DNA from: Patescibacteria group bacterium
GTDB taxonomy: Bacteria; Patescibacteriota; Microgenomatia; JBGSIU01
Direction of reading: 5' to 3'
Assembly (NCBI GenBank): GCA_041742375.1
Contig: JBGSIU010000044.1
Coordinates: 2,161 to 66,160, forward strand
Length of the DNA stretch: 64,000 bases
The notes under the pieces were generated by a model. The model did not search any database, was not told where the DNA came from, and was given only the letters and a program-made list of their open reading frames with translations. Made by a program: the position numbers and the translations under genes. How positions within the stretch are numbered: the first letter of the stretch is position 1; each line of letters begins with the position of its first letter. This document shows, piece after piece, positions 1 through 64,000 of the stretch.

Positions 1-403
1 TACTTGGTATTTAAATGACTATTATTTGGTTTACGCCAAAACGCAGGGAAAATATTTTCAATATGGTTACCGTCAAGCCGTGGATTATATTATGGCACAT
101 AAAAATGAATACCGGCAAATTTATTTAACAAGTCATTACGGTCGGCCGTATATTTACGTGCTCTGGTATGGAAAAATTCCGGCAACTGAATTTTTGGCAA
201 ATTCAAATGTGGTTAAAAATGAATTCGGGTTTTATAACGTTTATCGATTTGAAAACATCTATTTTAATATTACGGATCTTGGCGCGGGAAATTCGTTGTT
301 GATTATCGAACCGCAAAAAATGGACGATTCTCCCAATCGGAAAATTCTGGAAAAGATTAATTATCCGAGTGGCGAACCGGCGTTTATAATTTGGGAAACA
401 TAG
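1..403 (+). CDS. 3' end of a GT-C-type membrane glycosyltransferase; the gene starts upstream of the window and the reading frame is open from position 2
   Basis: The frame is open from the window edge. The C-terminal domain (YGYRQAVDY...QIYLTSHYGRPYIYVLWYG) is paralogous to the C-terminus of the next gene (QYGYKQVAEF...NQPYIYMLLYGG). Confidence 0.6.
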   Translation, partial: TWYLNDYYLVYAKTQGKYFQYGYRQAVDYIMAHKNEYRQIYLTSHYGRPYIYVLWYGKIPATEFLANSNVVKNEFGFYNVYRFENIYFNITDLGAGNSLLIIEPQKMDDSPNRKILEKINYPSGEPAFIIWET

Positions 404-550
404 AAAATTTGAAATTTTTAATTTGAAATTCGAAATCAAATCTTAAATATTTTAAATTTAAAAATTAAGACATTAGATATTGATTAAAAATTAAAATTTA
501 AAAATTAAAAATTTCTGAAATCAAAAATAATACTAACTTCGATTGTTCTA

Positions 551-2008
551 TTGGCGTTTGTTTTACGTTTTTACAATCTATCAAGTAACCCACCGTCACT
601 CGATTGGGATGAAGCGGGGAACGCCTGGAGTTCATATTCGATTTTAAAAACGGGTTCTGATGAATACGGTCACAAATTTCCGATCACTCTGCGCTCGTTT
701 AGCGATTACAAGCCGGCCATGTATGCGTATGCCATGATGCCGGCCATCAAACTGTTCGGTTTAAACGAATTCGCCGTGCGTTTTCCGTCGGCGCTTGCTG
801 GTTCTTTGCTGCCGCTGGCAATATATCTTCTTTTTTCGTTGTTATCCTTTTCCTCTATGTCATTCCAGCGAAGGCTGGAATCTTCCGTTCTTCCTCTCCT
901 TGCCGCTTTTCTCACGGCGATTAACCCCTGGATAATTCAATTTTCCCGCGGGGGTTTTGAAGCGAATCTTGGACTTAGTCTGGTTCTATGGGGGATAGTG
1001 ATGATGTTATGCGGACGAAAAACCATAATCTATATTTTGGGTTTGGGTTTATTGGTACTTTCGGTATATGTATATCATGCCAACAAATTTGTCGCACCGG
1101 TTTTTGCCGTACTTCTGACGCTTTATTTATTTAAAAAAAGAAAAATTTCACGGCTTGCGGTTGTCGTGGCCGCGATCATAATGGTACTGTTACTTTTCCC
1201 GTTTAGTTTGACGGTGCAGCGTGGTTATGGTTTATCGCGTTTGAGTGGTGTTGCGGTGGGGAATGTATACGATTCCCTGCAAAATTTTCTTTCTCATTTT
1301 AATTTTGACTTTTTGTTTTTGAACGGGGATGGAAATGCACGCCACCACGTGTTGGGCTTTGGTTTATTTTATGTTTTCGAAGCAATTCTCATGGGAGCAG
1401 GGATAATTTCATTTTCGAAAAACTTTCGTCACCGCGTCATTTTTCTCGTTTTGTTCATTGTGTCTCTCTTGCCGGCCGCGGTGGCCGCCGAGGCGCCGCA
1501 TGCCATTCGCAGTATCTTGTCATTTCCGTTTTTTTTAACACTGGTCGTTTTTGGTTTTGTGATAATCATCAAATATAAATGGGGAAAATTTTTACTCCTT
1601 ACCGCCTATGCATATTTTTTCCTGTTTTACGTGAACGCGCGTTTTAAGCACTATCCGTTTGAAGTTTCGCAATCTTGGCAATACGGCTACAAACAAGTGG
1701 CGGAGTTTCTTTTTGAAGAAAACAATTATCAAAAATACGATAAAATAGTAAGTACCACAGCGTACAACCAGCCGTATATTTATATGTTATTGTATGGGGG
1801 AAACAGATTTCTGGCATCAAAAAATGACGGCACGTTTCAAAACGGTTTTGCCAAATTCGAATTTAAAAAAATAAATTGGCAGGAAGAAAAAAACCGCCAA
1901 AATGTTTTGTTCGTCGGTACGGAAGACGAATTACGTGACGCAATAAACGTGGTCGATACAATATATTTTTTAGATGGAAAAGTGGCATTTAAAATAGTTG
2001 GTAGTTAG
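551..2008 (+). CDS. GT-C fold glycosyltransferase, PMT/ArnT-like (GT39/GT83-type); polytopic membrane protein that appears N-terminally short
   Basis: 485 aa with many hydrophobic helices. A 'LDWDEAGNAWSSYSIL' DE-loop motif, typical of PMT_2/ArnT, follows TM1. The annotated start is TTG, with an in-frame stop 15 nt upstream. The usual first TM helix is only partly present. Confidence 0.65.
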   Translation: MAFVLRFYNLSSNPPSLDWDEAGNAWSSYSILKTGSDEYGHKFPITLRSFSDYKPAMYAYAMMPAIKLFGLNEFAVRFPSALAGSLLPLAIYLLFSLLSFSSMSFQRRLESSVLPLLAAFLTAINPWIIQFSRGGFEANLGLSLVLWGIVMMLCGRKTIIYILGLGLLVLSVYVYHANKFVAPVFAVLLTLYLFKKRKISRLAVVVAAIIMVLLLFPFSLTVQRGYGLSRLSGVAVGNVYDSLQNFLSHFNFDFLFLNGDGNARHHVLGFGLFYVFEAILMGAGIISFSKNFRHRVIFLVLFIVSLLPAAVAAEAPHAIRSILSFPFFLTLVVFGFVIIIKYKWGKFLLLTAYAYFFLFYVNARFKHYPFEVSQSWQYGYKQVAEFLFEENNYQKYDKIVSTTAYNQPYIYMLLYGGNRFLASKNDGTFQNGFAKFEFKKINWQEEKNRQNVLFVGTEDELRDAINVVDTIYFLDGKVAFKIVGS

Positions 2009-2043
2009 CAGTCGGCAGTCAACAGAAAAAAATATTTAATTTT

Positions 2044-2064
2044 CTGCAAACTGTAAACTGCAAA
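2044..2064 (+). repeat. Three tandem imperfect heptamers (CTGCAAA CTGTAAA CTGCAAA), preceded by a GCAGTC(G)GCAGTC direct repeat, in the 65-bp leader upstream of the epimerase gene
   Basis: Read directly from the sequence. They end 9 nt before the ATG at 2074. Confidence 0.8.
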
Positions 2065-2073
2065 CTCTCAATA

Positions 2074-2994
2074 ATGAACATTCTAGTTACGGGCGGCGCG
2101 GGTTTTATCGCCTCCCACGTTACGGATTTATACATCGCAGAGGGGTATAACGTGTTAATTGTTGACGATTTGTCTTCCGGCAGCGAAAAAAATCTTAATC
2201 CCAAAGCGAAATTCGTGAAAATGGATATCCGCGATGCAAAAATCCGTGATTTGATCAAAGAGAATCACATCGAGGTGGTTAATCACCACGCCGCACAATT
2301 AAAAGTGCGCGATTCGGTGGAAAATCCCCTTAATGACGCGGACATTAATATCAAGGGTATACTTAACATTCTGGAAGTCATAAAAACTCATCCTTTGAAA
2401 AAATTCATCTTTGCCTCATCCGGCGGTGCCGTGTATGGCGAAGCGGATGTGATTCCGACGCCGGAAACGTTTATGCCGCGGCCATTGTCACCATATGGCA
2501 TCGCAAAATTGGCCAGTGAAAAATATCTCTTTTATTATCACAAAAATTTCGGGTTGAGTTACACGGCCCTGCGCTATGCAAATGTGTTTGGTCCGCGACA
2601 GGATCCATTCGGCGAAGCCGGCGTGGTCGCGATTTTTGCCAAAAAAATGCTGAAAAATGAAACACCGGTGATTAATGGCGACGGCTTGCAAACCCGCGAC
2701 TATGTTTTCGTGAAAGATGTGGCCGCCGCAAATCTCGCGGTCCTCGAAAAAGATTATTGCGGGGAAATCAATATCGGCACCGCACAAGAAATTAACGTCA
2801 ATGATTTGGCAGAAACGCTCAAAAAAGAAACCGGCTACCTTGGCGAAATCAAGCACGGCGAAGCCAAATTGGGGGAACAAAAAAGAAGTTGTTTAAATAT
2901 CTCCAAAGCAAAAAAGATTTTAAACTGGGAGCCAAAATATTATTTATCACAAGGTTTAAAAGAAACAGTGAAATATTTTAAGAAGAATTTATGA
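2074..2994 (+). CDS. NAD-dependent nucleotide-sugar epimerase/dehydratase (UDP-hexose 4-epimerase family)
   Basis: N-terminal Rossmann motif 'ILVTGGAGFIASHV'. 306 aa, with YxxxK-type SDR architecture (YGIAKLASE). Confidence 0.85.
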   Translation: MNILVTGGAGFIASHVTDLYIAEGYNVLIVDDLSSGSEKNLNPKAKFVKMDIRDAKIRDLIKENHIEVVNHHAAQLKVRDSVENPLNDADINIKGILNILEVIKTHPLKKFIFASSGGAVYGEADVIPTPETFMPRPLSPYGIAKLASEKYLFYYHKNFGLSYTALRYANVFGPRQDPFGEAGVVAIFAKKMLKNETPVINGDGLQTRDYVFVKDVAAANLAVLEKDYCGEINIGTAQEINVNDLAETLKKETGYLGEIKHGEAKLGEQKRSCLNISKAKKILNWEPKYYLSQGLKETVKYFKKNL

Positions 2995-3743
2995 TTAGCG
3001 GTAAAAAAATAATCGTCGTCATGCCCGCGTATAACGCGGAAAAAACCATCGAAAAAACCTACGCCGATTTGCCGAAAAATGTGGTTGACGAAGTGATTGT
3101 GGTGGACGATTGCTCGCGCGATCGGACGGTGGAAATCGCCAAAAAGATGGGTTTAAAAACAGTGGTGCACCAGAAAAACACGGGCTACGGCGGCAACCAG
3201 AAAACTTGTTACGCCGAAGCATTGAAAGACGGCGCGGACGTCGTTGTCATGCTGCACCCCGACTATCAATATGACAGCACGCTCACGCCAGATTTGGTGA
3301 AGCCGATTATCGAAGGAAGATATGATTTGATGTTTGGTTCCCGCATTCGCACGCGTGTTGAGGTTTTGGCCGGCGGCATGCCCTTGAAAAAATATATTTT
3401 GAACAGAATTTTCTGCGTCATTGAAAATCTGGTTCTCGGTGTCAATTTCACCGAGCATTTTAGCGGCTACCGCGCGTATTCAAAAAAAGTTTTGCAAGCC
3501 TTGCCATTCAAAAAATTTTCTGATGATTTTGCCTTTGATCAGGAATTCATGATCTCGGCCATTGCCGCGGGTTTTCGCGTGGGCGAAATTCCGGTCCCTG
3601 TCCGCTATTTTTCCGAAGCCTCGTCCATCAAATGGTGGCGCGGCAGCAAATTCCTTTTGCAAACTCTTTCGACGCTTCTAAAATTTATTATCTTCAAAAT
3701 TGGCAGAGTTAAATTTAAGATTTTTATATCGCAAAAGGCATGA
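2991..3743 (+). CDS. GT2 glycosyltransferase, polyprenol-phosphate-sugar synthase-like (Dpm1/GtrB/ArnC-type)
   Basis: 'IIVVMPAYNAEKTIEKT...VIVVDDCSRDRT' N-terminus. Has a DxD region. The ATGA overlap with the upstream gene indicates an operon. Confidence 0.85.
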   Translation: MISGKKIIVVMPAYNAEKTIEKTYADLPKNVVDEVIVVDDCSRDRTVEIAKKMGLKTVVHQKNTGYGGNQKTCYAEALKDGADVVVMLHPDYQYDSTLTPDLVKPIIEGRYDLMFGSRIRTRVEVLAGGMPLKKYILNRIFCVIENLVLGVNFTEHFSGYRAYSKKVLQALPFKKFSDDFAFDQEFMISAIAAGFRVGEIPVPVRYFSEASSIKWWRGSKFLLQTLSTLLKFIIFKIGRVKFKIFISQKA

Positions 3744-5437
3744 AAAATTTCAAAGCAGATATATTTTTTATTTTCGTATTGCTTATTGTCAGTATTTGGG
3801 CGCTAAAGAGTCTTTTTGGTGGAGCATATTACACGTCTCAAGATGGAATTCATCAAATTGCTAGGCTTTATCATTTTAAGCTTGCTTTGAAGGACGGCGT
3901 GTTCCCGCCGCGATGGGCAAATCAGGCGATGTATGGTTTCGGCTATCCGCTTTTCGAATTTAATTATCATTTGCCCTGGTATGCGGCGATGCCATTAATT
4001 TTCTTGCGGGTGGATCTTTTCGACATCATTAAAATCCTGCATTTTGCCGCGTATTTTTTCTCCGGCGTTTTCATGTATTTTTTCTTAAGGGAGCTTGTAA
4101 AAAAACAATGGGTGGTCGCGGCCGGAACAATATTATTTTTAATTTCGCCGTATCGTTTTTTAAACATTTACGTCCGCAATGCCATGGGGGAAGTTTTTGC
4201 CTTCATGTTCTTTCCGCTGGTTTTTTACGCGCTTTTAAAACTCGCGCGCGCGCCAAAAGCGTGGCATGTGGTGCTTCTCTCAATTTCACTTTATGGCATC
4301 ATTTTGTCGCACGCGTTGTCGTTTGTGATTTTTTTGCCGTCCATCCTCATTTTTGCCGCGTATTGTTTGTTGATTACCCAAAACAAAAAACATTTTGTGG
4401 TTCGCGGAACGGCCGCTTTCTTATTATTCCTGTCTCTTTCGGCATATTATCTTTTTCCGGCATATCTTGAGAAAAGTTACACGATTTTTGATTCCAAGTT
4501 CCAGCAAATCTATGGGGGTGAACTTTTGGACATCAAAAAAGTAATATATACCCCTTGGGGTTACGCTGGCAATGGGAACCCCGCAGACACGGTGATGAGT
4601 TTTCAATTTGGGATTGCCAATTGGGCGGCGGCACTCAGCGGATTGATTGCGGTTTTGTACTTTGTTATCAAAAGAAAAATTAAGGAAAATTTATTGATTG
4701 TGATTTCATCTCTCACAATTTTATTTTCTATTTCTCTTACCATGAAGCAATCTTTGCCATTCTGGGACATGATGGCGAAAATTTTTGCGATTGATTTTCC
4801 GTGGAAGTTGGTGGGAATTGCGGTTTTGTGGTCTGGCATTTTATTGTCTCTGGTTCTTAATAAAATCAAGAATCCCGCCAAATATTTCATTTTGATCGTG
4901 ATTTTGGGACTCGCTTTCTATGCCAACCGCAACCACATTCGTGTCAATAAATATGTTTCGTTTGACATTCCCATGGCCGTCTTTTTCGAAAAAAGCACCA
5001 ACACGGAAGACGAATATCTGCCTCAGAGAGTGAATGGTTTTAATTTTGGCGACGACAAAAATATGACGATCAAGTTAATCGACCGAGTCGAGACAGATAA
5101 AAAAGGAAAAGTGTCTCGCGTTGTGGATAAAAATCAAGAATTCTCTTTTAATTATGTTGGCCCGGAAGCAAATGCCACCGTTAAAAAAATCTACTTTCCT
5201 GGCTGGTCAGTAATGACAAATGATAATCATAAAATAAATTTTACCTTCGAAAATGGTTTTTTTAATTTCAAATTGCCCAAAGGCAACTCGAATATCAAGA
5301 TTATGTATGAGGGAACCCTTCTGGTGAGGACATCAACGCTTCTGTCTGTTTTTGCTTGGGGGTTAACACTCGCATATTTTTTATCCCTTATTGGTACCTA
5401 TGTTAAAAACAAAAGTAAAAAAAATAATCAAAAATAA
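3740..5437 (+). CDS. Large polytopic membrane protein, probable GT-C glycosyltransferase (YfhO/ArnT-like acceptor glycosylase)
   Basis: 565 aa with >10 predicted TM helices and a C-terminal soluble domain. It lies immediately downstream of the GT2, with the start overlapping the upstream stop (ATGA). Confidence 0.6.
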   Translation: MKNFKADIFFIFVLLIVSIWALKSLFGGAYYTSQDGIHQIARLYHFKLALKDGVFPPRWANQAMYGFGYPLFEFNYHLPWYAAMPLIFLRVDLFDIIKILHFAAYFFSGVFMYFFLRELVKKQWVVAAGTILFLISPYRFLNIYVRNAMGEVFAFMFFPLVFYALLKLARAPKAWHVVLLSISLYGIILSHALSFVIFLPSILIFAAYCLLITQNKKHFVVRGTAAFLLFLSLSAYYLFPAYLEKSYTIFDSKFQQIYGGELLDIKKVIYTPWGYAGNGNPADTVMSFQFGIANWAAALSGLIAVLYFVIKRKIKENLLIVISSLTILFSISLTMKQSLPFWDMMAKIFAIDFPWKLVGIAVLWSGILLSLVLNKIKNPAKYFILIVILGLAFYANRNHIRVNKYVSFDIPMAVFFEKSTNTEDEYLPQRVNGFNFGDDKNMTIKLIDRVETDKKGKVSRVVDKNQEFSFNYVGPEANATVKKIYFPGWSVMTNDNHKINFTFENGFFNFKLPKGNSNIKIMYEGTLLVRTSTLLSVFAWGLTLAYFLSLIGTYVKNKSKKNNQK

Positions 5438-6851
5438 TCTTTCACCGATTTTAGTTTCCGTTTTTTGTTTTTTCCTCTTTTTTGATGGTTTTCTAACATA
5501 TTTTCATCAAGACGATTTTATTCAAATGTTTTATTCCCAAAATCTAAAATCAGTTTTAGATGCTTTTAACATTTTTCGCTCCGCAGAATTTGCTTTTTAC
5601 AGACCAATTCCCACCCAGCTATATTTTTTTATCACTAAATCAATTTTTGGTTGGAACCCGCTTGGGTATCACGTGGTTAATTTTTTAATTTTTGCAGTTA
5701 ATATTTTTCTTTTTTATCATTTAGTCAAAACGCTTGTTAATAAAAAAATTGCATCGTTCGCGGTGATTTTTTTTGCCGTCAACACAACTCATTTTGCCCC
5801 GCTCCATGCGGCGTCATACGTACATGAACTTTTTCTGGTTTTATTCTCACTTTTATCATGCTTATCTTTTGCCAAATATTTAAAATCTGCGGTTCGTTTT
5901 AATTTATTCTTAGCGGTTTTGTTTTTTATAGGTGCTTTAATGTCAAAGGAAACCGCGGTCGTCGTCCCGGGGCTTTTGGCAATCGAATATCTGCTTTTTT
6001 CTCCCAAAAAGTCAATGATAAGCTTTTTTAAAATTATTTTATTATTTTTAATTTTTTTAATATCGTATTTATCTTTTCATTTTTTTTTATATGGGATGCC
6101 GGAAAGTTCTTCTTACAGATTAGTTATTGGAAAAGAAAATTTAAAAATGTATTTATGGTATTTTATTTGGGGTCTTTCCGCACCGAATATTTTGATTGAT
6201 TTTATAGAACCCGGATTAAAAATTAAAAATGTTTTTTTTGATATTACAAAAATTAATGGTTATGTATTTTTTATGGGATTTTTTGCATTAATGATCTTTC
6301 TTGGAATATTATTTACCATCAATTTGTTAAAAAAACGAGACAATAATAAGGTTCTAATTTTTTCTTTTCTTTGGTTTTTCCTAAGTTTGATTCCCCTAGT
6401 TGTTTTTCCACTTCATAAACTTGCCATCGAACAAGCGCTTGCCATCCTTGGACTATCTCTTTTTGTTGGTTTTGTTATTTCAAAGTTTTCGAACAAAGTG
6501 GCTTTTTGTTTTATATGTCTATATGTTCTTATTGCTATTAATTCAGCAGTGATCGAAAGACGCACTCATTGGATTATTAGGAGTTCCATTCAGGCAAAAA
6601 ACATCGTTAATTTGATTAAAAATGCAAAAATAGGTTCCAAGAAACAAATATATTTTAAAGATGGCGCGGTGGTGATTCCTGAATATGGTTCGTCAAAACA
6701 GATCTTTCTTGCTTCGGGAAACGGAAAACTGTTTTCCCTGATGTTTGGAATCATAGAGCGGCACGTGCACTTTGAAAGCGTTAATCCGCTACCTCTAAAT
6801 TACACTGGCGAAATTCTGAAAGTTGACTCTTCCAAGCTTCTAGGTTATTGA
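5391..6851 (+). CDS. Polytopic membrane protein, GT-C-like (PMT/ArnT-type, with a 'DD' loop motif)
   Basis: 486 aa, hydrophobic, with the motif 'HQDDF...FYRPIPTQLYFF'. Paralogous to the convergent minus-strand gene 6781..8430. The true start may be the ATG at 5400. Confidence 0.55.
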   Translation: MVPMLKTKVKKIIKNNLSPILVSVFCFFLFFDGFLTYFHQDDFIQMFYSQNLKSVLDAFNIFRSAEFAFYRPIPTQLYFFITKSIFGWNPLGYHVVNFLIFAVNIFLFYHLVKTLVNKKIASFAVIFFAVNTTHFAPLHAASYVHELFLVLFSLLSCLSFAKYLKSAVRFNLFLAVLFFIGALMSKETAVVVPGLLAIEYLLFSPKKSMISFFKIILLFLIFLISYLSFHFFLYGMPESSSYRLVIGKENLKMYLWYFIWGLSAPNILIDFIEPGLKIKNVFFDITKINGYVFFMGFFALMIFLGILFTINLLKKRDNNKVLIFSFLWFFLSLIPLVVFPLHKLAIEQALAILGLSLFVGFVISKFSNKVAFCFICLYVLIAINSAVIERRTHWIIRSSIQAKNIVNLIKNAKIGSKKQIYFKDGAVVIPEYGSSKQIFLASGNGKLFSLMFGIIERHVHFESVNPLPLNYTGEILKVDSSKLLGY

Positions 6852-8430
6852 TTTTTAGAAAATTAAGACCTCCGGTTTTTTCCATAATCAGTTTTTGTTC
6901 ATAAATATTTAAACACCGATCCATGTCATAGTAGTTTTCCTGCAGGTTCTGGGGGAGCAGAGAAGATTTCAGAAGATATCTTTTGCTGAAATCATCGGTT
7001 AAAACATTAAAAGCCACCCCGTCAGCAAGCGTCGCACGTGCACCGGGACTATCTATCCGCCAAACGACATAGTGAATCTTTTTTGGAATTTTCAGCTTTT
7101 CAAAAGCGGTAAACCTGTTTTTCACTTCAAACGGATCGGCAAAAACCCAGTGATTGTTGTCGAGGAATCTCAAAGTTAAAAAACTGGTTAAGATAAATGA
7201 CAAAATCACCAGATATGTCAGCGCATATTTATGGTTTGAATATATCACGGAAGCAAAAGCGATCCAGAAACCAACCTGCGCCAAAAAAGGATAATATGGA
7301 TATACTCTTTTTGGAATCACCAGAATGGGGAGAAGTGCCATAAAAAACCAAAGTACGCCAAAGAGGGTAATTTTATTAAAAATAGATCTTGGATTTTTGA
7401 TTAAAGCCAAAATGCCGGTGATGAACAACAATATAACGTTGAGGCTTAGAATAAGCGGATAGATTTGGAACGTTTCCGTAAACCACTGGTCCGTAAAAGG
7501 AAATTGGCGGGGGGCAAGATGAACCGTGGTTGGCTCGGAAAAATTAAGAAGCCAAGCAAAAAAAACAATAACATTTTTAATTATCATTTGAGGAGAAAAA
7601 CCCAAAGAATATGAATCCGTGGTGGGGATTTTAAAAACGATAAAACGAAAAATAAGATAAAAGAGGACGATACCAAACTGAAAAGTGAGGCGTAGAAAAG
7701 TTTGCTTATTCATTTTTCTGAAAAAAATAACCGTTAAAAACATTATGGTAGGCAAGACCACGGCGGTTTCGATTGACAGTAGTGATAAAACAAGAAAAAG
7801 TTCCGGAAGAAAAAATTTGCAGGCTCGTTTCTTATCAAACAGTAAAAAATAGAGCAAAATATAAAATAAAGCAATCGAGTTAAACGTTGAAGCCACCCAA
7901 GTCAATTCATAAAAATGGGTGGCGCTGATTGAAAAAAGAAACGCGGTAAAAAACCCGGTTAAATTATTCCGGAGAAGTTTTTTGACAAAATAAAAAACCA
8001 AAACTGAATTAACGGAATGAAGAATAAGTTGAAAAAAATGATAATAGTTAGCATTTAAACCGAAAAGCCGGTAGAATGTGAAATAAAACAGTTGCAAAGA
8101 AATCGGACGGTAATAAATCGTGTCGCTTCGCGGAATAAAGAATTGAAAAAACTCTCTTAAATTTGAAGCTCGGGAGATAGAAAAAAGAAAAAAATCATCT
8201 TTAAAAAAATAGACAGAAAAAGATTTACGAAATAATATAAAATTAAGGGAAGAAAAAAAAGCAACCTGCACGAAAAATAAAAATATATGAAAATATCTAT
8301 CCTTATTCCCGTGTTTAACGAAGAGGAAACGATGATGCAAATTCTTGATAAAGTTTCTTCGGTTAATATCTTCCATATAAAAAAAGAAATAATTGTTATT
8401 GATGATTGTTCTACAGACCGAACTGCTCAA
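6781..8430 (-). CDS. Polytopic membrane protein, GT-C-like; inverted paralog of 5391..6851
   Basis: 549 aa. Shares the 'FKDDFF...YYRPISLQLFYF' motif with the upstream + strand gene. Its 3' end overlaps that gene by ~70 bp. Confidence 0.55.
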   Translation of the reverse strand: MSSSVCRTIINNNYFFFYMEDINRRNFIKNLHHRFLFVKHGNKDRYFHIFLFFVQVAFFSSLNFILFRKSFSVYFFKDDFFLFSISRASNLREFFQFFIPRSDTIYYRPISLQLFYFTFYRLFGLNANYYHFFQLILHSVNSVLVFYFVKKLLRNNLTGFFTAFLFSISATHFYELTWVASTFNSIALFYILLYFLLFDKKRACKFFLPELFLVLSLLSIETAVVLPTIMFLTVIFFRKMNKQTFLRLTFQFGIVLFYLIFRFIVFKIPTTDSYSLGFSPQMIIKNVIVFFAWLLNFSEPTTVHLAPRQFPFTDQWFTETFQIYPLILSLNVILLFITGILALIKNPRSIFNKITLFGVLWFFMALLPILVIPKRVYPYYPFLAQVGFWIAFASVIYSNHKYALTYLVILSFILTSFLTLRFLDNNHWVFADPFEVKNRFTAFEKLKIPKKIHYVVWRIDSPGARATLADGVAFNVLTDDFSKRYLLKSSLLPQNLQENYYDMDRCLNIYEQKLIMEKTGGLNFLKINNLEAWKSQLSEFRQCNLEVAD

Positions 8431-8970
8431 ATTTTAATGAAAAGCGGCAATAAAATCAAATATCTGAGAAATGAAAAAAATCGCGGGAAAGGATATTCGG
8501 TGCGACGCGGTATTAAAGTGGCAACGGGTGACGTCATGATCATGCAGGATGCGGATTTGGAATATGACCCCAACGATTATGAAAAGCTTCTAAAACCGAT
8601 TTTCGACGGGAAAGCAAATGTTGTTTTTGGCTCGCGTTTCACCGGAGAACATAACAATCTTTTCTTCACGCATTTCATCGCCAACAAATTTATCACCTTT
8701 TTAATCGACGTCTTTTTTAACACCACCTTATCCGATGTTGAAGTGGGATACAAAGTTTTTAAAAAAAGCTTGCTTGATAAAATTAATCTTCGTGAAGACC
8801 GATTTAGTTTTGAGATTGAAATCACCGCCAAAATTTTAAAACTTAAAGAAAAAATCTTTGAAGTGCCGATTTCGTATACGGGCCGTGGCTATGAAGAAGG
8901 AAAAAAAATCGGATGGAAAGATGGTCTTCAGGCTTTGTGGTGCGTTTTTAAATATCGATTTTTTGTATGA
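8287..8970 (+). CDS. GT2 glycosyltransferase (polyprenol-phosphate sugar synthase-like)
   Basis: 'ISILIPVFNEEETMMQILDKV...IIVIDDCSTDRT' and a 'QDADLEYD' DxD motif. Confidence 0.85.
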   Translation: MKISILIPVFNEEETMMQILDKVSSVNIFHIKKEIIVIDDCSTDRTAQILMKSGNKIKYLRNEKNRGKGYSVRRGIKVATGDVMIMQDADLEYDPNDYEKLLKPIFDGKANVVFGSRFTGEHNNLFFTHFIANKFITFLIDVFFNTTLSDVEVGYKVFKKSLLDKINLREDRFSFEIEITAKILKLKEKIFEVPISYTGRGYEEGKKIGWKDGLQALWCVFKYRFFV

Positions 8971-10487
8971 AAAAATATACGATACTTCTCATCTTGATAC
9001 TCCTTCTTTCGTTCTTTCTTCGCGTTTTCCGGTTCGAAAATCGCGTTTTTATCATCGGTGACGGTGCGCGTGACATTCTTGTTGCGCGCGGCGCACTGCA
9101 GGCGAAAATAATTCCTCAGATTTCGTCTTTTTCTTCAACTGGTCCATTTGTTTTTGGACCTCATTATTATTGGCTTTTAATGGCGGTTTATTTTTTTAGT
9201 CCCGAAAGTTGGTCGATTTTTTATTATTTTCTGATTTTTCAATCCGTGTTTATGGTTTTTATTCTTGTTAAAACGGGGGAGTTGATTTGTAATAAAAAAT
9301 TCGGGCTTTTCTTGGGGCTTGTGGCGGCTGTCTCTCCGGTTTTTATCTCCCGTTCCACGGGAATAGTTCAACACGCAATCATGGCGTTCCTTGCAGCCAT
9401 TTCATTATATTATTTTGTGAAGTTTTCGAAGCGTAAAAGAACGATCGATGCTTTTTGGAGCGGATTCTGGACGGCGATTGCCATTATGATGCATTTTCAA
9501 GCAATGGGACTTCTCGTAATGTCTCTTGCTTTTTTTGTCTCATCGAGATCGATTAAGGAAAAAGTAAAAAATTCATTTTCGTATTTTTTGGGATTAATCT
9601 TGCCCTCCGCAAGTTTTATTTTTTGGGACGCGGCGCAAAACTTTGCCAACGCCCGGAATTTTCTTGATTACGTGTTAATCGGCCAAAACCGAATTTATGT
9701 GGCCAACCGCTGGACGTGGCACATCTTCAAATTTTGGCCTGAATATGCGGCGAGCCTTTTTGGCGGACAAAATCTCGTCGGAGGGATAATTCTGTATTTT
9801 GCGCTTGTGATTAGTGTTTTTCTCATCATCCGCGGTAAATTAAACAAAATCGTAAAATATCTTCTTGTATTTTTCTTGTTTTTTTACATTTATTTAAGAT
9901 TTTACAAAGGAGAAAAATCTGAAGGCTATTTGGCATTTATCCAGCCATTGACAATTATCGTCATGGCATACGGATTTTTCTGGTTGGCAAGATTTAAGAA
10001 ATTATTTTTCGTTGTTTCAACCATTATAATATTTTGCACGATTCGCGTGACACGGGATTATTATATCTCGCAAAATGTCAACGAGTTCCAGGAGCTTTCG
10101 GTCACCTTGTTGTCCCTCGAGAAAGAAACCGGCGCAAAAAAATTCGCCATCTATGATTTTGCAGATATCAAAAATCAAACTCAAACTTGGCAAGTTTCAG
10201 ATGCGTTAGCGGTTTTTTTGGGAAGCGTGAACAAGCTTGATTTTGAAAATGGTTATAAAATCGGCCTTTGTCAGGATTATTGTCCGGAAGAAAATTTGCA
10301 AGAAGTCAGGAGCGGTTTTTTTAAGGACGGCAAAAACCATCTCCTTTTAATCGGCGCGGCAAAAAAGAAATTTAATTTGGTCGCGCGTTCTCCAAAATCA
10401 GTCATGGACGAGGTGATTTTTTGGTGGAAAGATCGTCCCTTAGCTTCGCCATTTAATTTGAGGAAATATATCCTTGAAAAAATATGA
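8967..10487 (+). CDS. Polytopic membrane protein, putative GT-C-type glycosyltransferase (first of a tandem paralog pair)
   Basis: 506 aa. N-terminal TM, then 'FRFENRVFIIGDGARDILVARGALQAKIIPQ...STGPFVFGPHYYWLLMAVYFF'. About 45% identical in this region to the next gene. Confidence 0.55.
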   Translation: MKKYTILLILILLLSFFLRVFRFENRVFIIGDGARDILVARGALQAKIIPQISSFSSTGPFVFGPHYYWLLMAVYFFSPESWSIFYYFLIFQSVFMVFILVKTGELICNKKFGLFLGLVAAVSPVFISRSTGIVQHAIMAFLAAISLYYFVKFSKRKRTIDAFWSGFWTAIAIMMHFQAMGLLVMSLAFFVSSRSIKEKVKNSFSYFLGLILPSASFIFWDAAQNFANARNFLDYVLIGQNRIYVANRWTWHIFKFWPEYAASLFGGQNLVGGIILYFALVISVFLIIRGKLNKIVKYLLVFFLFFYIYLRFYKGEKSEGYLAFIQPLTIIVMAYGFFWLARFKKLFFVVSTIIIFCTIRVTRDYYISQNVNEFQELSVTLLSLEKETGAKKFAIYDFADIKNQTQTWQVSDALAVFLGSVNKLDFENGYKIGLCQDYCPEENLQEVRSGFFKDGKNHLLLIGAAKKKFNLVARSPKSVMDEVIFWWKDRPLASPFNLRKYILEKI

Positions 10488-12046
10488 AAAAAACCAAATT
10501 TTTTCTCATAATCTTCCTCATCTTGTACTTGTCATTATTTCTGAGAATTCATGATTTTGAAAACCATGTTTATGTCTGGGGAGACAGTGCGCGCGATATT
10601 CTGACGGCGCGTGAATCTTTAAGAGTGGGAACGATTCCTTTGACGACGGCTTTTTCCTCCGCCGGCCCTTTTGTTTTCGGTCCGCAATATTATTGGCTTC
10701 TGATGGTGGTATATTTTTTTAATTTTAACTCATGGAATATTTTTTATTACTTTCTCATTATGCAGTCTCTTTTTTTTGTGATCGTGATGATGTTCATCGG
10801 CAAAGAACTTGTGGGTCGGAAATTTGCTCTTGTTTTGGGTCTTGTCACCGCCTTCTCCGGCAGACAAATAATTCGTGCAACGTATTTTTCTCAGCATTCG
10901 TTTGTTGCTCTGCCAAGCGCGCTCGCCGTGTTGTCTTTAATTAAATTTTTCCGGAAAAAAAATAATTCACACGTTTTTTGGTGTGCTTTTTGGGTTTCAA
11001 ACTCCATTCTTCTTCATTATCAAGCGCTTGGGCTTCTTGTTTTAATTTTGCCATTCATATGTGATAAGTCGCCCGTAAAAGAAAAATTTAAACGAATGGC
11101 AACTTTTGTTCTTGGTTTAATTCTTCCGGCAACGCCTTTTTTGGTGTGGGATTATCAAATGCAATTCGCCAACATAAGGAACGTCTTGGATTATGTGCTG
11201 ATCGGTCAATACCGAATTTATATTCCCAACCGGTGGACATGGCATCTTTTTAATTTTTGGCCGGAATATACCGCCGATATTTTTACCGGTAATAATATTT
11301 TCGCGGGAATTTTGCTTTATTTCGCACTTGGGGTTTTACTCATGAAATGCGGCCTCAAAAAAGTTAACCGGAAAATTATTTGGATATTTTTAATTTTTAT
11401 CTTCTATTTTTTTTATTTGAGGTTTTACCGGGGAGAGAAGTTTGAAGGTTATTTAATGTATCTCCATCCGTTTATTTTGTTCATTTTGGCCTGTGGGCTT
11501 TATTTTTTTTCAAAAGCTAAAATTCTATTCCTCGCGCTCTTTTTATTTGCCGCTTTTTCTTCCGCAAACATGCTTAAAGAATATTATGCAAATCCCAAGC
11601 CAAATCAGGAAAGTATGTTTCAGGAAATAGCTGAAAATCTGGTTAAACAATCCGGTTCAAAAAAACGTAAGTTTTCCGTGTTTGATTTTGCCATCTATGA
11701 TAGTCAAACAGAAACTTGGAGTTATTCAGAAGCTTTTTCGCTTTATCTCGACACGAAAAACATGCTTGATGAAAAAAACGGATTTAAGATTGGATTTTGC
11801 TTCAGTTTTTGTCCGAAAAATGCGGTGTTTTTGAAGGATAAAACACTTCAGGAATCGGGGCACAAGATTGTTTTGATAGATTTGGTTAAGAAAAAAAATC
11901 GCGACAAATTCCGATTAGTAAATAGGTCGCCGCACGCGGTTTATGAGGAAATGATTTTTTGGTGGGCAAATCGCCCTTTAGAATCATCTTTCAGTTTGGA
12001 TAAATTTATTTATGAACGGACAATTGGAAAATTTATAAAATCATGA
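10484..12046 (+). CDS. Polytopic membrane protein, putative GT-C-type glycosyltransferase (second of the tandem paralog pair)
   Basis: 520 aa. 'HDFENHVYVWGDSARDILTARESLRVGTIPL...SAGPFVFGPQYYWLLMVVYFF' and a C-terminal 'EEMIFWWANRPL' conserved with its neighbour. Confidence 0.55.
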   Translation: MKKTKFFLIIFLILYLSLFLRIHDFENHVYVWGDSARDILTARESLRVGTIPLTTAFSSAGPFVFGPQYYWLLMVVYFFNFNSWNIFYYFLIMQSLFFVIVMMFIGKELVGRKFALVLGLVTAFSGRQIIRATYFSQHSFVALPSALAVLSLIKFFRKKNNSHVFWCAFWVSNSILLHYQALGLLVLILPFICDKSPVKEKFKRMATFVLGLILPATPFLVWDYQMQFANIRNVLDYVLIGQYRIYIPNRWTWHLFNFWPEYTADIFTGNNIFAGILLYFALGVLLMKCGLKKVNRKIIWIFLIFIFYFFYLRFYRGEKFEGYLMYLHPFILFILACGLYFFSKAKILFLALFLFAAFSSANMLKEYYANPKPNQESMFQEIAENLVKQSGSKKRKFSVFDFAIYDSQTETWSYSEAFSLYLDTKNMLDEKNGFKIGFCFSFCPKNAVFLKDKTLQESGHKIVLIDLVKKKNRDKFRLVNRSPHAVYEEMIFWWANRPLESSFSLDKFIYERTIGKFIKS

Positions 12047-13437
12047 AAATTAAATTTAATTGGGAATATTTTATTGTTATATTTTTCATTATTATTTATG
12101 CGGTGGCGGCACTCGCAGTCTCACTTAACAGATATTGGCAATTTAACGCATTTTGGTATGATTTTGGGATCTTTGATTCAACTATTTGGCAACTTAGTCG
12201 TTTTCATTTTCCTCTTATCATTCAAAAAGCACCACCGACAGGGATAATTGTTTGGGGTGACCATTTCAATCCGAGCGCCATTTTTCTTTCGCCTCTTTAT
12301 TGGCTAACAAGCAAACAGGAAATTTTAATTGCAACACAAGCTATTTTCGTATGCTTAGGAGCAGCAGTGGCATATCTAACAGTAAAGAAAACTGTAAAGA
12401 GTTCAGTTGTTAAAATTGCATTGATTGTAAGTTATCTTGGATTTGTTGGTATGCAAAATGCGCTTTTCACAGATGTTCATAACATAGTTTTTGCAGTTCT
12501 ACCTCTAACTCTTACAATTTGGGCAATTTTTAACAAAAAATGGAATTTGTATTTTATTTTTTTACTTTTAACAATTGGTTTTCAAGAAAATCTGGCATTG
12601 ACTGGGGCAATGCTTGGAGTTTTTCTTGTCCTTTCAAGGAAGAATGTGAAAATAGGCATAATTAGTATACTTGTATGCATCTCTTATTTTTTTATTGTGA
12701 TTAAGTTTATAACTCCGTATTTTAATCACTCACCCTATGCCTATCAACCTGAACCTTTTAACAATCCTTTTGAACTTATCGCAAGATTTTTCATTCCAAG
12801 TATTAAATTGAAAACAATTGTTCTTTCATTTTTGACGTTTGGCCTGCTTCCTGCGGTTTCAATCCCGACATTGCCGCTTATAGTTGAACAATATTTTGAA
12901 AGATTTGTTTTGAATTCTGCGGCAACTCGCTGGGATTTGGGTTTCCACTATAATTCGATCCTGTCACCAATTTTTTTCTTGGGTTCGCTATCGGTGGTTA
13001 TTAAGTTTCAGAATAAACCTATTTTTTCAAAACTAATGAAATTGTGGGGGGTCACAACGATTCTAATTGTAATTTTTCTCCACAGATTCTATCTCCATGG
13101 TCCATTAATGCAGTCAACAATGCCTGCTTTTTACCAAGCGACGAAAGATACAGAATTTCTGTATAAATTCACTGATAAAATTCCAAGAGGGAAATTTCTC
13201 ATGATTCAAAATAATCTTGCCAGTCACTTTACGCATGAGAAGATGATGCTTCTTGATTCAAGGTATAATCAAATTAAGCCTGATATTATTGTGTTTGACA
13301 CGCGCTCAGGACAAAACGCGAACAATTTCTATCCGTTAGAATTTTCCCAGGTCAAAAAAATGATTTCTGCATTGGAAAAAGATAAAAACTATAAAAAAAT
13401 ATTAGTAACCAACGATCAATTCTATTTTGAAAAATAA
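12043..13437 (+). CDS. DUF2079-like polytopic membrane protein (glycosylation-associated)
   Basis: 464 aa. The 'WGDHFNPSAIFLSPLYW' motif resembles DUF2079 'GDHF' proteins. Paralog of 19275..20678. Confidence 0.55.
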   Translation: MKIKFNWEYFIVIFFIIIYAVAALAVSLNRYWQFNAFWYDFGIFDSTIWQLSRFHFPLIIQKAPPTGIIVWGDHFNPSAIFLSPLYWLTSKQEILIATQAIFVCLGAAVAYLTVKKTVKSSVVKIALIVSYLGFVGMQNALFTDVHNIVFAVLPLTLTIWAIFNKKWNLYFIFLLLTIGFQENLALTGAMLGVFLVLSRKNVKIGIISILVCISYFFIVIKFITPYFNHSPYAYQPEPFNNPFELIARFFIPSIKLKTIVLSFLTFGLLPAVSIPTLPLIVEQYFERFVLNSAATRWDLGFHYNSILSPIFFLGSLSVVIKFQNKPIFSKLMKLWGVTTILIVIFLHRFYLHGPLMQSTMPAFYQATKDTEFLYKFTDKIPRGKFLMIQNNLASHFTHEKMMLLDSRYNQIKPDIIVFDTRSGQNANNFYPLEFSQVKKMISALEKDKNYKKILVTNDQFYFEK

Positions 13438-13446
13438 AAAAAACTA

Positions 13447-13481
13447 ATTAGTAATTTGTCATTAGTAATTAGTAATTAATT
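13447..13481 (+). repeat. Direct repeats of ATTAGTAATT (x3, two overlapping) in the junction preceding the GT2 gene that lacks a canonical start
   Basis: 'aATTAGTAATTtgtcATTAGTAATTAGTAATTaattacg'. Confidence 0.8.
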
Positions 13482-14231
13482 ACGAATTTATCTGTTGCAA
13501 TTGCTACATTCAACGAAGAACAAAAAATAGAGAGAACTTTGAAGTCGGTAGAGGGTTGGGCGGATGAAATTGTGGTTGTCGACGGTAACTCCACCGACAA
13601 AACCGTTGAAATCGCAAAAAAGTTCACGGATAAAATTTTCTCTCATAAAAATGAATTAATGTTTCACAAAAACAAAAATTTGGCGATTGAGAAATGCACA
13701 AGTGATTGGATTTTTTTTCTTGATGCGGATGAAGTGGTGACCGATGAATTAAAAAAGGAAATTACCGATATCATAAATAATGCCGCCAATAGTTTTGACG
13801 GTTATGACATGCCACGCTCCAATTATTTTCTTGGAAGATTTTTAAAAAAAGGCGGCCAATATCCGGACACGCGCGTACGTCTTTTTAAAAAGGGTAAAGG
13901 CGTATGGCCGTGCAAATCCGTACACGAACAGATCAACATGAATGGGGAGGTGGGACATCTCAAAAACAACCTTCTCCATTATTCCTACGAATCCCTTGGA
14001 GAATATTGGAAAAAAGCAAACATATACACATTGCTGACCGCAGAAAATATCAAAAAAGAAAGAAGTGGCGTATTCGTAAAATTCCTCAAATATGTTTTTT
14101 ATCTGCCGATCTACACATTTTTCAACATTTTCGTTCGTCACAAGGGCTATGTCGATTCTTGGCAAGGCCTGTTATTCGCCAAATTCTCCGCCCTCCATTT
14201 TCCAATTGCTTATATAAAATCCCTACGGTAA
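13476..14231 (+). CDS. GT2 glycosyltransferase; start codon unresolved
   Basis: The conserved GT2 N-terminus 'LSVAIATFNEEQKIERTL...EIVVVDGNSTDKT' is encoded from 13476, right after an in-frame TAA. There is no ATG/GTG/TTG before the ORF-track TTG at 13539. DxD 'FFLDADEV'. Confidence 0.7.
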   Translation, partial: LITNLSVAIATFNEEQKIERTLKSVEGWADEIVVVDGNSTDKTVEIAKKFTDKIFSHKNELMFHKNKNLAIEKCTSDWIFFLDADEVVTDELKKEITDIINNAANSFDGYDMPRSNYFLGRFLKKGGQYPDTRVRLFKKGKGVWPCKSVHEQINMNGEVGHLKNNLLHYSYESLGEYWKKANIYTLLTAENIKKERSGVFVKFLKYVFYLPIYTFFNIFVRHKGYVDSWQGLLFAKFSALHFPIAYIKSLR

Positions 14232-14254
14232 TTTTTTTGCTAAAATGAAATTGT

Positions 14255-15430
14255 ATGAAATTCAAAACAATTTTTTCTTTCTGGTTTTTGTGGCGAGCGG
14301 GGTCATTTTTAATTTCCGTACTCGCCATAATAATTCTTCCGAATTTTGGAAATAAATTTCCCTACGTGAACGAAATGCTAAAAAATTCCGGTCTGCCTGC
14401 TTGGTTTTGGCAATCTGGCAATTTTGATGGTGTGCATTATGTCGGAATTGCCAAAGATGGTTACATCAGACAGTTCACTCAAGCCTTTTTTCCGGTTTAT
14501 CCAATGATGATAAAAATTATTTCTCCGATATTTTTTAATAACTTTGTTTTTGCCGGAGTTTTTTTGTCGTCAGTTTTTACGCTTTTGGCGGCATGGATGT
14601 TGCGTAATCTATTGATAATTAATGATCTGAACCATTCATTACAACGAAAAAATATTAAATGGGCGTTGCTGTTCTTTTTGTTCTTTCCCATGTCCTTTTT
14701 TTACGGCTCAATATACAATGAATCGTTTTTTTTGTTTTTGGTTTTCTCAGTCTTTTATTTTGCAAAAAAAAGAAACTGGCTAACAGTTGGTATATTGGGA
14801 GCACTGGCGAGTGGAACAAGACTCGTTGGAATATTTTTATTGCCTACAATACTCTATGCATTTATTGTAGGAACGCCCCTACAGACAACAAGATACAAGA
14901 TACAAAATATCGCGTATATTTTCTTAATTCCCCTCGGTTTTCTCATCTACATACTTTTTCTTCAAATTAATTTCGGTGATGCTCTATATTTTTTACATGC
15001 ACAAAGCGCCTTTGGTGCTTCAAGATCAACAGGGATAGTCTTGCCAATAGTCACATTTTGGCGCTACGTTAAAATTTTAACAACTGTTCCAGTTTTTCAA
15101 TATAACTTTTGGGTTGCAGTATGGGAGGCTGGATTTTTTGCCACAGGTGGAGTAATTCTTGCCATACTCAGCTGGATGAAGATAAAAAACAAAGACGGTA
15201 TAAAAGGGGTAGGATCTTCATATCTAATTTTCTCTTGGTTTTGTTTGCTACTCCCAACATTGACCGGAACTCTTTCGTCTTTTCCAAGATATTTGCTTAT
15301 ATGTTTTCCGATCTATATTTTTCTCGGATCTTTACCAAACAAATTTGTTAAACTATCGATATTATTTCTTTTTTTAATTCTCAATTTCATATTTTCGACT
15401 TTATTCCTAAGAGGATATTGGGTTTCGTAA
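14255..15430 (+). CDS. GT-C membrane glycosyltransferase, PIG-V/GT76-like (mannosyltransferase-like)
   Basis: 391 aa, polytopic. 'NFDGVHYVGIAKDGY' resembles the FxDxxHYxxIAxxGY signature of PIG-V-type mannosyltransferases. Confidence 0.55.
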   Translation: MKFKTIFSFWFLWRAGSFLISVLAIIILPNFGNKFPYVNEMLKNSGLPAWFWQSGNFDGVHYVGIAKDGYIRQFTQAFFPVYPMMIKIISPIFFNNFVFAGVFLSSVFTLLAAWMLRNLLIINDLNHSLQRKNIKWALLFFLFFPMSFFYGSIYNESFFLFLVFSVFYFAKKRNWLTVGILGALASGTRLVGIFLLPTILYAFIVGTPLQTTRYKIQNIAYIFLIPLGFLIYILFLQINFGDALYFLHAQSAFGASRSTGIVLPIVTFWRYVKILTTVPVFQYNFWVAVWEAGFFATGGVILAILSWMKIKNKDGIKGVGSSYLIFSWFCLLLPTLTGTLSSFPRYLLICFPIYIFLGSLPNKFVKLSILFLFLILNFIFSTLFLRGYWVS

Positions 15431-15448
15431 AAAAATACTTAAAAATCT

Positions 15449-16054
15449 ATGTCAATAAATGTAACTAGAGGATACGGCTTACTTGAAAAATTTCTCGCCG
15501 AGCGGCGTGTCGCGCAAGCAAATTCTCTCATCGATTTAAAACACAGAAAAGGCAGAGTTTTGGACATTGGTTCCGGAAGTCACCCTTTTTTTCTTTTAAA
15601 CACAATTTTTTTTGAAAAATTCGGTGTCGATCAGCTTATTTCGGAAAACGACAAGAAAAAATATCTCAACGATAAAATTAAGCTTTTCCGATTTGACATT
15701 GACATCAACACAAAACTGGAATTTGCCGATAACTATTTTGATTGCATCATCATGCTGGCGGTGGCGGAGCATTTGAGGGAAAAAGAATTATTGTCTCTTT
15801 TGCACGAGGTTCACCGTGTCTTAAAAAAAGATGGTTGTTTTATCTATACCACTCCGGCGGCTTGGAGTGATATCATTCTAAAAATCGGGTCATACATTGG
15901 TTTTGTGAGCAGAAATGAAATTGAAGAACATAAAGAATATTATGATCATGAAAAAATGAAAAAATTACTGGTTTCTTCGGGTTTCGATAAAAACAAAATG
16001 AAATTTGGATATTTTGAATTTAAACTTAACACCTGGGGGATGGTGACAACATGA
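15449..16054 (+). CDS. Class I SAM-dependent methyltransferase
   Basis: Motif I 'VLDIGSGSHPFF' and post-I 'IIMLAVAEHL'. Confidence 0.75.
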   Translation: MSINVTRGYGLLEKFLAERRVAQANSLIDLKHRKGRVLDIGSGSHPFFLLNTIFFEKFGVDQLISENDKKKYLNDKIKLFRFDIDINTKLEFADNYFDCIIMLAVAEHLREKELLSLLHEVHRVLKKDGCFIYTTPAAWSDIILKIGSYIGFVSRNEIEEHKEYYDHEKMKKLLVSSGFDKNKMKFGYFEFKLNTWGMVTT

Positions 16055-16722
16055 AAAATCAAATTTTAATCGCGCTACCGGCATATAACGAAGGAAAAGT
16101 AATCGTCGCGGTGATTTCAGATGTGAAAAAACAGGGATATAAAAACATCTTAATTATCGATGACGGATCAAGTGATGAAACGAAATTCAAAGCAGAAAAA
16201 TCAGGAGCCATAGTGGTCTCACATTTTAAAAATTGCGGATTGGGAGTTTCTTTGAGAACGGCAATTAAATATGCTAAAAAAAATCAATTTGACGTTTTAG
16301 TGACGATGGATTCCGACGGACAACACCAGGCGGAAGATATAAAAAAATTAATTTCGAAAATTGAAGCCGGATTCGACGTCGTAATTGGCATACGCGATTT
16401 CAGGCGGGGAAAAGTCAATTTTGTCCGAAGGGTGATTCTTGTTCTCTCAGACATATATACTTTCATCCTGTTTGGAATTTTCACTCATGATTCCCAGTCC
16501 GGTTTTCGGGCATTTTCAAAAAATGCAATCCGGAAAATAAATTTAAAAAGTGAAAGGATGGAGGTTTCTTCGGAAATATTTGCGGAAATTAAGCAATTTA
16601 AGTTAAAATATGCCGAAGTGCCGATTAAAGCAATCTATACGAAATATTCGCTCAGCAAGGGCCAAAAAAACTCCAATGTGTTTAGCGTCAGCTGGAAATT
16701 GTTGATTAATATGTTCAGATAG
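16051..16722 (+). CDS. GT2 glycosyltransferase (Dpm1/GtrB-like)
   Basis: 'ILIALPAYNEGKVIVAVISDV...ILIIDDGSSDET' and 'VTMDSDGQH'. Confidence 0.8.
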   Translation: MKNQILIALPAYNEGKVIVAVISDVKKQGYKNILIIDDGSSDETKFKAEKSGAIVVSHFKNCGLGVSLRTAIKYAKKNQFDVLVTMDSDGQHQAEDIKKLISKIEAGFDVVIGIRDFRRGKVNFVRRVILVLSDIYTFILFGIFTHDSQSGFRAFSKNAIRKINLKSERMEVSSEIFAEIKQFKLKYAEVPIKAIYTKYSLSKGQKNSNVFSVSWKLLINMFR

Positions 16723-16749
16723 CGGTAAACTATTAAATATGTATACGAT

Positions 16750-17085
16750 ATGATTCTTCAAGCAATATTAATTCTATTTTTGATTTTTGCCGTGAGCCGG
16801 GTATATCTGCAGTGGAAAAACGGGAATTTAAAAATCGTCAGTTTTATTTTCTGGGTGACAATTTTTTGTGGTGCGATTTTTGGCATTATCCAGCCTGAAA
16901 TGACAAGTAAAATCGCAAGGCTCGTCGGAATTGGCCGGGGAGCCGATGTCGTGTTATATTTTTCGGTGGCAATTTTATTTTATCTTTTATTCAGACTGTA
17001 CATTTATGTTGAAAATCTGCGGCATGAAATTTCCGACATTATTTCTCAGCTTGCTTTAAAAGAAGATAAAAAAAACCAGAAATGA
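16750..17085 (+). CDS. Small 3-TM membrane protein (DUF2304/GtrA-like candidate lipid-linked sugar flippase)
   Basis: 111 aa with three hydrophobic segments and a charged C-terminal tail. It sits immediately downstream of a GT2, as small flippase-like partners often do. Confidence 0.4.
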   Translation: MILQAILILFLIFAVSRVYLQWKNGNLKIVSFIFWVTIFCGAIFGIIQPEMTSKIARLVGIGRGADVVLYFSVAILFYLLFRLYIYVENLRHEISDIISQLALKEDKKNQK

Positions 17086-18197
17086 AAATTTTAATTCTTT
17101 CTGAATTTTTCCCCCAAAGTGAAGATCCTGAATTCACAGGTGGAGTTGAAGCCCGAAACTTCTTCCTTTGTAAATATTTGAGCAAAAATAATGAGTTAAC
17201 TTTATTATGTTCTCGTATCTTGAATACAAAATACAAAATACAAAATGCAAAATGCAAAGTTTCCCCCATTGGTTTTTCCCGTTCCTATCTTCAATCAGGA
17301 GACTTATTTAAGCGTTTAATTTTTATTTTAGCTTGTATTTTTCAGGGTTTAAAAACAGATTTTGATATTGTCGATGGAAGTAATTTTGTCACCCATTTGG
17401 CGGCGATTATTTTGGGGTTTTTAAAAAGAAGACAGGTTTTTCTTTGGTATGCTGATGTTTGGGTGGGAAGATGGATAAAAAACATCGGGTGGACCGGAAT
17501 TATCGGAGAAATTTTGGAAAGATTGGTTTTAACTCTTGGGAAAAACGCAAAATTCATCGCGATTTCAAAATATACAAAAAATAATTTAATAAAAAACGGA
17601 ATTCCGGGCAGGAATATCACCGTTATCCCTTTGGGAGTAGACGAAGAAGAATTAGGCGCGTGCGCGCACAGCAAAAAAAAATATGATCTTATTGCGGTTA
17701 ACCGACTCGTGAAATATAAAAAAACAGAAGAAATAATCGAAGCAATAAATTTCATACGCAAAAACAAACTCCCTAAAGTTATACTCCTTGGTGATGGTCC
17801 AGAAAAAGAAAACCTTCAAAATTCAATTAATAAATATAAACTTCAAAAAAACGTCGAAATCATCAGCGGACAAAATCATAAAGATGTCATGAAATTAATC
17901 TCCCAGTCGAGAATTTTCGTTTCGGCGTCTTCTGTTGAAGGTTTCGGTATTGCACCGGTTGAAGCGGCCGGTTTTGGCTTGCCTTGCCTTCTCAAGAACA
18001 TTGTGCCCTACAAAGAACATGAAAAAAATCTTGGCGGATGCCTAATGTTTGATAATTCAAAAGAACTGAGTGTGAAAACATTGCTTTTGTTAAAAGATAC
18101 CGAAAAATATAAAAAATTGTCGGAAGCTAACAAAAATAACGCGCGAAAATTTTTCTGGAAGAAAATTGCGCAGGAAACGGAGGTTTATTACTCTTGA
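17082..18197 (+). CDS. GT4 (GT-B fold) glycosyltransferase
   Basis: C-terminal 'SSVEGFGIAPVEAAGFGLPCL' EX7E-type motif. Contains an internal 7-bp tandem repeat at 17223-17257. Confidence 0.8.
   Translation: MKILILSEFFPQSEDPEFTGGVEARNFFLCKYLSKNNELTLLCSRILNTKYKIQNAKCKVSPIGFSRSYLQSGDLFKRLIFILACIFQGLKTDFDIVDGSNFVTHLAAIILGFLKRRQVFLWYADVWVGRWIKNIGWTGIIGEILERLVLTLGKNAKFIAISKYTKNNLIKNGIPGRNITVIPLGVDEEELGACAHSKKKYDLIAVNRLVKYKKTEEIIEAINFIRKNKLPKVILLGDGPEKENLQNSINKYKLQKNVEIISGQNHKDVMKLISQSRIFVSASSVEGFGIAPVEAAGFGLPCLLKNIVPYKEHEKNLGGCLMFDNSKELSVKTLLLLKDTEKYKKLSEANKNNARKFFWKKIAQETEVYYS
17223..17257 (+). repeat. Heptanucleotide tandem repeat (AATACAA)x3(AATGCAA)x2 inside the GT4 coding sequence
   Basis: Read directly from the sequence. 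The unit length is not a multiple of 3. Confidence 0.9.
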
Positions 18198-19211
18198 TAG
18201 TGGGACAAATATTAAGGGTGAGAAGCCAATCAGCGTTGGCATGAAAGTAATACCCCAATAATCGTTGTAATTTTGAGCTGCAAAAGGTAAGACAAGGAGC
18301 AAAGACCAAAAAGAGAGCAGCAGATAATTCATATTTTCGCGGCGAATTCTCAAGACACAAAAAAACGTCGAGATAAATGAGATGGCGATCAAAAATATAT
18401 TACTTCGGAAGTTGATTAGGGGAAACTTCCTCATTGAAAAAGCGGTCATATTTAAAAAAGCAATTTTATTAAATTTTAAATAATGCGAGAAAGACAAAGA
18501 TTTAGGTAGGGGATAATTATTGATGTTTTCAACATGAATTAGGTAAAAAATCCCAAAAATGAAAATTGGAATAAAAAAAACAATTCGGTTTTTCTTCAAA
18601 AGAAGTGAATAAATAAACATTGCCAAGACGGGGATTATAAAAATTTCCCGAGTTAAAATTGATAAAGTGGAAAATAATACGGAGGTTGACAATTTATCAT
18701 AAATAAGAAAGAGCAAGGCGAAAATAAAAGCAAACCATCCCCACCATTCGTGAAAAAGAAAAGACGTTGCGTAACTAAAAACATCTCTAAAATAAAAGGA
18801 CACGAGCAATGGTCCAAAAACAGCCATTTGCCACGGAATGAACTTTTTGAGTATTAAAAAAATACCATAAAAAGATAAAAAAGCACCAAGCCAAAATAAA
18901 ATTGCAATTTGTGAGCCGTTTGAAGCAAATAATCTCCAAAAATAATAAACCGTCGGAGGCCTCCACATGAAAGGATCTTTTGTCAGTCCGCCTTGCCGTG
19001 CGTCGTTTCGGAAAGCAATGGGTAATGCTTCGTAATAGTCCTTACCGGATTTAACGAGATAAAAAACTTTCAGATAGAGCATTCCGTCGCTCCTCACGAT
19101 TGTCGGTTCCGGAAAGCGGTTTTCTTTCAAAAAGGAAAATACTAACGTAATACAATTTAGAAAATATATGAAAATGAAAAAGCACAACAGGCAGGAAAGG
19201 ATTTTTTTCAT
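18090..19211 (-). CDS. Polytopic membrane protein of unknown function, on the minus strand
   Basis: 373 aa, strongly hydrophobic. Its 3' end overlaps the convergent GT4 by ~108 bp. Confidence 0.45.
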   Translation of the reverse strand: MKKILSCLLCFFIFIYFLNCITLVFSFLKENRFPEPTIVRSDGMLYLKVFYLVKSGKDYYEALPIAFRNDARQGGLTKDPFMWRPPTVYYFWRLFASNGSQIAILFWLGAFLSFYGIFLILKKFIPWQMAVFGPLLVSFYFRDVFSYATSFLFHEWWGWFAFIFALLFLIYDKLSTSVLFSTLSILTREIFIIPVLAMFIYSLLLKKNRIVFFIPIFIFGIFYLIHVENINNYPLPKSLSFSHYLKFNKIAFLNMTAFSMRKFPLINFRSNIFLIAISFISTFFCVLRIRRENMNYLLLSFWSLLLVLPFAAQNYNDYWGITFMPTLIGFSPLIFVPLSRVINLRFLRNFLPEKFSRVIFVSFRQFFIFFGIF

Positions 19212-19274
19212 GAGTTAAGTATACCAGTTTATACATTTTAAGGCGAAATTTAGTAAAATTAACGAAGAACAATA

Positions 19275-20678
19275 ATGTTTAATAAAATAATCAATCACAA
19301 ATATATTATTCCGTTTCTGATTATCATCTTTTTCTCAACCTGCGACGTCATTTTGCTTCTTAACAAGTTTTGGCAAGGTGAGTTTTACGCGGTAGATAAC
19401 GTATATTTTGACACCGCCATCTGGAAAGCGTCGCGTTTTCAAGCTCCAATCGTGCAGCATTTTGCTCTTGGCCGAGTAAACATTCTGGGCGATCATTTTC
19501 ATCCGACAATTTTTCTCTTGTCTCCTCTTTATTGGTTTTCGTCTTCGCCAGCGGTGATTCTTGTCGGCATGGTGCTTGCTTATGCGGCAAGCGCGGTTAT
19601 TCTGGCCATGACCGGATACAAACTCGTGAAAAATAAATTAATCGTTAATATTCTTTTGATTTCATATTTTTTATATATCGGAACACAGAATGCGTTTCTT
19701 TATGGGTTTCATGAATTAAATTTGATGCCTCTATTTTTCTCGCTGGTGTTTTATTCTTTAATTTCCGGCAAAAATAAACTTTTCTGGATTTCAATTTCTC
19801 TTCTCCTGTTAACAAAAGAAACAATGGCTCCAGTTATGATTGGTGTTGGAATATATATATTTTTCTGGTATCCTCAAAAACGAAAAACTGCAATTTTTTC
19901 AATCGTTCTTTCTGTTGTATATTTTTTAATCGTCACCCGATTTGTTATCCCCGTTTTTTCCGGTAAATTTTTTTATCAAAATATTTCTCACCCAAATTCC
20001 GTTGGTGAAGTATTTACTCATTTTTTTAATCCTGCTGAAAAGAGAGATGTTATTTTTAAAACATTTGCTTCTTTTGGTTTCCTGCCAATTTTTAATTTGC
20101 CATTCCTGCCGATTATTCTTCAAGATTTATTAATAAGATTTTTATTTTCTCCAAATTGGGTGGTGCAATACACAATTAATTATCATTACAATATTGTTCT
20201 TGCGCCAATGATGTTTGTTTCATTTATATATATGGCGGCGAAAATTCAAACAAGAAAAATAGGAAGAATGATATCAACGATTTTTGTTTTTATCGGCTTA
20301 TTATCAAGCCTGATAATGTTTAGACAATGTCCCCTGCGGCTCGTGTCTAACCCTTTTTTCTACGAGCAAACGGCAAAAACCTTTGAAATGAGAAATTTTG
20401 TTAACAAAGTTCCCGTCCGAGGAAGGATTATGGCGCAAAATAATTTAGCATATTATTTTTCTCATACCGATGTCTTTCTTTTTGTTATGAATGAAAAAGA
20501 ATTTAATAAAATAGATCCTGACATTGTTGTTTGTGATTTGACAAAAGGACAGTTTCCAAAGAATTATTTGCCTTTGACTGAAAGAGAAATGGGATTATTT
20601 GTCAAAAAACTTACGCAAAATCATGAATACAGGTTATTATATAAAGAGAAAAGTAGATATATTTTTACCAAAAAATGA
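19275..20678 (+). CDS. DUF2079-like polytopic membrane protein (paralog of 12043..13437)
   Basis: 'ILGDHFHPTIFLLSPLYW' motif and an overall N-terminal alignment to the 12043 gene. Confidence 0.55.
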   Translation: MFNKIINHKYIIPFLIIIFFSTCDVILLLNKFWQGEFYAVDNVYFDTAIWKASRFQAPIVQHFALGRVNILGDHFHPTIFLLSPLYWFSSSPAVILVGMVLAYAASAVILAMTGYKLVKNKLIVNILLISYFLYIGTQNAFLYGFHELNLMPLFFSLVFYSLISGKNKLFWISISLLLLTKETMAPVMIGVGIYIFFWYPQKRKTAIFSIVLSVVYFLIVTRFVIPVFSGKFFYQNISHPNSVGEVFTHFFNPAEKRDVIFKTFASFGFLPIFNLPFLPIILQDLLIRFLFSPNWVVQYTINYHYNIVLAPMMFVSFIYMAAKIQTRKIGRMISTIFVFIGLLSSLIMFRQCPLRLVSNPFFYEQTAKTFEMRNFVNKVPVRGRIMAQNNLAYYFSHTDVFLFVMNEKEFNKIDPDIVVCDLTKGQFPKNYLPLTEREMGLFVKKLTQNHEYRLLYKEKSRYIFTKK

Positions 20679-21766
20679 AAAAAATAATTATTCTTGTCGA
20701 TGTTTATTTGCCATTTGTTGGGGGTGGGCAAATTTGGGTTAAGGAAATTTCAGAATATCTTGTGAAAAATAAAGATATTGCAATCGAAATCGTCACCCGA
20801 AAGCTAAGGTGGAATGGCACAATCGCGTCATCTTCAGAAAACCTGCTTGGCGGAAAATTAAAAATAACGCGGCTTGGATTTGTTTCGTCCTGGAATAATA
20901 TCTTCTCAAGGCTTGCGTTTATTGTCCAGTCATTTATTTATCTTATATTTTTGGATTTTGACCTAATAGATGTGCAGGTTTTTGTTTCCGCAATTCCCGG
21001 CAAGTTTGCGGCATTAATTAAAGGTAAGCCGATCATCCTGACGGTTCACGGTACATCCCTTGAGAAAGAAAACTGCAGTTTGCTTGAAAAAATCATTTTA
21101 ACTGGAATAAAATACGATGCCGAGATAACGGTGGCATCTAACTTTCTTAAGTTCGCGAACGTCAACTCACAAATTAAGGTTATTCATCCGGGAATAGACG
21201 CGGAAAATTTTAAATCCGGCCCGAAGCAACATAAAAAAAGTAAAATTATATTTGTCGGAAGATTGGAACCGGAAAAGGGTATAGACATTTTGAAAAAAAT
21301 CATATCTTGTTATAAACAGCAAGGGGTTGATTTTGCGATTGTTGGGGAAGGATCGCTGAAAAATGATTTGAAAAATTATATTTTCTTGAAAAATATCAAC
21401 AACGCTCATTTTCTTGGCGTTCTTTCTCAAAAAGATCTGGCAAAAGAATATGCAAGATCGAATATATTTTTAATGACCTCATACACGGAGGGATATCCGT
21501 TAACTATCATCGAGGCAATGGCTTCCGGTCTGCCGATTGTGGCATCAAACGTTGGCGACATAGGAAAAATCGTCCAAAACAGAGTGAATGGATTTCTGGT
21601 GGATGACTTTCAGGTTGGCAGTTATACTAAGCATATCGATACTTTACTGGAAAATAAAAGCATGCGGGAAATAATGGGACGCACGAATTTGAAAAAATCA
21701 AAAAACTATTCTTGGCATAAAACTGCCGCATCGGTTTATGACATTTATCAAGTTTTATTGAAATGA
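20675..21766 (+). CDS. GT4 (GT-B) glycosyltransferase
   Basis: 'SYTEGYPLTIIEAMASGLPIVASNVGD'. Confidence 0.85.
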   Translation: MKKIIILVDVYLPFVGGGQIWVKEISEYLVKNKDIAIEIVTRKLRWNGTIASSSENLLGGKLKITRLGFVSSWNNIFSRLAFIVQSFIYLIFLDFDLIDVQVFVSAIPGKFAALIKGKPIILTVHGTSLEKENCSLLEKIILTGIKYDAEITVASNFLKFANVNSQIKVIHPGIDAENFKSGPKQHKKSKIIFVGRLEPEKGIDILKKIISCYKQQGVDFAIVGEGSLKNDLKNYIFLKNINNAHFLGVLSQKDLAKEYARSNIFLMTSYTEGYPLTIIEAMASGLPIVASNVGDIGKIVQNRVNGFLVDDFQVGSYTKHIDTLLENKSMREIMGRTNLKKSKNYSWHKTAASVYDIYQVLLK

Positions 21767-23184
21767 AAAAAACGTTTGCGATTTTTATCTATTTAATACT
21801 TTTTTCTTTGCTTCCGGTCATATTCTTCTGGCACATTGTGGAAGACGATTTTATGGACACTATTGCCACTGCCGATGGTCTATTTAAGCTTCATGAGTTG
21901 TGTTATGCGTATTATCATAACTTTGCGGGGGTGGTTGGGATGACCGGTTTCTCTCTGCGCCCGCCCCTGCCAGCGATGAGCTTGGCATTATTTTTTAACC
22001 TTTTTGGGCACAAAACCGTTGCTATTTTTTTCGCATATCTGCTGCCGAGAATTTTAGTGATACCTTTGGTTTTTTTGGTGGCCGAGGAAATAATGAGTAA
22101 ATTTAAAGCTTATCTGGCCGCAACGATAACCGGTTTTTTCTTATTTTTCCAAACATATGCACTGTCGACTTTGAAAGCGGATTCTTTTGTTGTCTTGTTT
22201 ACGCTGGCGAGTCTTTATTTTTATCTTTGCTGGAAAAGAAAAAAAGCGAATTTATATTTATGTTTAAGCGGACTATTTTTGGCTTTCAATCTCCTTTCAA
22301 AAGAAACGGCCATGCCTTTGTCGCTCGTTCTATTTGGTGCAGTGGCGTTTGATGTCGTGCGGCAGAAAAAAATAACCCGATTAATATATTTTCTGATTCC
22401 CGGTGTGATTTTTTATGGATCGTATTTCCTAGTTAATTTTATGTTAACCAAACAAGCGTCTCCGAGTTTTTTCGCATCAAAACTCTACGTTTCGACTTTT
22501 TTCGGCAGTTTCAAAACCTACTTTATGACCGTTTTTTATTATGCCGGTGTTAATTTTAATTATGGGAAACTGTATTCCTTGCAAAGCCTGATTGTTTTTA
22601 TATTTCTGTCTGCGGGAGTTTTATTTTTAATAAAAAGTAAAAAATACATGTTGGTACTCGTTCCTTTCGGATTAATTTTTTTTATTTGTTTTTTAAATTA
22701 CAAAAATATTCAATCCGGTGTTGTTGGTAACAGAGAAATACTTCATCGGATATCGCCGGTCGTGCCCTTTTTGTCGATTTATCTTTTTTGTGGAGCAGAA
22801 TATCTCGCAAAAATAATGCACCGGTTTTTAAAAAAGATTTCCCGGAGAAATTTAGCCATTTGTTTTTCGTTATTCATTTCTTTTACTTTCATATTTAATT
22901 ATTTCCGTTCTCCCTTTGCGCTTGATTATACGGATGAAGAATTTTATGTTAACGCACAGACGATGTTAACCAACAAGCGCGAAATCCGGCCAAGCGATTT
23001 TACATTGAAAAGAAACATCTGCGTTGTTATAAGTTATCCTCAAAAAGAATTCATGGTTAGGAATTTGAGAAAATACCGAGTGAGTGCTTTCCCAAAAAAT
23101 TATAAGGAAATAATTATTTTTTTCTGGGCGATTCCGGCGATTTTTCTGTTATTTTTTGAGAGAAAATATAAAAAATATGATTGA
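21763..23184 (+). CDS. GT-C glycosyltransferase, PMT_2/ArnT-like
   Basis: 473 aa, polytopic. An N-terminal TM followed by the acidic loop 'HIVEDDFMDT'. Confidence 0.6.
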   Translation: MKKTFAIFIYLILFSLLPVIFFWHIVEDDFMDTIATADGLFKLHELCYAYYHNFAGVVGMTGFSLRPPLPAMSLALFFNLFGHKTVAIFFAYLLPRILVIPLVFLVAEEIMSKFKAYLAATITGFFLFFQTYALSTLKADSFVVLFTLASLYFYLCWKRKKANLYLCLSGLFLAFNLLSKETAMPLSLVLFGAVAFDVVRQKKITRLIYFLIPGVIFYGSYFLVNFMLTKQASPSFFASKLYVSTFFGSFKTYFMTVFYYAGVNFNYGKLYSLQSLIVFIFLSAGVLFLIKSKKYMLVLVPFGLIFFICFLNYKNIQSGVVGNREILHRISPVVPFLSIYLFCGAEYLAKIMHRFLKKISRRNLAICFSLFISFTFIFNYFRSPFALDYTDEEFYVNAQTMLTNKREIRPSDFTLKRNICVVISYPQKEFMVRNLRKYRVSAFPKNYKEIIIFFWAIPAIFLLFFERKYKKYD

Positions 23185-23959
23185 CATTCTGACAAGCGTA
23201 AGAAACGGCGAAGAATATATCGCGCTTGCGATTAAAAGCGTTTTGGAACAGACATGTGCCGACTTTTCTTTTTATATCGTCGATGATGCGTCTGATGACA
23301 GCACTTCTGTCGTCATCAGAAGTTTCAAAGATTGTCGAATTAAATTTTTTCAAAACATGAAGCCACGCGGATTGACAGAAAATTTAAATTTTCTTCTTGG
23401 GCAGAGTAAGGGGGAACATATCGCAAGATTCGACGCGGATGACATTTGTCAGAAAGACAGGTTGGAAAAAGAGATGCAATTTATGGCCAAAAATAAGCTT
23501 GACATTATCGGAAGCGATGCGTTCATCATCGATCGCGTGGGGAAAGTAAAAGGAGAAATTAGATATAAGGGAAAAGACATTAAAAAAGACATGTTTGTCG
23601 CAAATGTTTTTCTCCACTCTTCTGTTTTAATGAAAAGAAAAATTTTTGGGAAATTATGTTCGTATCGTGAAAAATATCCAAGAAATGAAGATTATGATCT
23701 CTGGCTTCGGGCATTAAAAGAGGGATTTCGACTGGGTGTTTGCCGGGAGAAATTGATTAATTTCCGAGTTTATCCTTCCTCGGTCTCTCTTGTCAATCTA
23801 AAAGAGCAGCAAATCAATTCGATAAAACTGCGATTTTCGATGATTCAAAATAAAACATATCCGGTGTTTTATGCGCTTTGTCTTGTCCCCCAACTAATTT
23901 CATATCTCCTGCCAAAAAATATCAATCTGCTGATTCATAAATCAATATATCATTCTTAA
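23156..23959 (+). CDS. GT2 glycosyltransferase
   Basis: 'ILTSVRNGEEYIALAIKSVLEQTCADFSFYIVDDASDDST' and 'RFDADD'. Confidence 0.8.
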   Translation: MRENIKNMIDILTSVRNGEEYIALAIKSVLEQTCADFSFYIVDDASDDSTSVVIRSFKDCRIKFFQNMKPRGLTENLNFLLGQSKGEHIARFDADDICQKDRLEKEMQFMAKNKLDIIGSDAFIIDRVGKVKGEIRYKGKDIKKDMFVANVFLHSSVLMKRKIFGKLCSYREKYPRNEDYDLWLRALKEGFRLGVCREKLINFRVYPSSVSLVNLKEQQINSIKLRFSMIQNKTYPVFYALCLVPQLISYLLPKNINLLIHKSIYHS

Positions 23960-23963
23960 TTTT

Positions 23964-25088
23964 ATGTTAAGCGATAAAATCTTAGTTTTATTTTTAATGC
24001 GGGGAATGTCTCTTGAAAAATGGAAAGAGGTGGGAATTTATGATCGTGAAATAGAAACATATAAACGACTGTCGCGTCGGTTTAAAAAAATATACATTGT
24101 GTCATATGGTAACAAAGAGGAAAAAAAATTTGAAAAAAAACTTCCGGAAAATATCGAAATACTTCCGAAGGGCAGGCATATTAATAGTTATGTCTATTCT
24201 TTTCTTTCACCCCTTTTGCATTATTCGAAAATAGTGAAAGCAGATTACATAAAAACCGAACAAATGGATGGCGCGTGGAGCGGGGTTATTACGAAGCTTA
24301 TATCTAAAGGAAAATTCATTTTGCGAACCGGATATATTTGGTCAAGATTTCACGCACAAAAAACAAAAAAAACTTTCTTCGACCCTATTGTTCAACTGGG
24401 GATAGAGCTTATCGAAAGAATCTGTTGCTTTTTTGCAGATTATGTAGTCGTTGTCTCTTTGGAGGATAAAAAATATTTAATCGAAAAGCATGCATTTATC
24501 AAAAATAAAATTTACCTGATCCCAAACTATATAAATACGGACATATTTAAAAATAGCAATGTAAACAAAGACAAAGATATCATTTTTGTGGGTAGATTAT
24601 CTCCCCAAAAAAATATTACCTACCTTCTTGAGGCGCTTTCTGGTTTGCCATATAAACTAACAATTATTGGTCAGGGAGACTTGGAAACTGAAATAAAAAG
24701 CGCGGCAGAAAAACTACAGGTCAAAGTAAATTTCATCAAGAATGTTAATAACTACGGGCTTGCGGACATTTTAAACCGACACAAAATCTTTGTTTTGCCT
24801 TCGTTTTTTGAAGGTATGCCAAAAGCACTCCTCGAAGCGATGAGCTGCGGTCTTTGTTGTCTTGTGTCCAATGCTCCGGGTAATCGAGAAGTAATCAAAT
24901 CAGAGAAAAACGGCATTCTTTTTCCGATTAATCAGTCTGATTATCTAAGGAAAACAATTGTCAGATTGATGGAAGATGAAAAAATAAGGGAAGAGCTGGG
25001 AAGAAATGCGCAAGAATGTATTATAAAAAATTATTCGCTGGCTAAAAATATTAGTTTAGAAATTCAAATATATGAATCCGCTAAATAA
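23964..25088 (+). CDS. GT4 (GT-B) glycosyltransferase
   Basis: 'PSFFEGMPKALLEAMSCGLCCLVSNAPGNREVI'. Confidence 0.8.
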   Translation: MLSDKILVLFLMRGMSLEKWKEVGIYDREIETYKRLSRRFKKIYIVSYGNKEEKKFEKKLPENIEILPKGRHINSYVYSFLSPLLHYSKIVKADYIKTEQMDGAWSGVITKLISKGKFILRTGYIWSRFHAQKTKKTFFDPIVQLGIELIERICCFFADYVVVVSLEDKKYLIEKHAFIKNKIYLIPNYINTDIFKNSNVNKDKDIIFVGRLSPQKNITYLLEALSGLPYKLTIIGQGDLETEIKSAAEKLQVKVNFIKNVNNYGLADILNRHKIFVLPSFFEGMPKALLEAMSCGLCCLVSNAPGNREVIKSEKNGILFPINQSDYLRKTIVRLMEDEKIREELGRNAQECIIKNYSLAKNISLEIQIYESAK

Positions 25089-25722
25089 CGAAAAAATTAA
25101 TTACTGGCTTACGAGAATATTTGTATTTTTATATAATTTTTCCTATGCGGCGTTGTCCAGTCTTGCGGTTAGGTTTGGCAGAGGGGTTCATCCGAAATAC
25201 CGGATTTTAAAATATCACGAATTTTTTCTTGAGAATATTTTAAGCGAAGATAGTGTTGTTGACATTGGTTCGGGAAGCGGATTGATCGCTTTTGAAGTTT
25301 CCAAAAAAGTTAAAAATGTTGTTGGGATTGAAATTGATGAAAACAAGATTAAGCTTGCCAAAAAAACATATAAACGCCACAATCTTGAGTTCATTCAGGG
25401 AGATGCCATCACTTATCCATTTAAAGAAAAGTTTGACGCGGTTATCTTGTCAAATGTTTTAGAACATATTGAGAAAAGAATAAACTTTTTACAATCATTA
25501 CATAAAATATCCGACAAAATACTGCTTCGTGTTCCGCTTGTCACTCGTGATTGGCTTCCGGTCTATCTTAAATCGCGCGGTTTCGAATATCGTCTTGATA
25601 AAACCCATTTCATTGAATACACAATCGATAATTTAAATAAAGAGCTGAAAAAGTCTTGTTGGAAAATTTCTTTCTCCGAAATATGTTTTGGCGAAATTTG
25701 GGGAGTCGTAAAACCAGTATAA
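25072..25722 (+). CDS. Class I SAM-dependent methyltransferase
   Basis: 'VVDIGSGSGLIAFEVSKK...VVGIEIDE...AVILSNVLEHI'. Confidence 0.75.
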   Translation: MNPLNNEKINYWLTRIFVFLYNFSYAALSSLAVRFGRGVHPKYRILKYHEFFLENILSEDSVVDIGSGSGLIAFEVSKKVKNVVGIEIDENKIKLAKKTYKRHNLEFIQGDAITYPFKEKFDAVILSNVLEHIEKRINFLQSLHKISDKILLRVPLVTRDWLPVYLKSRGFEYRLDKTHFIEYTIDNLNKELKKSCWKISFSEICFGEIWGVVKPV

Positions 25723-25728
25723 AACAAT

Positions 25729-26784
25729 ATGAACTATTTAATATATTCGGCAAGTATCGGCACTAATTTTCTTTCCAATTTTCAAAGATATTATTTAAGT
25801 TATTTGGTGGAGGATTCGGACTGGGTGATTAAAAGGGTTGGTGAGAATTTGGTTAAAAGCCTCAAGGAGATGAAGCCGAATTTTAAAACGAGAATCAGTT
25901 TGTCCCCATTTTTACTCAATAACCAGATTGTTCACTATGGTTCGGAAAATGTTTTTTTCGGAAAAAATAGATGCTATTTGCCTTCATCTTCGTGCAAAAT
26001 AATTCTCACATGGTTTCATTTTGGGGAGAGAGACAAGAGATTGAAACTGCTTCTTGAAAATCAGGATAAAATTGCCTTTCTTCACACGGCGTGTTCAGAA
26101 ATGAAAAATCGATTTGTGAAAGCAGGCTTTGATAATAATAAAATTGTGGTAATTCCCCTTGGCGTTGATCTTTCGAAATTCAAACAATACAAAGAAGATG
26201 TCCGTAAGTTTTTGCGCACGAAATACAAAATTCCGTCACGTCGTTTGATTATCGGTTCTTTTCAGAAAGACGGCACCGGTTGGCAAGAGGGAAATCGCCC
26301 TAAAATGATCAAAGGGCCGGACATTTTGGTTGACACGCTGATTAAATTGAAAAAACATCATCCCTTTGTTTTGCTTTCCGGTCCGGCACGCGGCTATGTC
26401 ATCCAAAATCTGAAAAAGAATAAAATTGAACACGTTCATATTTTTTTGAATGACCACTCAAAAATGCCGGAACTTTATCAATGTCTTGACACGTATTTAA
26501 TTACCTCTCGTGAAGAAGGCGGACCAATGGCGCTTCTGGAAGCGATGGCATGCGGTGTGCCGGTTGTTTCGACACGCGTCGGAATGTCAAACGATTTGAT
26601 AAAAGACGGAGTAAACGGTTTTTTTGCCGACTTTAATCCCGAAAATATCGCCGCAAAAGCAATAAAATTAATAAATAATACGTCTCTGAAGGAAAAAATA
26701 ATAGATAGCTCGAAAAAAACAATTATGGATTTCGACGAAAAAAAAATCACAAAAAGGTATTTTAATGAAATTTATAGCAAATAA
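25729..26784 (+). CDS. GT4 (GT-B) glycosyltransferase
   Basis: 'TSREEGGPMALLEAMACGVPVVSTRVGMSNDLI'. Confidence 0.8.
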   Translation: MNYLIYSASIGTNFLSNFQRYYLSYLVEDSDWVIKRVGENLVKSLKEMKPNFKTRISLSPFLLNNQIVHYGSENVFFGKNRCYLPSSSCKIILTWFHFGERDKRLKLLLENQDKIAFLHTACSEMKNRFVKAGFDNNKIVVIPLGVDLSKFKQYKEDVRKFLRTKYKIPSRRLIIGSFQKDGTGWQEGNRPKMIKGPDILVDTLIKLKKHHPFVLLSGPARGYVIQNLKKNKIEHVHIFLNDHSKMPELYQCLDTYLITSREEGGPMALLEAMACGVPVVSTRVGMSNDLIKDGVNGFFADFNPENIAAKAIKLINNTSLKEKIIDSSKKTIMDFDEKKITKRYFNEIYSK

Positions 26785-26808
26785 TAGATATCATATAATA
26801 TTAAAGAT

Positions 26809-28275
26809 ATGAAATTTCTCCAAAAGAAAAACTTGGCGATCATCTGTTTAATTGCGATTATTATCTTTTCAATAATTATTCGATTTTGGTTTTTCTGGGA
26901 CGGCAATTTTTCCGGTGATGAATCTGCACACGCAATGAAAGCAATAAGCGTTGGCATAGGCATTAAAGATTTAATTACGATTAAAAATACGCAAATCGCC
27001 CTTCATAATGTTTTTGATCCAATTATGTCCCATGCTCATCCTCCCCTTGAATTTTTAATCGTTGTTCCTTTTGTGATCTTTCAACCGAGAGAGTTTTTTG
27101 TTAGGTTGCCGTTTATTCTTGTTAATTTGGTGACTTTAATTTTAGGCTGTGTATTAGTTGGAAAAAAACAGAACAAGATCAAAACAATATCGTTTTTGAT
27201 ATTTTTCGGGACGTCTCTGTATGTTGTTTGGTGGAGTCAAACTGCAATGTACCAGAGTTTGGCAATTTCAGTCGGATTTTTTATTTCCCTTTCTTTTATT
27301 AAACTGTCAAAGCAACCTACGAAAAAGATATTATTCACGAATTCTGTTTTACTGGGAATTGGCTTAATGGTGTTTTCTGATTTTTTTCTGTATATCCCAG
27401 TTTTTCTGTTTATTTTATATGAAAAACGATCGTATTTCTCAAAAAATGACATGCTTTTCGCGTTAACAATTTTTATTTTGATTTGTGGGCCGTTTTATTT
27501 AACCTGGATTATTTACGGTTTTTTGCCGGGTACGGAAAAAATCGGCTTTAACTATTTTATTCATAATAAATTCAGTGGGCAGATAAATATTTTTCGGAAT
27601 ACCGAAAGTTACGCAAGGAATTTTTTTCTTTTTCCTGGAGTTTTTGTTCTCTTTCCCGCAGTCATCTATTCTTTGTTTAAAAAGACGAGAGAATCGAAAT
27701 ATCTAATACCTGTTTTTTTATCGTATTATATTATTTATGTTTTAAAACCAACCGCCCCATATTTTTATTTTTGTGCGGTTTTTGGACCTTTATGTTTAAT
27801 CGCGATTTCAGGAATATCGAAAATGAAAAAAAGACACGCATTAATTTTATTGATACTGACTTTATTAGTTAATATTTTCACTCTTTCGCCTATTTTTAAT
27901 AGACAATTTAATGGTTTAATTTTTTTCGATACGAATCCGAAAGATCGAGTTAAATATTTTGGAGATATCATCAAAAGATGTACTTTGCAAGATAATGAAA
28001 CCTATCTAAGTACCTCCGATCCTTGGCGAACAAATTATTATTTCGGCAGGCCTAGTCTATATGAATCCGAGAACTTTACAGGTGTCAAAAAAAAACTCAA
28101 GTTATTTTTATCCAAAAAAGATAATTATATTAACTTAACAGTAAAATTCATACATTTCCAAAATGGATTATTGGATGACAATTTGCAAAGCGAGTTAGAG
28201 AAAAAAGCATTAAAGATTCTATTTTTTGGCAATGAAAAACTGCTATTATTTCGCGACTGTAATATTCAAAAATGA
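26809..28275 (+). CDS. GT-C glycosyltransferase, PMT_2/ArnT-like
   Basis: 488 aa, polytopic, with 'RFWFFWDGNFSGDESAHAMKA' after TM1. Its N-terminal region is similar to the gene at 551. Confidence 0.65.
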   Translation: MKFLQKKNLAIICLIAIIIFSIIIRFWFFWDGNFSGDESAHAMKAISVGIGIKDLITIKNTQIALHNVFDPIMSHAHPPLEFLIVVPFVIFQPREFFVRLPFILVNLVTLILGCVLVGKKQNKIKTISFLIFFGTSLYVVWWSQTAMYQSLAISVGFFISLSFIKLSKQPTKKILFTNSVLLGIGLMVFSDFFLYIPVFLFILYEKRSYFSKNDMLFALTIFILICGPFYLTWIIYGFLPGTEKIGFNYFIHNKFSGQINIFRNTESYARNFFLFPGVFVLFPAVIYSLFKKTRESKYLIPVFLSYYIIYVLKPTAPYFYFCAVFGPLCLIAISGISKMKKRHALILLILTLLVNIFTLSPIFNRQFNGLIFFDTNPKDRVKYFGDIIKRCTLQDNETYLSTSDPWRTNYYFGRPSLYESENFTGVKKKLKLFLSKKDNYINLTVKFIHFQNGLLDDNLQSELEKKALKILFFGNEKLLLFRDCNIQK

Positions 28276-29273
28276 AAATTCATATTCTTTTTCCATTTGT
28301 TAACGGTCCATATGGAGGTGCCAATCAATTTCTTAAATCATTACGTAAAGAACTAAAAATAAGAAATGCATATGAAAACGATCCAAAGAAAACAGAGATA
28401 ATTCTTTTTAATTCCTTCCAAAATTTATCCAAGATTTTACTTTATAAATTAATATATCCACAGAAAATTTTTATCCACCGTGTCGATGGACCGATTTCAG
28501 ATTACCGAGGGCAGGACGAAGAAATTGACAAACAAATATATCAAGTAAACGAATTAATTGCCGACGGTACCATTTTACAGTCGGATTGGAGCAAAAAAAA
28601 TAATTACGCAAAAGGGATGCGTAAAAGTAAAGATTCGGTCGTTATTTTAAACTCGTGCGATAAATCAATTTTCAATAATAGAGGATCCGTTTTCTTTGAT
28701 CGTAAAAAGAAAATAAAATTAATTGCAGTTAGTTGGTCAAATAATAAGAATAAAGGCTTTAAATATTATGAATATTTAGACAAGAATTTGGATTTTTCAA
28801 AATTTGAAATGACGTTTATCGGTAATTCGCGAGTAAAGTTTAAAAACATCAGAATTTTGCCGCCTCTAACAAGTGATGGGCTATCCCACGAATTAAAAAA
28901 TCACCACATATATGTCATTGCCTCCAAGAACGATCCGTGTTCAAATTCCCTGATTGAAGCTCTGAGTTGTGGTTTACCCGCGGTCTATTTAAAAAGCGGC
29001 GGGCATGTTGAAATTGTCAAAAATGCCGGTGTTGGGTTTGCCAATGAACATGAATTGAAACAAGCTATTAAAAAAATTGTCAATAATTATTTTATATATA
29101 AAAACAGAATACATATTTCAGATATGCAAATGGTTGCAAAAGCTTATTCTGACTTTGCAAAATATCTCGAGGGGAAAAAACAATATAAAAGTATCAGATT
29201 TGGCGAAACGATAAAAATATTTCTCGAAATTAATACTTATAAATTAAGGAAAATCATGAAAATTACTATTTAA
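28272..29273 (+). CDS. GT4-like (GT-B) glycosyltransferase
   Basis: 'SNSLIEALSCGLPAVYLKSGGHVEIV'. The start overlaps the upstream stop. Confidence 0.6.
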   Translation: MKIHILFPFVNGPYGGANQFLKSLRKELKIRNAYENDPKKTEIILFNSFQNLSKILLYKLIYPQKIFIHRVDGPISDYRGQDEEIDKQIYQVNELIADGTILQSDWSKKNNYAKGMRKSKDSVVILNSCDKSIFNNRGSVFFDRKKKIKLIAVSWSNNKNKGFKYYEYLDKNLDFSKFEMTFIGNSRVKFKNIRILPPLTSDGLSHELKNHHIYVIASKNDPCSNSLIEALSCGLPAVYLKSGGHVEIVKNAGVGFANEHELKQAIKKIVNNYFIYKNRIHISDMQMVAKAYSDFAKYLEGKKQYKSIRFGETIKIFLEINTYKLRKIMKITI

Positions 29274-29279
29274 AAACAT

Positions 29280-30050
29280 ATGAAAATAGACGAAATCAAA
29301 TTTTTAAAATATAAAACAAAGGGGGCAGACTATCATTACCGTGAAATAAACAAATATAGGGTCTTTTCATTTAATGCATTTTTGTTTGCACGATACGAAA
29401 ATTTTATATATTGCATTGAAGAATATGTTTTAAAAATCAAGGACAAGGAGCGACCGCTAAAGATTTTGGATGTTGGGTGTGGTGATGCGGTGCTTTTCTA
29501 TTTGATGAAAAAGAAATTTGAAAACGTGAATTTATTATTTTACGGAACAGATTTATCGCGTGAAGCAATTTCTGTGGCAAAAAGAAAAAATGGGCAAGGT
29601 ATTTTTAAGGTTGCAAACGCTTATATGCTTCCTTTCAAATCCGAAGAATTTGATATTGTGATTTCAACCGACGTGATAGAACATGTGAATCATCCAAGAA
29701 AGATGATTTCAGAGATGTGCCGCGTATTGAAGAAAAAATGCCTCGTCGTCGTCGGAACGCCAATAAAATATACTGAAAGACCGTTGGATTCAATGCATGT
29801 ACACGAATTTTTCCCAGAAGAATTTGTTGGGTTGATGTCAAACTATTTTAGAGATTGTAAAATTATCAAAACACACGATTTAATCCCGCATTATCTATAT
29901 CTTTCAACGGTCAACATCTGGAAATATAAATTTACACTCTGGAAGTATTTTTTCAATTTATTAAATATATTTTTCGGATGGAATATTTTTTTATCGAAAA
30001 GAAAAAACATAAAGTATCCGTCGTATATGTTTGTTAAAGGATTTAAATGA
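29280..30050 (+). CDS. Class I SAM-dependent methyltransferase (type 11)
   Basis: 'ILDVGCGDAVLFYLMKK...IVISTDVIEHV'. Confidence 0.75.
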   Translation: MKIDEIKFLKYKTKGADYHYREINKYRVFSFNAFLFARYENFIYCIEEYVLKIKDKERPLKILDVGCGDAVLFYLMKKKFENVNLLFYGTDLSREAISVAKRKNGQGIFKVANAYMLPFKSEEFDIVISTDVIEHVNHPRKMISEMCRVLKKKCLVVVGTPIKYTERPLDSMHVHEFFPEEFVGLMSNYFRDCKIIKTHDLIPHYLYLSTVNIWKYKFTLWKYFFNLLNIFFGWNIFLSKRKNIKYPSYMFVKGFK

Positions 30051-31153
30051 AAAGAAAAAAAATTCTCTATATATTTGCAAAAGATAGGAGTAAATATTTG
30101 GAATCAAAGGAAGATTTTCCGAACAATCTTTTATATGGTTATGATTTTCTGAAAAAGCACGAATATAATCCCGGTATTTTAACAAAAAGAACAAGGCTCC
30201 TTCGTTATCTTGATTTGCCATTGAATTTTTTATTCAATTGTTATTTCGGAGTCGGATTTAACATTTTTTTCATTCTTTTTAATTTGAAAACAATTAAGGA
30301 ATACGATCTTGTCATATGTGTTCATGATTCGGTTGCCTTGCCGCTTCTTTTATTTAAAAAAATCGGCATTTTTAATGGAGATATCTGTGACATATCAATT
30401 GGTCTGGCACCGTTTTTAACAAATAGCATTTTTAATATAAAGGAAAAATTGATTAGAAAGTTGCTTGGCGCGGCAAAATACGTTTTTGTTTTTTCAAAAG
30501 ACGAACAGACCATAATTAAAGATTGTCTTGGTATCAAGTGCGATTTGATAAGATATGGTGTTGATACCAATTTCTTTTTCCCCAACAAAAAAAAGTTTCT
30601 CAATAGAGATAAAATAATTATCTCAAGCGGCGATGATAGTCAAAGAGACTATGAAGCATTGGTTAGAGCTTGGAAAATTATTCAGAACAAAAAAAACACA
30701 AATTTAAATCTTTTGATTGTTACCTCAAAAATTCATAAAGAAAAAATAGATAAAGAAATCATCAGTAACAAAGTTAACAATGTGACTGTAAAGCTAAGCG
30801 TTGATTACTCGTTGCCGGAAATGAGAGATTTGTACTCAAGAATGCTTCTGGGTGTTATTCCGATAAAAAGTACAAAAAGATCCGTTGGACAAATTGCCGT
30901 TCTTTCGATGCTTGCCATGGGAAAAAACGTTATAACCGGGGTAAACTCCTGGCAGAATCAGTATTGTTTAAATGAGCAGAATGGGCTATACACATACTTA
31001 ACGGAAAACTATATTGACCTGTCTGATAAAATTCTTTGTTTATTGAGGAAAAATCAAACAAAAAAACAAAAAAACAGCTTTGAAACTATCAGAAATAAAT
31101 ATTCATCAGAAATAATGGTGCGCGATATTTTAAAAAAGATACAAACATTGTAA
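30047..31153 (+). CDS. GT-B fold glycosyltransferase (group 1-like)
   Basis: 368 aa with a C-terminal 'SVGQIAVLSMLAMGKNVITGV' nucleotide-binding-half pattern. Lies in an operon with the GT4 genes. Confidence 0.5.
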   Translation: MKRKKILYIFAKDRSKYLESKEDFPNNLLYGYDFLKKHEYNPGILTKRTRLLRYLDLPLNFLFNCYFGVGFNIFFILFNLKTIKEYDLVICVHDSVALPLLLFKKIGIFNGDICDISIGLAPFLTNSIFNIKEKLIRKLLGAAKYVFVFSKDEQTIIKDCLGIKCDLIRYGVDTNFFFPNKKKFLNRDKIIISSGDDSQRDYEALVRAWKIIQNKKNTNLNLLIVTSKIHKEKIDKEIISNKVNNVTVKLSVDYSLPEMRDLYSRMLLGVIPIKSTKRSVGQIAVLSMLAMGKNVITGVNSWQNQYCLNEQNGLYTYLTENYIDLSDKILCLLRKNQTKKQKNSFETIRNKYSSEIMVRDILKKIQTL

Positions 31154-31167
31154 AATAAGCAAGTTTT

Positions 31168-32016
31168 ATGAAAGAAGGAAAAATTGTTGTTTACGATTCT
31201 ATAAGTTTATATTCCCGCGGAATTCGTTATTTGATTTTCGATATGGTTTCATCGGTTTGGAAGAGCCGAGAATTGATTTATCGTTTATTTCTTCGAAACT
31301 TTGTCGTGAGATATAAGCAGTCGCTCATAAATTGGGGATGGATTTTTCTGATGCCGTTCATAACGATGTTAACTTTTTTGCTTCTTAACATTTCTGGAAT
31401 TTTAAAAATCGGAGATTTAAAAGTTCCATATCCAATTTATGGAATGCTCGGTGTTTCCCTGTGGAATCTCTTTTCAAACGGTTTGCCTAGCACTACTCTC
31501 AGCGTGGATTCTCTCGGGGGTTTAATCGGAAAGATAAATTTTCCAAAAAGTGCAATTATTTTTGCTGCCTCCGGTCAGGTTCTTGTTGATTTTTATATCA
31601 GAATGCTTGTTATCCTGCCGGTTTTTTTAATTTATATGCGGTTTCCATCTTGGTTAATAATTCTTTTTCCAATATATATCATGCCGTTAGTTTTGTTGAT
31701 GCTGGGATGCGGATTCTTTTTTGCGATTGTCCAGGTGATTTTTAAAGATACCCAACATATTATTAATCTTGGACTCTCCTTTTTTCTTTTTTTAATGCCG
31801 ATAATGTATGATATGCCAAAAAAAGGGCTTCTTGTTGTTTTGAGCAGATATAATCCGATTTATTATTTAATTTCAGTGCCGCGCGATTTAATAATTTTCG
31901 GGACGACAAATAATTTTATCCCTTATTTTTTGTCAACGCTTATTTCTTTATTTATTTTTACCATCGGATGGTTTGTTTTTTATCTCTCCGAAACCAAACT
32001 TGCCGAAAGAATATAA
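31168..32016 (+). CDS. ABC-2 type polysaccharide exporter permease (Wzm/TagG-like)
   Basis: 282 aa with six hydrophobic segments. Immediately followed by an ABC ATPase. Confidence 0.7.
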   Translation: MKEGKIVVYDSISLYSRGIRYLIFDMVSSVWKSRELIYRLFLRNFVVRYKQSLINWGWIFLMPFITMLTFLLLNISGILKIGDLKVPYPIYGMLGVSLWNLFSNGLPSTTLSVDSLGGLIGKINFPKSAIIFAASGQVLVDFYIRMLVILPVFLIYMRFPSWLIILFPIYIMPLVLLMLGCGFFFAIVQVIFKDTQHIINLGLSFFLFLMPIMYDMPKKGLLVVLSRYNPIYYLISVPRDLIIFGTTNNFIPYFLSTLISLFIFTIGWFVFYLSETKLAERI

Positions 32017-32021
32017 ATTCT

Positions 32022-32786
32022 ATGAATATCAACTCAGCCATTGAATTTGAAAACGTTTCCAAGAAATTTTGTATCAGATTGGAAGAACAAATGTGGTATG
32101 GGTTTTCAGATATTCTAAGAAACATTTTAAACATGCGGAAAACTAACACTTTGCGCAAGGATGAATTTTGGAGCATTAACAAAGTCAATTTTAAAATTAA
32201 AAAAGGCGAATCAGTTGGAATTGTGGGACTAAACGGATCAGGTAAGAGTACAACACTCAAAATGATCAACGGAATTTTTATGCCGGATTTGGGAAAAATT
32301 TCTATAAGAGGAAGAGTTGGAGCATTGATTGAAGTTGGCGCCGGATTTCATCCATATTTAACAGGTAAAGAAAATATCTATTTAAGCGGCGCGATCTTTG
32401 GTATGCCGAAGAAATATATCGATCAAAAATTTGATGAAATCGTTGAGTTTTCAGAAATAGAAAAATTTCTTGATATGCCTGTTAAAAACTACTCAAGCGG
32501 AATGTATGTACGACTTGGCTTTGCAGTAGCCGCGCATATGCAAACAGACATTTTGCTTATCGACGAGATTTTTGCCGTCGGTGATGTTGATTATCAGAAA
32601 AAGTGCTTAACGAAAATCCAAGAATTAAAAAATATCGGTAAAACAATCGTATTTGTAAGTCACAACGAAAAAAACTTGAAAGAAATTTGCAGCAAAGGAA
32701 TATTGCTTCATGAAGGTAAAATGGTCTATCGTGGGAATATTGACGATGTTTTGAAAAAATATAAAGAGTATAATCTAAAAAATTAA
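32022..32786 (+). CDS. ABC transporter ATP-binding protein (Wzt/TagH-like, short form without a C-terminal carbohydrate-binding domain)
   Basis: Walker A 'GIVGLNGSGKST', signature 'YSSGMYVRLGF' and Walker B 'LLIDEIFAVGD'. The ATG at 32022 is preferred over the ORF-track start at 31968, which overlaps the permease. Confidence 0.85.
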   Translation: MNINSAIEFENVSKKFCIRLEEQMWYGFSDILRNILNMRKTNTLRKDEFWSINKVNFKIKKGESVGIVGLNGSGKSTTLKMINGIFMPDLGKISIRGRVGALIEVGAGFHPYLTGKENIYLSGAIFGMPKKYIDQKFDEIVEFSEIEKFLDMPVKNYSSGMYVRLGFAVAAHMQTDILLIDEIFAVGDVDYQKKCLTKIQELKNIGKTIVFVSHNEKNLKEICSKGILLHEGKMVYRGNIDDVLKKYKEYNLKN

Positions 32787-32822
32787 CAAAAAATACAAGA
32801 CCGGCATTTATACTAATTAATT

Positions 32823-33839
32823 ATGAACATTAACGGTAAAAGCATTTTAGTGACTGGTGGAACAGGATCTTTTGGTAGAGAAGTAACTCAGGTTCTTCTC
32901 GAACAATATAAACCGAGAAAAATAGTGATATTTTCGCGGGACGAATATAAGCAATATCTTTTGAAAAATGAACTTGGGAGAAAATATGGAAAACGGCTCA
33001 GATTTTTTCTTGGAGATGTTCGCGACAAAGAAAGGTTAATGAGGGCATTTGACGGAATCGATATTGTTATTCACGCGGCGGCTTTAAAACAAGTTCCTGC
33101 GCTTGAATACAATCCGATTGAAGCGATTAAAACAAACATTAATGGGGCGATTAATGTGATCGATGTAGCAATCGAAAGGCAAGTTGAAAAAGTTATTGCT
33201 TTGTCAACCGATAAAGCTGTTCATCCAATAAGTTTATACGGTGGGACGAAGCTTGTTTCTGATAAAATGTTTATATCGGCAAGTGCTTACGCAGGAAACA
33301 AGAATATCTCGTTTTCTGTTGTCCGATACGGTAATGTAGCGGGAAGCAGAGGATCTGTTGTCCCCTTTTTTAAACATTTGATTGAACAAAAAGCAAAATT
33401 TTTTCCCATAACTGATTTTCGTATGACAAGATTTTGGTTGTCGCTTGAAAGAGCCGTGAGTTTGGTAATCGAAGCAATAAAAAACGGTCAAGGAGGGGAA
33501 GTATATGTTGCAAAATGTCCATCTTTTAAGATTATAGATTTGGCAAAAGCAATGGACAGCAAAATGGAAATAAGGGAGGTTGGCATTAGACCGGGAGAAA
33601 AACTGCACGAGGTGATGTTGACTGATGATGATGCGGCAAGAACCTACGAATATAAAAATTATTTCATCACTTATTACGCACTTGATTGGTGGAGCAAAAA
33701 GAAAATTATTCCGAAAGGCGGGAAAAAAATAAAGAATAGCTTTAATTATTCCTCCGGGACAAATAGTGTCTGGCTAGAAACTGCGGAAATAAATAAACAA
33801 TTGAAAAATGTCAAAATTGACAACCATAATAAACTGTGA
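32823..33839 (+). CDS. pseB: UDP-N-acetylglucosamine 4,6-dehydratase (inverting), PseB/FlaA1-type
   Basis: The full length aligns with PseB/FlaA1: 'ILVTGGTGSFG', 'SRDEYKQ', 'IHAAALKQVP', 'YGGTKL', 'VVRYGNVAGSRGSVVPFF', 'ITDFRMTRFW', 'GIRPGEKLHE'. Confidence 0.85.
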   Translation: MNINGKSILVTGGTGSFGREVTQVLLEQYKPRKIVIFSRDEYKQYLLKNELGRKYGKRLRFFLGDVRDKERLMRAFDGIDIVIHAAALKQVPALEYNPIEAIKTNINGAINVIDVAIERQVEKVIALSTDKAVHPISLYGGTKLVSDKMFISASAYAGNKNISFSVVRYGNVAGSRGSVVPFFKHLIEQKAKFFPITDFRMTRFWLSLERAVSLVIEAIKNGQGGEVYVAKCPSFKIIDLAKAMDSKMEIREVGIRPGEKLHEVMLTDDDAARTYEYKNYFITYYALDWWSKKKIIPKGGKKIKNSFNYSSGTNSVWLETAEINKQLKNVKIDNHNKL

Positions 33840-34978
33840 AAAATTATCCATACGGAAAACAATCAATAAGCCGTCATGATATTAAGGAAGTTGTGCGTGT
33901 TTTAAAATCAGATTTTCTAACACAGGGTTCTGAGGTGGATAATTTTGAAAAAAAACTTGCCAAAAATACCAATGCAAAATTTGCAGTTTGTTTTAATTCC
34001 GGAACCGCGGCCCTTCATGCGGCGTATTTTGCCGCAGGTATCGGCAAGAATGATGAATTCATAACATCTCCGATGACATTCGCGGCAACAGCAAATGCCG
34101 GTCTTTATCTTGGCGCGCGCCCTGTTTTTGTTGATATATTAACGAACGGGAACATTAATCCGGGTCTTATCGAAGAAAAAATAACTAAAAAAACAAAAAT
34201 AATTATTCCGGTTCATTATGGTGGGTTGCCCTGCGAAATGGTAGCTATTCAAAAAATTGCCCGAAAGCATAAACTGATTATTATCGAGGATGCTTGCCAC
34301 GCACTTGGAGCAAAATATAAAGACACAAAAGTGGGAGGTTGTGCATATTCTGACATGGCAGCTTTCAGTTTTCATCCTGTTAAACATATTACAACAGGGG
34401 AAGGCGGCGCAGTTACAACCAATAGCAAAGAGTACTATGAGAAAATGAAAATTTTCCGAACACACGGAATAACAAAAAAAACTTTCTCATCAAAAACAAG
34501 AAATGACGGAGATTGGTATTATGAAATGCAGCATCTTGGGTATAATTATCGCCTGACTGATTTTCAGGCGGCACTTGGGAGTTCTCAGCTCGAAAAACTG
34601 GATAAATATGTCAAAAAAAGAAGAGAAATTGCAATAATCTATCAAGAGAAATTTAAAAATAACAATTTTTTCGATCTTATTTCTGAAGAAAAAAATGTCA
34701 AGAATTCATTTCATCTTTTCCCGATTTTATTAAAAAATGTTTTGAGTCGAAAAATAATTTTTGAGAAGTTAAGAGAAAAAGGTATCGGGGTGCAAGTACA
34801 TTATATCCCAATATATTTTCATCCCTATTATCAAAGACTAGGATACAAAAAAGGTTTATGTCCAAGGGCGGAAGATTTTTACGAAAGAGAAATAAGTCTT
34901 CCTATGTATTTTTCACTAAGCGATAATGAAGTTGATCACGTAATTTCTATCATGCTTAAAGCTTTTAATAACATATGA
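33836..34978 (+). CDS. pseC: DegT/DnrJ/EryC1-family PLP aminotransferase, PseC-like
   Basis: 380 aa in the DegT family. It lies directly downstream of pseB, with an ATGA overlap. The N-terminus 'YGKQSISRHDIKEVVRVLKSDFLTQG' is typical of PseC-type enzymes. Confidence 0.7.
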   Translation: MKNYPYGKQSISRHDIKEVVRVLKSDFLTQGSEVDNFEKKLAKNTNAKFAVCFNSGTAALHAAYFAAGIGKNDEFITSPMTFAATANAGLYLGARPVFVDILTNGNINPGLIEEKITKKTKIIIPVHYGGLPCEMVAIQKIARKHKLIIIEDACHALGAKYKDTKVGGCAYSDMAAFSFHPVKHITTGEGGAVTTNSKEYYEKMKIFRTHGITKKTFSSKTRNDGDWYYEMQHLGYNYRLTDFQAALGSSQLEKLDKYVKKRREIAIIYQEKFKNNNFFDLISEEKNVKNSFHLFPILLKNVLSRKIIFEKLREKGIGVQVHYIPIYFHPYYQRLGYKKGLCPRAEDFYEREISLPMYFSLSDNEVDHVISIMLKAFNNI

Positions 34979-35982
34979 TAAGAATAGGCATTATTGGTTT
35001 TGGCTATTGGGGGCCGAATTTGGTCAGAAATTTTTCGCTTGTCGATGGTTGTTCCATCAAAATCGTGTCAGATCTGCGAAAAGACAGACTCGACCTTTTA
35101 AAAAGACAATATCCGGGTGTCGCAACTGTTAACTTGAGTGATAATGTTATAAACAATAAAAACATTGATGCGGTGGTTGTCGCGACTCCGGTTTCTTCTC
35201 ATTTTGATCTCGCGTCTGCTGCTTTGAGCCACGGCAAGCATGTTTTAATTGAAAAACCGATGGCAACATCGGTTGCGGAAGCCAAGATGTTAATTGATTT
35301 GGCGAAAAAGCAAAAGAAGATTTTAATGGTTGACCACACCTTCCTGTACGCCGGCGCGGTTCAGAAAATCAAGAGTCTAATTGATAAAAATGAGCTTGGG
35401 AATATTAACTATTTTGACTCGACGCGTATCAATTTGGGATTATTTCAAAAAGACGTCAATGTTTTATGGGATCTTGCCCCCCATGACATTTCGATTTTCA
35501 GCTATCTATTTAATAAAAATCCACTAAGTGTTCAAGCGATTGGTGTTTCACATCTGAAAAACGGCATCGAAGATGTCGCATACTTAACCCTCCGTTATCG
35601 ATCAGACCTAATTGCCCATTTTAATTGTTCCTGGTCCTCGCCAATTAAAATAAGAATGATGTTAATCGGAGGGGATAAGAAAATGATTGTTTATAATGAT
35701 ATGGAACCGACAGAAAAGGTTAAGGTTTATGATAGCGGTTATATATTGAAAACAGATGAAGACAAGAGAAAAATTTTGGTCGATTATCGCGTGGGCGACA
35801 TTTTTATCCCAAAAGTTGAAATACGAGAAGCACTGTTTGAAATGGCGAAAGATTTTATAAAATCGATAAATGCAGGGAGTGATCCGATTTCAAACGGCGC
35901 TCTCGGTTTAAAAGTTGTAAAAATATTAGAAATGTCCCAAAAATCAATAAAACAGCACGGAAGAGAAATTCCGTTTAAATAA
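34975..35982 (+). CDS. Gfo/Idh/MocA-family NAD(P)-dependent oxidoreductase (WbpB-like sugar dehydrogenase candidate)
   Basis: 'IGIIGFGYWGPNLVRN', 'EKPMATS' and 'DHTFLY' motifs. Confidence 0.8.
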   Translation: MIRIGIIGFGYWGPNLVRNFSLVDGCSIKIVSDLRKDRLDLLKRQYPGVATVNLSDNVINNKNIDAVVVATPVSSHFDLASAALSHGKHVLIEKPMATSVAEAKMLIDLAKKQKKILMVDHTFLYAGAVQKIKSLIDKNELGNINYFDSTRINLGLFQKDVNVLWDLAPHDISIFSYLFNKNPLSVQAIGVSHLKNGIEDVAYLTLRYRSDLIAHFNCSWSSPIKIRMMLIGGDKKMIVYNDMEPTEKVKVYDSGYILKTDEDKRKILVDYRVGDIFIPKVEIREALFEMAKDFIKSINAGSDPISNGALGLKVVKILEMSQKSIKQHGREIPFK

Positions 35983-35984
35983 TA

Positions 35985-36464
35985 ATGAAAAATGGTTCGC
36001 TTACGAGTCTTAATAATGTGTCTCTTGGAAATAATGTAAAAATATCGAAATTTGTAAATCTATACGGGTGCAAAATCGGCGATAATACAAAAATTGGCGC
36101 TTTTGTCGAAATTCAAAAAGGTGTTGTTGTCGGAAAAAACTGTAAAATTTCAAGTCATACATTTATCTGCGAAGGGGTTGAAATTAAGGATAATGTTTTC
36201 ATCGGACACAATGTTACGTTTATTAATGATAGATATCCCCGCTCAGTGAATGACATGGGATTCCTGAAAAGCGATAAGGATTGGAAACTAGAGAAAACAT
36301 TTATCAATAATAATGTTTCAATTGGTTCATCCGTTACAATTCTTTGTGGATTAACAATAAGTGAAGGATCAATGATTGGCGCGGGATCAGTTGTCACAAA
36401 AGATGTCCCACCTAAAACTTTAGTTATGGGAAATCCTGCGCGAGTTCGAAGCAAAATTAAATAA
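35985..36464 (+). CDS. Left-handed beta-helix (hexapeptide-repeat) N-acetyltransferase (WbpD-like)
   Basis: 159 aa with repeated [LIV]Gx4 hexapeptides. Confidence 0.75.
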   Translation: MKNGSLTSLNNVSLGNNVKISKFVNLYGCKIGDNTKIGAFVEIQKGVVVGKNCKISSHTFICEGVEIKDNVFIGHNVTFINDRYPRSVNDMGFLKSDKDWKLEKTFINNNVSIGSSVTILCGLTISEGSMIGAGSVVTKDVPPKTLVMGNPARVRSKIK

Positions 36465-36470
36465 TTAATT

Positions 36471-37568
36471 ATGAAACCTATTCCTTTTGCCGATCTGAAA
36501 AGACAATATATAGATATTAAAAGCGAAGTTTTGTTGGCTATAAAAAAAGTGTGTGAGGAAACGGCTTTTTCCGGAGGTAAATTTTCCGAAAAATTTGAAA
36601 AGGAGTTTGCGAAATATTCCGACGCAAAATATTTTTCCGGACTTAATAATGGGACAAATGCCATATTTCTTGCGCTTAAAGTTTTAGGCATTGGTTCTCT
36701 TGACGAAGTTATCGTTCCCACAAGCACGTTTATTGCAACTGCATCTGCCGTAAGCTGCACGGGGGCAGTTCCTGTTTTTGTGGACTGTGATCCTGACACT
36801 TGGGAAATTGACGCGGGTAAACTGGAAAAGTCTCTAACTAAAAAAACAAAAGCCGTGATTGGCGTACATCTCTATGGCCAGCCATTCGATGTCGATGTGG
36901 TAGCAAGAATATGCCGGAAACATAAATTATACTTGGTTGAAGATTGTGCACAGGCACATGGAGCAAAATATAAAAATATAATTGTCGGAGCATTTGGCGA
37001 AATGGGTTGTTTTTCATTTTATCCGGGTAAAAATTTGGGTTGTTATGGTGAAGGCGGCGGCGTTTTAACCAATAATAAAATATATTTTGAGCACATTACT
37101 AAATTAAAAAACCATGGGAGTACTTCAAAATACTTCCATGATGAAATTGGTTACAACATGAGAATGGAGGGGATACAGGGGGCAGTTTTAAGCGTAAAAC
37201 TAAAACATCTTGATAAATGGAATGCAAGACGCAAAGAAATTGCGGAAATATACCGCAGCTTGATAAAGAACCCAAAAATAAAAATGCAGTATCGGCCAAA
37301 GTGGGCAGATTCTGTCTTCCATTTATTTGTGGTCATTACAGAAGATAGAGACGATTTGAAAAAATATCTCGAGAAGCATAATATTTTTCCGGCGATGCAT
37401 TACCCGGTTCCGTGTCATTTACAGAAAGCATATAGTTTTTTAAAATATAAAAAAGGCGATTTTCCCAACACGGAATATTTGGCTGCGCATTGTTTGTCAC
37501 TGCCAATGTATCCGGAGCTAACTGACAACGAAGTTAAAAAAATTATTAAAATCATCAATCGATATTAA
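36471..37568 (+). CDS. DegT/DnrJ/EryC1-family PLP aminotransferase (WbpE-like)
   Basis: 365 aa in the DegT family. Confidence 0.85.
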   Translation: MKPIPFADLKRQYIDIKSEVLLAIKKVCEETAFSGGKFSEKFEKEFAKYSDAKYFSGLNNGTNAIFLALKVLGIGSLDEVIVPTSTFIATASAVSCTGAVPVFVDCDPDTWEIDAGKLEKSLTKKTKAVIGVHLYGQPFDVDVVARICRKHKLYLVEDCAQAHGAKYKNIIVGAFGEMGCFSFYPGKNLGCYGEGGGVLTNNKIYFEHITKLKNHGSTSKYFHDEIGYNMRMEGIQGAVLSVKLKHLDKWNARRKEIAEIYRSLIKNPKIKMQYRPKWADSVFHLFVVITEDRDDLKKYLEKHNIFPAMHYPVPCHLQKAYSFLKYKKGDFPNTEYLAAHCLSLPMYPELTDNEVKKIIKIINRY

Positions 37569-37571
37569 TAT

Positions 37572-38198
37572 ATGAAAACTAAACTGCTTATCTTTCCATA
37601 TAACGGCAATGGTTTGGAAGCCTTGGGATGCTTAGACGGAAATTACGAATTTATCGGGTTTATTGATGATGAATCAACTAAGCAGGGAAAGAAAAAAGAG
37701 GGATTCACGGTTTTTTCCCGTGAAGTACTGCAAAAATATCGAGAGGCAAAATTGCTGGCGGTTCCCGGTAGTCCGACGACATATTTAAATCGAAAAAAAG
37801 TGATTGCTAGTTTAAAAATACCCCAAACACGATTTGCCACGGTTATTCATAAAAACGCGTACATATCTCCTTTGGTAAAAATTGGGTTTAATGTTTTAAT
37901 TATGGCGGGGGTTGTTCTGACGAGCAATGCCATTATCGGGAATCATGTTTGTATTTTGCCAAACAGCGTTATCCATCATGATGTTGTGCTGGCTGATTAT
38001 ATACTTGTGGGATCACAGGTGGTCATTGCCGGATATGTAAAAATACACGATAATTGTTATATTGGCAGTCAAAGTTCTCTTATCAATCAGATAGAGATTG
38101 GTAAAAATTCTCTTGTTGGAATTGGATCGAACGTTATCAAATCTTTTCCTCCTAATTCAAGAATTGTTGGGAATCCTGCCCGATTAATAAATAATTAA
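37572..38198 (+). CDS. NeuD/PglD-family sugar N-acetyltransferase (hexapeptide)
   Basis: N-terminal Rossmann-like 'LLIFPYNGNGLEALGCLD...FIGFIDDE' and a C-terminal hexapeptide beta-helix. Confidence 0.75.
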   Translation: MKTKLLIFPYNGNGLEALGCLDGNYEFIGFIDDESTKQGKKKEGFTVFSREVLQKYREAKLLAVPGSPTTYLNRKKVIASLKIPQTRFATVIHKNAYISPLVKIGFNVLIMAGVVLTSNAIIGNHVCILPNSVIHHDVVLADYILVGSQVVIAGYVKIHDNCYIGSQSSLINQIEIGKNSLVGIGSNVIKSFPPNSRIVGNPARLINN

Positions 38199-38201
38199 GA
38201 T

Positions 38202-38217
38202 CCCCGCTTTCGCGGGG
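38202..38217 (+). terminator. GC-rich hairpin CCCCGC-TTTC-GCGGGG between the acetyltransferase and the GT2; possible terminator or attenuator lacking a U-tract
   Basis: A perfect 6-bp GC stem with a 4-nt loop in an otherwise AT-rich genome. Confidence 0.4.
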
Positions 38218-38225
38218 ACAAGCTT

Positions 38226-39155
38226 ATGGAACACAATATTAGCATAATAATCCCCATATATAATGAAGAGAAAGGTATCGATCGGCTTGTTAAAAATCTC
38301 AATGCATATTTTCAAAAGCACGCGAACTTAGAACCAGAAGTTATTTTTGTTGACGATGGATCAAGTGATAATTCGGTTAAAGCGATAAAAAAACTGAAAC
38401 ACGTAAATTATTCGGCAAAGCTTATCAAACTCACAAGAAATTACGGATCCCACTTGGCAATTCGTGCGGGGATACAAGTTGCCGCCGCGTCTGTGGTGAC
38501 GTTCATTTCAAGTGACCTTCAGGATCCGCTTTCATTAATCGGCAACATGTATGCTGAAATGAAAGAGGGCAATGATTTAATTTGGGCAAAAAGAAGAAAA
38601 ATCGAAAACAAATTTATCGCCAATTTTTCGACAAAACTTTATGCGAAATTAATGAAACTTTTTGTATTTTGTGATTTTCCCGAAAATGGATTCGATGTGG
38701 TTATGTTTAGCGATAAAATCAAAAATGAACTTAATCGAAATATTGAAGCAAACTCATCAATTTTTTTACAAATTATGAATATGGGTTTTCATAGCTCAAC
38801 AATTACATATGATAAAAAAGCGCGACAGATCGGCGGCTCAAAATGGAATTTCTCAAAAAAAATCAAATTATTAATCGATTCATTCGTGTCATTTTCTTAT
38901 GCGCCGATTAGGTTTGTGAGTGTGATGGGGCTAGTTCTTTCGACAGTGGGTTTTATCTGGGCGATATATATTTCCTTGAGGGCAATCATGTCAGGGAATT
39001 TAAATCCGGGATGGCCATCTTTAATTGCGATTTTAACCATTGGTTTTGGCGTGACCAATCTTTCGCTCGGGATTATCGCCGAATATTTATGGCGAACCCT
39101 AGATATTTCAAGAAAAAGAAGCGCCTTCTTAATCGATGAAATGATAAATCTATGA
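38226..39155 (+). CDS. GT2 polyprenol-phosphate glycosyltransferase with C-terminal TM helices (ArnC/GtrB/DPM1-like)
   Basis: 'ISIIIPIYNEEKGIDRLV...VIFVDDGSSDNS' and two C-terminal TM helices 'GLVLSTVGFIWAIYI...LIAILTIGFGVTNLSLGIIAEY'. Confidence 0.8.
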   Translation: MEHNISIIIPIYNEEKGIDRLVKNLNAYFQKHANLEPEVIFVDDGSSDNSVKAIKKLKHVNYSAKLIKLTRNYGSHLAIRAGIQVAAASVVTFISSDLQDPLSLIGNMYAEMKEGNDLIWAKRRKIENKFIANFSTKLYAKLMKLFVFCDFPENGFDVVMFSDKIKNELNRNIEANSSIFLQIMNMGFHSSTITYDKKARQIGGSKWNFSKKIKLLIDSFVSFSYAPIRFVSVMGLVLSTVGFIWAIYISLRAIMSGNLNPGWPSLIAILTIGFGVTNLSLGIIAEYLWRTLDISRKRSAFLIDEMINL

Positions 39156-40147
39156 AAAAACAAAAAATATTAATCACAGGTGGGGCCGGTTTTATCGGCT
39201 CTCACCTTGTCGATGAGCTTCTTGCAAAAAATTACATTGTGATCTGTTTAGATAATTTAGTAAATGGCTCTTTGAGTAATTTAAAAACTGCCCTGACTAA
39301 CCCAAATTTTCAATTTATCAAAGGAGATATTTTAAAAGAGCAGGACGCCTTAAAATCAACAAAAATAGTAGATATCGTGTTTCATTTGGCATGCCTTGGC
39401 GTTCGCCATTCGATCCATAGTCCGCTTGCGAATCATCGCGTGAATGCCGAAGGAACACTACGGATGCTTCAGGCGGCAAGAGTAAATAAAATAAAAAAAT
39501 TTTTTTATATCTCGAGTTCTGAAATCTATGGCGACGTGAAGCATTTCCCGATCGCGGAAGATTATGTCCCGGCACCAACTACGATATACGGCGCCAGTAA
39601 GCTTGCCGGCGAACATTATTCGATTGCATATAATAAATGTTACGGTTTAAAGACGACGATTCTGAGAATTTTTAATAACTATGGTCCGCGTGCCCATTAT
39701 GAAAGTGATGCCGGAGAAATTATTCCAAGAACAATTGTGATGGCCATATATAATAAACCACCAACGGTTTTTGGTGACGGGAAAACCACCCGTGATTATT
39801 TTTATGTGAGAGATACGGTGCGGGCGCTGGCTGACTTAATTAATTATCCCAATCTAACCGGTGAAATAATCAATATTGGCGCGGGGCTGGAAACGAAAAT
39901 AATCGATATTGTTAGAAAGATATTAAACTTGATGGATAAACAAAATCTTGAAATCATCCATGCCGGCAACCGCCCGGCTGATTTACCGAGATTGTGGGTT
40001 AATGCCAATAAATTTTATGAAATGACGCGTTTTGCACCGGCTTATGATTTCGAACAAGGCTTAAAAGAAACAATTGTTTATTATAAAAAATTATCTCAAG
40101 GAAAATTATTATATAAAAAAATTAAATTAAGAAACTGGGAGAAATAA
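39152..40147 (+). CDS. NAD-dependent nucleotide-sugar epimerase/dehydratase
   Basis: 'ILITGGAGFIGSHLVDELL', 'YGASKLAGE'. Confidence 0.85.
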   Translation: MKKQKILITGGAGFIGSHLVDELLAKNYIVICLDNLVNGSLSNLKTALTNPNFQFIKGDILKEQDALKSTKIVDIVFHLACLGVRHSIHSPLANHRVNAEGTLRMLQAARVNKIKKFFYISSSEIYGDVKHFPIAEDYVPAPTTIYGASKLAGEHYSIAYNKCYGLKTTILRIFNNYGPRAHYESDAGEIIPRTIVMAIYNKPPTVFGDGKTTRDYFYVRDTVRALADLINYPNLTGEIINIGAGLETKIIDIVRKILNLMDKQNLEIIHAGNRPADLPRLWVNANKFYEMTRFAPAYDFEQGLKETIVYYKKLSQGKLLYKKIKLRNWEK

Positions 40148-40148
40148 T

Positions 40149-41903
40149 ATGATTCCTGTCGCAAAACCATATTTGACAAAAACGGAGGCAGAAACGGCGG
40201 CGGATGTGATTCTGTCGGGATGGGTAACGCAAGGATCTAAAGTTGAAGAATTTGAAAAGAAATTCGCGAGCTTTGTCGGATCAAAATATGCCGTTTGTGT
40301 TTCAAACTGCACCGCCGCTCTCCATTTGTCGCTCATCGTTTCAGGTGTCCGCGCGGGTGATGAGATCATCTGTCCTTCGATGAGTTTTATTGCAACGGCA
40401 AATTCTATTCGTCACGCGGGAGGAGTTCCGGTTTTCGCAGATTGTGAAAAAGAAACATACAATATCGACCCAATAAGCGCAGAAAAATTAATCACCAAGA
40501 GAACAAAAGGTATTTTAATCGTCCATCAGATGGGTTGGCCGGCCGATATTGATGCCTTTAAAAAAATTTGCCTGAAGCATAGTCTCGTTCTAATAGAAGA
40601 TGCGGCCTGTGCCGTCGGCTCAGAATATAAAGGTAAAAAAATAGGTTCACATTCTGATTTGGTTTGTTTTTCATTCCATCCGAGAAAAGTAATCACGACT
40701 GGCGACGGGGGCATGATCACCACTTCAAACAAAGATTATTATGAGCGGCTAAAAAGATTAAGGCAACATGGAATGAGTGTGAATGACAGAGAGCGTCATT
40801 TTTCAAACAGGATTATTAATGAAGATTATCTTGAACTCGGTTATAACTATAGAATGACAGATATTCAGGCGGCCGTAGGCATTAAGCAACTTGAAAAGAT
40901 TAATTACTTGATTAAAGAGAGAACCAAATTGGCCGAGTTTTACAATAAAGCATTTGCAAAAACCGAAAAAATTATTTTGCCAAAAATTGATCCAAAAAAT
41001 AAACCAAACTTTCAGTCGTATCCGATCTATTTTGCCGGAATCAATGAAAACAAAAGAGATGAAATTATGCAAAAACTACTTGATGTGGGAATCAGTACTC
41101 GGCGCGGAATAATGCTTGCTCATAAAACATCCGCATATTGTAAATATAAACTTCGTGGCAAACTGTCTGCTTCCGAAGATTTATCATCAAAAAGCATTCT
41201 TTTGCCGCTTTATAACGGTTTTACAAAAAATGAAGCAAGCTTTGTTATTAAAAATTTGAAAAAAACGCTTGAGATAAACGAAACGGATAGATTTCAAAGT
41301 CTAAAAGGAAGAATGCCCCAAATTTTAGAACGACCTTTTCTTTATAATTTGATTCAAGATATTTTAGGTTATGGGTCAGAAAAACTTATTTTAAAAAAGC
41401 TAAAAGAAATATTTAGATTCGTCTCGCCAGATGAGAATATTCTTGATGTTGGGTGCGGACCAAGCTCCCGACTGTGGAAGCTTGGGTATAAACCTTTTGG
41501 TCTTGATATTTCAAAATCATATGTGTCAGAGTTTAATAAAACATGCGACAAAGCAAAACTTGGATCTGCCGACACCCTTCCTTTTAAAAAACAAGAATTT
41601 AAAATAGTTTGGTCGTTTGGTTTACTTCATCATTTGGAAGATAACGTTGCTCGAAAATCTATTTTAGAAATGATAAGGGTGTGTAAAAAAAATGGAGAGG
41701 TATTAATTTTTGACGCAGTTTTACCTGTTTCTTTTTGGTTTTATCCTTTTGCTTCTATAATTCGAAAATTTGACAGAGGATGCTATATGCGAACAGAAGC
41801 AGATTTTGACAGTATTCTTCCCCAAAAATCCAAATGGGAAAAAGAAAGGTATATTTATGCCAAAACGGGCCTTGAGCTTTTGATTCTGACTTATAGAAAA
41901 TAA
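40149..41903 (+). CDS. Fusion protein: N-terminal DegT-family aminotransferase, C-terminal class I SAM methyltransferase
   Basis: Residues ~1-370 are DegT-like. Residues ~400-584 contain 'ILDVGCGPSSRLWKLGYKPFGLDIS...GLLHHLED'. Confidence 0.75.
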   Translation: MIPVAKPYLTKTEAETAADVILSGWVTQGSKVEEFEKKFASFVGSKYAVCVSNCTAALHLSLIVSGVRAGDEIICPSMSFIATANSIRHAGGVPVFADCEKETYNIDPISAEKLITKRTKGILIVHQMGWPADIDAFKKICLKHSLVLIEDAACAVGSEYKGKKIGSHSDLVCFSFHPRKVITTGDGGMITTSNKDYYERLKRLRQHGMSVNDRERHFSNRIINEDYLELGYNYRMTDIQAAVGIKQLEKINYLIKERTKLAEFYNKAFAKTEKIILPKIDPKNKPNFQSYPIYFAGINENKRDEIMQKLLDVGISTRRGIMLAHKTSAYCKYKLRGKLSASEDLSSKSILLPLYNGFTKNEASFVIKNLKKTLEINETDRFQSLKGRMPQILERPFLYNLIQDILGYGSEKLILKKLKEIFRFVSPDENILDVGCGPSSRLWKLGYKPFGLDISKSYVSEFNKTCDKAKLGSADTLPFKKQEFKIVWSFGLLHHLEDNVARKSILEMIRVCKKNGEVLIFDAVLPVSFWFYPFASIIRKFDRGCYMRTEADFDSILPQKSKWEKERYIYAKTGLELLILTYRK

Positions 41904-41908
41904 AATAC

Positions 41909-42775
41909 ATGCAAAAATTAATTTTAGGTTCAGCTCAATTTGGACTGAATTATGGGATTAATAACAAAAACGGAAAAATTAAAATACCTGAAGTTTTCAA
42001 AATTCTTGATTACGCCATATCTCATGGAATTAAAGAAATCGACACGGCAACTGCCTACGGGAATGCTCAGCAAGTTATCGGTGAATATCTGAGAAAAAGA
42101 AAGCAGAGATTAAAAATCATAACAAAATGCAGTGGAACAAATGCTTCAGAGATAGAAAATGAAGTAAATACCAGTTTATCAAACCTAGGAATGGAGAAAA
42201 TCCACGGACTTCTAATTCACAAATTCGATAGTTATAAAAGAAATAAAGAAATATATAAAAAATTAATCGCATTAAAAAGAGAAAAATGTGTTGATAAAAT
42301 TGGTTTCTCTCTATATTTTCCGAAAGAAGCAGAATATTTGTTAAAACAAAAAATACCCATTGATATTTTGGAAATTCCGTATAACCTTTTTGACAGAAGA
42401 TTTGAGGTTTTGTTTAAAGAGTTTAAACGTAAAAAAATTAAAATTTACGCACGATCTATTTTTTTACAGGGACTTTTTTTTAAGAAAGAAAATGAGCTTG
42501 GAGTTTTTTTCAAGAGGATGGGAGACAGAATAAAATCTCTAAATGAAATTGCGTATAAAAATAGTTTGCCGCTTTCAGTAATTTGTCTTAATTTTGTTCA
42601 ACTAAATAAAAATATAGATAAGATATTGGTTGGGGTTGACAGCTTGGACAATCTAAAAGAAAATGCTGAGGCATTCAATGCAGTTAAAAAAGTAAAACGG
42701 ATATATAATGATTTGCTATGTCTAAAATTAGATAACGAAAAAATTATACTTCCTATTAATTGGGAAAAAACATGA
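41909..42775 (+). CDS. Aldo/keto reductase family oxidoreductase
   Basis: 'LILGSAQFGLNYGINNKNGK...IDTATAYGNAQQVIGE'. Confidence 0.65.
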   Translation: MQKLILGSAQFGLNYGINNKNGKIKIPEVFKILDYAISHGIKEIDTATAYGNAQQVIGEYLRKRKQRLKIITKCSGTNASEIENEVNTSLSNLGMEKIHGLLIHKFDSYKRNKEIYKKLIALKREKCVDKIGFSLYFPKEAEYLLKQKIPIDILEIPYNLFDRRFEVLFKEFKRKKIKIYARSIFLQGLFFKKENELGVFFKRMGDRIKSLNEIAYKNSLPLSVICLNFVQLNKNIDKILVGVDSLDNLKENAEAFNAVKKVKRIYNDLLCLKLDNEKIILPINWEKT

Positions 42776-43548
42776 AAATAAAAAATTTAGCAATTATTCA
42801 AGCTCGAGTTAGGTCAACAAGGTTGCCGGGAAAAGTGTTGCTGAAAATTTTTGACAAAACAATTCTTGAACATGTCGTAAGCCGTATTAAAAAATGTAGA
42901 TTAGTTAATCTTGTTGTCGTTGCAACAACAACAAATAGTGCTGATTCAAAAATAGCGTCTTTATGTAAAAAAAACAAAATCCCCATTTACCGAGGAAGTG
43001 AAGAAGATGTGCTGGACAGATATTATCAAGTGGCAAAGCTATATCACGCAAAAAATATTATTCGTATCACCTCGGATTGCCCATTGATAGACCCAATAAT
43101 AATTGATGATGTAATTAACGCTCATCTGAAATACAAAGTTGATTACACGTCAAACACTCTTCTCGAAAAATTTCCGGACGGAGAAGATATAGAGATTTTT
43201 AAATTTGCGACGCTTGAAAAAGCCTGGGTAAATGCAAAACTTAAATCAGAAAGAGAGCATGTTACGCCATATATGAGAAAACATTGTGAAATTTTTAAAC
43301 TTCATAGTGTTGGAGCTAAAAAAGATTATAGTGGAAAAAGATGGACACTTGATGAAGCAAAGGATTTTTTATTTATTGAAAAAATATATAAATATTTATA
43401 TAAAAATAGCAATTATTTCGGAATGAAAGAAATTTTGAAGTTATTATATATACGCCCCGAACTAGAAAGAATAAATTCAAATATTACCAGGAATGAAGGC
43501 TATCTCAAATCTTTGCAAAACGATAAAATAGTGAAAAATATATTATGA
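42772..43548 (+). CDS. Cytidylyltransferase of the SpsF/FlmC (CMP-KDO synthetase-like) family
   Basis: 'LAIIQARVRSTRLPGKVLLKI'. The ATG at 42772 gives an ATGA overlap with the upstream stop; the ORF-track start at 42760 is TTG. Confidence 0.7.
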   Translation: MKIKNLAIIQARVRSTRLPGKVLLKIFDKTILEHVVSRIKKCRLVNLVVVATTTNSADSKIASLCKKNKIPIYRGSEEDVLDRYYQVAKLYHAKNIIRITSDCPLIDPIIIDDVINAHLKYKVDYTSNTLLEKFPDGEDIEIFKFATLEKAWVNAKLKSEREHVTPYMRKHCEIFKLHSVGAKKDYSGKRWTLDEAKDFLFIEKIYKYLYKNSNYFGMKEILKLLYIRPELERINSNITRNEGYLKSLQNDKIVKNIL

Positions 43549-44855
43549 ACAAAACGCAAAAATTATACGAAGAGGCGAAGAAAATAATTCCCGGAGGTAC
43601 TCAGCTTTTGTCAAAACGCCAAGAGATGTATGCTCCGGGATTGTGGCCGGCATATTATAAAAAAGCTAAAGGTTGCGAGGTTTGGGATCTAGATGGAAAA
43701 AAATATTTAGACATGAGTTCAATGGGTATTGGTTCATGTATCCTGGGCTATGCCGACCCAGATGTTAACAGGCAGGTAAAAAGAGCAATTGATAAAGCTT
43801 CGATAACCACATTAAACTGTTTTGAGGAAGTTGAATTGGCAAAAATTTTGCTTGACCTTCATCCTTGGGCAGAAAAAGTCAGATTTGCGAGGTGTGGTGG
43901 TGAAGCGATGGCCATTGCGGTTCGAATTGCACGAGCAAAAACAAAGAAAGATGTTGTTTTATTTTGTGGCTATCACGGATGGCATGATTGGTATCTTTCG
44001 GCTAATTTAGCGGACGATAAAAATCTTGACGGTCATCTGCTCGCCGGTTTGAATCCTCTGGGTGTGCCGCGAGGACTTAAAGGAACAGCAATTCCTTTTC
44101 AATATAATAATGCGAAAGAATTTATAAGAGTTTTTAAAGAAAATATAAATAATGTAGGGGCAATTATTCTTGAGCCGATTAGAAATATTTACCCACACAA
44201 AGAATTTATCGACAAGATTCATACAGTCTGCCTTCAATATTCAATTCCGTTGATTGTCGACGAAGTTTCAACCGGATTCAGGCTTTGTCTTGGCGGCGCA
44301 CATCTTATTTTGGGCATTAAACCAGATATCGCGGTCTTTGCCAAAGCCATGAGTAACGGTTTTCCCATGGGAGCAATCATTGGGAAAAAGAATGTTATGA
44401 ATATCGCTCAGGATACATTCATAAGCAGTACATACTGGACTGAAAGAATTGGCCCAACTGCGGCAATTGCCACCATAAGTAAAATGAAAGCCCGTAAGGT
44501 AGATTCTCATTTAAAAAAGATTGGAGAATTAATCATGGAAGGCTGGAAAAAGGCAGCTAAAAAAAATAATATCAAAATTCATATTTCAGGATTTGCAACT
44601 CTTTCCCACTTTGATTTTGTTTGCGAGAACAAACTTGCGGCAAAAACATTTTTTGTGCAGGAAATGTTGAAAAAAGGATTTCTTGCAACAAACGGATTTT
44701 ATCCTTCGTTTGCTCATAAGGAAAAGCATGTGAAACGATACCTTTCAGCTTTAAATTTAGTATTTATCGGATTATCCGCTTCTCTTAAAAAAAGAGATTT
44801 GGCAAAAAGACTAAAGGGTCAGGTTTGTCAATCCGGATTTCAAAGATTAAATTAA
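43545..44855 (+). CDS. Class III PLP aminotransferase (glutamate-1-semialdehyde aminomutase-like)
   Basis: 436 aa with 'GYADPDVNRQVKRAI', 'VDEVSTGFRL' and 'AKAMSNGFPMGA' (PLP lysine region). Confidence 0.8.
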   Translation: MNKTQKLYEEAKKIIPGGTQLLSKRQEMYAPGLWPAYYKKAKGCEVWDLDGKKYLDMSSMGIGSCILGYADPDVNRQVKRAIDKASITTLNCFEEVELAKILLDLHPWAEKVRFARCGGEAMAIAVRIARAKTKKDVVLFCGYHGWHDWYLSANLADDKNLDGHLLAGLNPLGVPRGLKGTAIPFQYNNAKEFIRVFKENINNVGAIILEPIRNIYPHKEFIDKIHTVCLQYSIPLIVDEVSTGFRLCLGGAHLILGIKPDIAVFAKAMSNGFPMGAIIGKKNVMNIAQDTFISSTYWTERIGPTAAIATISKMKARKVDSHLKKIGELIMEGWKKAAKKNNIKIHISGFATLSHFDFVCENKLAAKTFFVQEMLKKGFLATNGFYPSFAHKEKHVKRYLSALNLVFIGLSASLKKRDLAKRLKGQVCQSGFQRLN

Positions 44856-44858
44856 ATT

Positions 44859-45935
44859 ATGCTTGAAATAGTTGAAAAAAAACATCGTAATTTCAATAAA
44901 ATGTGGAATTCCTATCTCCAAACCAATCCGACGGTTTCCTGGCGATATTTAAATGACTGGATTGTCTACCAAAAAGAGTATTCAAAATCGTTTCAAAAAG
45001 ACTTATCGTTTTTGATTAAAGAAGGACAGAATGTTTTAGCAATTTGCCCTTTGCTGATAGAGAATAATAATTCACATTTTCAAGCTTCATCAGGGGATGA
45101 TTATATGCCGTCGCCCGATGTTTCAATGAAATATGACAAAAAATTCAGAAAAAAAATAGAAAATTTTTGTTTTTACCAAATAGATCATTATGCGAAAACA
45201 AAAAAAATTAAAAAAATAAAGATGATGACAGATCCTTGTTCACAGAATTGGGATTTTAATCATTTAACGCAATACGGTTTTCTTGATTCGTCAATCGCCA
45301 CGGAAATTATAGATTTACGTAATTCAGTTTCTGAGATAAAAAGTTCCTTTAGGTCAAGTTATAAATCAATTATTAATCAATCATCAAAAATATATCAAAT
45401 TAAAATAATCGATTGTAAAAATCCGGAATATCAAATTCATGAAGAATATAGAAAATTACACCATAAATCAGCCGGCAGAATTACCAGAAATATAAAAACT
45501 TTTGATCTGCAGTTTGAATTGTTAAAAAAAGACAACGCGATGCTTATAGGTTTAATGTTTGAAAAGAAATTTATTGCCTTCAGCTATTTTTTCCATCATA
45601 ATAGAAATATTTATTATGCATCGTCTTCCGACAACCCCAATTTTAAAGTAAAAGTACCAATTGAACACCTAATCATTTGGTCGGCGATTGAATATTACGT
45701 AAACCGAAAGTTTTCAAAAATGGAGATTGGTTGGCAGCAATTCGGTCCCCAACTTTTTGATTTTCCATCGAACAAAGATATTAATATTTCCTTTTTTAAG
45801 CGCGGATTTGGAGGATCAACAGTTTCTCTATTCCGAGGGGTTAAATATTACGAAACAGGCTTGATGAAAAGAGAAATTAATGAGCAATCAGAAAAAATAA
45901 TTCAGTTATATGAAAAAACAAAACGTAAAAAATAG
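44859..45935 (+). CDS. Hypothetical protein, possibly a FemAB-like/acyl-CoA N-acyltransferase fold
   Basis: 358 aa, soluble, no strong motif recognised. Assigned by context only. Confidence 0.3.
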   Translation: MLEIVEKKHRNFNKMWNSYLQTNPTVSWRYLNDWIVYQKEYSKSFQKDLSFLIKEGQNVLAICPLLIENNNSHFQASSGDDYMPSPDVSMKYDKKFRKKIENFCFYQIDHYAKTKKIKKIKMMTDPCSQNWDFNHLTQYGFLDSSIATEIIDLRNSVSEIKSSFRSSYKSIINQSSKIYQIKIIDCKNPEYQIHEEYRKLHHKSAGRITRNIKTFDLQFELLKKDNAMLIGLMFEKKFIAFSYFFHHNRNIYYASSSDNPNFKVKVPIEHLIIWSAIEYYVNRKFSKMEIGWQQFGPQLFDFPSNKDINISFFKRGFGGSTVSLFRGVKYYETGLMKREINEQSEKIIQLYEKTKRKK

Positions 45936-46629
45936 TCCGGAAAAGTGGTACGAAAATTCATATCAGGAAATGGGTGATTCCGCTCAAAGGAAATACCCAA
46001 ATGAAGAATTGATCAGATTTCTAGGTCGGGATTTTTTTGGAACAAACAAAAAAGTCAGGCAAAAAATTAAAATGCTTGAAGTTGGTTGTGGAATGGGAGC
46101 AAATTTATGGCCGATTGCTCGCGAGGGATTCAGCACTTACGGGATTGACATTTCAGAAAAATCAATTAAATTAGCGAGAAAATATCTTATGTCTTGGGGA
46201 GTAAATGCCGATTTAAGAAAAGCGAACATGGTCAAACTTCCATACAAACAGAATTTCTTTGAGGTTGTCTTTGACGTATTTTCGTCTTATTGTTTAACAA
46301 CGAAAGAATACGAAATTTTTTTACATGAAGTCAGAAGAGTTCTTAAAAAAGGAGGGAAATTTTTTTCCTACACTCCTTCTGTAACGTCACAAGCATTTAT
46401 CAATTATTTGCCATCTGAAAAAATTGATGAGTTTACAATAAATGGTATTAAAAGAAAAACCTCCCCTTTCTATGGAAATGATTATCCATGTCGTTTCACC
46501 AATCAATTTTATCTTGCAAAAAAGCTTAAAGAAAATAATTTTAAAATAGAATATTTAGAAACAGTGTCCAGAAGTTATAATTCTCAATCGGAGAATTTTG
46601 ATTTTCTAGTTGTTGTTGCAATTAAATGA
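45910..46629 (+). CDS. Class I SAM-dependent methyltransferase
   Basis: 'MLEVGCGMGANLWPIAREGFSTYGIDISEKSIKLARK'. Confidence 0.75.
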   Translation: MKKQNVKNSPEKWYENSYQEMGDSAQRKYPNEELIRFLGRDFFGTNKKVRQKIKMLEVGCGMGANLWPIAREGFSTYGIDISEKSIKLARKYLMSWGVNADLRKANMVKLPYKQNFFEVVFDVFSSYCLTTKEYEIFLHEVRRVLKKGGKFFSYTPSVTSQAFINYLPSEKIDEFTINGIKRKTSPFYGNDYPCRFTNQFYLAKKLKENNFKIEYLETVSRSYNSQSENFDFLVVVAIK

Positions 46630-46663
46630 AAAAAACACATATATTATCCGTTGTGTGAATAAT

Positions 46664-47344
46664 ATGAAAAATAATATTCTTATCATTGCCGCTCATCCGG
46701 ATGATGAAGTTTTAGGCTGTGGTGGAACAATTGCGAGATTGTCGTCTGAAGGACAGGAAGTCAATGTTTTGATTTTGGGTGAAGGAATTACCGCAAGAGA
46801 CAGAAGACGAAACTCAGCAAAAAGAAAAAAAGAGATATGGACTCTGCATAAGCAAACGGATAAGGCAAATTTACTTCTCGGGGTAAAGAAAGTCATAAAT
46901 CTTGGTCTTCCCGACAATAGATTTGATGAACTTCCGCTTATTGAAATCGTGAAAAAAATTGAAGAAGTGAAAAATAAAATTAATCCAAAAGTTATTTTTA
47001 CCCACTATAGAAATGATTTGAATATAGACCACAGGACAACATACAGAGCAGTTATAACTGCAACACGACCGATTAAAGGAGAACTTGTCCAAGAAATATA
47101 TTCTTTTGAAACAATTTCATCCACTGAATGGAATTTTCCGCAAACATTTTCACCAAACGTTTTTTTTGATATTTCAAAATTTATCGATATCAAAATAAAA
47201 GCCATGGAGCAGTATCTAAGCGAAATCAAGAAAAACATCCATCCGCGCTCTTCAAGAGGAATAAAACTCGAAGCCGAAAGTCATGGAATTAAAACTGGCT
47301 TCGATTTTGTCGAGGCCTTTGAAGCAGTTAGGATCATGAAATGA
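46664..47344 (+). CDS. PIG-L/LmbE-family N-acetyl-sugar deacetylase
   Basis: 'ILIIAAHPDDEVLGCGGTIARL'. The ATG at 46664 is preferred; the ORF-track start at 46610 overlaps the upstream gene. Confidence 0.8.
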   Translation: MKNNILIIAAHPDDEVLGCGGTIARLSSEGQEVNVLILGEGITARDRRRNSAKRKKEIWTLHKQTDKANLLLGVKKVINLGLPDNRFDELPLIEIVKKIEEVKNKINPKVIFTHYRNDLNIDHRTTYRAVITATRPIKGELVQEIYSFETISSTEWNFPQTFSPNVFFDISKFIDIKIKAMEQYLSEIKKNIHPRSSRGIKLEAESHGIKTGFDFVEAFEAVRIMK

Positions 47345-48042
47345 ATACTATTTTGATTGTCACTATTAAATCTTGGAACATAAAAAATGCGCGAATTTTA
47401 AAACAAAAATTGAGTAAAAAGATAAAAGTAGAGATAATAACCGAAAAAGACGGATTAACGATTGAAAAAGTAAAAAAAATAGCCCCAAAATACATTTTTT
47501 TCCCTCACTGGTCGTGGATTGTTCAAAAAGAAATTTACGAAAACTTTTTATGTGTCAATTTCCATGAAACAGATTTACCATTTGGCCGTGGTGGAAGTCC
47601 CCTGCAAAATTTAATTTCGCGAAAAATTTATAAAACAAAAATCACAGCCCATAAGATAACCAAAGAAATTGACGCAGGGGATATTTATCTTCAAACGGGA
47701 ATAAACATCAAGAGAGGATCAGCACAAGAGTTGTTTTCGAAAATATCTAAAATCATTTTTTTCAGAATGATAACCGAAATTTTAGAAAAAGGCCTTTATC
47801 CTGAACCGCAAAAAGGGAAAATCGTTATTTTCAAAAGGCGAAAATCAGAAGAAAGCAATTTGGCAGAATTTAACGGAAAAAGTCTAAATAATTTATATGA
47901 TTTTATCCGTATGCTCGATGCCGAAGGATATCCAAAAGCGTTTATTAAATTAAATAATATGAAAATTCTTTGCTCTGATGTAAAATACGCTCATAATTCC
48001 CTTTTGGGAAAATTTGAAGTAGTCAAAAATGAAACAAATTAA
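47341..48042 (+). CDS. Formyltransferase-family protein (Fmt/PurN-like catalytic domain)
   Basis: 'VNFHETDLPFGRGGSPLQNLI' matches the HxSLLPxxRG formyltransferase signature. Confidence 0.65.
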   Translation: MNTILIVTIKSWNIKNARILKQKLSKKIKVEIITEKDGLTIEKVKKIAPKYIFFPHWSWIVQKEIYENFLCVNFHETDLPFGRGGSPLQNLISRKIYKTKITAHKITKEIDAGDIYLQTGINIKRGSAQELFSKISKIIFFRMITEILEKGLYPEPQKGKIVIFKRRKSEESNLAEFNGKSLNNLYDFIRMLDAEGYPKAFIKLNNMKILCSDVKYAHNSLLGKFEVVKNETN

Positions 48043-49078
48043 GATTGGCAACAAGACAATAAACGAAAATTCTCCGGTATATTTTGTGGCAGAAATGTCG
48101 GCCAATCATTTGCAGAAATATGACCTGGCTGTTGAAACGATTCATGCCATGAAAAAAGCGGGGGCTGACGCAGTTAAGCTTCAAACCTACACCCCTGATA
48201 CAATAACTCTTGACTGCGATAATAAATATTTTACACTCCATCAAGGCACAATTTGGGACGGACAAAAATTTTATGAGCTATATAAAACAGCATACACGCC
48301 ATGGGCTTGGCACTCGAAGCTTCAAAAAGTTGCCCACAACCTTGGTATGGAATTTTTTTCCACACCGTTTGACGAATCTGCAGTTGATTTTTTGGAAAAA
48401 TTAAAAGTTCCCGCATATAAAATTGCTTCTTTCGAAATTGTCGATATTCCCTTAATTGAAAAAACTGCCTCAAAAGGTAAACCCATGATAATTCCAACCG
48501 GTGTCGCTGGGATTTCTGATATTGCAGAAGCAGTCGAAGCATGCAGGCGTCAAGGAAACGATCAAATAATCCTTCTCATCTGCTCGTCATCATATCCTGC
48601 TTTGCTCGAAGAGATGAATTTAAAAACATTGCCGAATATGGCGAGTACTTTCGGAACTCTAATCGGTTTATCCGACCATACACTTGGGCAAACCGTTTCA
48701 ATTGCTGCAGTCGCGCTTGGAGCAAAAATGATAGAAAAACATTTTACCCTAGATAAGAAGCTTAGCGGTCCAGATTCAGCTTTTTCCTTAGAGCCAAAAG
48801 AGTTTAAAGAGATGGTTACGGCTGTTAGAGAAGCTGAAAAGGCATTAGGAAGAGTAACGTATGAAATAACTGATAAGAAAAGGAAAAACCGCGAACTTTG
48901 TCCCTCTCTTTTTGTGTCAGAAAATGTAAAAAAAGGAGATATTTTAACAAATAAAAATATTCGGTCCGTGAGACCGGGATTTGGTTTGCCGCCAAAATAT
49001 TTAAGCCAATTATTGGGTAAAAAAATGCGTTTCAATTTAAAAAGGGGCACGCCTCTTAAATGGGAGCATGTAGAATAA
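48029..49078 (+). CDS. NeuB-family nonulosonic acid synthase (pseudaminic acid synthase PseI-like) with a C-terminal SAF domain
   Basis: 'IGNKTINENSPVYFVAEMSANH...AGADAVKLQTY', 'IGLSDHTLG' and C-terminal 'IRSVRPGFGLPPKY'. Confidence 0.85.
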   Translation: MKQIKIGNKTINENSPVYFVAEMSANHLQKYDLAVETIHAMKKAGADAVKLQTYTPDTITLDCDNKYFTLHQGTIWDGQKFYELYKTAYTPWAWHSKLQKVAHNLGMEFFSTPFDESAVDFLEKLKVPAYKIASFEIVDIPLIEKTASKGKPMIIPTGVAGISDIAEAVEACRRQGNDQIILLICSSSYPALLEEMNLKTLPNMASTFGTLIGLSDHTLGQTVSIAAVALGAKMIEKHFTLDKKLSGPDSAFSLEPKEFKEMVTAVREAEKALGRVTYEITDKKRKNRELCPSLFVSENVKKGDILTNKNIRSVRPGFGLPPKYLSQLLGKKMRFNLKRGTPLKWEHVE

Positions 49079-49093
49079 AAACCTTCTATTTAT

Positions 49094-49585
49094 ATGTTGT
49101 CTATAAATCATACTATTATCCGTACAGTCACGAAAGATGATTCGCAATTAATTTTGAGCATAAGAAACGATAAAGAGTTACGTAAATTTTCTTTTAACGA
49201 CAAAAAAATATCTAAACAAGCTCATAAAAGATGGTTTGATAAAATGATCTCAGAGGAAAATAATATCCATTTAATATTAGAATATAATTCTAAAACAGCC
49301 GGACTCATTCGTTTAGATATATTAAATATAGATAAAAAATCTGCTCTTGTAGGAATTATTGTAATTGTAAAAGAATTTAGAGGGAAGGGATTAGGAAAAA
49401 TTCTTTTTAATGAGGCAATTAAAAAGCTTCGTGAAACATTTCCCAATATAAAAAGCATTAAAGCATATGTTTTAACAACGAATGTAAAATCAATGAATTA
49501 TTTTTTAGCCCTAGGTTTTAAAAATAAAAAAAGTGTGTTAAGAAAAGGTAAAAGTGCAATCGAATATGAACTTACAAATATATGA
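49094..49585 (+). CDS. GNAT N-acetyltransferase, PseH-like
   Basis: 163 aa GNAT fold ('VGIIVIVKEFRGKGLGKILFNEAIK...KAYVLTTN'). Lies between the NeuB-family gene and the CMP-synthetase gene. Confidence 0.6.
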   Translation: MLSINHTIIRTVTKDDSQLILSIRNDKELRKFSFNDKKISKQAHKRWFDKMISEENNIHLILEYNSKTAGLIRLDILNIDKKSALVGIIVIVKEFRGKGLGKILFNEAIKKLRETFPNIKSIKAYVLTTNVKSMNYFLALGFKNKKSVLRKGKSAIEYELTNI

Positions 49586-50295
49586 ATAAAATATTGTTGA
49601 CAATTTGTGCACGAGGTGGGTCAAAAGGTGTTAAAAATAAAAATATAAAAAATTTAAACGGTTCTCCTTTAATTTACTACACGATTCAACAAGCACGAGA
49701 ATGGGGAAGAGCTAAACACATTGTGGTCAGTACGGATTCGGAAAAAATCGCAAAAATAGCAAAAACTTGCGGAGCTGAAGTTCCGTTTTTACGACCAAAA
49801 GAGCTTGCTGAAGATAAAAGTCCAAAATTACCAGTCATTCGCCACGCACTTCTGGAATGTGAAAAAATATATCGTGAAAAATATGATTTTGTTGTTGATT
49901 TGCAGCCGACATCGCCCGTGAGGAAAATTAAAGATTTAAAAAATTGCTTAAAGCTTTTTCTTAAAGCGAAACCGCACATGCTTATCAGTGTCTCAAATTC
50001 AGACAAAAATCCATATTTCAATTTAGTTGAACAAGTTAACAGAATGGAAATTCGTCTGTGTAAAAACGCCGACAGACAAATAACCAGACGTCAGGATGCG
50101 CCAAAAATTTATGCAATTAACGGATCGATTTACATCTATGACAGAAGTTATCTCCTGAAAAAGGAAAATCTTTCACCGATTAGCGACAAAACTGTCATAT
50201 ATCAAATGGATGAATACTCTTCAATTGATATAGATAATGAAATTGATTTCAGATTTGTTGAATTTTTAATTAAAGAAAAATATATTTCTATATAG
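49582..50295 (+). CDS. CMP-nonulosonate synthetase (acylneuraminate cytidylyltransferase family, NeuA/PseF/LegF-like)
   Basis: 'ILLTICARGGSKGVKNKNIKNLNGSPLIYYTI'. Confidence 0.8.
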   Translation: MNKILLTICARGGSKGVKNKNIKNLNGSPLIYYTIQQAREWGRAKHIVVSTDSEKIAKIAKTCGAEVPFLRPKELAEDKSPKLPVIRHALLECEKIYREKYDFVVDLQPTSPVRKIKDLKNCLKLFLKAKPHMLISVSNSDKNPYFNLVEQVNRMEIRLCKNADRQITRRQDAPKIYAINGSIYIYDRSYLLKKENLSPISDKTVIYQMDEYSSIDIDNEIDFRFVEFLIKEKYISI

Positions 50296-50298
50296 CAT

Positions 50299-51153
50299 AT
50301 GCTTCATAGGATTATCGCGCGACTTGATATTAAAGGTCCTAATTTGGTTAAGGGGATACATCTTGAAGGTTTGAGAGTGTTGGGAAAACCGGAAGAGTTT
50401 GCTAAATATTACTTTAATGAAGGAATTGATGAGTTAATTTACGTTGACACGGTTGCAAGTTTATATGGCAGAAATAGTTTGGATGATATTATTTCTAAAA
50501 CAGCCGCCAAAATTTTTATTCCACTAACGGTTGGTGGGGGTATACGTTCAATAGAAGATATAAAGAGAATTCTAAGAGCGGGGGCAGACAAAGTTGCGTT
50601 AAACACGGCGGCCATCAAAAACCCAAAAATTATAAGTGAGGCAGCCAATATTTTTGGTTCATCAACGATTACTGTTTCCATAGAAGCACTAAAACAAAAT
50701 AATGGTGAATATCTGGCATATACCGACAACGGAAGAGAATATACGGGGATTGAAGTTGTTGCCTGGGCAAAAAAAGTTGAAAAATTGGGAGCCGGAGAAA
50801 TTCTTTTAACCTCAATTGATAATGAGGGGACAGGGAAAGGATATGATTTGGAATTAATTAAAAAGGTCGCGCGTAGAGTTTCGATCACAACTGTTGCCTG
50901 TGGTGGAGCAGGTTCAATGAAAGATCTCTCCGAAGCGATTATTTTTGCAGGGGCCGATGCAGTTTCTGTTTCATCGATACTGCATTATAGTTATATCAAA
51001 AAACATAAACGCATTGATGGTTATGAAGATGAAGGGAATATCGAATTTTTAAAGAATGAAAATTTAAACCCGGATGCTTCTTTTGTTGAAGCCAATATTG
51101 AATCGATTAAATTTTTTTTATCTAAGAAAAAAATACCAGTACGTCTGTCCTGA
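50299..51153 (+). CDS. HisF-like cyclase subunit paralog (WbuZ/HisF2-type; acetamidino-group biosynthesis)
   Basis: 'IIARLDIKGPNLVKGIHLEGLRVLG...VDTVAS' with a (beta/alpha)8 HisF pattern. Sits in a glycan cluster next to HisH-like and WbuX-like genes. Confidence 0.85.
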   Translation: MLHRIIARLDIKGPNLVKGIHLEGLRVLGKPEEFAKYYFNEGIDELIYVDTVASLYGRNSLDDIISKTAAKIFIPLTVGGGIRSIEDIKRILRAGADKVALNTAAIKNPKIISEAANIFGSSTITVSIEALKQNNGEYLAYTDNGREYTGIEVVAWAKKVEKLGAGEILLTSIDNEGTGKGYDLELIKKVARRVSITTVACGGAGSMKDLSEAIIFAGADAVSVSSILHYSYIKKHKRIDGYEDEGNIEFLKNENLNPDASFVEANIESIKFFLSKKKIPVRLS

Positions 51154-51180
51154 AAATTATACCAATATTTATAAAAATTA

Positions 51181-51834
51181 ATGATTAAACCGAAAATCGC
51201 GATTATTGATTATAAAATGAGCAATTTATTCAGTATAAAACATGCCTGTGATTTTGTCGGCGGCGCGTCTTCCATCACTTCAGACAAAAAAGATATTAAA
51301 AATGCCGATGCAATCATTCTTCCGGGAGTTGGTGCCTTCGGCGCGGCAATGCAAAATCTAAAAAAGTTAGATTTATTAGATTTGATTATTCAGTTGGTTG
51401 AAAAGAAAAAACCTTTTATGGGCGTCTGTTTGGGAATGCAGCTCTTTTTCTCCCAAAGCGAAGAATTTGGGATTCATAAAGGACTTAATTTAATTCAAGG
51501 CAAAATAATGAGGTTTCCTTCATCTTATGGATCTAAAAACAAAATTAAAGTTCCACAAATCGGCTGGAATAAAATTTATCACGTTAAAAAGAAAAAAAAA
51601 CAATGGGGGCTTTCGCCATTAAGCGATGTGAAAGAATTTGCGTATATGTATTTTGTTCACTATTACTATTGTTGCCCAAGCAACAAAGAAGACGAAGTTT
51701 GCGCAACTTCTTACGAAGGGGTTGAATATTGTTCGGGCATCCTGCATAATAATATTTTTGCAGTACAATTTCATCCGGAGAAAAGTGGGCAGATTGGATT
51801 ACAAATTTACAAAAATTGGATACATAATTTATAA
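51181..51834 (+). CDS. HisH-like class I glutamine amidotransferase subunit (WbuY/HisH2-type)
   Basis: 'IAIIDYKMSNLFSI...AIILPGVGAFG', catalytic 'GVCLGMQL' and 'FAVQFHPEKS'. Confidence 0.85.
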   Translation: MIKPKIAIIDYKMSNLFSIKHACDFVGGASSITSDKKDIKNADAIILPGVGAFGAAMQNLKKLDLLDLIIQLVEKKKPFMGVCLGMQLFFSQSEEFGIHKGLNLIQGKIMRFPSSYGSKNKIKVPQIGWNKIYHVKKKKKQWGLSPLSDVKEFAYMYFVHYYYCCPSNKEDEVCATSYEGVEYCSGILHNNIFAVQFHPEKSGQIGLQIYKNWIHNL

Positions 51835-51840
51835 ATTAAT

Positions 51841-53064
51841 ATGAAAAAAGTTAAAACTAAATTTGGCTTGCCGAGAAAAGTTGTCTTTTGCACGAATTGT
51901 GTCATATCGAATCAGCGTCCAGCGTCATCAATTGAATTTTTCAACAAGAAGGAAAGCAAAAAAGCCACAATGCATATAGACGAGAGCGGAGTTTGCGATG
52001 CGTGTTTGGCCGCAAAGCAGAAAGAAAAAATTGATTGGAAAGAGAGAGAAAAAGAACTGATGAGACTGCTTGACAAATATCGCCGAAATGACGGGAATTA
52101 CGACTGTGTCGTGCCTGGAAGCGGAGGAAAGGATAGTGCTTGTCAAGCTCACCTTTTAAAATATAAATATGGCATGCATCCATTAACCGTGACATGGTCA
52201 CCAATCCTTTACACCGATTATGGATACAAAAATTTCAAAAATTGGATAGAAATCGGAGGTTTTGACAACATAGCTTTCAAACCAAATGGTCGGGTTATGA
52301 AGCTTTTAACAAAACTTGCGATTGAAAATCTTCTGCATCCATTTCATACTTTTATCCTCGGCCAAAAAAATTTAGGGCCCAAAATCGCTCTTAAATATAA
52401 AATCCCCCTCATTTTTTATGGTGAGAACGAAGCGGAATATGGAAACCCAATCGCAGACAACTCAACATCGTTGAGAACAAAATCATATTATTCCATTTCT
52501 AATCTCGATAATATTTTTTTAAGCGGAGTAAAAATCAGTAGACTAATCGAAAAATATAAAATCGCACTTTCGGATTTGATGGCATTTTTACCGGTGCATT
52601 ATAACGAGCTTAAAAATCGTAATTTACAAGTTCACTATCTCGGTTATTATCTTAAATGGGTTCCGCAAGAAGCATATTACTTTGCAGTTAAACACACAGG
52701 TTTTCAGCCCAGACCTTTTCGAACTCAGGGAACATATAGTAAATATAACAGTATTGATGATAAAATTGACGACCTTCATTATTACACAACATATATAAAG
52801 TTTGGAATTGGTAGGGCGACATATGATGCTTCTCAGGAGATCAGAAATAAACATTTAACTCGTGAAGAAGGTGTTGCTTTGGTAAAAAAATTTGACGGAG
52901 AATTCCCAGACAAGTATTTTCAGGAGGTAATGGATTACTTGGAAATTAAACCTGAATTTTTTCATAAACTTTGTAATAAATTCAGATCTCCGCATCTTTG
53001 GAAAATAGTTGGAAATCAATGGAGGTTACGGCACAATGTTTGGAATGGAGGTACAGACGATTAA
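51841..53064 (+). CDS. N-acetyl sugar amidotransferase (WbuX/WbpG-like, PP-loop ATP-pyrophosphatase)
   Basis: N-terminal Cys cluster 'CTNCVISNQRP...CDAC' and PP-loop 'VVPGSGGKDS'. Confidence 0.8.
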   Translation: MKKVKTKFGLPRKVVFCTNCVISNQRPASSIEFFNKKESKKATMHIDESGVCDACLAAKQKEKIDWKEREKELMRLLDKYRRNDGNYDCVVPGSGGKDSACQAHLLKYKYGMHPLTVTWSPILYTDYGYKNFKNWIEIGGFDNIAFKPNGRVMKLLTKLAIENLLHPFHTFILGQKNLGPKIALKYKIPLIFYGENEAEYGNPIADNSTSLRTKSYYSISNLDNIFLSGVKISRLIEKYKIALSDLMAFLPVHYNELKNRNLQVHYLGYYLKWVPQEAYYFAVKHTGFQPRPFRTQGTYSKYNSIDDKIDDLHYYTTYIKFGIGRATYDASQEIRNKHLTREEGVALVKKFDGEFPDKYFQEVMDYLEIKPEFFHKLCNKFRSPHLWKIVGNQWRLRHNVWNGGTDD

Positions 53065-53108
53065 AATATTGTTAATTATAATGCTTACAGTATTATAATG
53101 TTGTTGAT

Positions 53109-54494
53109 ATGAAAGTATTATTGGTGGTTTATGATAATGATTCGTATATTTCTTGGTTTCCGCAAGGCTTGGCGTATGTGGCAACCGTTTTGAGGAAAAA
53201 AGGGCATGAGGTGACAATTTATAGCCAGGATGTTTATCATTGGAAAGAATCACATCTAAGAAAGTTCCTTGATAAAAGAAAATTTGACGTGGTCGGAGTT
53301 AGTGTGATCGCCGGATATTATCAATATCGTAAACTTCTTCAAATATCAAAAGCAATAAATCGATCAAAGTACAGACCTTTTTACATTCTGGGCGGTCATG
53401 GACCGGCACCTGAACCGGAATATTTTATGAAAAAAACTAAAGCTGATATCATTGTAATTGGAGAAGGTGAAATTACAACAGTCGAAATCATGGAAGCTTT
53501 GGAGAAGAAAAGAAAATTTTCTTCAGTGAAAGGAATAGCATACAGGGATGGCAAAAAAATTATCGTTAACGAAAGAAGACCATTAATCGCCAATATTGAC
53601 CAAATTGATTTTCCTGCTTATGATCTGTTTCCCTTAGATCACTATGCTTTGATGCGTACTCTTCCGGGTCTTGAGAATAATGAGCGTTGTATGCCGATGT
53701 TGTCTGGAAGGGGATGTATCTTTCAGTGCAATTTTTGTTACAGAATGGATAAAGGGTTCAGACCCCGTTCGATTAAAAATATTCTTGAAGAAGTGGAAAA
53801 GCTGCAGAAAGACTATGCCATTACTTCAATTGTTTTCTCAGACGAATTACTGATGAGTTCAGTAGACAGAACGATTGAAGTTTGTGAAGGATTGCTGAAA
53901 TCAAAAGTCAAATTCAAATGGGGTTGCAACGGACGCTTGAATTTTGCAAAGTTTGACGTTTTAAAATTAATGAAAAAAGCAGGCTGCACATTCATTAATT
54001 ACGGAATTGAATCAATGGATCAAGATGCTTTGAATGTCATGAAAAAAGGATTAACAGTTAAAATGATTCACGATGGCATTAAAAACACATTGCAGGTTGG
54101 TATCAATCCGGGTTTAAATATTATTTTTGGCAACATCGGTGAAACGAAAGCAGTCTTAAAAAAAGACGTTGAATTTCTCCTGAAATACGACGATCACGCG
54201 CAAAGAAGAACTATCCGTCCGGTGACACCTTACCCAGGTTCACCTCTTTATTATTATGCAATAGAAAAAGGATTGCTTAAAGATTGCCAAGATTTTTACG
54301 AGAATAAACATGTTAACTCCGATCTTTTAGCGGTTAACTTCACCAATATGTCAGACGACGAATTCCACAAGGCTTTATTTCGGGCTAATAAAAAATTGCT
54401 CACCGCATACTTCGAAGATTCTAAACAAAAAATCATTGAAAGCGCGAGACAACTTTACACAGGAAAAAATAATGCGTTTCGAGGTTTCCGCTAA
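53109..54494 (+). CDS. B12-binding domain radical SAM enzyme (class B radical SAM, methyltransferase-like)
   Basis: N-terminal B12-binding Rossmann region, then 'LSGRGCIFQCNFCY' (CxxxCxxC). 461 aa. Confidence 0.8.
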   Translation: MKVLLVVYDNDSYISWFPQGLAYVATVLRKKGHEVTIYSQDVYHWKESHLRKFLDKRKFDVVGVSVIAGYYQYRKLLQISKAINRSKYRPFYILGGHGPAPEPEYFMKKTKADIIVIGEGEITTVEIMEALEKKRKFSSVKGIAYRDGKKIIVNERRPLIANIDQIDFPAYDLFPLDHYALMRTLPGLENNERCMPMLSGRGCIFQCNFCYRMDKGFRPRSIKNILEEVEKLQKDYAITSIVFSDELLMSSVDRTIEVCEGLLKSKVKFKWGCNGRLNFAKFDVLKLMKKAGCTFINYGIESMDQDALNVMKKGLTVKMIHDGIKNTLQVGINPGLNIIFGNIGETKAVLKKDVEFLLKYDDHAQRRTIRPVTPYPGSPLYYYAIEKGLLKDCQDFYENKHVNSDLLAVNFTNMSDDEFHKALFRANKKLLTAYFEDSKQKIIESARQLYTGKNNAFRGFR

Positions 54495-54512
54495 TTTCCT
54501 CGAGTAATTAAA

Positions 54513-54572
54513 AATTAATATCAATTTTATGTTGATGAATAAGTTTATATCAGTATAATATTGATATTAATT
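54513..54572 (+). promoter_or_regulatory. Nested inverted repeats (AATTAATATCAAT ... ATTGATATTAATT, inner ATATCA-gtataat-TGATAT) containing a TATAAT box, upstream of the second NeuB gene
   Basis: A perfect 13-bp inverted repeat with an inner 6-bp inverted repeat. TATAAT at 54553-54558. Confidence 0.45.
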
Positions 54573-54580
54573 AAGCGTAA

Positions 54581-55627
54581 ACGATTACTATTAAAAATAA
54601 AAAGATCGGTCAAGGTCATCCTTGCTTCATTATCGCCGAAGCAGGAGTTAATCATAACGGAAATTTGGATTTGGCGTTTAAATTAGTTGACGCAGCAAAA
54701 GAAGCTGGTGCCGATGCAGTCAAGTTTCAAACATTTAAAGCAGAAAATGTTGTTATTCCGCGAGGGAAAATGGTCGGTTATCAAATTAAAAATATTGGTC
54801 AAGAAAAAAGTCAACTGGAGATGATTAGGAAAATTGAGTTAAAAGATAAAGATTTTGGTAAAATTAACGAATATTGTAAAAAAAAAGAGATCATATTTCT
54901 TTCCACACCGCACGGTGGTAAACAAAGCGTTGATATGCTTGCTTCTTTGCGTATGCCAGCCTATAAGATAGCTTCAGGAGATTTAACAAATTACATCATG
55001 TTGGAAAAAATTGCTAAACTTGGCAAGCCTGTCATTCTGAGTACGGGTATGGCAACTTTAAAAGAAATTAGAAATACGGTTGCTTATCTTCAATCGAAGG
55101 GCAATGATCAAATTATTGTTTTACAATGCACAACTAGCTACCCATGCCCAGCAGATGAGGCAAATGTAAGATCGATGTTAACCATCGCCCAAAAAGTCAA
55201 CGTTTTAGTTGGTTATTCCGATCACACTTTGGGAAATGAAGCTGCCATAGCCGCGACTACTCTCGGAGCCATGATGTACGAGTGTCATTTTACTCTTGAT
55301 AAAAAGTTACCGGGACCGGATCACATTGCTTCAGCAAGTCCCCAAGAATTGAAATCGCGAATCAAAGCTATAAGAATAACAGAAAAGATTCTTGGAAATT
55401 GGCAAAAGGAACCGACTAAGAGTGAAACAGGGGAAATGTTGGAAACGATGAGGAAAAGTGTCGTTGCGGCACACAGGATGAAAAAGGGGCATATTATATC
55501 TACTAATGATTTAGAAGCCAAAAGACCAGGAGATGGTTTATCTCCGGTTTATTTTGAAAAGCTTATCGGACTGGTTCTAAAAAGAAATATAAAGAAAAAT
55601 GAGCAGTTATTAATATCTCATTTCTAA
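54581..55627 (+). CDS. Second NeuB-family nonulosonic acid synthase (LegI/NeuB-like) with SAF domain; start codon unresolved
   Basis: The conserved N-terminus 'IGQGHPCFIIAEAGVNHNGNLDLA' is encoded upstream of the ORF-track TTG at 54665. The frame is open back to the TAA at 54578-80 with no ATG/GTG/TTG. 'VGYSDHTLG' and a C-terminal SAF 'LEAKRPGDGLSP'. Confidence 0.75.
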   Translation, partial: TITIKNKKIGQGHPCFIIAEAGVNHNGNLDLAFKLVDAAKEAGADAVKFQTFKAENVVIPRGKMVGYQIKNIGQEKSQLEMIRKIELKDKDFGKINEYCKKKEIIFLSTPHGGKQSVDMLASLRMPAYKIASGDLTNYIMLEKIAKLGKPVILSTGMATLKEIRNTVAYLQSKGNDQIIVLQCTTSYPCPADEANVRSMLTIAQKVNVLVGYSDHTLGNEAAIAATTLGAMMYECHFTLDKKLPGPDHIASASPQELKSRIKAIRITEKILGNWQKEPTKSETGEMLETMRKSVVAAHRMKKGHIISTNDLEAKRPGDGLSPVYFEKLIGLVLKRNIKKNEQLLISHF

Positions 55628-55633
55628 TAATAT

Positions 55634-56785
55634 TTGATGAATTCTAATAAAAAAACAATTGCTTTTATAACAGGAACAAGAGCGGATTATGGTATCATGC
55701 AGCCTGTTTTGCAAAAAATTCAGCAAAGCCCGAAATTAAAACTCCAACTATACGCGACAGGCATGCATTTAATGTCTGATTATGGCCATACAATTGATAT
55801 TGTTAAACGTGATTTCCCAGAAGTTTCGACAATTAACGTTGTTTTTAAAACCAATAATCGTTTAGGCATGGCTCGTTTTACTTCTCAACTCCTCAGTAAA
55901 CTGACAGAAATTTTTGCAAAAAATCGCCCAGATCTGTCTTTAGTATTTAGTGATCGATCCGAGATGCTGTGCGTAGCGATTACTTCTTTATATTTTGGTA
56001 TACCTATTGTTCATATTCATGGAGGCGATATAACAAACACTATTGATGATTCGACTCGTCATGCCATTAGCAAAATGTCTCATATCCATTTTCCTCCAAC
56101 AGAAGAAGCAAAAAATCGACTAATTAACATGGGAGAAGAAAAATGGCGAATTCATGTTGTTGGTGCTCTTGGTCTTGATTCATCTGCCAATAAAAATCTT
56201 TTAGCAAGAAAAGAATTGTTTGAGAAATTTAAAATTGCCACAGGATCAAAATTTGTTTTAGTCACTCAACATCCGGTCAGCGAAGAAATAAATGAAGCTG
56301 CAAAGCAGATGAAAGAAACGATAGAAGCGATTAAAAAAATAAATTTGCCGGTAATAGTTATATACCCAAATGCTGATGCAGGTAGCCGTGATATGATAAA
56401 AATCATAAATAAAGAAAAAAATAATCCAGTATTCCATATTTTCCCCAACATCGATCATAAAATTTTTCTTTCTCTGGAAAAGGAAGCAAATGTTTGGGTA
56501 GGTAATAGTAGCGCCGGAATTGTGGACTCATCTTTTTATAAAACGCCCGTTGTTAATATTGGTATCAGACAGCTTGGTCGACCGCAAGGAGAAAACATTA
56601 TCAATGTTAACCATGATGCAGGAGAAATATATAAGGCGATGAAAAAATCATTATATGATAAAAAGTTTTTAAAAAAAATATCTTTTTGTCATAACTCTTG
56701 GGGCAACGGGTCTGGAACGCCAAAAATTATAAAAATATTAGAAAATCTTATAATTAATAAGAGAATGTTGATAAAACATGCATGA
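55634..56785 (+). CDS. UDP-N-acetylglucosamine 2-epimerase (hydrolysing), NeuC/LegG-like
   Basis: 'IAFITGTRADYGIMQPVLQKI...ATGMHLMSDYGHT' and 'VHIHGGDITNTIDDSTRHAISKMSHIHF'. Confidence 0.85.
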   Translation: MMNSNKKTIAFITGTRADYGIMQPVLQKIQQSPKLKLQLYATGMHLMSDYGHTIDIVKRDFPEVSTINVVFKTNNRLGMARFTSQLLSKLTEIFAKNRPDLSLVFSDRSEMLCVAITSLYFGIPIVHIHGGDITNTIDDSTRHAISKMSHIHFPPTEEAKNRLINMGEEKWRIHVVGALGLDSSANKNLLARKELFEKFKIATGSKFVLVTQHPVSEEINEAAKQMKETIEAIKKINLPVIVIYPNADAGSRDMIKIINKEKNNPVFHIFPNIDHKIFLSLEKEANVWVGNSSAGIVDSSFYKTPVVNIGIRQLGRPQGENIINVNHDAGEIYKAMKKSLYDKKFLKKISFCHNSWGNGSGTPKIIKILENLIINKRMLIKHA

Positions 56786-56791
56786 TTATAT

Positions 56792-57811
56792 ATGAAAAGT
56801 AATCTCATAAAAATTGCTGTGACAAGTGTTGGTGGGGGAGTCGGACAAAGTATTGTGAAAGCGTTAAGTGATTCTGATTATCATCTAATTGGTTTAGATG
56901 CAAATATTTTAAGCGCAGGTTTATATGCTGTTCCAGTGGCTTATATTATTCCTCGGGCAAATGAGCTCCATTATATCAGTTCACTATTAAAAATCTGTGA
57001 AAAGGAAAAATGCCGTATAATTTTTCCCGGCTCCGACACTGAATTATCAATTCTTTCGAAAAATACAAAAAGATTTGAAAAAATTGGAACAACCGTGGTC
57101 ATCAGTCGTCCAGCAGTGATTGATGCCTGTGATGACAAACTGCAGACGTATTTATTATTAAAGGATAGAATTTCCATATCTAAAACGAGAGAAGCTGAAG
57201 ATTTTTTTAATAAAAAGGCTAAATTTGACTATCCGGTCATTATTAAACAAAAAATTGGCGGTTCAAGATCAAAAAATGTTTTCTTAGTAAAAAATGAAAA
57301 CGGTCTGACAAATCTTTTTTCAAAAGATGGTTTTTATGTCAAAGACTATATTGTGCAAGAATATATTGAATGGGACGAATACACCTGTGGGAGCATAAAT
57401 CTGAACGGAAAATGTTATGGTGTCATCGTGATGAGACGGATATTAAGAGATGGTGACACGTATAAATGTTTCGTTGAAAAAAATCAAAAAATCGAAGATC
57501 TCGTATTTAAAATAATGAAGATTCTTAAACCATTTGGAGCTTGTAACGTTCAACTGCGCCTGAAGAAAAATATCCCCTATATTTTTGAAATTAATGCCCG
57601 CTGTTCTGGCACGACCGCAGCAAGAGCTATTTGTGGTTTTAATGAACCGAAAATGGTTGCTGACTATATTTGTTATGGTAAAAAGCCCTCGTTCTCTATA
57701 AAAGAACTGTCAATCTTAAGATACTGGAAAGAATTAGTTATTGAACCAAAACAGATAGAGGAAATTATAAAGACAAATAAGCTTAATAATGAGTTTTTCA
57801 CACGATTATAA
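56792..57811 (+). CDS. ATP-grasp domain protein (carboxylate-amine ligase-like)
   Basis: 339 aa. A PreATP-grasp N-terminus, then 'YPVIIKQKIGGSRSKNVFLV', 'NVQLRL' and 'IFEINARCSGTT'. Confidence 0.7.
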   Translation: MKSNLIKIAVTSVGGGVGQSIVKALSDSDYHLIGLDANILSAGLYAVPVAYIIPRANELHYISSLLKICEKEKCRIIFPGSDTELSILSKNTKRFEKIGTTVVISRPAVIDACDDKLQTYLLLKDRISISKTREAEDFFNKKAKFDYPVIIKQKIGGSRSKNVFLVKNENGLTNLFSKDGFYVKDYIVQEYIEWDEYTCGSINLNGKCYGVIVMRRILRDGDTYKCFVEKNQKIEDLVFKIMKILKPFGACNVQLRLKKNIPYIFEINARCSGTTAARAICGFNEPKMVADYICYGKKPSFSIKELSILRYWKELVIEPKQIEEIIKTNKLNNEFFTRL

Positions 57812-57821
57812 AACTACAAAT

Positions 57822-58655
57822 ATGAAAGTATTAATTGTCGGAGCAAACGGTTTCCTCGGCAGGCATCTTGTTGAAAAATGTTTAGCATATCGATGGAAAG
57901 TATCAGTCGTGTATTCTAAAAACAGAAACAATTTGCCGGCAAACTGCGAACAAATACATATTGATAACATTGATAATCTTGATGATAATTACGAAATGAT
58001 TTTTTTATCAACGGGAAATTTTTCCCTGAGTTACCACGATTTGATTAAAGCTAATGTGGAAACGATTTTAATTCTACTGAAAAAGTTTAGGAAGTCAAAA
58101 ATAATTTTTATTTCTAGTGTATCGGTATATGGCGATCAAAAAAAAATAATAAATGAGGAGACATGCTTTAATAATCCCACTATTTACGGTTTATCTAAGA
58201 TTGCAGGTGAATTCGTCACTGCGAGTTTTCGGCGATATGCGATTATCAGATTAAGTTATTTATATGGTAAAGACATGATGCCCAAATCTTTTCTGCCAAT
58301 TATATTAAGAGATGCAAAAAGAAATAGAAAAATTATATTAACTAATCAAGGAAAAAGATTGCAGGATTATCTTCATGTTGATGATGCGGCGACAATTTGC
58401 CTAAAAGCAGCTCTCCATAATAAAAACGGGATTTTTTTAGGAGCAACGGGAAAATCATACTCAAATCTTAAAGTCGCGCAAGTGATTAGTAATGACATTG
58501 AGAGATGTGAAATAGTTTTTTCTCAACTGAATAAATATTCCCCTTCGTATGTTATTAACAATAAAAAAACAAAAGATGCTTTAAACTGGTCACCTGAACA
58601 TTTATTGATTAATGACCTGCATGAATTAATTAAAAATGAAAATTGCAATTTTTAG
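57822..58655 (+). CDS. NAD-dependent epimerase/dehydratase family protein
   Basis: 'MKVLIVGANGFLGRHLVEKC' and 'YGLSKIAGE'. The ATG at 57822 avoids overlap with the upstream gene; the ORF-track start is 57789. Confidence 0.7.
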   Translation: MKVLIVGANGFLGRHLVEKCLAYRWKVSVVYSKNRNNLPANCEQIHIDNIDNLDDNYEMIFLSTGNFSLSYHDLIKANVETILILLKKFRKSKIIFISSVSVYGDQKKIINEETCFNNPTIYGLSKIAGEFVTASFRRYAIIRLSYLYGKDMMPKSFLPIILRDAKRNRKIILTNQGKRLQDYLHVDDAATICLKAALHNKNGIFLGATGKSYSNLKVAQVISNDIERCEIVFSQLNKYSPSYVINNKKTKDALNWSPEHLLINDLHELIKNENCNF

Positions 58656-59271
58656 TGACATACATGGTAATTTGCCTGCGTTTGAAATCCTCTTAAAAAC
58701 TCTTGGGAAAGTAGATCAGTATATTTTTCTTGGTGACGTTGTTAACTATGGTCCGTGGAACAATGAATGTCTTGAGCTTCTCGCAAGTTTAAACAACTGT
58801 ATTAAAATATTTGGTAATCACGATAAATATTTCATTAACAAAAAGTGCATGGGAAATACGCCTCTAGTTCAGCTATTTTTTTCATTTTGCATAAAAGAAT
58901 TTTCAGCCTTTTCCTATTTTTCTGATTTCGTGGAAAGTTACGAATTTAATCATTATTACTTTCAGCATACCATTAACCAAGAACGCGTTTACCCGGACGA
59001 TCATCTATCTCTGGAGAAGAACACAGTAATTGGTCATTCTCACTATATGTTTCATATGCAGTCAAATGGTTTCCAATTTTATAATGCAGGTAGCGTTGGG
59101 CAGAATAGAAAGTATATCAATGTAATTAACTATCTTTTATACTATCCGGATAAAGGAAAAATAGAAATGAAAAACATTGTATATAATGTTGATCGTGTTA
59201 TTAATGAGATGAAAAAGAAGGGGTATCCCAAGTTATGTATCGATTATTATTTAAATAAAAACAGATATTAA
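58636..59271 (+). CDS. Calcineurin-like metallophosphoesterase (YfcE-like)
   Basis: 'MKIAIFSDIHGNLPAF...GDVVNYGPWNNEC...GNHD'. Confidence 0.7.
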   Translation: MKIAIFSDIHGNLPAFEILLKTLGKVDQYIFLGDVVNYGPWNNECLELLASLNNCIKIFGNHDKYFINKKCMGNTPLVQLFFSFCIKEFSAFSYFSDFVESYEFNHYYFQHTINQERVYPDDHLSLEKNTVIGHSHYMFHMQSNGFQFYNAGSVGQNRKYINVINYLLYYPDKGKIEMKNIVYNVDRVINEMKKKGYPKLCIDYYLNKNRY

Positions 59272-59272
59272 C

Positions 59273-60376
59273 ATGAAGCAGTATCAAGTTGCAAAACCAT
59301 TTATCACGGACAAAGACAAAAAAAATGTTTTAAGCGTATTAAATTCAGCCAAATTGTCTCTAGGACCGAAATATCTGGAATTTGAATCAAATATAAAAAA
59401 ATACATTGGTTGTAAATATGCTTGCGCGGTGGCGAATGGCACCTGCGGTTTACATCTTGCGGTTAAAGCGCTTTCTTTAAAAAAAGGGGACGAGGTTGTT
59501 ACCTCGCCGTTTTCTTTCATTTCTTCCTCAAATTGCCTTTTATATGAACGTGTAAAACCAATATTTGTTGATATTGAGGAAGAAACATATAATATTGATC
59601 CGGATAAAATTGAGAAAGCCATAACTAGGAAAACGAAGGCAATTTTAGTTGTTCACATTTTTGGCCAAACGGCAGCGATGGATAAAATAACGCAACTGGC
59701 GAAAAAACATAATTTAAAAATTATTGAAGATGCTTGTGAAAGCATAGGGGCGGCCTACAAAAGAAAAATGGCTGGAACATTTGGACAGGTTGGTGTCTAT
59801 GCTTTTTATCCAAATAAACAGATGACGACAGGCGAGGGAGGGATGATCGTGACAAATTCAAAAAAGATAGATGCTCTTTGCAAAAGTTTGAGGAATCAGG
59901 GCAGAAACGTAAAGGGAGATTGGCTAATTCACGAGCGACTTGGATTTAATTACCGAATGGACGAAATGAGTTCGGCCCTTGGCATTACACAGCTTGAAAA
60001 ATTAAATTGGATGATTGAGGAAAAACGGAAAATAGCTGGATTGTATAATCGGCAATTAGCAAATATTCACCAAGTTATTACTCCCAAAGTTGCTGCGGAC
60101 AGGACTCATTCTTGGTTTGTCTACGTAATACGAGTTAAATATGGAGAAAGAAATAATTTGATGAAAAAATTAATGTCGCATGGTATCCAAACAAAACCTT
60201 ATTTACCCGTGATCCATCTCCAGCCATTCATGAGAAAAATGTTCCATTATAAATTGGGAGATTTTCCCGTTGCTGAGAAAATTTCTTCACAAACGCTTGC
60301 CCTGCCTTTTTATATTGGTTTAAAGGTAAAAGATATTAACAATATCTCTTCTTTAATTACAAAAATTTTGCATTAG
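59273..60376 (+). CDS. DegT/DnrJ/EryC1-family PLP aminotransferase (fourth in the window)
   Basis: 367 aa in the DegT family ('ACAVANGTCGLHLAVKAL'). Confidence 0.85.
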   Translation: MKQYQVAKPFITDKDKKNVLSVLNSAKLSLGPKYLEFESNIKKYIGCKYACAVANGTCGLHLAVKALSLKKGDEVVTSPFSFISSSNCLLYERVKPIFVDIEEETYNIDPDKIEKAITRKTKAILVVHIFGQTAAMDKITQLAKKHNLKIIEDACESIGAAYKRKMAGTFGQVGVYAFYPNKQMTTGEGGMIVTNSKKIDALCKSLRNQGRNVKGDWLIHERLGFNYRMDEMSSALGITQLEKLNWMIEEKRKIAGLYNRQLANIHQVITPKVAADRTHSWFVYVIRVKYGERNNLMKKLMSHGIQTKPYLPVIHLQPFMRKMFHYKLGDFPVAEKISSQTLALPFYIGLKVKDINNISSLITKILH

Positions 60377-60381
60377 AAAAT

Positions 60382-61824
60382 ATGAATATTTTAGTTTATG
60401 GATATTACGATGAGAAAGATACGATTTCGCTGAATGAAACCCTGAAAACTATTATGAAAAAATTCCGCGTCAGGAAATATTACATAAATGCCGATTATGA
60501 TGAAAAGCTCGAACTTACACCCTTCAAAGAATTAAATAATCATGATAATCCCAGCGTTGATTGGTCGGTATTAAAACCACTTGATGGAGAATTGCTGAAA
60601 AAAATGGCAGATTGTGAAGTAACCGTGTTAAAGATGATGGATAGGCTGGAATGCGAGCAAATAAAACATGTTACCTATGCTGAAAGAAAGAGATTGTATC
60701 TGAGATACTTGAGATATTGCAACGATTTTCTCAAAAATAATAAAATCAACATGCTTCTTCATGGCAACGTTCCGCATTCGGTTTATGATTTCATTATATA
60801 TTCTCTCTGTCGAGTGAAAGGAATTCCGGTTATTTTTGTCTATCAGGTGATGGAAGATATGATGTTTTTTGAAAGTAAGTGGGAAAATCTTGGAGATGAT
60901 ATTCGGAAAGAATACGCGAGAATGGAAAAAGGGACGAACGTCACCCTTGCATATCCGTATTCTACTTTGTTCAACAAACAGACGTCGAAGAAGAACCCGG
61001 TACAATTCTATATGATAAAAGAGAATGCTATTAAAAAGTATTTTCGTGATTTGCTCATCGGCGTAAGGACCAACCCAAAAATTTTTATTAGAAAGATGAG
61101 CTCTTTGACATATTGGAAGACACAGGGAAAAGAAAGAATAAATAAATTTATTCATCTGCTTAAATCAAAAATTTTGTTTACATATTATAACGCACGAGCT
61201 GAAGTTCCTGATTTGCAGAGAAAATACATATATATCCCCTTGCATTATCAACCCGAGAGATCGACGTCGCCACTCGCAGGATCATTCGTCAACCAACTGT
61301 TAATAATTGAGATGCTTTCTGTACTTATTCCCGAAAACACATTATTATTTGTTAAAGAACATCCAAGACAGCATGACATTGGCCGCGATCGCCACTTTTA
61401 TCAAGATCTAAAGAAATACAGAAATGTAAAGTTAATGCCAAGAGATTTTGATTCGTTTACTCTCATCAATCATTGTCTTGCCGTAGCAACAGCTACGGGA
61501 ATGGCTGGTATTGAAGGATTGTTCAGAGAAAAACCTGTTATCTGGTTTGGACATGATTTTTTCCAATTCGCCCCCGGATCTTTTAGAGTTTCAAAATTGA
61601 AAGATTGTGAATATGCCTTAAACCAAATCATCAACAAACAGGTAAAACCAAAACTTTGCGATATTAAATTATATTTAAAAGCGATGGAAAAAATTGGAAT
61701 TGTTGGTTATGTAAGCCCTGATTACCGTAAAGTTTCGCTTTTGTCAACTTATGAGAACAATAGGAATATTACGGAAGGTTTAATTAGAAAAATGAAACAA
61801 CTTGGTTTTAAAACATATGAATAA
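60382..61824 (+). CDS. GT-B-like transferase (capsule-polysaccharide KpsC/KpsS/LpsZ-like or TagB/F-like); candidate CMP-sugar or CDP-alditol transferase
   Basis: 480 aa. 'YIYIPLHYQPERSTSP' and C-terminal 'NHCLAVATATGMAGIEGLFREKPVIWFGHDFF'. The family assignment is tentative. Confidence 0.35.
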   Translation: MNILVYGYYDEKDTISLNETLKTIMKKFRVRKYYINADYDEKLELTPFKELNNHDNPSVDWSVLKPLDGELLKKMADCEVTVLKMMDRLECEQIKHVTYAERKRLYLRYLRYCNDFLKNNKINMLLHGNVPHSVYDFIIYSLCRVKGIPVIFVYQVMEDMMFFESKWENLGDDIRKEYARMEKGTNVTLAYPYSTLFNKQTSKKNPVQFYMIKENAIKKYFRDLLIGVRTNPKIFIRKMSSLTYWKTQGKERINKFIHLLKSKILFTYYNARAEVPDLQRKYIYIPLHYQPERSTSPLAGSFVNQLLIIEMLSVLIPENTLLFVKEHPRQHDIGRDRHFYQDLKKYRNVKLMPRDFDSFTLINHCLAVATATGMAGIEGLFREKPVIWFGHDFFQFAPGSFRVSKLKDCEYALNQIINKQVKPKLCDIKLYLKAMEKIGIVGYVSPDYRKVSLLSTYENNRNITEGLIRKMKQLGFKTYE

Positions 61825-63121
61825 AAAAATTTCTATTATTTCTTTAGCGTGCGCGCCCTTTGCAGTTGAAGCGTATGACGAAACAGTAAAATGCTTGGAA
61901 AAAAAAGGGTGCGAAATTACACATATCGGTTTTTCCGTGAAAAACTGGATTCCTTCAGATTATCATGATGTTTCGATGACCTACCGGAAATTTAATTATC
62001 CCGTTTTTGTTATCCCGCGAGTTAATCCAGAAAGCATGCAAATTGCGTGCGTTCCCGATTATAGATTTGAGTTTCAGCGCTCGTTTGCTGAAATTCATAA
62101 ATGGTTAGTGGCTATGATACGACAGTATCACCCCGATATATTTTTAATCGATAACGAACGTCCGGTAACAATTCTTATTGCTAAAATGTTGAAGGAAGAT
62201 GCCAGGATTCCGGTTATTGCCTTTGGCTACCATAGCTTCATTTATAGTTATAACAGAATATACCGGAATATATATTGGAAAAAAATAATTGATTTGTTCC
62301 GTTTGTTCAAATATGGCATTCCCAAGAGGATAAAAAGATTATTAGGGAAAAACGATTGGGAAATTTTCGTATCATGCCCCAAGGTGGATTTATTTGGAGA
62401 AAATGAGAGCGATATTATCTGTTCAGCCTCAGGAATTGATACAAAAACGATGATCAAATATGGAGTTTCGGCATCAAAAATTATCGAGGTTGGATCTCCG
62501 TATTTTGATAAAGCGGTTAATTATAAAAACAAATTTAGAACTTTAGTAGACAAAAGAAGCAAGAAGAAAATATTGATTATCTCAAGCGCGTTTGCTTATG
62601 GAAATAAATCGAAAATCATTAACAACTATTATGAATTGGTATGCCGGATGGTTAACAAGTTAAGCGATAAATATGATTTTTATCTGCGTTTCAAACCGTC
62701 AGTTATGCTTCCTGATTTTTTACCGAAAAGGATAAAAAAAATCATTAACAAGATAAAAACTGACGATAATTCAAAAACAGCCTATGAAGCAATCTATCAT
62801 TACGATTTGATAATGGGTGATGTTTCTTTTGTTTTGTATGAAGCGTTGATTGGTAAAAGACCGATCGCGATGTTTAATTATCGCCAACCACAAAATGTTT
62901 CCGAGATAAATTTCCTGAAAAAAGAAGTAGGTATTAAAGAAATAAAAATAGAAAATACTGATTCAGAGATCGATTCAATTATATCGGTGGCTTTTTCAAA
63001 AAAATATCTTGAGCTGATATTAAAAAATTTTAAAAATCAAGAGTATAACTTATTTTATAAACTTGACGGCAAATGCGGCGAAAGAGCGGCTGCGATAATA
63101 ACTAAAACTCTTTCAAATTGA
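61802..63121 (+). CDS. TagB/TagF-like (CDP-glycerol glycerophosphotransferase-type) GT-B transferase, tentative
   Basis: C-terminal 'YDLIMGDVSFVLYEALIGKRPIAMFNY' resembles the TagF 'DxLITDYSSxxFDxxxLxKPIIF' signature. Confidence 0.35.
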   Translation: MVLKHMNKKISIISLACAPFAVEAYDETVKCLEKKGCEITHIGFSVKNWIPSDYHDVSMTYRKFNYPVFVIPRVNPESMQIACVPDYRFEFQRSFAEIHKWLVAMIRQYHPDIFLIDNERPVTILIAKMLKEDARIPVIAFGYHSFIYSYNRIYRNIYWKKIIDLFRLFKYGIPKRIKRLLGKNDWEIFVSCPKVDLFGENESDIICSASGIDTKTMIKYGVSASKIIEVGSPYFDKAVNYKNKFRTLVDKRSKKKILIISSAFAYGNKSKIINNYYELVCRMVNKLSDKYDFYLRFKPSVMLPDFLPKRIKKIINKIKTDDNSKTAYEAIYHYDLIMGDVSFVLYEALIGKRPIAMFNYRQPQNVSEINFLKKEVGIKEIKIENTDSEIDSIISVAFSKKYLELILKNFKNQEYNLFYKLDGKCGERAAAIITKTLSN

Positions 63122-64000
63122 TTTTCGTGCCGTGATTTCCATGCCGTCAGATAATTTAAAAAAATTAAGAAAGCGGAGCAATAAACTTAACGGGTAAGTT
63201 AAAGAGCCAAACTTTTTTTCTACATTGTCAAAACCAAAAAGATAGAATAGACTCCATAGAAACGAATAGGTTGATTGATTATATTCGATTTTTATGTTGG
63301 TAAAACCGTTTGTTTGTAAAAGGCGAGTAATTGTCTTACGTGTAAATTGGAATAAATGGCGCGGCGGCTCCAGTGGGAACCAATATGATTTAAATATTTT
63401 AAAAAATAAGCTGTCGATATTCGGAACTTTGATGACGACCAAACCACCAGATTTTAATATTTTTGCCGTTTTTTTCAAAACTTGTGTCGGAGACGAGGTA
63501 TGTTCTAAAACTTGAGAAAAATTAACAACGTCAAAAAAATTCTTATTATAAAGAGTTTTTTCAAAATCGCCGCATTTAATGTTTTTTATACCATTTTCTT
63601 TGGCGGATAAAACTGCTTTTTTATTTATTTCTATCCCGAATGTATCCCACCCCCAGCCGTTAAGAATTTGTAAATATTTCCCAGATCCGCACCCAACGTC
63701 CAGGATTTTCCCCCTTTTATCGGCAAAAAACAACTGATCCTTGATCAATATCCTCGCAAGTAATTTATTATTTTTTATCAGTTTTCTGACGAATCTTTGA
63801 ATGATGGTGGGTTTGGTTTGCGAGGAGTATGCGGTATATCCAGAAGGATAGTAATTCGCCAAATATTCCTTTTTAGGTCTTGGAGATAATCTTACCAACC
63901 CGCATTTGTCGCAGGAAACGTAAATGTATTCGCCGGTGCGGAAATTTAAATCCCTTGATTTGATAAAAAGTTTATATTTATAACTTCCGCACGAGTCGCA
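63113..64000 (-). CDS. Class I SAM methyltransferase with an N-terminal zinc-ribbon (partial; its 5' end lies beyond the window edge)
   Basis: Minus-strand frame open to the window end, encoding 'CDSCGSYKYK...YIYVSCDKCG' (CxxC...CxxC) before 'ILDVGCGSGKYLQILNGWGWDTFGIEINKK'. Confidence 0.65.
   Translation of the reverse strand, partial: CDSCGSYKYKLFIKSRDLNFRTGEYIYVSCDKCGLVRLSPRPKKEYLANYYPSGYTAYSSQTKPTIIQRFVRKLIKNNKLLARILIKDQLFFADKRGKILDVGCGSGKYLQILNGWGWDTFGIEINKKAVLSAKENGIKNIKCGDFEKTLYNKNFFDVVNFSQVLEHTSSPTQVLKKTAKILKSGGLVVIKVPNIDSLFFKIFKSYWFPLEPPRHLFQFTRKTITRLLQTNGFTNIKIEYNQSTYSFLWSLFYLFGFDNVEKKFGSLTYPLSLLLRFLNFFKLSDGMEITARKSI

Follow-up and report, generated by a model that had tools for sequence, protein, structure and literature searches.

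The window, i.e., the whole stretch of 64,000 nucleotides analyzed, is a large and dense cluster of genes for cell-surface sugar polymers; it comes from an uncultured, ultra-small CPR bacterium of the Microgenomates. Its 63 ORFs of at least 100 amino acids cover 62,994 of the 64,000 bases (98% coding). Among the 57 same-strand junctions, 28 overlap (17 as 4-nt ATGA/GTGA overlaps, 11 in other ways) and 23 are gaps of at most 30 nt; the start/stop overlaps suggest translational coupling. A first-pass annotation had described about 60 consecutive + strand genes with ATGA overlaps at 2074–63121. Number and packing agree with our data (60 of 63 ORFs on the + strand), but two minus-strand polytopic genes, g7 (6781–8271) and g18 (18090–19211), lie within the run. 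Glycan genes are indeed dense in that span; the cluster nevertheless extends beyond it, with GT-C genes at 1–403 (a fragment) and 551–2008, and continues past both window ends. In the flank inspected, about 3 kb on the downstream side, the identical Logan contig carries two further + strand polytopic genes beyond 64,000, whose products (513 aa, and at least 476 aa with about 11 TM segments) fell into no family. The methyltransferase gene g63 (63113..64000, −; SAM-dependent, PF13489 1.1e-25) also runs past the window end, and its full length of 313 aa was taken from the Logan contig (L089). Pfam and NCBIfam confirmed the families named earlier, i.e., GT-C, GT2, GT4, methyltransferases, Wzm/Wzt and nucleotide-sugar enzymes, the latter in a block with nonulosonic-acid genes.

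Thirteen GT-C membrane glycosyltransferases are encoded in the window, on about 17.5 kb or 27% of its length. Exactly 11 lie within 2074–63121, in line with the previous count of about 11, which had missed the two minus-strand ones. Four belong to PMT_2: g6 (5391..6851, +; PF13231 5.7e-10, DD motif after TM1), g9 (8967..10487, +; PF13231 1.3e-8), g21 (21763..23184, +; PF13231 7.5e-14) and, weakly, g26 (26809..28275, +; PF13231 0.0045, below cut-off; about 8 TM, GDE motif after TM1). g7 (6781..8271, −) is a paralogue of g6 (28% identity over 407 aa, E 1e-22), with its start at 8271 from the Logan gene call and its minus orientation kept in the relative L088; g10 (10484..12046, +) is a paralogue of g9 (44% identity over 512 aa). 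g5 (3740..5437, +; 565 aa) is of the YfhO/PTPS_related type; its own YfhO match is weak, its homologues have PF10131 and PF09586, and D35 is invariant in the alignment (A3). g13 (14255..15430, +; PF04188 2.9e-8) is PIG-V-like (GT76), and g11 (12043..13437, +; PF09852 4.6e-29) and g19 (19275..20678, +; PF09852 4.6e-44) are GT-C-clan membrane proteins of DUF2079. g2 (551..2008, +; 485 aa, about 8 TM, DWDE motif after TM1) had no Pfam match, and its N-terminus matched TIGR03663 Agl23 at 3.2e-6. Of g1 (1..403, +), a GT-C gene beginning before the window, only the 3′ part is included; it shares 30% identity with g2 in the C-terminal domain, and its Logan gene call runs over the contig end. The small g18 (18090..19211, −) is the one GT-C recognized by structure prediction alone. 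Members of its family were found only in Microgenomates-type metagenome sequences, and its structural neighbors include PimE, AftA and AftB. All 12 complete GT-Cs have an acidic motif after TM1, and oligosaccharyl transferases of the STT3/PglB or Wzy_C type are not among the 13. Known members of PMT_2, YfhO/PTPS_related and PIG-V-like families use polyprenyl-phosphate-monosaccharide donors, whereas no member of DUF2079 or of the fold-only g18 family has been characterized for comparison.

Interleaved with the GT-C genes are four to six small GT2 genes that best match polyprenyl-phosphate-sugar synthases (NCBIfam top families AglJ, PpgS, Dol-P-hexose transferase, PgfS and ArnC). For g4, g8, g15 and g38 every best NCBIfam match was such a synthase, with all scores below curated cut-offs. 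The soluble candidate g4 (2991..3743, +; PF00535) matched AglJ, PpgS and Dol-P-hexose transferase best. It follows g3 (2074..2994, +; PF01370 9.4e-60, PF16363), an SDR nucleotide-sugar epimerase/dehydratase whose position ahead of the GT2–GT-C pair is kept in relatives. The candidate g8 (8287..8970, +; PF00535 5.7e-34) matched AglJ (1.3e-37), then PgfS, ArnC and PpgS. The GT2 g12 (13479..14231, +; PF00535) probably starts at an ATT codon, because the first canonical start codon would leave out a conserved N-terminal motif encoded ahead of it. The PpgS-like g15 (16051..16722, +; PpgS 2.7e-41 over its full length) is followed by g16 (16750..17085, +; PF10066 7.9e-23), a small DUF2304 membrane protein of the GacJ/Rv3632 activator type. 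This pair resembles PpgS–Rv3632 and GacI–GacJ, where the DUF2304 proteins Rv3632 and GacJ stimulate PpgS and GacI. g38 (38226..39155, +), of GtrB/ArnC/PgfS type and membrane-anchored by C-terminal TM segments, is a predicted polyprenyl-phosphate-sugar synthase (full-length matches to PgfS, 1.2e-43, and ArnC, 3.1e-36). GT-Cs, small GT2s and a DUF2304 partner together are a signature of extracytoplasmic glycosylation from lipid-phosphate-monosaccharide donors. The pairing of a GT2 Und-P-sugar synthase with a GT-C underlies multi-component transmembrane glycosylation (PMC8035078), and GtrB-type GT2s working with GT-Cs have been documented to decorate both polymers and proteins directly outside the cytoplasm (PMC8035078, PMC12041528).

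The window also encodes a cytoplasmic set; the genes listed here are all on the + strand. It comprises six GT4s, i.e., g17 (17082..18197; PF00534 3.3e-28), g20 (20675..21766; 5.3e-37), g23 (23964..25088; 5.6e-41), g25 (25729..26784; 1.9e-24), the GT4-like g27 (28272..29273; 4.1e-9) and the weak g29 (30047..31153; 1.4e-5, just under cut-off). One GT2, g22 (23156..23959; PF00535), is of a polymer-building type (NCBIfam EpsE 1.6e-32, TuaG 9.4e-25). Three to four SAM methyltransferases include g14 (15449..16054; PF13489, PF08241), g24 (25072..25722; PF08241) and g28 (29280..30050; PF08241 5.5e-19). The exporter consists of a Wzm-type ABC-2 permease, g30 (31168..32016; PF01061 4.5e-7, above cut-off; best NCBIfam match the mycobacterial galactan exporter Wzm/RfbD), and a Wzt-type ATPase without C-terminal carbohydrate-binding domain, g31 (31968..32786; PF00005; TagH 3.7e-63, galactan Wzt/RfbE 8e-52). 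Two soluble enzymes lie further downstream. g61 (60382..61824) is KpsC/KpsS-like, with a partial Capsule_synth match of about 80 residues (PF05159 8.5e-10) and similarity to the KpsC structure 6mgb (2.2e-6); it is a candidate CMP-nonulosonate transferase, and the pseudaminyltransferase KpsS1 is a relative of KpsC/KpsS. g62 (61817..63121) has a GT-B fold (AF2 model, pLDDT 89.1; Foldseek top matches UDP-GlcNAc 2-epimerases, MurG and BshA) and belongs to a very small family of 59 representatives among 1.84 billion proteins.

These GT4s, the TuaG/EpsE-like GT2, methyltransferases, KpsC-like and GT-B enzymes and Wzm/Wzt need an acceptor at the cytoplasmic face, and hence we propose that a lipid-linked glycan is also made in the cytoplasm and then exported. 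The locus had initially been read as direct extracytoplasmic decoration rather than classic Und-PP assembly. The decoration part is supported by the GT-C families, the GT2 synthase matches and the DUF2304 partner, but given the cytoplasmic set the “rather than” is not supported. The glycan might start without any phosphoglycosyl transferase, on a membrane glycerolipid via a GT4 (cf. PimA on phosphatidylinositol) or via g61 (cf. KpsS on phosphatidylglycerol in group 2 capsules), be exported by Wzm/Wzt and be extended outside by GT-Cs like mycobacterial LM/LAM. We regard this as improbable. The Capsule_synth/KpsC-like region of g61 would fit, since KpsS begins capsule synthesis on phosphatidylglycerol (PMC12887879), but the match is equally consistent with a KpsS1-like pseudaminyltransferase. 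Similarities of the GT4s to the glycolipid synthases Mgs, GlcN-PG synthase and IagA/BgsA are weak, generic and far under cut-offs; PimE and AftA among the g18 neighbors also speak for a lipoglycan. An initiating transferase is absent both from the window and from 81 loci with g2 homologues (10 kb each side), yet an initiating gene outside the cluster is common, so this absence is weak evidence.

The nucleotide-sugar and nonulosonic-acid block spans about 30 kb (about 32.8–60.4 kb), likewise on the + strand. It opens with g32–g37 (32823..38198; Pfam, NCBIfam), encoding PseB (483 bits) and PseC (512 bits), both over NCBIfam cut-offs, a GFO/MocA oxidoreductase, a hexapeptide acyltransferase, a DegT aminotransferase and a PglD-like acyltransferase. 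g39–g47 (39152..48042; Pfam, NCBIfam) encode an SDR, a DegT-methyltransferase fusion, an aldo-keto reductase, a cytidylyltransferase, a class-III aminotransferase, a FemAB-like protein, a methyltransferase, a PIG-L deacetylase and a formyltransferase. PseI (484 bits, over cut-off), a GNAT acetyltransferase and a PseF-like cytidylyltransferase (143 bits, under cut-off) follow in g48–g50 (48029..50295), then a HisF/HisH-like pair, the amidotransferase WbuX (362 bits, over cut-off) and a B12-radical SAM enzyme in g51–g54 (50299..54494; Pfam). The last group, g55–g60 (54584..60376; Pfam), holds another NeuB-type synthase, whose gene probably starts at ATT (the truncated ORF scored 378 bits, with the cut-off at 400), a NeuC-type hydrolyzing epimerase (400 bits, over cut-off), an ATP-grasp protein, an SDR, a metallophosphoesterase and a DegT protein. 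No rhamnose, arabinose or galactofuranose genes were recognized in the locus. Pse/Leg clusters with KpsS1-type (GT118) transferases likewise combine PseB, PseC, PseI and a PseF-like gene with an adjacent KpsC/KpsS-related soluble enzyme; unlike them, the locus has no clearly assigned PseG or PseH, only the short g61 match, and in addition the second NeuB/NeuC pathway and many tailoring enzymes.

Pse/Leg sugars are typical of protein glycans. The locus might serve chiefly protein O-glycosylation. As in streptococci (GtrB/PgtC2 and PgfS/PgfE/PgfM1), the GT-Cs would then place single sugars from Und-P-sugars on Ser/Thr-rich regions of S-layer, pilin or membrane proteins; nonulosonic acids would go to the same proteins. 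In the streptococcal systems, too, a GtrB/PgfS-like GT2 precedes an SDR epimerase-type gene: PgfS is the best match of g38 (at 150 bits against a cut-off of 500) and an SDR gene is next, as pgfE follows. Moreover, YfhO-type and PMT_2-type GT-Cs glycosylate streptococcal proteins outside the membrane (PMC12041528), and neither LCP nor WaaL as polymer ligase was found in the window. We nevertheless consider this reading unlikely. The six GT4s and Wzm/Wzt point to a lipid-linked polymer, and a ratio of 13 GT-Cs to five or six donors suits a polymer built linkage by linkage more than decoration with single sugars. The window also lacks matches to PF02366 (PMT), STT3 and Wzy_C/PglL, and it encodes no candidate acceptor such as an adhesin or Ser/Thr-rich protein.

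The absence of a priming transferase, Wzx, Wzy and WaaL, as originally reported, was upheld by profile searches. No window ORF matched PF00953, PF02397, PF01943/PF13440, PF04932, PF02516, PF03816 or PF04138 (E ≤ 0.1 for membrane proteins, E ≤ 0.01 for g7 on re-scan, E ≤ 0.01–0.001 for remaining ORFs), i.e., WecA/MraY, WbaP/PglC, Wzx, Wzy/WaaL, STT3, LCP and GtrA were not found among the 63 ORFs. phmmer with WecA and PglC seeds (confirmed as PF00953 and PF02397) against six-frame ORFs of at least 60 aa gave nothing at E ≤ 10, and the MraY/WecA DGxDG, Bac_transf GPRP and oligosaccharyl transferase WWDYG motifs are absent from the window. ABC-transporter pathways do not use Wzx/Wzy, whose absence is hence expected beside a Wzm/Wzt exporter. 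WaaL is an outer-membrane LPS ligase and is not expected in CPR bacteria, which are monoderm according to the literature; its analogue there would be an LCP enzyme. The WecA homologue GacO of the streptococcal group A carbohydrate (GAC) is encoded elsewhere on the chromosome, outside the gac cluster. Missing starter, flippase and ligase genes are thus as expected from known ABC-transporter and GT-C glycosylation systems, and these absences weigh less than the first-pass annotation assumed.

Homologues belong to Gottesmanbacteria, Curtissbacteria and further Microgenomates. In 31 related loci, each 20 kb or longer, the GT-C array is conserved with its genes in one direction (median 7 GT-C matches; 98.8% of matches on one strand). 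This synteny, a matching gene order in dozens of related loci, argues against a chance arrangement. g2 homologues occur in 81 loci in Microgenomates GT-C arrays. None has an initiating transferase in the 10 kb to each side of that gene, and only five have a Wzx-type gene, also present in L087. This speaks against a conventional Wzx/Wzy or O-antigen-type locus with initiator, polymerase and ligase just outside the window or in unrecognized ORFs. Wzy proteins are often missed by profile searches, the cluster overruns both window ends, and the two downstream polytopic proteins could be such candidates; however, all polytopic window proteins are assigned to GT-C or Wzm, an ABC exporter is present and CPR cells are described as monoderm, which makes this explanation very improbable.

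With moderate confidence, we therefore favor a cell-envelope glycoconjugate supercluster of three modules, each known elsewhere. The sugar module (about 32.8–60.4 kb) would supply CMP-pseudaminic acid, di-N-acyl amino sugars and another nonulosonic acid, of NeuB/NeuC type, that has amidino and acyl variants. The GT4s, TuaG/EpsE-like GT2, methyltransferases, KpsC-like and GT-B enzymes would build a lipid-linked glycan at the inner membrane face for export by Wzm/Wzt. Outside, at least 13 GT-Cs would pass single sugars, loaded onto undecaprenyl phosphate by four to six GT2 synthases (one with a DUF2304 activator), linkage by linkage to the exported glycan; surface proteins may be additional acceptors. 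We infer donors, acceptor, step order and cellular location, and assume Und-PP initiation. The initiating phosphoglycosyl transferase, Und-P-sugar flippase and final ligase are presumably encoded outside the window. Against the three-module reading count the lack of an initiating transferase and of a GtrA- or Wzx-type flippase in it, the Wzx-type gene of five related loci and L087, the sub-cut-off scores of the GT2 synthase matches and the two unclassified polytopic proteins downstream.

Among three-component systems of the GtrA/GtrB/GtrV type (CsbB/GtcA/YfhO, GtlA/GtlB, CsdAB), adjacent genes also encode a GT2 Und-P-sugar synthase and a PMT_2/YfhO GT-C (PMC8035078); in contrast, the window lacks a GtrA-family flippase, has far more than one GT-C per donor and embeds the GT-C/GT2 set in a polymer-synthesis and export locus. 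Mycobacterial and corynebacterial arabinogalactan and LM/LAM share a cytoplasmic lipid-linked core exported by Wzm/Wzt (RfbD/E) and many GT-Cs that extend it outside from few shared polyprenyl-phosphate-sugar donors. PpgS–Rv3632 matches g15–g16, and AftA, AftB and PimE recur as g18 neighbors, but sequence identity is low, arabinose/galactofuranose genes were not recognized here, and the mycobacterial GT-C genes are scattered over the chromosome instead of forming one co-directional array. The closest characterized system is GAC (gacA–L), with the related rhamnopolysaccharide/EPA loci. It likewise unites cytoplasmic glycosyltransferases, an ABC exporter (GacDE), GacI/GacJ (GT2 plus DUF2304) and the PMT_2-type GT-C GacL in one cluster without Wzy or WaaL, the WecA-type initiator lying outside. 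GAC differs in its Wzx-type GacK, in rhamnose genes in place of the 30-kb nonulosonic-acid block and in its Firmicutes host. Mechanism and kind of the locus are thus already known. Its scale, 13 GT-Cs and four to six candidate donors versus one each in GAC, is as unusual as first remarked, and scale and lineage are new.

Thirteen genes in the window, about 17.5 kb of the locus, encode GT-C enzymes, i.e., polytopic membrane glycosyltransferases predicted to use polyprenyl-phosphate monosaccharides. Eleven lie between positions 2074 and 63121, and for this interval the count of about 11 in the first-pass annotation was exact. With Pfam, we assigned g6, g9, g21 and, weakly, g26 to PMT_2 (PF13231), g11 and g19 to DUF2079, and g13 to the PIG-V family. 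Two further genes are paralogues within the array, i.e., g7 of g6 and g10 of g9 (44% identity), and g1 is a fragment related to g2. The g5 protein has homologues with PTPS_related and YfhO domains. For g2 we obtained only a weak N-terminal Agl23 match, and its homologues sit in the GT-C arrays of 81 related loci. In each of the complete GT-Cs, an acidic Asp/Glu motif follows closely on the first transmembrane helix, in the first outer loop.

None of the window GT-C enzymes matched PF02366 (PMT, with PMT_4TMC/MIR), and they were hence not assigned to the protein O-mannosyltransferases of family GT39; weak PF02366 matches occurred in some proteins of related loci. Likewise, no window protein matched PF02516 or contained the WWD[YWF]G motif of STT3/PglB/AglB oligosaccharyltransferases, and AglB, STT3 and PglB came up solely in structure comparisons with g18, as proteins that share the general GT-C fold. 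An archaeal origin or AglB-type N-glycosylation was ruled out, as STT3 was not found and all close homologues come from CPR bacteria. We also dismissed g18 as a Wzy or WaaL candidate, its predicted fold being clearly GT-C.

We kept 63 ORFs with a minimum length of 100 aa, which together cover 62,994 of the 64,000 bases. Their 57 same-strand junctions comprise 17 ATGA or GTGA overlaps of 4 nt, 11 other overlaps and 23 gaps of at most 30 nt. The densely packed, co-directional and overlap-rich layout described at first pass was thus borne out by coverage, strand and junction counts, and the overlaps suggest that the genes are translationally coupled. The run of consecutive plus-strand genes held for the most part (60 of the 63 ORFs) but is broken inside the array by two polytopic minus-strand genes, the inverted GT-Cs g7 (6781–8271, start taken from the Logan gene call) and g18 (18090–19211). 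Their 3′ ends overlap the preceding plus-strand genes by 71 and 108 nt, respectively. The g7 inversion is also kept in L088, a related locus at 62% identity.

The cluster limits proposed at 2074 and 63121 had to be abandoned. A GT-C fragment (1–403) and a complete GT-C gene (551–2008) precede the left limit, and polytopic genes continue past position 64,000. This continuation was seen on a Logan contig (L089) that shares 3,167 nt with the window without a mismatch and on which the minus-strand methyltransferase gene g63 is followed by two plus-strand polytopic genes; the flank covered is about 3 kb, on the downstream side only. The two genes (L089 3239–6207, about 64,072–67,040 in window numbering) encode a protein of 513 aa with an FWDD motif and one of at least 476 aa with about 11 transmembrane segments. 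Neither matched anything in Pfam, in the PDB (phmmer) or in local iterative HMM searches, and in hhalign comparisons with the family alignments of g18 and g5 the probabilities were 27%, 29% and 5.5%.

The closest relatives of g2, g5 and g18 are from Candidatus Gottesmanbacteria, Curtissbacteria, Daviesbacteria, Amesbacteria, Levybacteria and other Microgenomates/Patescibacteria MAGs. Logan assemblies of SRR28170473 and an NCBI contig of 69,314 bp contain g5, g18 and g62 in identical form. These matches place the source in the Microgenomates group of the CPR bacteria; for g2, scans of genomes and metagenomes found relatives only at about 27–38% identity. Among the related loci, 31 have a length of 20 kb or more; in these, a median of 7 ORFs (range 5–9) matched window GT-Cs, and 98.8% of all matching ORFs were on one strand. 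The relatives share a recurrent order of several GT-C, SDR (g3-like), GT2, GT-C, GT2, GT4, GT-C, GT2, DUF2304 and GT2 genes. Membrane families of these loci that were unmatched in the window were again PMT_2 or YfhO, with a Wzx-type gene in five loci. Judged by these sequence comparisons, the GT-C array is a trait of the Microgenomates lineage and not peculiar to this contig. In 38 loci the g2 homologue is separated from the g3-like SDR by the gene for a FAD amine-oxidase-like oxidoreductase of about 540 aa (e.g., L033 12324–13955), which is absent from the window.

L088, the closest of the long relatives, in which g5 has 62% identity, keeps g5, g6, the minus-strand g7, g8, g9 and the GT2-DUF2304-GT4 trio. 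Upstream of its g5 orthologue (L088 1–9900), GT-C genes are replaced by restriction-modification genes, i.e., MmeI-type, DpnI, D12 methylase and Mrr, so the glycan locus varies at its edge.

Small GT2 genes are interleaved with the GT-Cs. The best NCBIfam matches of g4, g8, g15 and g38 were all polyprenyl-phosphate-sugar synthases (AglJ, PpgS, Dol-P-hexose transferase, PgfS, ArnC), all below the curated cut-offs. Full-length alignment of g38 to PgfS and ArnC also scored below cut-off, and g38 has C-terminal transmembrane segments. At 27 nt downstream of g15 follows g16, a DUF2304 protein (PF10066, 7.9e-23), i.e., the optional activator component of transmembrane glycosylation systems is present. 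GacJ and Rv3632 belong to the DUF2304 family and stimulate GacI and PpgS (bioRxiv 10.1101/180810). Candidate Und-P-sugar synthase, DUF2304 and GT-C genes next to each other are the signature of multi-component transmembrane glycosylation (PMC8035078). The window shares the DUF2304 and GT-C genes with these systems, its GT2 genes are candidates for their synthase, and we found no match there to an Und-P-sugar flippase of the GtrA type (PF04138) or the Wzx type.

In streptococci, a GtrB-type GT2 and a YfhO-type GT-C carry out protein O-glycosylation (PMC12041528). The locus has a candidate GT2 of this type in g38 and YfhO domains in the homologues of g5, and neither the PMT nor the oligosaccharyltransferase profile was matched in the window; we consider it unlikely that it glycosylates proteins in the streptococcal manner.

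The left half of the window also contains six GT4 or GT4-like genes, the EpsE/TuaG-like GT2 g22, three methyltransferase genes and an exporter pair, with Wzm (g30, PF01061 above cut-off) adjacent to Wzt (g31, PF00005). Best NCBIfam matches of the exporter were TagH and the mycobacterial galactan Wzm/Wzt. Two parts of an ABC-transporter-dependent glycopolymer pathway (O-PS, WTA, rhamnan or galactan type), i.e., the Wzm/Wzt pair and a cytoplasmic GT-A/GT-B polymer-building set, were hence found. The first-pass annotation had proposed direct extracytoplasmic decoration in place of lipid-linked assembly. Its first half is supported, with candidate Und-P-sugar synthases, DUF2304 and GT-C genes side by side; its second half is not, since the GT4/GT2 genes, methyltransferases and exporter also point to lipid-linked assembly in the cytoplasm. 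All of these, together with the soluble transferase-like proteins g61 and g62 encoded beside the nonulosonic-acid genes, need an acceptor on the cytoplasmic face, which argues that a lipid-linked glycan would also be assembled inside the cell and then exported.

We propose that GT4/GT2 enzymes would build this lipid-linked glycan inside, that Wzm/Wzt would export it, and that the GT-Cs would add sugars from Und-P-sugar donors outside the membrane. Candidate acceptors may be a wall polymer, a lipoglycan or a protein. The streptococcal group A carbohydrate offers the best-characterised parallel: one cluster unites rhamnosyltransferases, the GacDE exporter, GacI/GacJ and the GT-C GacL, and the WecA homologue GacO is encoded elsewhere. 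In mycobacterial arabinogalactan and LAM synthesis, many GT-Cs share few polyprenyl-phosphate-sugar donors after Wzm/Wzt export, and we take this to be the closest parallel in scale. The mechanism is hence of a known kind and current models of glycan assembly are not overturned; what is new is that, in a CPR lineage, GT-C enzymes are concentrated in a conserved, operon-like array.

Pfam searches (E ≤ 0.1 for membrane proteins, E ≤ 0.01 for the re-scanned g7) found PF00953, PF02397, the Wzx families (PF01943/PF13440/PF14667), Wzy_C, STT3, LCP and GtrA unmatched in all 63 ORFs. Wzx was detected by the same models in related loci, which served as a positive control. Within the window we found no initiating gene of the WecA/TagO type, which in ABC-transporter-dependent pathways often lies outside the cluster, no PF04932 or similarly folded Wzy polymerase or WaaL-type ligase, and no final ligase matching PF03816 (LCP, the ligase of monoderms) or PF04932 (WaaL, that of diderms). 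The search was extended to six-frame ORFs (60 aa or longer) of the window and of 88 loci, together 1.25 Mb. In this set, WecA of E. coli and PglC of C. jejuni, seed sequences that Pfam confirmed as PF00953 and PF02397, gave nothing in phmmer at E ≤ 10, and the MraY/WecA DGxDG and Bac_transf GPRP motifs were not found. The earlier statement that no phosphoglycosyl transferase, Wzx, Wzy or WaaL is recognisable thus agrees with Pfam, phmmer and motif scans of the window, including the profiles it had named as a check (PF00953, PF02397, PF01943/PF13440, PF04932 and STT3, run on the 63 ORFs). These absences are real for the window, and in 81 related loci the initiating transferase is likewise missing within 10 kb of the g2 homologue on both sides. 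Wzx and Wzy are not expected in an ABC-transporter-dependent pathway, nor is WaaL in a monoderm.

By analogy with PimA or KpsS, a glycerolipid-initiated pathway that dispenses with a phosphoglycosyl transferase would be compatible with the locus. A bolder version is that the main surface glycan of Microgenomates is built almost wholly outside the cell by a conserved, operon-like series of at least a dozen GT-Cs from few Und-P-sugars. A GT4 or the KpsS-like enzyme would start it on a membrane lipid that the cell has scavenged, in place of Und-PP, and no phosphoglycosyl transferase would be required. We regard this as improbable. If true, it would amount to a hybrid of LAM and group 2 capsule lipoglycan pathways in an organism unable to make its own lipids.

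The right half of the window (32.8–60.4 kb) is a sugar block with PseB, PseC, PseI, a NeuC-type epimerase and WbuX above NCBIfam cut-offs. A second NeuB, two cytidylyltransferases, five DegT aminotransferases, acyl-, formyl- and methyltransferases, a HisF/HisH-like pair and a B12-radical SAM enzyme are also encoded there. In g40 (40149–41903), a DegT-type aminotransferase is fused to a SAM methyltransferase domain. For the pseudaminic acid pathway, PseB, PseC and PseI are joined by a PseF-like match below cut-off, and g49 (GNAT) and g62 (GT-B fold) could be PseH and PseG, respectively.

The last two plus-strand genes are g61 and g62, which both encode soluble proteins. In group 2 capsule systems (KpsMT, KpsS, KpsC), PF05159 covers the beta-Kdo transferases KpsS and KpsC, with phosphatidylglycerol as the lipid on which synthesis begins. 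The PF05159 match of g61 is limited to profile positions 184–268, and KpsC structures were matched at 2.2e-6; genes for CMP-Kdo synthesis were not recognised in the window. The Capsule_synth/KpsC-like region of g61 shares its enzyme group with the pseudaminyltransferase KpsS1 (PMC12887879). A confident structure model of g62 (61817–63121) has a GT-B fold. In an exhaustive search of 1.84 billion clustered proteins its family comprised 59 representatives at E ≤ 1e-3, and a word-indexed search returned no homologue besides g62 itself. Candidate roles for g62 are those of the missing PseG-type hydrolase and of a new nonulosonate transferase; the GT-B fold fits a glycosyltransferase and a PseG- or epimerase-type enzyme alike.

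A large share of bacterial diversity belongs to the CPR/Patescibacteria, for which a life attached to host cells is assumed; to our knowledge, almost nothing has been reported on their surface coat. Our literature searches (CPR glycosylation, DUF2079, Gottesmanbacteria glycosyltransferases) found no description of these GT-C arrays. A conserved locus with more than 60 kb devoted to surface glycans, in a lineage of small genomes, suggests that the glycan coat is a major investment. The coat probably has a role in host attachment, phage defence or the stability of the envelope. Moreover, 13 diverse small GT-Cs beside likely donor synthases form a compact natural set that could help to work out GT-C specificity.

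GC content in the window ranges from 31 to 43%, with a modest compositional shift within the locus from 0.43 at 2–4 kb to 0.31 at 28–32 kb, the GT4, methyltransferase and Wzm region. Scans of the window for tRNA genes and Rfam families found nothing. The standard bacterial genetic code gives a clean reading. In g12 (GT2; 13476–13540) and g55 (NeuB-like; 54581–54665), conserved N-terminal motifs lie upstream of the first ATG, GTG or TTG, right after an in-frame stop. Only ATT codons are on offer for these starts, at 13479 in g12 and at 54584 or 54590 in g55, which suggests that both genes may use ATT start codons. The Logan gene caller had shortened g55 likewise.

Follow-up and report, generated by a model that had tools for sequence, protein, structure and literature searches.

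A probable multiplied transmembrane glycosylation system of GT2 donor synthases and GT-C glycosyltransferases in a surface glycan locus of a Patescibacteria bacterium

Gene content and layout of the locus

The stretch of DNA analysed (64 kb; the window) most likely represents a large cell-surface glycan locus, of which the front part was studied here. The host is a small, uncultured, low-GC bacterium of the Patescibacteria (Candidate Phyla Radiation) whose nearest named relatives, judged by protein, are Microgenomates such as Gottesmanbacteria; its genome probably measures about 1 Mb, as inferred from the 1.03-Mb contig of a 62% relative. The locus is of the ABC-transporter-dependent glycan type and contains numerous GT4 and GT2 genes as well as pathways for nonulosonic acids; the ABC pair 31168/31968 is likely to be the exporter of a lipid-linked acceptor glycan. 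Genes are designated by their lowest coordinate, with (-) for the minus strand (Table 1).

All ORFs named in a preliminary description of the window were recovered at the same positions. Most adjoining genes overlap by 4 nt (start/stop). The description had spoken of one operon, but the plus-strand run is split by the minus-strand genes 6781(-) and 18090(-). GT-C-like genes account for about half of all genes in the first 25 kb. Three of them (5391, 6781(-) and 12043) had been left uncounted within the range described, and 551, 19275 and 21763, probably together with 18090(-) and 26809, lie beyond it. Donor synthases and GT-C genes stand at roughly 4 to 11–13, so there is no 1:1 relation; since the GT-C genes are far in excess, most GT-C enzymes could be assigned no donor.

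The GalE-like protein 2074 scored 174 bits against the GalE model TIGR01179 (cut-off 262). A 2074-type epimerase is located upstream of the 2991-type gene in Gottesmanbacteria-type loci as well, and 2074 probably supplies the nucleotide sugar to GT2 2991. The methyltransferase gene 15449 is inserted between GT-C 14255 and GT2 16051, and the same insertion was found in the related contig L060.

Table 1. Features of the locus, with coordinates in the window and the main evidence for each assignment
Gene	Coordinates	Strand	Assignment	Evidence
551	551..2008	+	GT-C-like polytopic protein, PMT_2-like	hhalign against 8967 family
2074	2074..2994	+	GalE-like NAD-dependent sugar-nucleotide epimerase/dehydratase	PF01370, 202 bits
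2991	2991..3743	+	Single-domain DPMS-like GT2, proposed polyprenyl-phosphate sugar synthase	Sequence and predicted structure
3740	3740..5437	+	GT-C fold glycosyltransferase, YfhO/PTPS_related type	GT-C fold in predicted structure
5391	5391..6851	+	GT-C, PMT_2	PF13231, 40.1 bits (cut-off 26.1)
6781(-)	6781..8271	-	GT-C, paralogue of 5391	phmmer against 5391, E 7e-29
8287	8287..8970	+	Single-domain DPMS/ArnC/AglJ-like GT2	PDB: DPMS 1e-20, ArnC 1e-13, GtrB 4e-9
8967	8967..10487	+	GT-C, PMT_2	PF13231, 35.6 bits
10484	10484..12046	+	GT-C, tandem duplicate of 8967	phmmer against 8967, E 1e-144
12043	12043..13437	+	DUF2079 polytopic membrane protein	PF09852, 102 bits
13476	13476..14231	+	SunS/GmaR-like GT2	PDB: GmaR 3e-18, SunS 2e-12
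14255	14255..15430	+	GT-C, PIG-V/Mannosyl_trans2-like	PF04188, 33.9 bits (cut-off 22.4)
15449	15449..16054	+	SAM-dependent methyltransferase	PF13489, PF08241
16051	16051..16722	+	Single-domain PpgS/GacI-like GT2	NCBIfam PpgS, 141.5 bits
16750	16750..17085	+	DUF2304 small membrane protein, GacJ/Rv3632-like	PF10066, 81.2 bits, full-length
18090(-)	18090..19211	-	Polytopic membrane protein, possibly GT-C-like, unclassified	Eight predicted TM helices
19275	19275..20678	+	DUF2079 membrane protein, second copy	PF09852, 151.7 bits
21763	21763..23184	+	GT-C, PMT_2	PF13231, 52.7 bits
26809	26809..28275	+	Polytopic, probably PMT_2-like GT-C	PF13231 sub-threshold, E 0.0045, 17.7 bits
31168	31168..32016	+	ABC-2 permease	PF01061 (of the PF01061/PF00005 pair)
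31968	31968..32786	+	TagH/Wzt-like ATPase	PF00005; TagH and Wzt NCBIfam matches
38226	38226..39155	+	GtrB/ArnC/PgfS-type GT2, canonical	NCBIfam: PgfS 149.6 bits, ArnC 125 bits

GT-C membrane proteins

The products of 3740, 5391, 6781(-), 8967, 10484, 12043 and 14255 are GT-C proteins by Pfam, paralogy or predicted structure. Pfam searches gave PMT_2, DUF2079 or PIG-V matches above cut-off for 5391, 8967, 12043, 14255, 19275 and 21763. The two DUF2079 proteins, 12043 and 19275, are paralogous (E 1e-60) and belong to a family which we take to be assigned to the GT-C clan (Pfam clan CL0111). In every GT-C family the first loop after TM1 contains a conserved acidic motif, for instance GD-ARD in the 8967 family, NFDGVHY in 14255 and WDE in 551.

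The score of 3740 against the YfhO Pfam model (15 bits) was below the cut-off of 28.5; its predicted structure has a GT-C fold. D35 and R42 in its first loop after TM1 are invariant, and an extracytoplasmic beta-sandwich domain (∼450–523) is followed by a C-terminal TM anchor. The start of 6781(-) is likely to be GTG 8271, taken from the gene call on an identical Logan contig (L001); the longer ORF, to 8430, would overlap GT2 8287.

No Pfam match was found for 551. A profile of its 44 orthologues was aligned to the 8967 (PMT_2) family with an hhalign probability of 95.4% over 345 columns, and a weak match to Agl23 (TIGR03663) was obtained; TM1 is encoded only if a non-canonical start codon upstream of TTG 551 is used. 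Genes of the 551 type occur in two or three tandem copies in relatives. No Pfam match was found for 18090(-) either, which gave a weak NCBIfam match to the AZOBR_p60025 family, also matched by the PMT_2 protein 21763. The PF13231 alignment of 26809 spans model positions 2–157 of 160.

GT2 enzymes

Four GT2 enzymes had been described as Dpm1/GtrB/ArnC-type; PDB and NCBIfam matches upheld this for 2991, 8287 and 16051 and not for 13476. The first three are single-domain proteins (223–250 aa), as had been claimed, without predicted TM helices. DPMS (5mlz) was the best PDB sequence match of each, followed for 8287 and 16051 by ArnC and GtrB (for 16051, DPMS 8e-12 and ArnC 4e-8), and their top NCBIfam matches were AglJ, PpgS, dolichyl-P hexose transferase, PgfS and ArnC. 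For 8287 (motif DAD) AglJ scored 130 bits, with further matches to PgfS, ArnC and PpgS; for 16051 (motif DSDGQH) the PpgS match was full-length and top-ranked, yet below the cut-off of 370. None of the GT2 enzymes reached an NCBIfam equivalog cut-off. In 2991 an invariant H89-P90-D91 takes the place of DXD and a C-terminal helix spans 215–238; its predicted structure resembles DPMS only slightly more than it does GpgS and MpgS. On the basis of these matches, 2991, 8287 and 16051 are proposed to be polyprenyl-phosphate sugar synthases. The fourth such synthase predicted from sequence is 38226, which lies in an amino-sugar gene block beyond the range described earlier; its PgfS and ArnC matches are both full-length and its C-terminal TM helices are placed at ∼220–238 and ∼266–284. 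The cluster would hold three or four donor synthases.

The top NCBIfam match of 13476 was SunS (57.7 bits). As a Dpm1-type candidate it was rejected: DPMS, ArnC and GtrB were missing from its PDB matches and polyprenyl-P synthase models scored only 16–30 bits. Its ORF opens right after an in-frame TAA (13473–13475) and the first ATG, GTG or TTG does not occur before 13539; ATT 13479 is the likely start because only then is the conserved GT2 N-terminus LSVAIATFNEE included. The protein probably serves the same pathway as a conventional transferase on the cytoplasmic face and not as a lipid-P-sugar synthase.

Linkage of GT2 and GT-C genes

Three GT2 genes out of the four have a GT-C gene directly after them. 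With GT-C-like genes making up about half of those in the first 25 kb, this is not above chance within the window (shuffle P = 0.33), and only comparison, through the loci of relatives and through gene fusions, shows the linkage to be real. In 45 of 56 loci a 2991-type GT2 and a 3740-type GT-C lie directly side by side, whereas shuffled orders gave 16.6 ± 2.6; such pairs were found in three different arrangements. Adjacency of 8287 and 8967 is retained in close relatives only, two of which (L002 and L060) keep the order of a GT2 followed by two PMT_2 genes (8287, then 8967/10484). The protein P0322 is a natural fusion of an 8287-type GT2 and an 8967-type GT-C in a single polypeptide, with 40% identity to the whole of 8287 over residues 11–252 and 28% to 8967 over residues 266–730. 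Genes of the 16051 type adjoin DUF2304 in 18 of 20 cases and a 14255-type GT-C in 16 of 20; since the 16051 and 16750 types are conserved downstream neighbours of 14255, they are likely to be its Dpm1-type partner.

The 13476-type genes lie at most two genes from a 14255-type GT-C in 26 of 34 cases, and P0138 and P0271 each combine a 13476-type domain with an 8967-type GT-C. In relatives, 13476-type domains are joined to ordinary GT2 and GT4 domains as well, so that fusion marks a shared pathway and not donor synthesis. Of the pairs drawn up in the preliminary description, 2991/3740 and 8287/8967+10484 were sustained by the relatives and the fusion; 13476 had to be given up as the synthase for 14255, with which 16051 and 16750 are now grouped. 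The best-supported donor/transferase modules are 2991+3740, 8287+8967/10484 and 14255+16051+16750. The broader claim of single-domain GT2 enzymes coupled to GT-C enzymes, implying several lipid-linked monosaccharide donors, stands on the relatives' loci and the fusions.

DUF2304 protein and comparison with known systems

The 16750 product (111 aa, three predicted TM helices) had been guessed to be a DUF2304-like flippase. The family assignment was correct; the flippase role was not retained, as DUF2304 is the GacJ/Rv3632 family, known as a GT2-activating partner. Binding of GacJ gives GacI a higher Vmax and a higher affinity for Und-P, Rv3632 acts on PpgS as GacJ on GacI, and a distinct Wzx-like protein has been proposed as the flippase of the GacI/GacJ system (bioRxiv 10.1101/180810). 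By analogy, 16750 is probably the membrane partner and activator of 16051. Among the ORFs of the 64-kb window none was recognisable as a flippase of the GtrA, ArnE/F or Wzx-like kind.

The TM-less DPM1-like 16051 followed directly by 16750, with 14255 as a conserved GT-C neighbour, resembles GacI/GacJ/GacL of Streptococcus pyogenes and PpgS (Rv3631)/Rv3632/Rv3779 of Mycobacterium tuberculosis, PpgS being the best NCBIfam match of 16051; as in the group A carbohydrate pathway, the locus includes an ABC-transporter-exported glycan. However, the PpgS score is far under the equivalog cut-off, GacL is listed as PMT_2 (PMC8035078) whereas 14255 is PIG-V-like, a methyltransferase separates GT-C and GT2 here, and an equivalent of the Wzx-like GacK is absent from the window.

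A polyprenyl-P-synthase-like GT2 paired with a GT-C is likewise found in CsbB/GtcA/YfhO (Bacillus, Staphylococcus, Listeria), GtrA/GtrB/GtrC and ArnC/ArnEF/ArnT. The protein 3740 falls in the YfhO/PTPS_related branch, and 38226 is of the GtrB/ArnC/PgfS type and has two C-terminal TM helices. The C-terminal TM helices of GtrB, ArnC and CsbB are missing from 2991, 8287 and 16051; 2991 further differs in having HPD in place of DXD, and GtrA and ArnE/F genes are absent from the window. Several GT-A/GT-C pairs per genome with one distant common flippase have precedent in Lactococcus lactis (CsdAB, CsdCD and CsdEF, sharing CflA) and Bacillus subtilis (CsbB-YfhO, YkcBC and YkoST) (PMC8035078). The pairs described here differ in being packed into one locus of a probably ∼1-Mb genome, outnumbered ∼3:1 by extra GT-C genes.

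In mycobacterial and corynebacterial envelope assembly, Ppm1 and DPA donors feed Emb, Aft, MptA/B, PimE and other GT-C enzymes. Few lipid-monophosphate sugar donors and many GT-C enzymes are common to both settings, and in the related contig L061 an MptA_B-family GT-C adjoins a PTPS_related gene, but the proteins described here are not members of those families at the sequence level.

Proposed mechanism and alternatives

It is probable that the region encodes a multiplied multi-component transmembrane glycosylation system of GT2 donor synthases and a GT-C battery. The scheme that follows goes beyond the observed families, folds, conserved neighbourhoods and fusions in what it infers about the lipid on which the GT2 enzymes act, the sugars, the flipping step and the GT-C acceptors. 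On the cytoplasmic face, 2991, 8287, 16051 and the TM-anchored 38226 would each use a nucleotide sugar to load polyprenyl phosphate with a single sugar, giving three or four different polyprenyl-P-monosaccharides; 16051 would act in complex with 16750. The lipid-linked sugars would be flipped by a protein not recognisable within the window. On the outer face, at least 11 GT-C enzymes would use them as donors for a glycan or protein acceptor, probably a polymer that the GT4 and GT2 enzymes encoded nearby assemble and the Wzm/Wzt-like ABC transporter exports.

The same chemistry could be directed at secreted or membrane proteins, as O-glycosylation of the actinobacterial Ppm1/Pmt or streptococcal PgfS/PgfM kind, which we regard as possible but unlikely. 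Several GT-C genes are of the PMT_2 family and 38226 is most similar to PgfS, a component of a streptococcal protein-glycosylation system (PMC12041528). GT-C fold similarity does not reveal the acceptor, however, the genes lie within a classical ABC-transporter-dependent glycan locus, and the substrates of PMT_2-family enzymes such as GacL, GtlB and CsdD are polysaccharides or teichoic acids (PMC8035078).

There is little probability that the short GT2 enzymes act as ordinary transferases of the cytoplasm, extending a lipid-pyrophosphate-linked oligosaccharide or making small glycosylated solutes, with the GT-C enzymes as polymerases, ligases or oligosaccharyltransferases for Und-PP-linked glycans and the adjacency reflecting no more than a common pathway. 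The unreached equivalog cut-offs, the GpgS/MpgS likeness of 2991 and its lack of a canonical DXD would agree with it; against it, polyprenyl-P sugar synthases consistently head the sequence matches of all three, a GT2 paired with DUF2304, as 16051 is, is the hallmark of GacI/GacJ and PpgS/Rv3632, adjacency kept through rearrangements and direct fusion is typical of donor-synthase/transferase pairs, and a solute synthase would not be expected to have its GT-C neighbour in so many loci. Four equivalent 1:1 modules in one operon, with 13476 as the donor synthase for 14255 and DUF2304 as the flippase, are just as improbable: 14255 comes straight after 13476 and their types stay close, 13476-type domains are fused to a GT-C, and 16750 is a small three-TM protein about the size of GtrA, but 13476 is best matched by GmaR, SunS and ThuS-type enzymes and is also fused to ordinary transferases, 16750 matches DUF2304 and not GtrA, and minus-strand genes interrupt the run.

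The mechanism of the multiplied GT2/GT-C system preferred here is itself already known; what is unusual is the degree of its multiplication in one locus.

Gene organization

The window has a GC content of ~35% and is filled almost entirely by plus-strand glycan-synthesis genes; the segment 2001–4000, which spans the genes for the GalE-like epimerase 2074 and for 2991, a GT2 of very high conservation, has a GC content of 43% against ~35% elsewhere. Genes are named by start coordinate, with (-) denoting the minus strand. ORF calling reproduced the gene coordinates of the preliminary description throughout 2991–17085 (see table). The same description had placed the region in a single operon, which is refuted because 6781–8271 and 18090–19211 are minus-strand genes. 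Scanning 1–20 kb for promoters and terminators gave signals no higher than shuffled expectation, and transcription units were therefore definable by strand changes only. A GT4 gene (17082–18197, +) and the polytopic gene 18090–19211 (-) are convergent, with a 108-nt overlap; gene calls on an identical Logan contig (L001) agree.

Two genes need a non-canonical start codon if their conserved N-termini are to be included. The reading frame of the GT2 gene 13476 opens directly after a TAA stop (13473–13475) and contains no ATG, GTG or TTG before 13539 (window 13473–13541), and the conserved N-terminus is encoded only with an ATT start at 13479. In the GT-C gene 551, TM helix 1 is encoded between a stop at 506–508 and TTG 551, where the only candidate starts are CTG 515, ATA 527/530 and ATT 542.

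Features of the glycan-synthesis locus in window coordinates
Feature	Coordinates	Strand	Length
GT2	2991–3743	+	250 aa
Polytopic	3740–5437	+	565 aa
Polytopic	5391–6851	+	486 aa
Polytopic	6781–8271	-	496 aa
GT2	8287–8970	+	227 aa
Polytopic	8967–10487	+	506 aa
Polytopic	10484–12046	+	520 aa
Polytopic	12043–13437	+	464 aa
GT2	13476–14231	+	251 aa
Polytopic	14255–15430	+	391 aa
Methyltransferase	15449–16054	+	201 aa
GT2	16051–16722	+	223 aa
Three TM helices	16750–17085	+	111 aa
EpsE/TuaG-like GT2, downstream	23156
Wzm/Wzt-like ABC exporter (ABC-2 permease and TagH/Wzt-like ATPase)	31168–32786
GT2	38226–39155
Two nonulosonic-acid pathways	32823–34978, 48029–50295, 54665–56785

Classification of the GT2 enzymes

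PF00535 is the sole Pfam domain in 2991, 8287, 13476 and 16051, and a processive-synthase extension is absent from all four. Three of them, 2991, 8287 and 16051, match each other at E values of 1e-19 to 1e-21 and share the archaeal dolichyl-phosphate mannose synthase 5mlz as top PDB sequence match, followed for 8287 and 16051 by ArnC and GtrB. Their best NCBIfam matches are polyprenyl-phosphate sugar synthases (AglJ, PpgS, dolichyl-P hexose transferase, PgfS and ArnC), with none of the three reaching an equivalog cut-off; 16051 matches the PpgS equivalog NF058614 over its full length with 141.5 bits (cut-off 370) and is a relative rather than an equivalog. Structural comparison of the predicted 2991 model gave scores of 22.9 for DPMS (225 of 250 residues aligned), 21.2 for glucosyl-3-phosphoglycerate synthase, 20.5 for mannosyl-3-phosphoglycerate synthase, 19.8 for ArnC and 16.8 for GtrB. 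[quoted passage not shown] At the position of the DXD motif, aligned to the DAD of DPMS (DAD in PfDPMS), 8287 has DAD and 16051 has DSD; 2991 has H89-P90-D91, which does not vary among 51 orthologues in related loci or among 40 database homologues.

A hydropathy scan found no C-terminal TM helix in 2991, 8287 or 16051. In this they are like GacI and PpgS and unlike GtrB, ArnC and CsbB. A further GT2, 38226, has C-terminal TM helices at ~220–238 and ~266–284, matches PgfS and ArnC over the full length and is likely to be a fourth polyprenyl-P sugar synthase of the canonical ArnC/PgfS type; it is surrounded by PseB/PseC-like, DegT, hexapeptide acetyltransferase and dehydratase genes that form an Arn-like amino-sugar module.

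The preliminary description had assigned all four of its GT2 enzymes to the Dpm1/GtrB/ArnC type, and this held for all except 13476, the best PDB matches of which are GmaR (3e-18) and the peptide S-glycosyltransferases SunS (2e-12) and 7msk (8e-11), with DPMS, ArnC and GtrB not among its PDB matches. Its top NCBIfam match is SunS (TIGR04195) at 57.7 bits against a cut-off of 350, which denotes subgroup likeness only. By similarity it stands nearer to the SunS/GmaR subgroup than to the DPM1 type. A GT2 of the 13476 type is fused to an 8967-type GT-C in two proteins, P0138 and P0271 (L059 2865–5150), which are 62% identical to each other. P0138 was considered as proof that 13476 is a donor synthase and was found not to be decisive, since this type of GT2 occurs joined to further GT2 domains and to a GT4 as well; such fusions are better read as a sign of pathway membership than of donor synthesis.

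Classification of the GT-C membrane proteins

Pfam classification of the polytopic proteins gave matches above the cut-offs to PMT_2 (5391, 8967 and 21763), DUF2079 (12043 and 19275) and Mannosyl_trans2 (PIG-V; 14255). To these are added 10484, a tandem duplicate of 8967 (E 1e-144), and 6781(-), a paralogue of 5391 (E about 1e-27). Only the C-terminus of 3740 matches YfhO (PF09586), at 15.2 bits with a cut-off of 28.5; many of its homologues at 30–37% identity, the named ones all belonging to Microgenomates or other Patescibacteria, carry precomputed matches to PF10131 (PTPS_related) or PF09586. The predicted model of 3740 supports a GT-C fold, its top structural matches being GT-C enzymes only, and has a β-sandwich domain at approximately residues 450–523 followed by the last TM helix.

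PDB sequence searches with 8967 and 5391 returned nothing even at E = 1, so that fold comparison was needed. Profile comparison shows the 551 family to be PMT_2-like (probability 95%). Single-sequence hhalign runs of 18090(-), 26809 and 551 against the 3740 family were uninformative (1–6% probability); among these three a signal came only from the 551 family profile. 18090(-) stayed unclassified and 26809 has a full-length but sub-threshold PMT_2 match. In total, the window holds 11 well supported and two probable GT-C-type genes, the 11 including a partial gene (26–403) whose C-terminus matches that of 551.

Each family has an acidic motif that is conserved after TM1 (D35 in 3740, GD-ARD in 8967, NFDGVHY in 14255 and WDE in 551), the kinds found in the first loop across the families being D, DE, DxxxD and NFDG. 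Since the N-termini are short and Lys-rich, the positive-inside rule implies that this loop should face outward. The GT-C fold combined with an acidic first-loop residue, a second feature of multi-component systems, was observed, with the outside location predicted from the rule.

Runs of at least five consecutive GT-C genes, consisting of PMT_2, YfhO and PTPS_related members or of seven 551-type copies, were also seen on other Patescibacteria contigs (L065 1–13524; L021; L022), and GT-C arrays therefore seem common among Patescibacteria.

Linkage of GT2 and GT-C genes

Within the window a GT-C gene follows a GT2 gene at chance level (shuffle, P = 0.33), because GT-C genes make up about half of the genes. 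The window alone gives no support for pairing; comparative data decide. A scan for the 3740 family with one genome per species gave 56 loci, those named being mostly from Gottesman-, Davies-, Ames-, Woese-, Pace- or Blackburnbacteria. The 2991-type GT2 gene directly adjoins the 3740-type GT-C gene in 45 of them (upstream in 16, downstream with shared strand in 25, convergent in four), against 16.6 ± 2.6 adjacencies (maximum 26) in gene-order shuffles; it lies one gene off in four further loci, and three of the rest end at a contig edge. Persistence of the pairing through three arrangements argues for functional coupling of 2991 and 3740. The 2991-type GT2 is conserved at 63–90% identity versus 28–37% for the 3740-type GT-C, in keeping with a donor chemistry that is conserved and an acceptor that varies.

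In the same loci the 16051-type GT2 gene adjoins a DUF2304 gene in 18/20 and a 14255-type GT-C gene in 16/20 cases. On these counts the natural triple would therefore be 14255, 16051 and 16750, which resembles GacL/GacI/GacJ and replaces the previously proposed pair of 13476 and 14255. The other two modules of the preliminary description, 2991/3740 and 8287/8967, were upheld by comparison. For the latter, the GT2-then-PMT_2 order is kept only in close relatives (L002 and L060) and lost in distant ones, and an exhaustive search retrieved a 731-residue protein (P0322) of which residues 11–252 are 40% identical to all of 8287 and residues 266–730 are 28% identical to 8967. P0322 is a fusion of exactly this pair, a natural single polypeptide joining a DPM1-like GT2 to a PMT_2-type GT-C. 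Conserved GT2/GT-C linkage, likewise a feature of multi-component systems, is found for 2991/3740 and 16051/14255, and for 8287/8967 through close relatives and P0322.

In a 62%-identical relative, which lies on a 1.03 Mb contig, the 2991-type GT2 and 3740-type GT-C genes are parted by a restriction-modification island with an MmeI-like methyltransferase/endonuclease, a D12 methyltransferase and a DpnI-like gene (L002 1206–9889); the relative also has one 8967-type gene rather than two and, in this segment, no DUF2079 gene.

The DUF2304 protein and the search for a flippase

The small protein 16750 has three TM helices and matches PF10066 (DUF2304) over its full length with 81.2 bits (cut-off 25.5), in agreement with the family guessed beforehand; it has no other Pfam match and no NCBIfam match, and is not a member of GtrA. 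The flippase role proposed with that guess gained no support, the studied DUF2304 members being activators of GT2 enzymes. GacJ, a DUF2304 protein of Streptococcus pyogenes, binds the GT2 GacI in a complex that withstands detergent; it brings the Km of GacI for undecaprenyl phosphate down from 18.7 to 1.1 µM and raises Vmax several hundred-fold, and PpgS is reported to be likewise stimulated by Rv3632 (bioRxiv 10.1101/180810). A three-TM DUF2304 gene adjoining a GT2 gene, as in GacI/GacJ and PpgS/Rv3632, is also seen at 16051/16750, and by analogy 16750 is predicted to be the partner of 16051.

No GtrA, ArnE/F or Wzx-like gene was found by Pfam among the scanned window ORFs, and no unassigned small ORF is left in 1–33 kb; a priming phosphoglycosyltransferase gene was likewise not seen in the window. 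The missing flippase gene does not exclude the mechanism, because known systems often share one flippase encoded elsewhere; genomes with three GT-A/GT-C pairs are also documented (PMC8035078). In Gottesmanbacteria loci an extra gene lies between the GalE-like epimerase and 2991-type GT2 genes (L005 5727–7244 and the same position in others). It was considered as a flippase and rejected; it encodes a 505-residue flavin amine-oxidase-family protein and is missing from the window.

Downstream genes

In addition to the tabulated features, GT4-type genes and methyltransferases lie downstream. The ABC transporter genes indicate that the locus also encodes a glycan export route of the ABC-transporter-dependent kind. 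One nonulosonic-acid pathway is that of pseudaminic acid, with PseB, PseC and PseI above NCBIfam equivalog cut-offs and a PseF-like cytidylyltransferase; the second comprises a NeuB-like synthase and a NeuC-type hydrolysing 2-epimerase. Embedded in the sugar-modification block are HisF-like and glutamine-amidotransferase (HisH-like) genes and a B12-binding radical SAM enzyme (50299–51834 and 53109–54494), which suggest unusual nonulosonic-acid substituents such as amidino or C-methyl groups. A 584-residue fusion protein in which a DegT-type aminotransferase is followed by a SAM methyltransferase domain (40149–41903) and three soluble proteins of 358–439 residues with no Pfam match (44859–45935, 51841–53064 and 61802–63121) were also observed.

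Proposed mechanism and comparison with known systems

At the inner face of the membrane, 2991, 8287 and 16051 together with 38226 would make three or four polyprenyl-P-monosaccharides, with 16051 working alongside its DUF2304 partner 16750. The lipid-linked sugars would then be flipped by a protein that has no recognizable gene in the window. On the outer side at least 11 GT-C enzymes would add them to an acceptor, as decoration or as extension; the simplest candidate for this acceptor is the glycan that leaves through the ABC transporter 31168–32786. The mechanism as a whole is considered probable. The analysis shows directly to which families and folds the proteins belong, that gene neighbourhoods are conserved and that fusions exist; the lipid acceptor of the GT2 enzymes, the sugars, the flipping and the final GT-C acceptors are what we infer.

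Proteins rather than a polysaccharide may be the GT-C acceptors, an arrangement that is compatible with the same chemistry and is judged distinctly less probable than the exported glycan. One-to-one modules served by a DUF2304 flippase are improbable, as GacJ and Rv3632 activate GT2 enzymes and GacK, a separate Wzx-like protein, is the proposed flippase of the GacI/GacJ system (bioRxiv 10.1101/180810). That the GT2 enzymes are ordinary transferases or solute synthases is similarly hard to credit.

The proposed donor-and-GT-C system has the same working mode as the multi-component transmembrane glycosylation of GtrABC, ArnC/ArnT, CsbB/YfhO and GacI/GacJ/GacL. It differs from the classical form in that three GT2 enzymes lack TM helices (the GtrB/ArnC/CsbB type has two at the C-terminus), the locus has no flippase gene, none of the scores is at equivalog level and 2991 has HPD instead of DXD; the gene pair that defines the GacI/GacJ variant, a GT2 gene beside a DUF2304 gene, is present. 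The multiplication is unusual, with about four donor synthases and 11–13 GT-C genes in less than 40 kb. It is also unusual that the 2991/3740-type pair is so widely conserved in Microgenomates and that GT2–GT-C fusions occur naturally. A literature search returned no paper on GT-C or GT39 expansions in Candidate Phyla Radiation/Patescibacteria, although such may exist.

As a speculation that we regard as unlikely, Microgenomates Patescibacteria might assemble a major envelope glycan mostly outside the membrane, as mycobacteria do, with a few polyprenyl-P-sugar donors feeding a dozen or more GT-C enzymes. An undescribed, highly conserved phylum-wide pair of HPD-motif GT2 and YfhO-like GT-C would form the core, and the SunS-like GT2 repeatedly fused to PMT_2 GT-C enzymes could represent a further, so far unrecognized type of GT-C partner.

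The mechanism is well known from Firmicutes, Actinobacteria and Gram-negative bacteria, and the result extends known biology without altering it. Most Patescibacteria have never been cultured; their genomes are tiny, and they presumably live attached to other cells. Surface chemistry, of which there is almost no knowledge in this group, probably matters for this lifestyle. The analysis provides a testable map of one surface-glycan locus, comprising predicted donor-making GT2 enzymes, a small protein predicted to activate one of them and likely GT-C partners, and the 2991/3740-type pair, conserved across many Microgenomates loci, together with the natural fusions offers a convenient entry for biochemistry and structure determination.

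Follow-up and report, generated by a model that had tools for sequence, protein, structure and literature searches.

One very large gene cluster in the DNA of an uncultured microbe holds every recognisable enzyme of pseudaminic acid (Pse) synthesis but PseG, together with a second nonulosonate pathway, which raises the question of how UDP would be released from the Pse precursor. To our knowledge, PseG is regarded as an obligatory step. Pseudaminic and legionaminic (Leg) acids are sialic acid mimics found on bacterial and archaeal surfaces, and the pathways that make them are targets for drugs and vaccines.

The window (the whole 64,000 nt stretch of DNA analysed) comes from an AT-rich source with around 34% G+C and is occupied by a gene cluster of more than 60 kb in which nearly all genes lie on one strand; an ORF check found the named genes at the coordinates of Table 1, on the + strand. 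The product of the locus is best explained as a surface glycan, the Wzm-like and Wzt pair being predicted to act in its ABC transporter-dependent export. The gap is a modest one within a known pathway, and not a new system.

Table 1. Features of the nonulosonate locus, in window coordinates
Feature	Position	Strand	Evidence
Wzm-like permease	31168-32016	+	NCBIfam galactan/teichoic-acid export models, weak
Wzt ABC ATPase	31968-32786	+	214 bits, TagH-type NCBIfam model
PseB, inverting UDP-GlcNAc 4,6-dehydratase	32823-33839	+	TIGR03589 483 bits, cut-off 408
PseC aminotransferase	33836-34978	+	TIGR03588 512 bits, cut-off 423
Gfo/Idh/MocA dehydrogenase, hexapeptide acetyltransferase, DegT, NeuD/PglD-type acetyltransferase	34975-38198	+	NCBIfam
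ArnC/PgfS-like polyprenyl-phosphate GT2	from 38226	+	NCBIfam, below equivalog cut-off
RmlB/LegB-like SDR	39152-40147	+	NCBIfam, below equivalog cut-off
DegT-methyltransferase fusion	40149-41903	+	NCBIfam, below equivalog cut-off
Trio of aldo-keto reductase, cytidylyltransferase (42760) and class-III (GSA-like) aminotransferase	41909..44855	+	Recurs beside PseI
SpsF/FlmC-type cytidylyltransferase, probable CMP-Pse synthetase	42760-43548	+	PDB 6OEW 145 bits, gene context
FemAB-family protein and SAM methyltransferase	44859..46629	+	TIGR04421 105 bits, below cut-off
PIG-L de-N-acetylase	46610-47344	+	Pfam PIG-L 94 bits
1ZGH-type formyltransferase	47341-48042	+	Formyl_trans_C_2 56 bits; PDB 1ZGH 239 bits
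PseI, pseudaminic acid synthase	48029-49078	+	TIGR03586 484 bits, cut-off 340; Pfam NeuB and SAF
PseH-like GNAT N-acetyltransferase	49094-49585	+	TIGR03585 71 bits, cut-off 93
CTP_transf_3, NeuA/LegF-like CMP-nonulosonate synthetase	49582-50295	+	TIGR03584 (PseF) 143 bits, cut-off 206
WbuZ/HisF-like, HisH, WbuX/PseA-like amidotransferase; acetamidino (N-acetimidoyl) module	50299..53064	+	TIGR03572 269 bits (just below cut-off), TIGR01855 203 bits, TIGR03573 362 bits (cut-off 203)
B12-binding radical SAM enzyme, candidate C-methyltransferase	53109-54494	+	B12-rSAM family matches below cut-off
Second nonulosonate synthase, NeuB/LegI type	54584-55627	+	TIGR03569 413 bits, cut-off 399.65
NeuC/LegG-type hydrolysing UDP-HexNAc 2-epimerase	55634-56785	+	TIGR03568 400 bits, cut-off 236
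ATP-grasp ligase, SDR, YfcE-type metallophosphoesterase, DegT (59273)	56792..60376	+	
DegT aminotransferase	59273-60376	+	52-68% identity to aminotransferase of Leg-type loci
KpsS-like Capsule_synth protein, candidate nonulosonate glycosyltransferase	60382-61824	+	Pfam PF05159 39 bits
U439, rare GT-B protein	61802-63121	+	Last gene of nonulosonate block in lineage

The Pse-type core

PseB, PseC and PseI are full-length, free of frameshifts and above their equivalog cut-offs. As an earlier note on this DNA had claimed, the protein at 32823 aligns with H. pylori FlaA1 (2GN4; 346 bits, residues 4-325 of 338); in this alignment it retains STDK and YGGTK, corresponding to the Asp-Lys pair and Tyr-x3-Lys of FlaA1, and it reaches only 228 bits on the FnlA model, against a cut-off of 730. 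The DegT aminotransferase that follows is PseC, four other DegT paralogues scoring 252-309 bits on the same model; the numbers of the PseB (TIGR03589) and PseC (TIGR03588) models had been interchanged in the note.

The NeuB-family synthase with a SAF domain at 48029 scores as PseI and not as NeuB, on whose model it reaches 295 bits. It is 50-64% identical to synthases adjoining PseB, PseC and PseG elsewhere, and its top homologues, where named by their source, are pseudaminic acid synthases. The two possibilities against which the earlier note had guarded, a Neu- or Leg-type synthase at 48029 and loss of the PseB residues from 32823, are not what we find. The GNAT at 49094 is likewise present, below the PseH cut-off; it matches C. 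jejuni PseH (4XPK, E=8e-7) and is 29-36% identical to GNATs adjoining or fused to PseG or PseI in relatives. The PseH model is narrow, because GNAT domains fused to PseG in L002, L008 and L011 themselves reach only 28-44 bits on it, with 91 in L010. On these sequence comparisons, we regard the Pse-type core of PseB, PseC, PseI and a PseH-like GNAT as real and intact.

Absence of PseG from the locus

None of 61 ORFs matched the PseG model TIGR03590. Five poorly assigned candidates were rescanned at E<=5, with TIGR03590 included: two were weakly Glycos_transf_1-like, one was weakly Capsule_synth-like and two had no family match. A custom PseG HMM, made from seven relatives, recovered three held-out PseG proteins at 208-239 bits, whereas a six-frame translation of the window yielded no more than 9.9 bits (E=0.026), from a GT4 gene. 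A contig from Logan that matches window positions 60834-64000 exactly reaches 3042 bp beyond the right end, and PseG was not found in this extension either. The earlier observation that no PseG lies next to the core genes can be extended accordingly: the absence of PseG from 67 kb of contiguous DNA, out of a source contig of 69,314 bp, is robust.

How unusual this is was judged from 20 non-redundant PseI-type loci with around 10 kb visible on each side. In 15 of these a PseG gene stands no more than 10 kb from PseI; the other five (L015, L034, L036, L070 and L077) lack it there. Since these five span different lineages, it is not rare for PseG to be unlinked or missing from the neighbourhood; a PseI neighbourhood lacking PseG appears to be a minority state, roughly a quarter, rather than a rarity. 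The nearest relatives of the window's PseI are those of L036, L034 and L037 (81%, 72% and 66% identity), where PseG was not found within 10 kb of PseI, hence the whole lineage could be without it.

The reading we prefer, with moderate confidence, is that an intact Pse-type module and a second nonulosonate module share the locus, and that another part of the genome encodes PseG, in canonical or divergent form. The latter part is drawn from the frequency among PseI loci and is not an observation. We do not think that the UDP-releasing step is bypassed. That all other Pse steps lie inside the same very large locus counts against an unlinked PseG, and the position of the PseH and PseF assignments below curated cut-offs counts against the reading as a whole.

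It is quite improbable that no finished Pse is made, either with UDP-6-deoxy-L-altrosamine from PseB and PseC passing to a glycosyltransferase and PseI acting on another hexose, or with the module decaying without PseG. Such an outcome would fit the absence of PseG from the 67 kb, the 14 kb and several other amino-sugar genes that separate PseB and PseC from PseI, and the closest relatives L036 and L037, in which no bona fide PseB was found near PseI. However, the Pse genes are undamaged and score far above cut-offs, start-to-stop overlaps join genes of the locus as in an operon under selection, and the set of PseI, GNAT, PIG-L and formyltransferase is kept across distant lineages.

Genes between PseC and PseI

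The earlier note attributed the whole 15 kb of intervening genes to nonulosonate tailoring. This holds for the PIG-L and formyltransferase genes and for the reductase, cytidylyltransferase and aminotransferase trio, all of which recur beside PseI, but apparently not for the four genes at 34975-38198 or the GT2 at 38226. The former probably constitute a separate UDP-2,3-diacetamido-sugar branch, to judge from matches to UDP-GlcNAc 3-dehydrogenase (NF040723, 157 bits, below cut-off) and, for the NeuD/PglD-type acetyltransferase, to TIGR03570 (160.6 bits, cut-off 160.8); the first three genes have counterparts of 82%, 73% and 72% identity in a relative, L038. The acetyltransferase that ends this group could instead serve the Leg-type module.

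The pair of PIG-L deacetylase and formyltransferase, the latter with its Asn/His/Asp motif present, adjoins PseI in L003, L008, L009, L016, L036, L037, L043 and L063, and fusions occur: PseG-PseH-formyltransferase in L008 and PIG-L-GNAT in L036. The family of PDB entry 1ZGH, labelled 'methionyl-tRNA formyltransferase', is thus one found inside nonulosonate clusters. The trio recurs in L009, L018/L070 and L033, and in L017/L069 with a PseF237-like cytidylyltransferase; the FemAB-family protein and SAM methyltransferase, candidates for N-acyl or aminoacyl and methyl tailoring, have homologues in L007 and L018/L070. The recurrence beside PseI of PIG-L, formyltransferase, GNAT and trio supports a modified Pse, putatively with a free amine or an N-formyl group.

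SpsF/FlmC-type cytidylyltransferases, such as that within the trio, often replace PseF. Because many PseI loci have a homologue of 42760 as their only cytidylyltransferase, this enzyme is the better candidate, likelier than 49582 to be the CMP-Pse synthetase, as judged from gene context only; enzymes of this type also lie beside PseI without the trio in L002-L004, L007, L015, L036, L044, L054, L066 and L077. The description of 49582, a CTP_transf_3 protein, as a CMP-nonulosonate synthetase stands, but its proposed role in the Pse pathway is the less likely one: it falls short of the PseF cut-off, and its best PDB matches are CMP-Neu5Ac synthetases (6IFD, 117 bits; 1EYR, 87 bits). Its homologues accompany NeuB2 and NeuC in nearly all such loci showing a cytidylyltransferase, and it more likely serves the second synthase.

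The second nonulosonate module

The second synthase probably starts at an ATT codon at 54584 and not at the TTG at 54665: the 347 aa ATT form scores 413 bits on TIGR03569, against 378 for the TTG form, and in-frame codons ahead of the TTG specify a conserved IAEAGVNHNG motif that aligns with the N termini of homologues. Whether the product is Leg, Neu5Ac or another isomer is indistinguishable by sequence alone; the LegB model gives the SDR at 39152 only 185 bits, against a cut-off of 475. Homologues of the KpsS-like protein occur in L036, L037, L019/L020 and L079-L081.

A NeuB2-type synthase and NeuC stand side by side in most of around two dozen related loci, and because this adjacency is conserved, the NeuC at 55634 belongs with the second module. 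It had been suggested as a stand-in for PseG, and is indeed the only protein in the window to pass a nucleotide-sugar hydrolase cut-off, lying in the same + strand gene block as the Pse genes. Nevertheless, we consider it very improbable indeed that it does double duty by also stripping UDP from the Pse precursor. It adjoins its own synthase; hydrolysis by NeuC/LegG-type enzymes inverts C2, which on the L-altro precursor would lead to a 5-epimer of Pse and would not yield the Pse precursor, the substrate expected for so clear a PseI; and L036 and L037 have PseI with neither NeuC nor PseG.

U439, a GT-B protein at the end of the block

The last gene of the block is a candidate for a glycosyltransferase and, with lower probability, for the nucleotide-sugar hydrolase that the locus is missing. 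The U439 family is rare (59 cluster representatives in a set of 1.84 billion proteins), and its likeness to 2-epimerases, PseG and glycosyltransferases is about equal. With the UDP-GlcNAc 2-epimerase family (Epimerase_2: WecB, NeuC, LegG) and PseG/MurG-type proteins it shares the GT-B fold, a GxPxxD linker, an S...E nucleotide-binding motif and a C-terminal DGxxxxR motif; unlike them, it has SSG in place of the His of the HP/HR motif, its N-domain acidic residues are not invariant and its family includes fusions to transferase domains. The window copy matched no Pfam family and did not combine a PF02350 score above threshold with the catalytic Asp/Glu/His.

That U439 is an Epimerase_2- or PseG-like hydrolase, a non-orthologous replacement freeing the hexose for PseI, is possible but doubtful. 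Gene order suggests it: U439 lies directly 3' of PseI, with overlapping start and stop, in the closest relatives L036 and L034, and L037 and L038 have it within the same block, all four without PseG; in each of five loci the number of NeuC and U439 genes equals that of nonulosonate synthases; and the window, L036 and L037 have the KpsS-like protein as a separate candidate transferase. These five loci, however, form one syntenic lineage and are not independent, and remote family members (60-88 bits) lie beside a clear PseG in L003/L046/L048, L007, L054 and L016. Profile comparison points towards hydrolases, 23 of 44 members matching Pfam Epimerase_2 (best 3.7e-15) and hhalign pairing U439 with both domains of NeuC at 97.8% (E=1e-12), with PseG at 97.2% and with GT4 at 88.7%, over just the C-domain, whereas a Foldseek search ranked GT1 transferases, MurG and epimerases about equally. 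Against a hydrolase, all invariant residues belong to the C-domain, which binds the nucleotide, conservation of the N-domain DDxG...E / EHG motif is only 60-85%, with just Asp117 and His144 left in the window copy, and the N-terminal His motif of PseG is not aligned. Two members are also fusion proteins, carrying a GT2 domain or TPR and sulfotransferase-like domains, which fits transferases of glycan assembly.

Should U439 have displaced PseG in this uncultured, probably small-genome lineage, which we think unlikely, it would provide a PseG-independent route to Pse-type sugars, a new enzyme for a known reaction, and a caution for screens of genomes in which the six canonical genes are taken as the sign of Pse production. 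If an unlinked PseG fills the gap, the locus is one more nonulosonate cluster of uncultured microbes, albeit an unusually rich one.

Proposed pathway

Under the preferred reading, with PseG elsewhere in the genome, PseB and PseC would convert UDP-GlcNAc to UDP-4-amino-4,6-dideoxy-beta-L-AltNAc, as predicted from their sequences, and the GNAT at 49094 would N-acetylate the 4-amino group in the PseH step. The canonical or divergent PseG would then release UDP, PseI would condense the free hexose with PEP, and 42760 would activate the product. PIG-L and the 1ZGH-type formyltransferase may replace an N-acetyl group by a free amine or formyl group, with further decoration by the FemAB protein, the methyltransferase and the reductase/aminotransferase trio. 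The synthase at 54584, NeuC at 55634, the synthetase at 49582, the DegT at 59273 and the acetamidino genes at 50299-53064 would make a different, Leg/Neu-type nonulosonate.

Comparison with known systems

The UDP-based Leg pathway (PglF/E/D-like, LegG, LegI, LegF) is found in Acinetobacter, Legionella and many candidate-phyla-radiation (CPR) loci. The window shares with it the NeuB (413 bits), the NeuC/LegG (400 bits), the NeuA/LegF-like cytidylyltransferase, a DegT aminotransferase (52-68% identity), the PglD-family acetyltransferase at 37572 and acetamidino genes; it differs in that none of its genes was recognised as a PglF-like retaining dehydratase.

A nonulosonate cluster of Ca. Kuenenia stuttgartiensis includes a deacetylase and a formyltransferase, which mass spectrometry ties to CMP-nonulosonates whose amine is free or formylated (SugarBase preprint, bioRxiv 10.64898/2026.04.20.719630), in line with the tailoring proposed above. 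That cluster is described as Leg-related, whereas the window's pair flanks a PseI-type synthase.

With the CMP-Pse pathway of C. jejuni and H. pylori, the window has in common PseB, PseC and PseI at equivalog level and a GNAT in the position of PseH. A PseA/WbuX-like amidotransferase with HisH and HisF homologues nearby is also shared, an arrangement that we take to be the one at Cj1314c-Cj1316c. In contrast to these species, the window lacks PseG, its probable CMP-Pse synthetase is of SpsF/FlmC type and not PseF type, and it adds PIG-L deacetylase, formyltransferase, FemAB and reductase/aminotransferase genes. Their genes form a flagellin glycosylation island, whilst those of the window form an ABC-transporter glycan locus.

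Organisation of the locus

Between approximately 2 kb and 63 kb, nearly all genes in the window lie on the forward strand, the stop codon of one often overlapping the start codon of the next, and the G+C content is 0.31–0.38. Polyprenyl-phosphate GT2 enzymes and GT-C-like membrane proteins are unusually dense at 2991–28275, the latter comprising four PMT_2-like proteins (one weak), two of the DUF2079 type and one PIG-V-like; this gene set suggests that several extracytoplasmic glycosylation steps depend on lipid carriers. The best named relatives of the pseudaminic acid (Pse) synthase PseI, at 61–63% identity, are from Bacteroidetes and Woesearchaeota metagenome-assembled genomes, whilst many of the module genes are similar to those of CPR loci. 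Judged from its sequence, the locus is best described as a dual-nonulosonate, ABC-transporter-type glycan cluster of an uncultured low-GC organism.

Features of the window, with profile scores in bits
Feature	Position	Evidence or remark
GT4 and GT2 glycosyltransferases, including polyprenyl-phosphate types	left half
Several GT-C-like membrane proteins (PMT_2, DUF2079, PIG-V-like)	left half
Wzm/Wzt ABC exporter	31168–32786	precedes the Pse region
PseB	32823–33839	TIGR03589, 483 (cut-off 408)
PseC	33836–34978	TIGR03588, 512 (cut-off 423)
Gfo/Idh/MocA dehydrogenase, hexapeptide acetyltransferase, DegT, NeuD/PglD-type acetyltransferase	34975–38198
ArnC-like GT2	38226
Dehydratase and DegT-methyltransferase fusion	39152–41903
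Aldo-keto reductase, cytidylyltransferase and class-III (glutamate-1-semialdehyde-aminomutase-like) aminotransferase	41909–44855
Formyltransferase	47341–48042	PDB 1ZGH family, 239; Asn/His/Asp motif intact
PseI	48029–49078	TIGR03586, 484 (cut-off 340); NeuB model only 295; NeuB and SAF domains
GNAT, 163 aa	49094	top family PseH, 71 (below cut-off of 93)
CTP_transf_3 protein	49582	PseF model, 143 (below cut-off of 206)
NeuC-like protein	55634	TIGR03568, 400 (cut-off 236)
U439, GT-B protein of 439 aa	61802–63121 (+)	no Pfam family match

A pseudaminic acid gene set with no PseG in the locus

The earlier note had recognised a Pse pathway core in which the UDP-sugar hydrolase PseG could not be identified. 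The genes it named are present, with PseB, PseC and PseI all exceeding the NCBIfam cut-offs, and both the observation and the interpretation of the core are confirmed. PseB aligns over residues 4–325 with Helicobacter pylori FlaA1 (PDB 2GN4; 346 bits) and retains the catalytic STDK and YGxTK motifs, whilst the synthase at 48029 matches the Pse synthase model in preference to that of NeuB.

None of the 61 ORFs in the window matched the PseG model TIGR03590, nor did five poorly assigned ORFs (two weakly Glycos_transf_1-like, one weakly Capsule_synth-like and two without a family) when rescanned at E≤5. We also built a PseG HMM from seven domains in related loci, six of them exceeding the NCBIfam cut-off and one, that of L010, falling short of it with 117 bits. 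It recovered the held-out PseG proteins of L006, L007 and L012 at 208–239 bits; when run with filters off against all stop-to-stop segments of the window, it scored no higher than 9.9 bits (E=0.026), a value reached on a GT4 gene, hence the window contains neither PseG nor a recognisable remnant of it. The possibility of a PseG hidden in 28272, 30047, 14255, 18090 (reverse strand), 60382 or 61802 was rejected, as these gave no PseG match with NCBIfam at E≤5 and only noise with the custom HMM. A Logan contig (run SRR28170473) is identical to 60834–64000 and continues 3042 bp to the right, encoding the remainder of a methyltransferase and two proteins of around 500 aa, and no PseG was found in this extension. 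Together these sequences cover about 67 kb of a contig of 69,314 bp. For the locus the gap is therefore genuine, though it cannot be called real for the genome. A literature search found no paper on Pse clusters lacking PseG or on a PseG substitute.

PseG in related loci

Comparison loci were anchored on PseI: 32 came from species-representative genomes and 80 from metagenomes, supplemented by exact-protein contexts. Counting was restricted to 20 non-redundant loci having a PseI-type synthase of at least 42% identity and around 10 kb visible on either side. PseG is present in 15 and absent from five (L015, L034, L036, L070 and L077), such that its absence near PseI is a minority state rather than a rarity. 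PseG is frequently fused to a GNAT domain (L002, L010 and L011), and once to both GNAT and formyltransferase domains (L008). The nearest relatives by PseI identity are L036 (81%), L034 (72%) and L037 (66%); these and L038 are syntenic with one another on the right-hand side, and PseG was seen in none of the four. In L005, from a complete Oceanirhabdus genome, PseI is followed only by a 111 aa fragment matching PseG (11059–11391; 81 bits), which may be a truncated or decayed copy.

Genes between PseC and PseI

The 15 kb separating PseC from PseI had been attributed to nonulosonate tailoring, which holds for only part of it. The enzymes of 34975–38198, which include a dehydrogenase with an archaeal UDP-GlcNAc 3-dehydrogenase as its top match, are presumably those of a WbpB/E/D-type route, and look like a 2,3-diacetamido-sugar set instead. 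The 584 aa protein encoded by 40149–41903 joins a DegT sugar aminotransferase to a SAM methyltransferase domain, shares 64% identity with the product of an incomplete L036 gene, and suggests an N-methylated amino sugar.

A role in tailoring is likelier for the PIG-L at 46610, the formyltransferase and the trio at 41909–44855, all of which recur beside PseI elsewhere. PIG-L and 1ZGH-family formyltransferase genes flank PseI in L003, L008, L009, L016, L036, L037, L043 and L063. Domain fusions in PseG-PseH-formyltransferase (L008 5573–7933, 787 aa), PIG-L-GNAT (L036 8772–9968, 398 aa) and formyltransferase-GNAT (L003 8779–9993, 405 aa) proteins tie these enzymes to the Pse pathway. The trio is found next to PseI in distant lineages (L009, L018/L070 and L033), and in L017/L069 carries a PseF237-like cytidylyltransferase. 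In the Ca. Kuenenia nonulosonate cluster, a deacetylase and formyltransferase have been linked to CMP-nonulosonates in which an amine is free or carries an N-formyl group (preprint 10.64898/2026.04.20.719630); given this precedent, and the association of the tailoring genes with PseI, the product is likely to be a modified Pse. PDB 1ZGH itself is a structural-genomics entry deposited as 'methionyl-tRNA formyltransferase', a name that is probably wrong for the family, since it sits within nonulosonate clusters.

Candidates for the missing step

PIG-L and the formyltransferase were rejected as substitutes for PseG, as both co-occur with it in L003, L008, L009, L016, L043 and L063, the formyltransferase even being fused to it in L008. 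The YfcE-type phosphoesterase at 58636 is not supported as the UDP-sugar hydrolase either: its single homologue beside a PseI, in L005, still accompanies a PseG fragment, and its chemistry is mismatched, being cleavage of a pyrophosphate rather than a glycosidic bond.

The locus leaves one testable lead, U439, the most interesting candidate for the missing step. Homologues of 28–35% identity lie directly 3' of PseI in L036 and L034 and elsewhere in the PseI block in L037 and L038, and the gene is always the last of the nonulosonate block. The family is rare, having 59 representatives (E≤1e-3) among 1.84 billion proteins; the 44 aligned members give weak matches to Epimerase_2 (23), Glyphos_transf (10) and Glyco_transf_4 (10), and profile comparison scored NeuC at 97.8% across both domains and PseG at 97.2%, against 88.7% for GT4 (C-domain only) and 44% for Capsule_synth. 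However, the invariant residues all fall within the nucleotide-binding C-domain, whilst conservation of the N-domain DDxG/EHG motif is incomplete across the family, and the copy in the window has a degenerate form of it. Fusions occur in two members, P0133 (871 aa) also carrying TPR repeats and a sulfotransferase-like domain and P0134 (1125 aa) a GT2 domain and further C-terminal region, and remote relatives (60–88 bits) share loci with a clear PseG (L003/L046/L048, L007, L054 and L016). For these reasons we consider it unlikely that U439 is a nucleotide-sugar hydrolase substituting for PseG; it is more likely to be a glycosyltransferase, perhaps a Pse transferase acting with the KpsS-like protein at 60382.

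The second synthase module

The window encodes two synthases and two cytidylyltransferases. The second synthase was originally listed with a TTG start at 54665, but the frame 5' of this codon encodes the conserved IAEAGVNHNG, and the N-termini of homologues align back to an ATT at 54584. This NeuB-type enzyme thus appears to start at the non-canonical ATT, as the first ATG, GTG or TTG (54665) would remove the motif; the resulting 347 aa form scores 413 bits on the NeuB model, above its cut-off of 399.65. Upstream of the ATT is an AT-rich spacer of 90 bp, in which a TATAAT-like box occurs. Between the second synthase and the acetamidino genes, 53109–54494 encodes a B12-binding radical SAM enzyme, a candidate nonulosonate C-methyltransferase with homologues in L017/L069 (41%) and L021 (25%).

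The 262 aa SpsF/FlmC-type enzyme at 42760 has homologues that are the sole cytidylyltransferase in many PseI loci (L002–L004, L007, L015, L036, L044, L054, L066 and L077), and that occur in just one locus with the second synthase and NeuC (L074). The closest solved relatives of 49582 are CMP-Neu5Ac synthetases. From gene context, the economical pairing would be of 42760 with Pse and of 49582 with the second sugar.

NeuC is encoded directly 3' of the second synthase, and the two are neighbours in most of around two dozen loci. Their usual companions there are a 49582 homologue, a DegT enzyme (52–58% identical to 59273, or 68% in L034) and a PglD- or hexapeptide-type acetyltransferase; HisF/HisH/WbuX acetamidino genes are also often present. 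The earlier suggestion that NeuC might stand in for PseG is unlikely given this context, and NeuC-type enzymes also invert C2. NeuC belongs instead to this second module, which has the UDP-based legionaminic-type layout.
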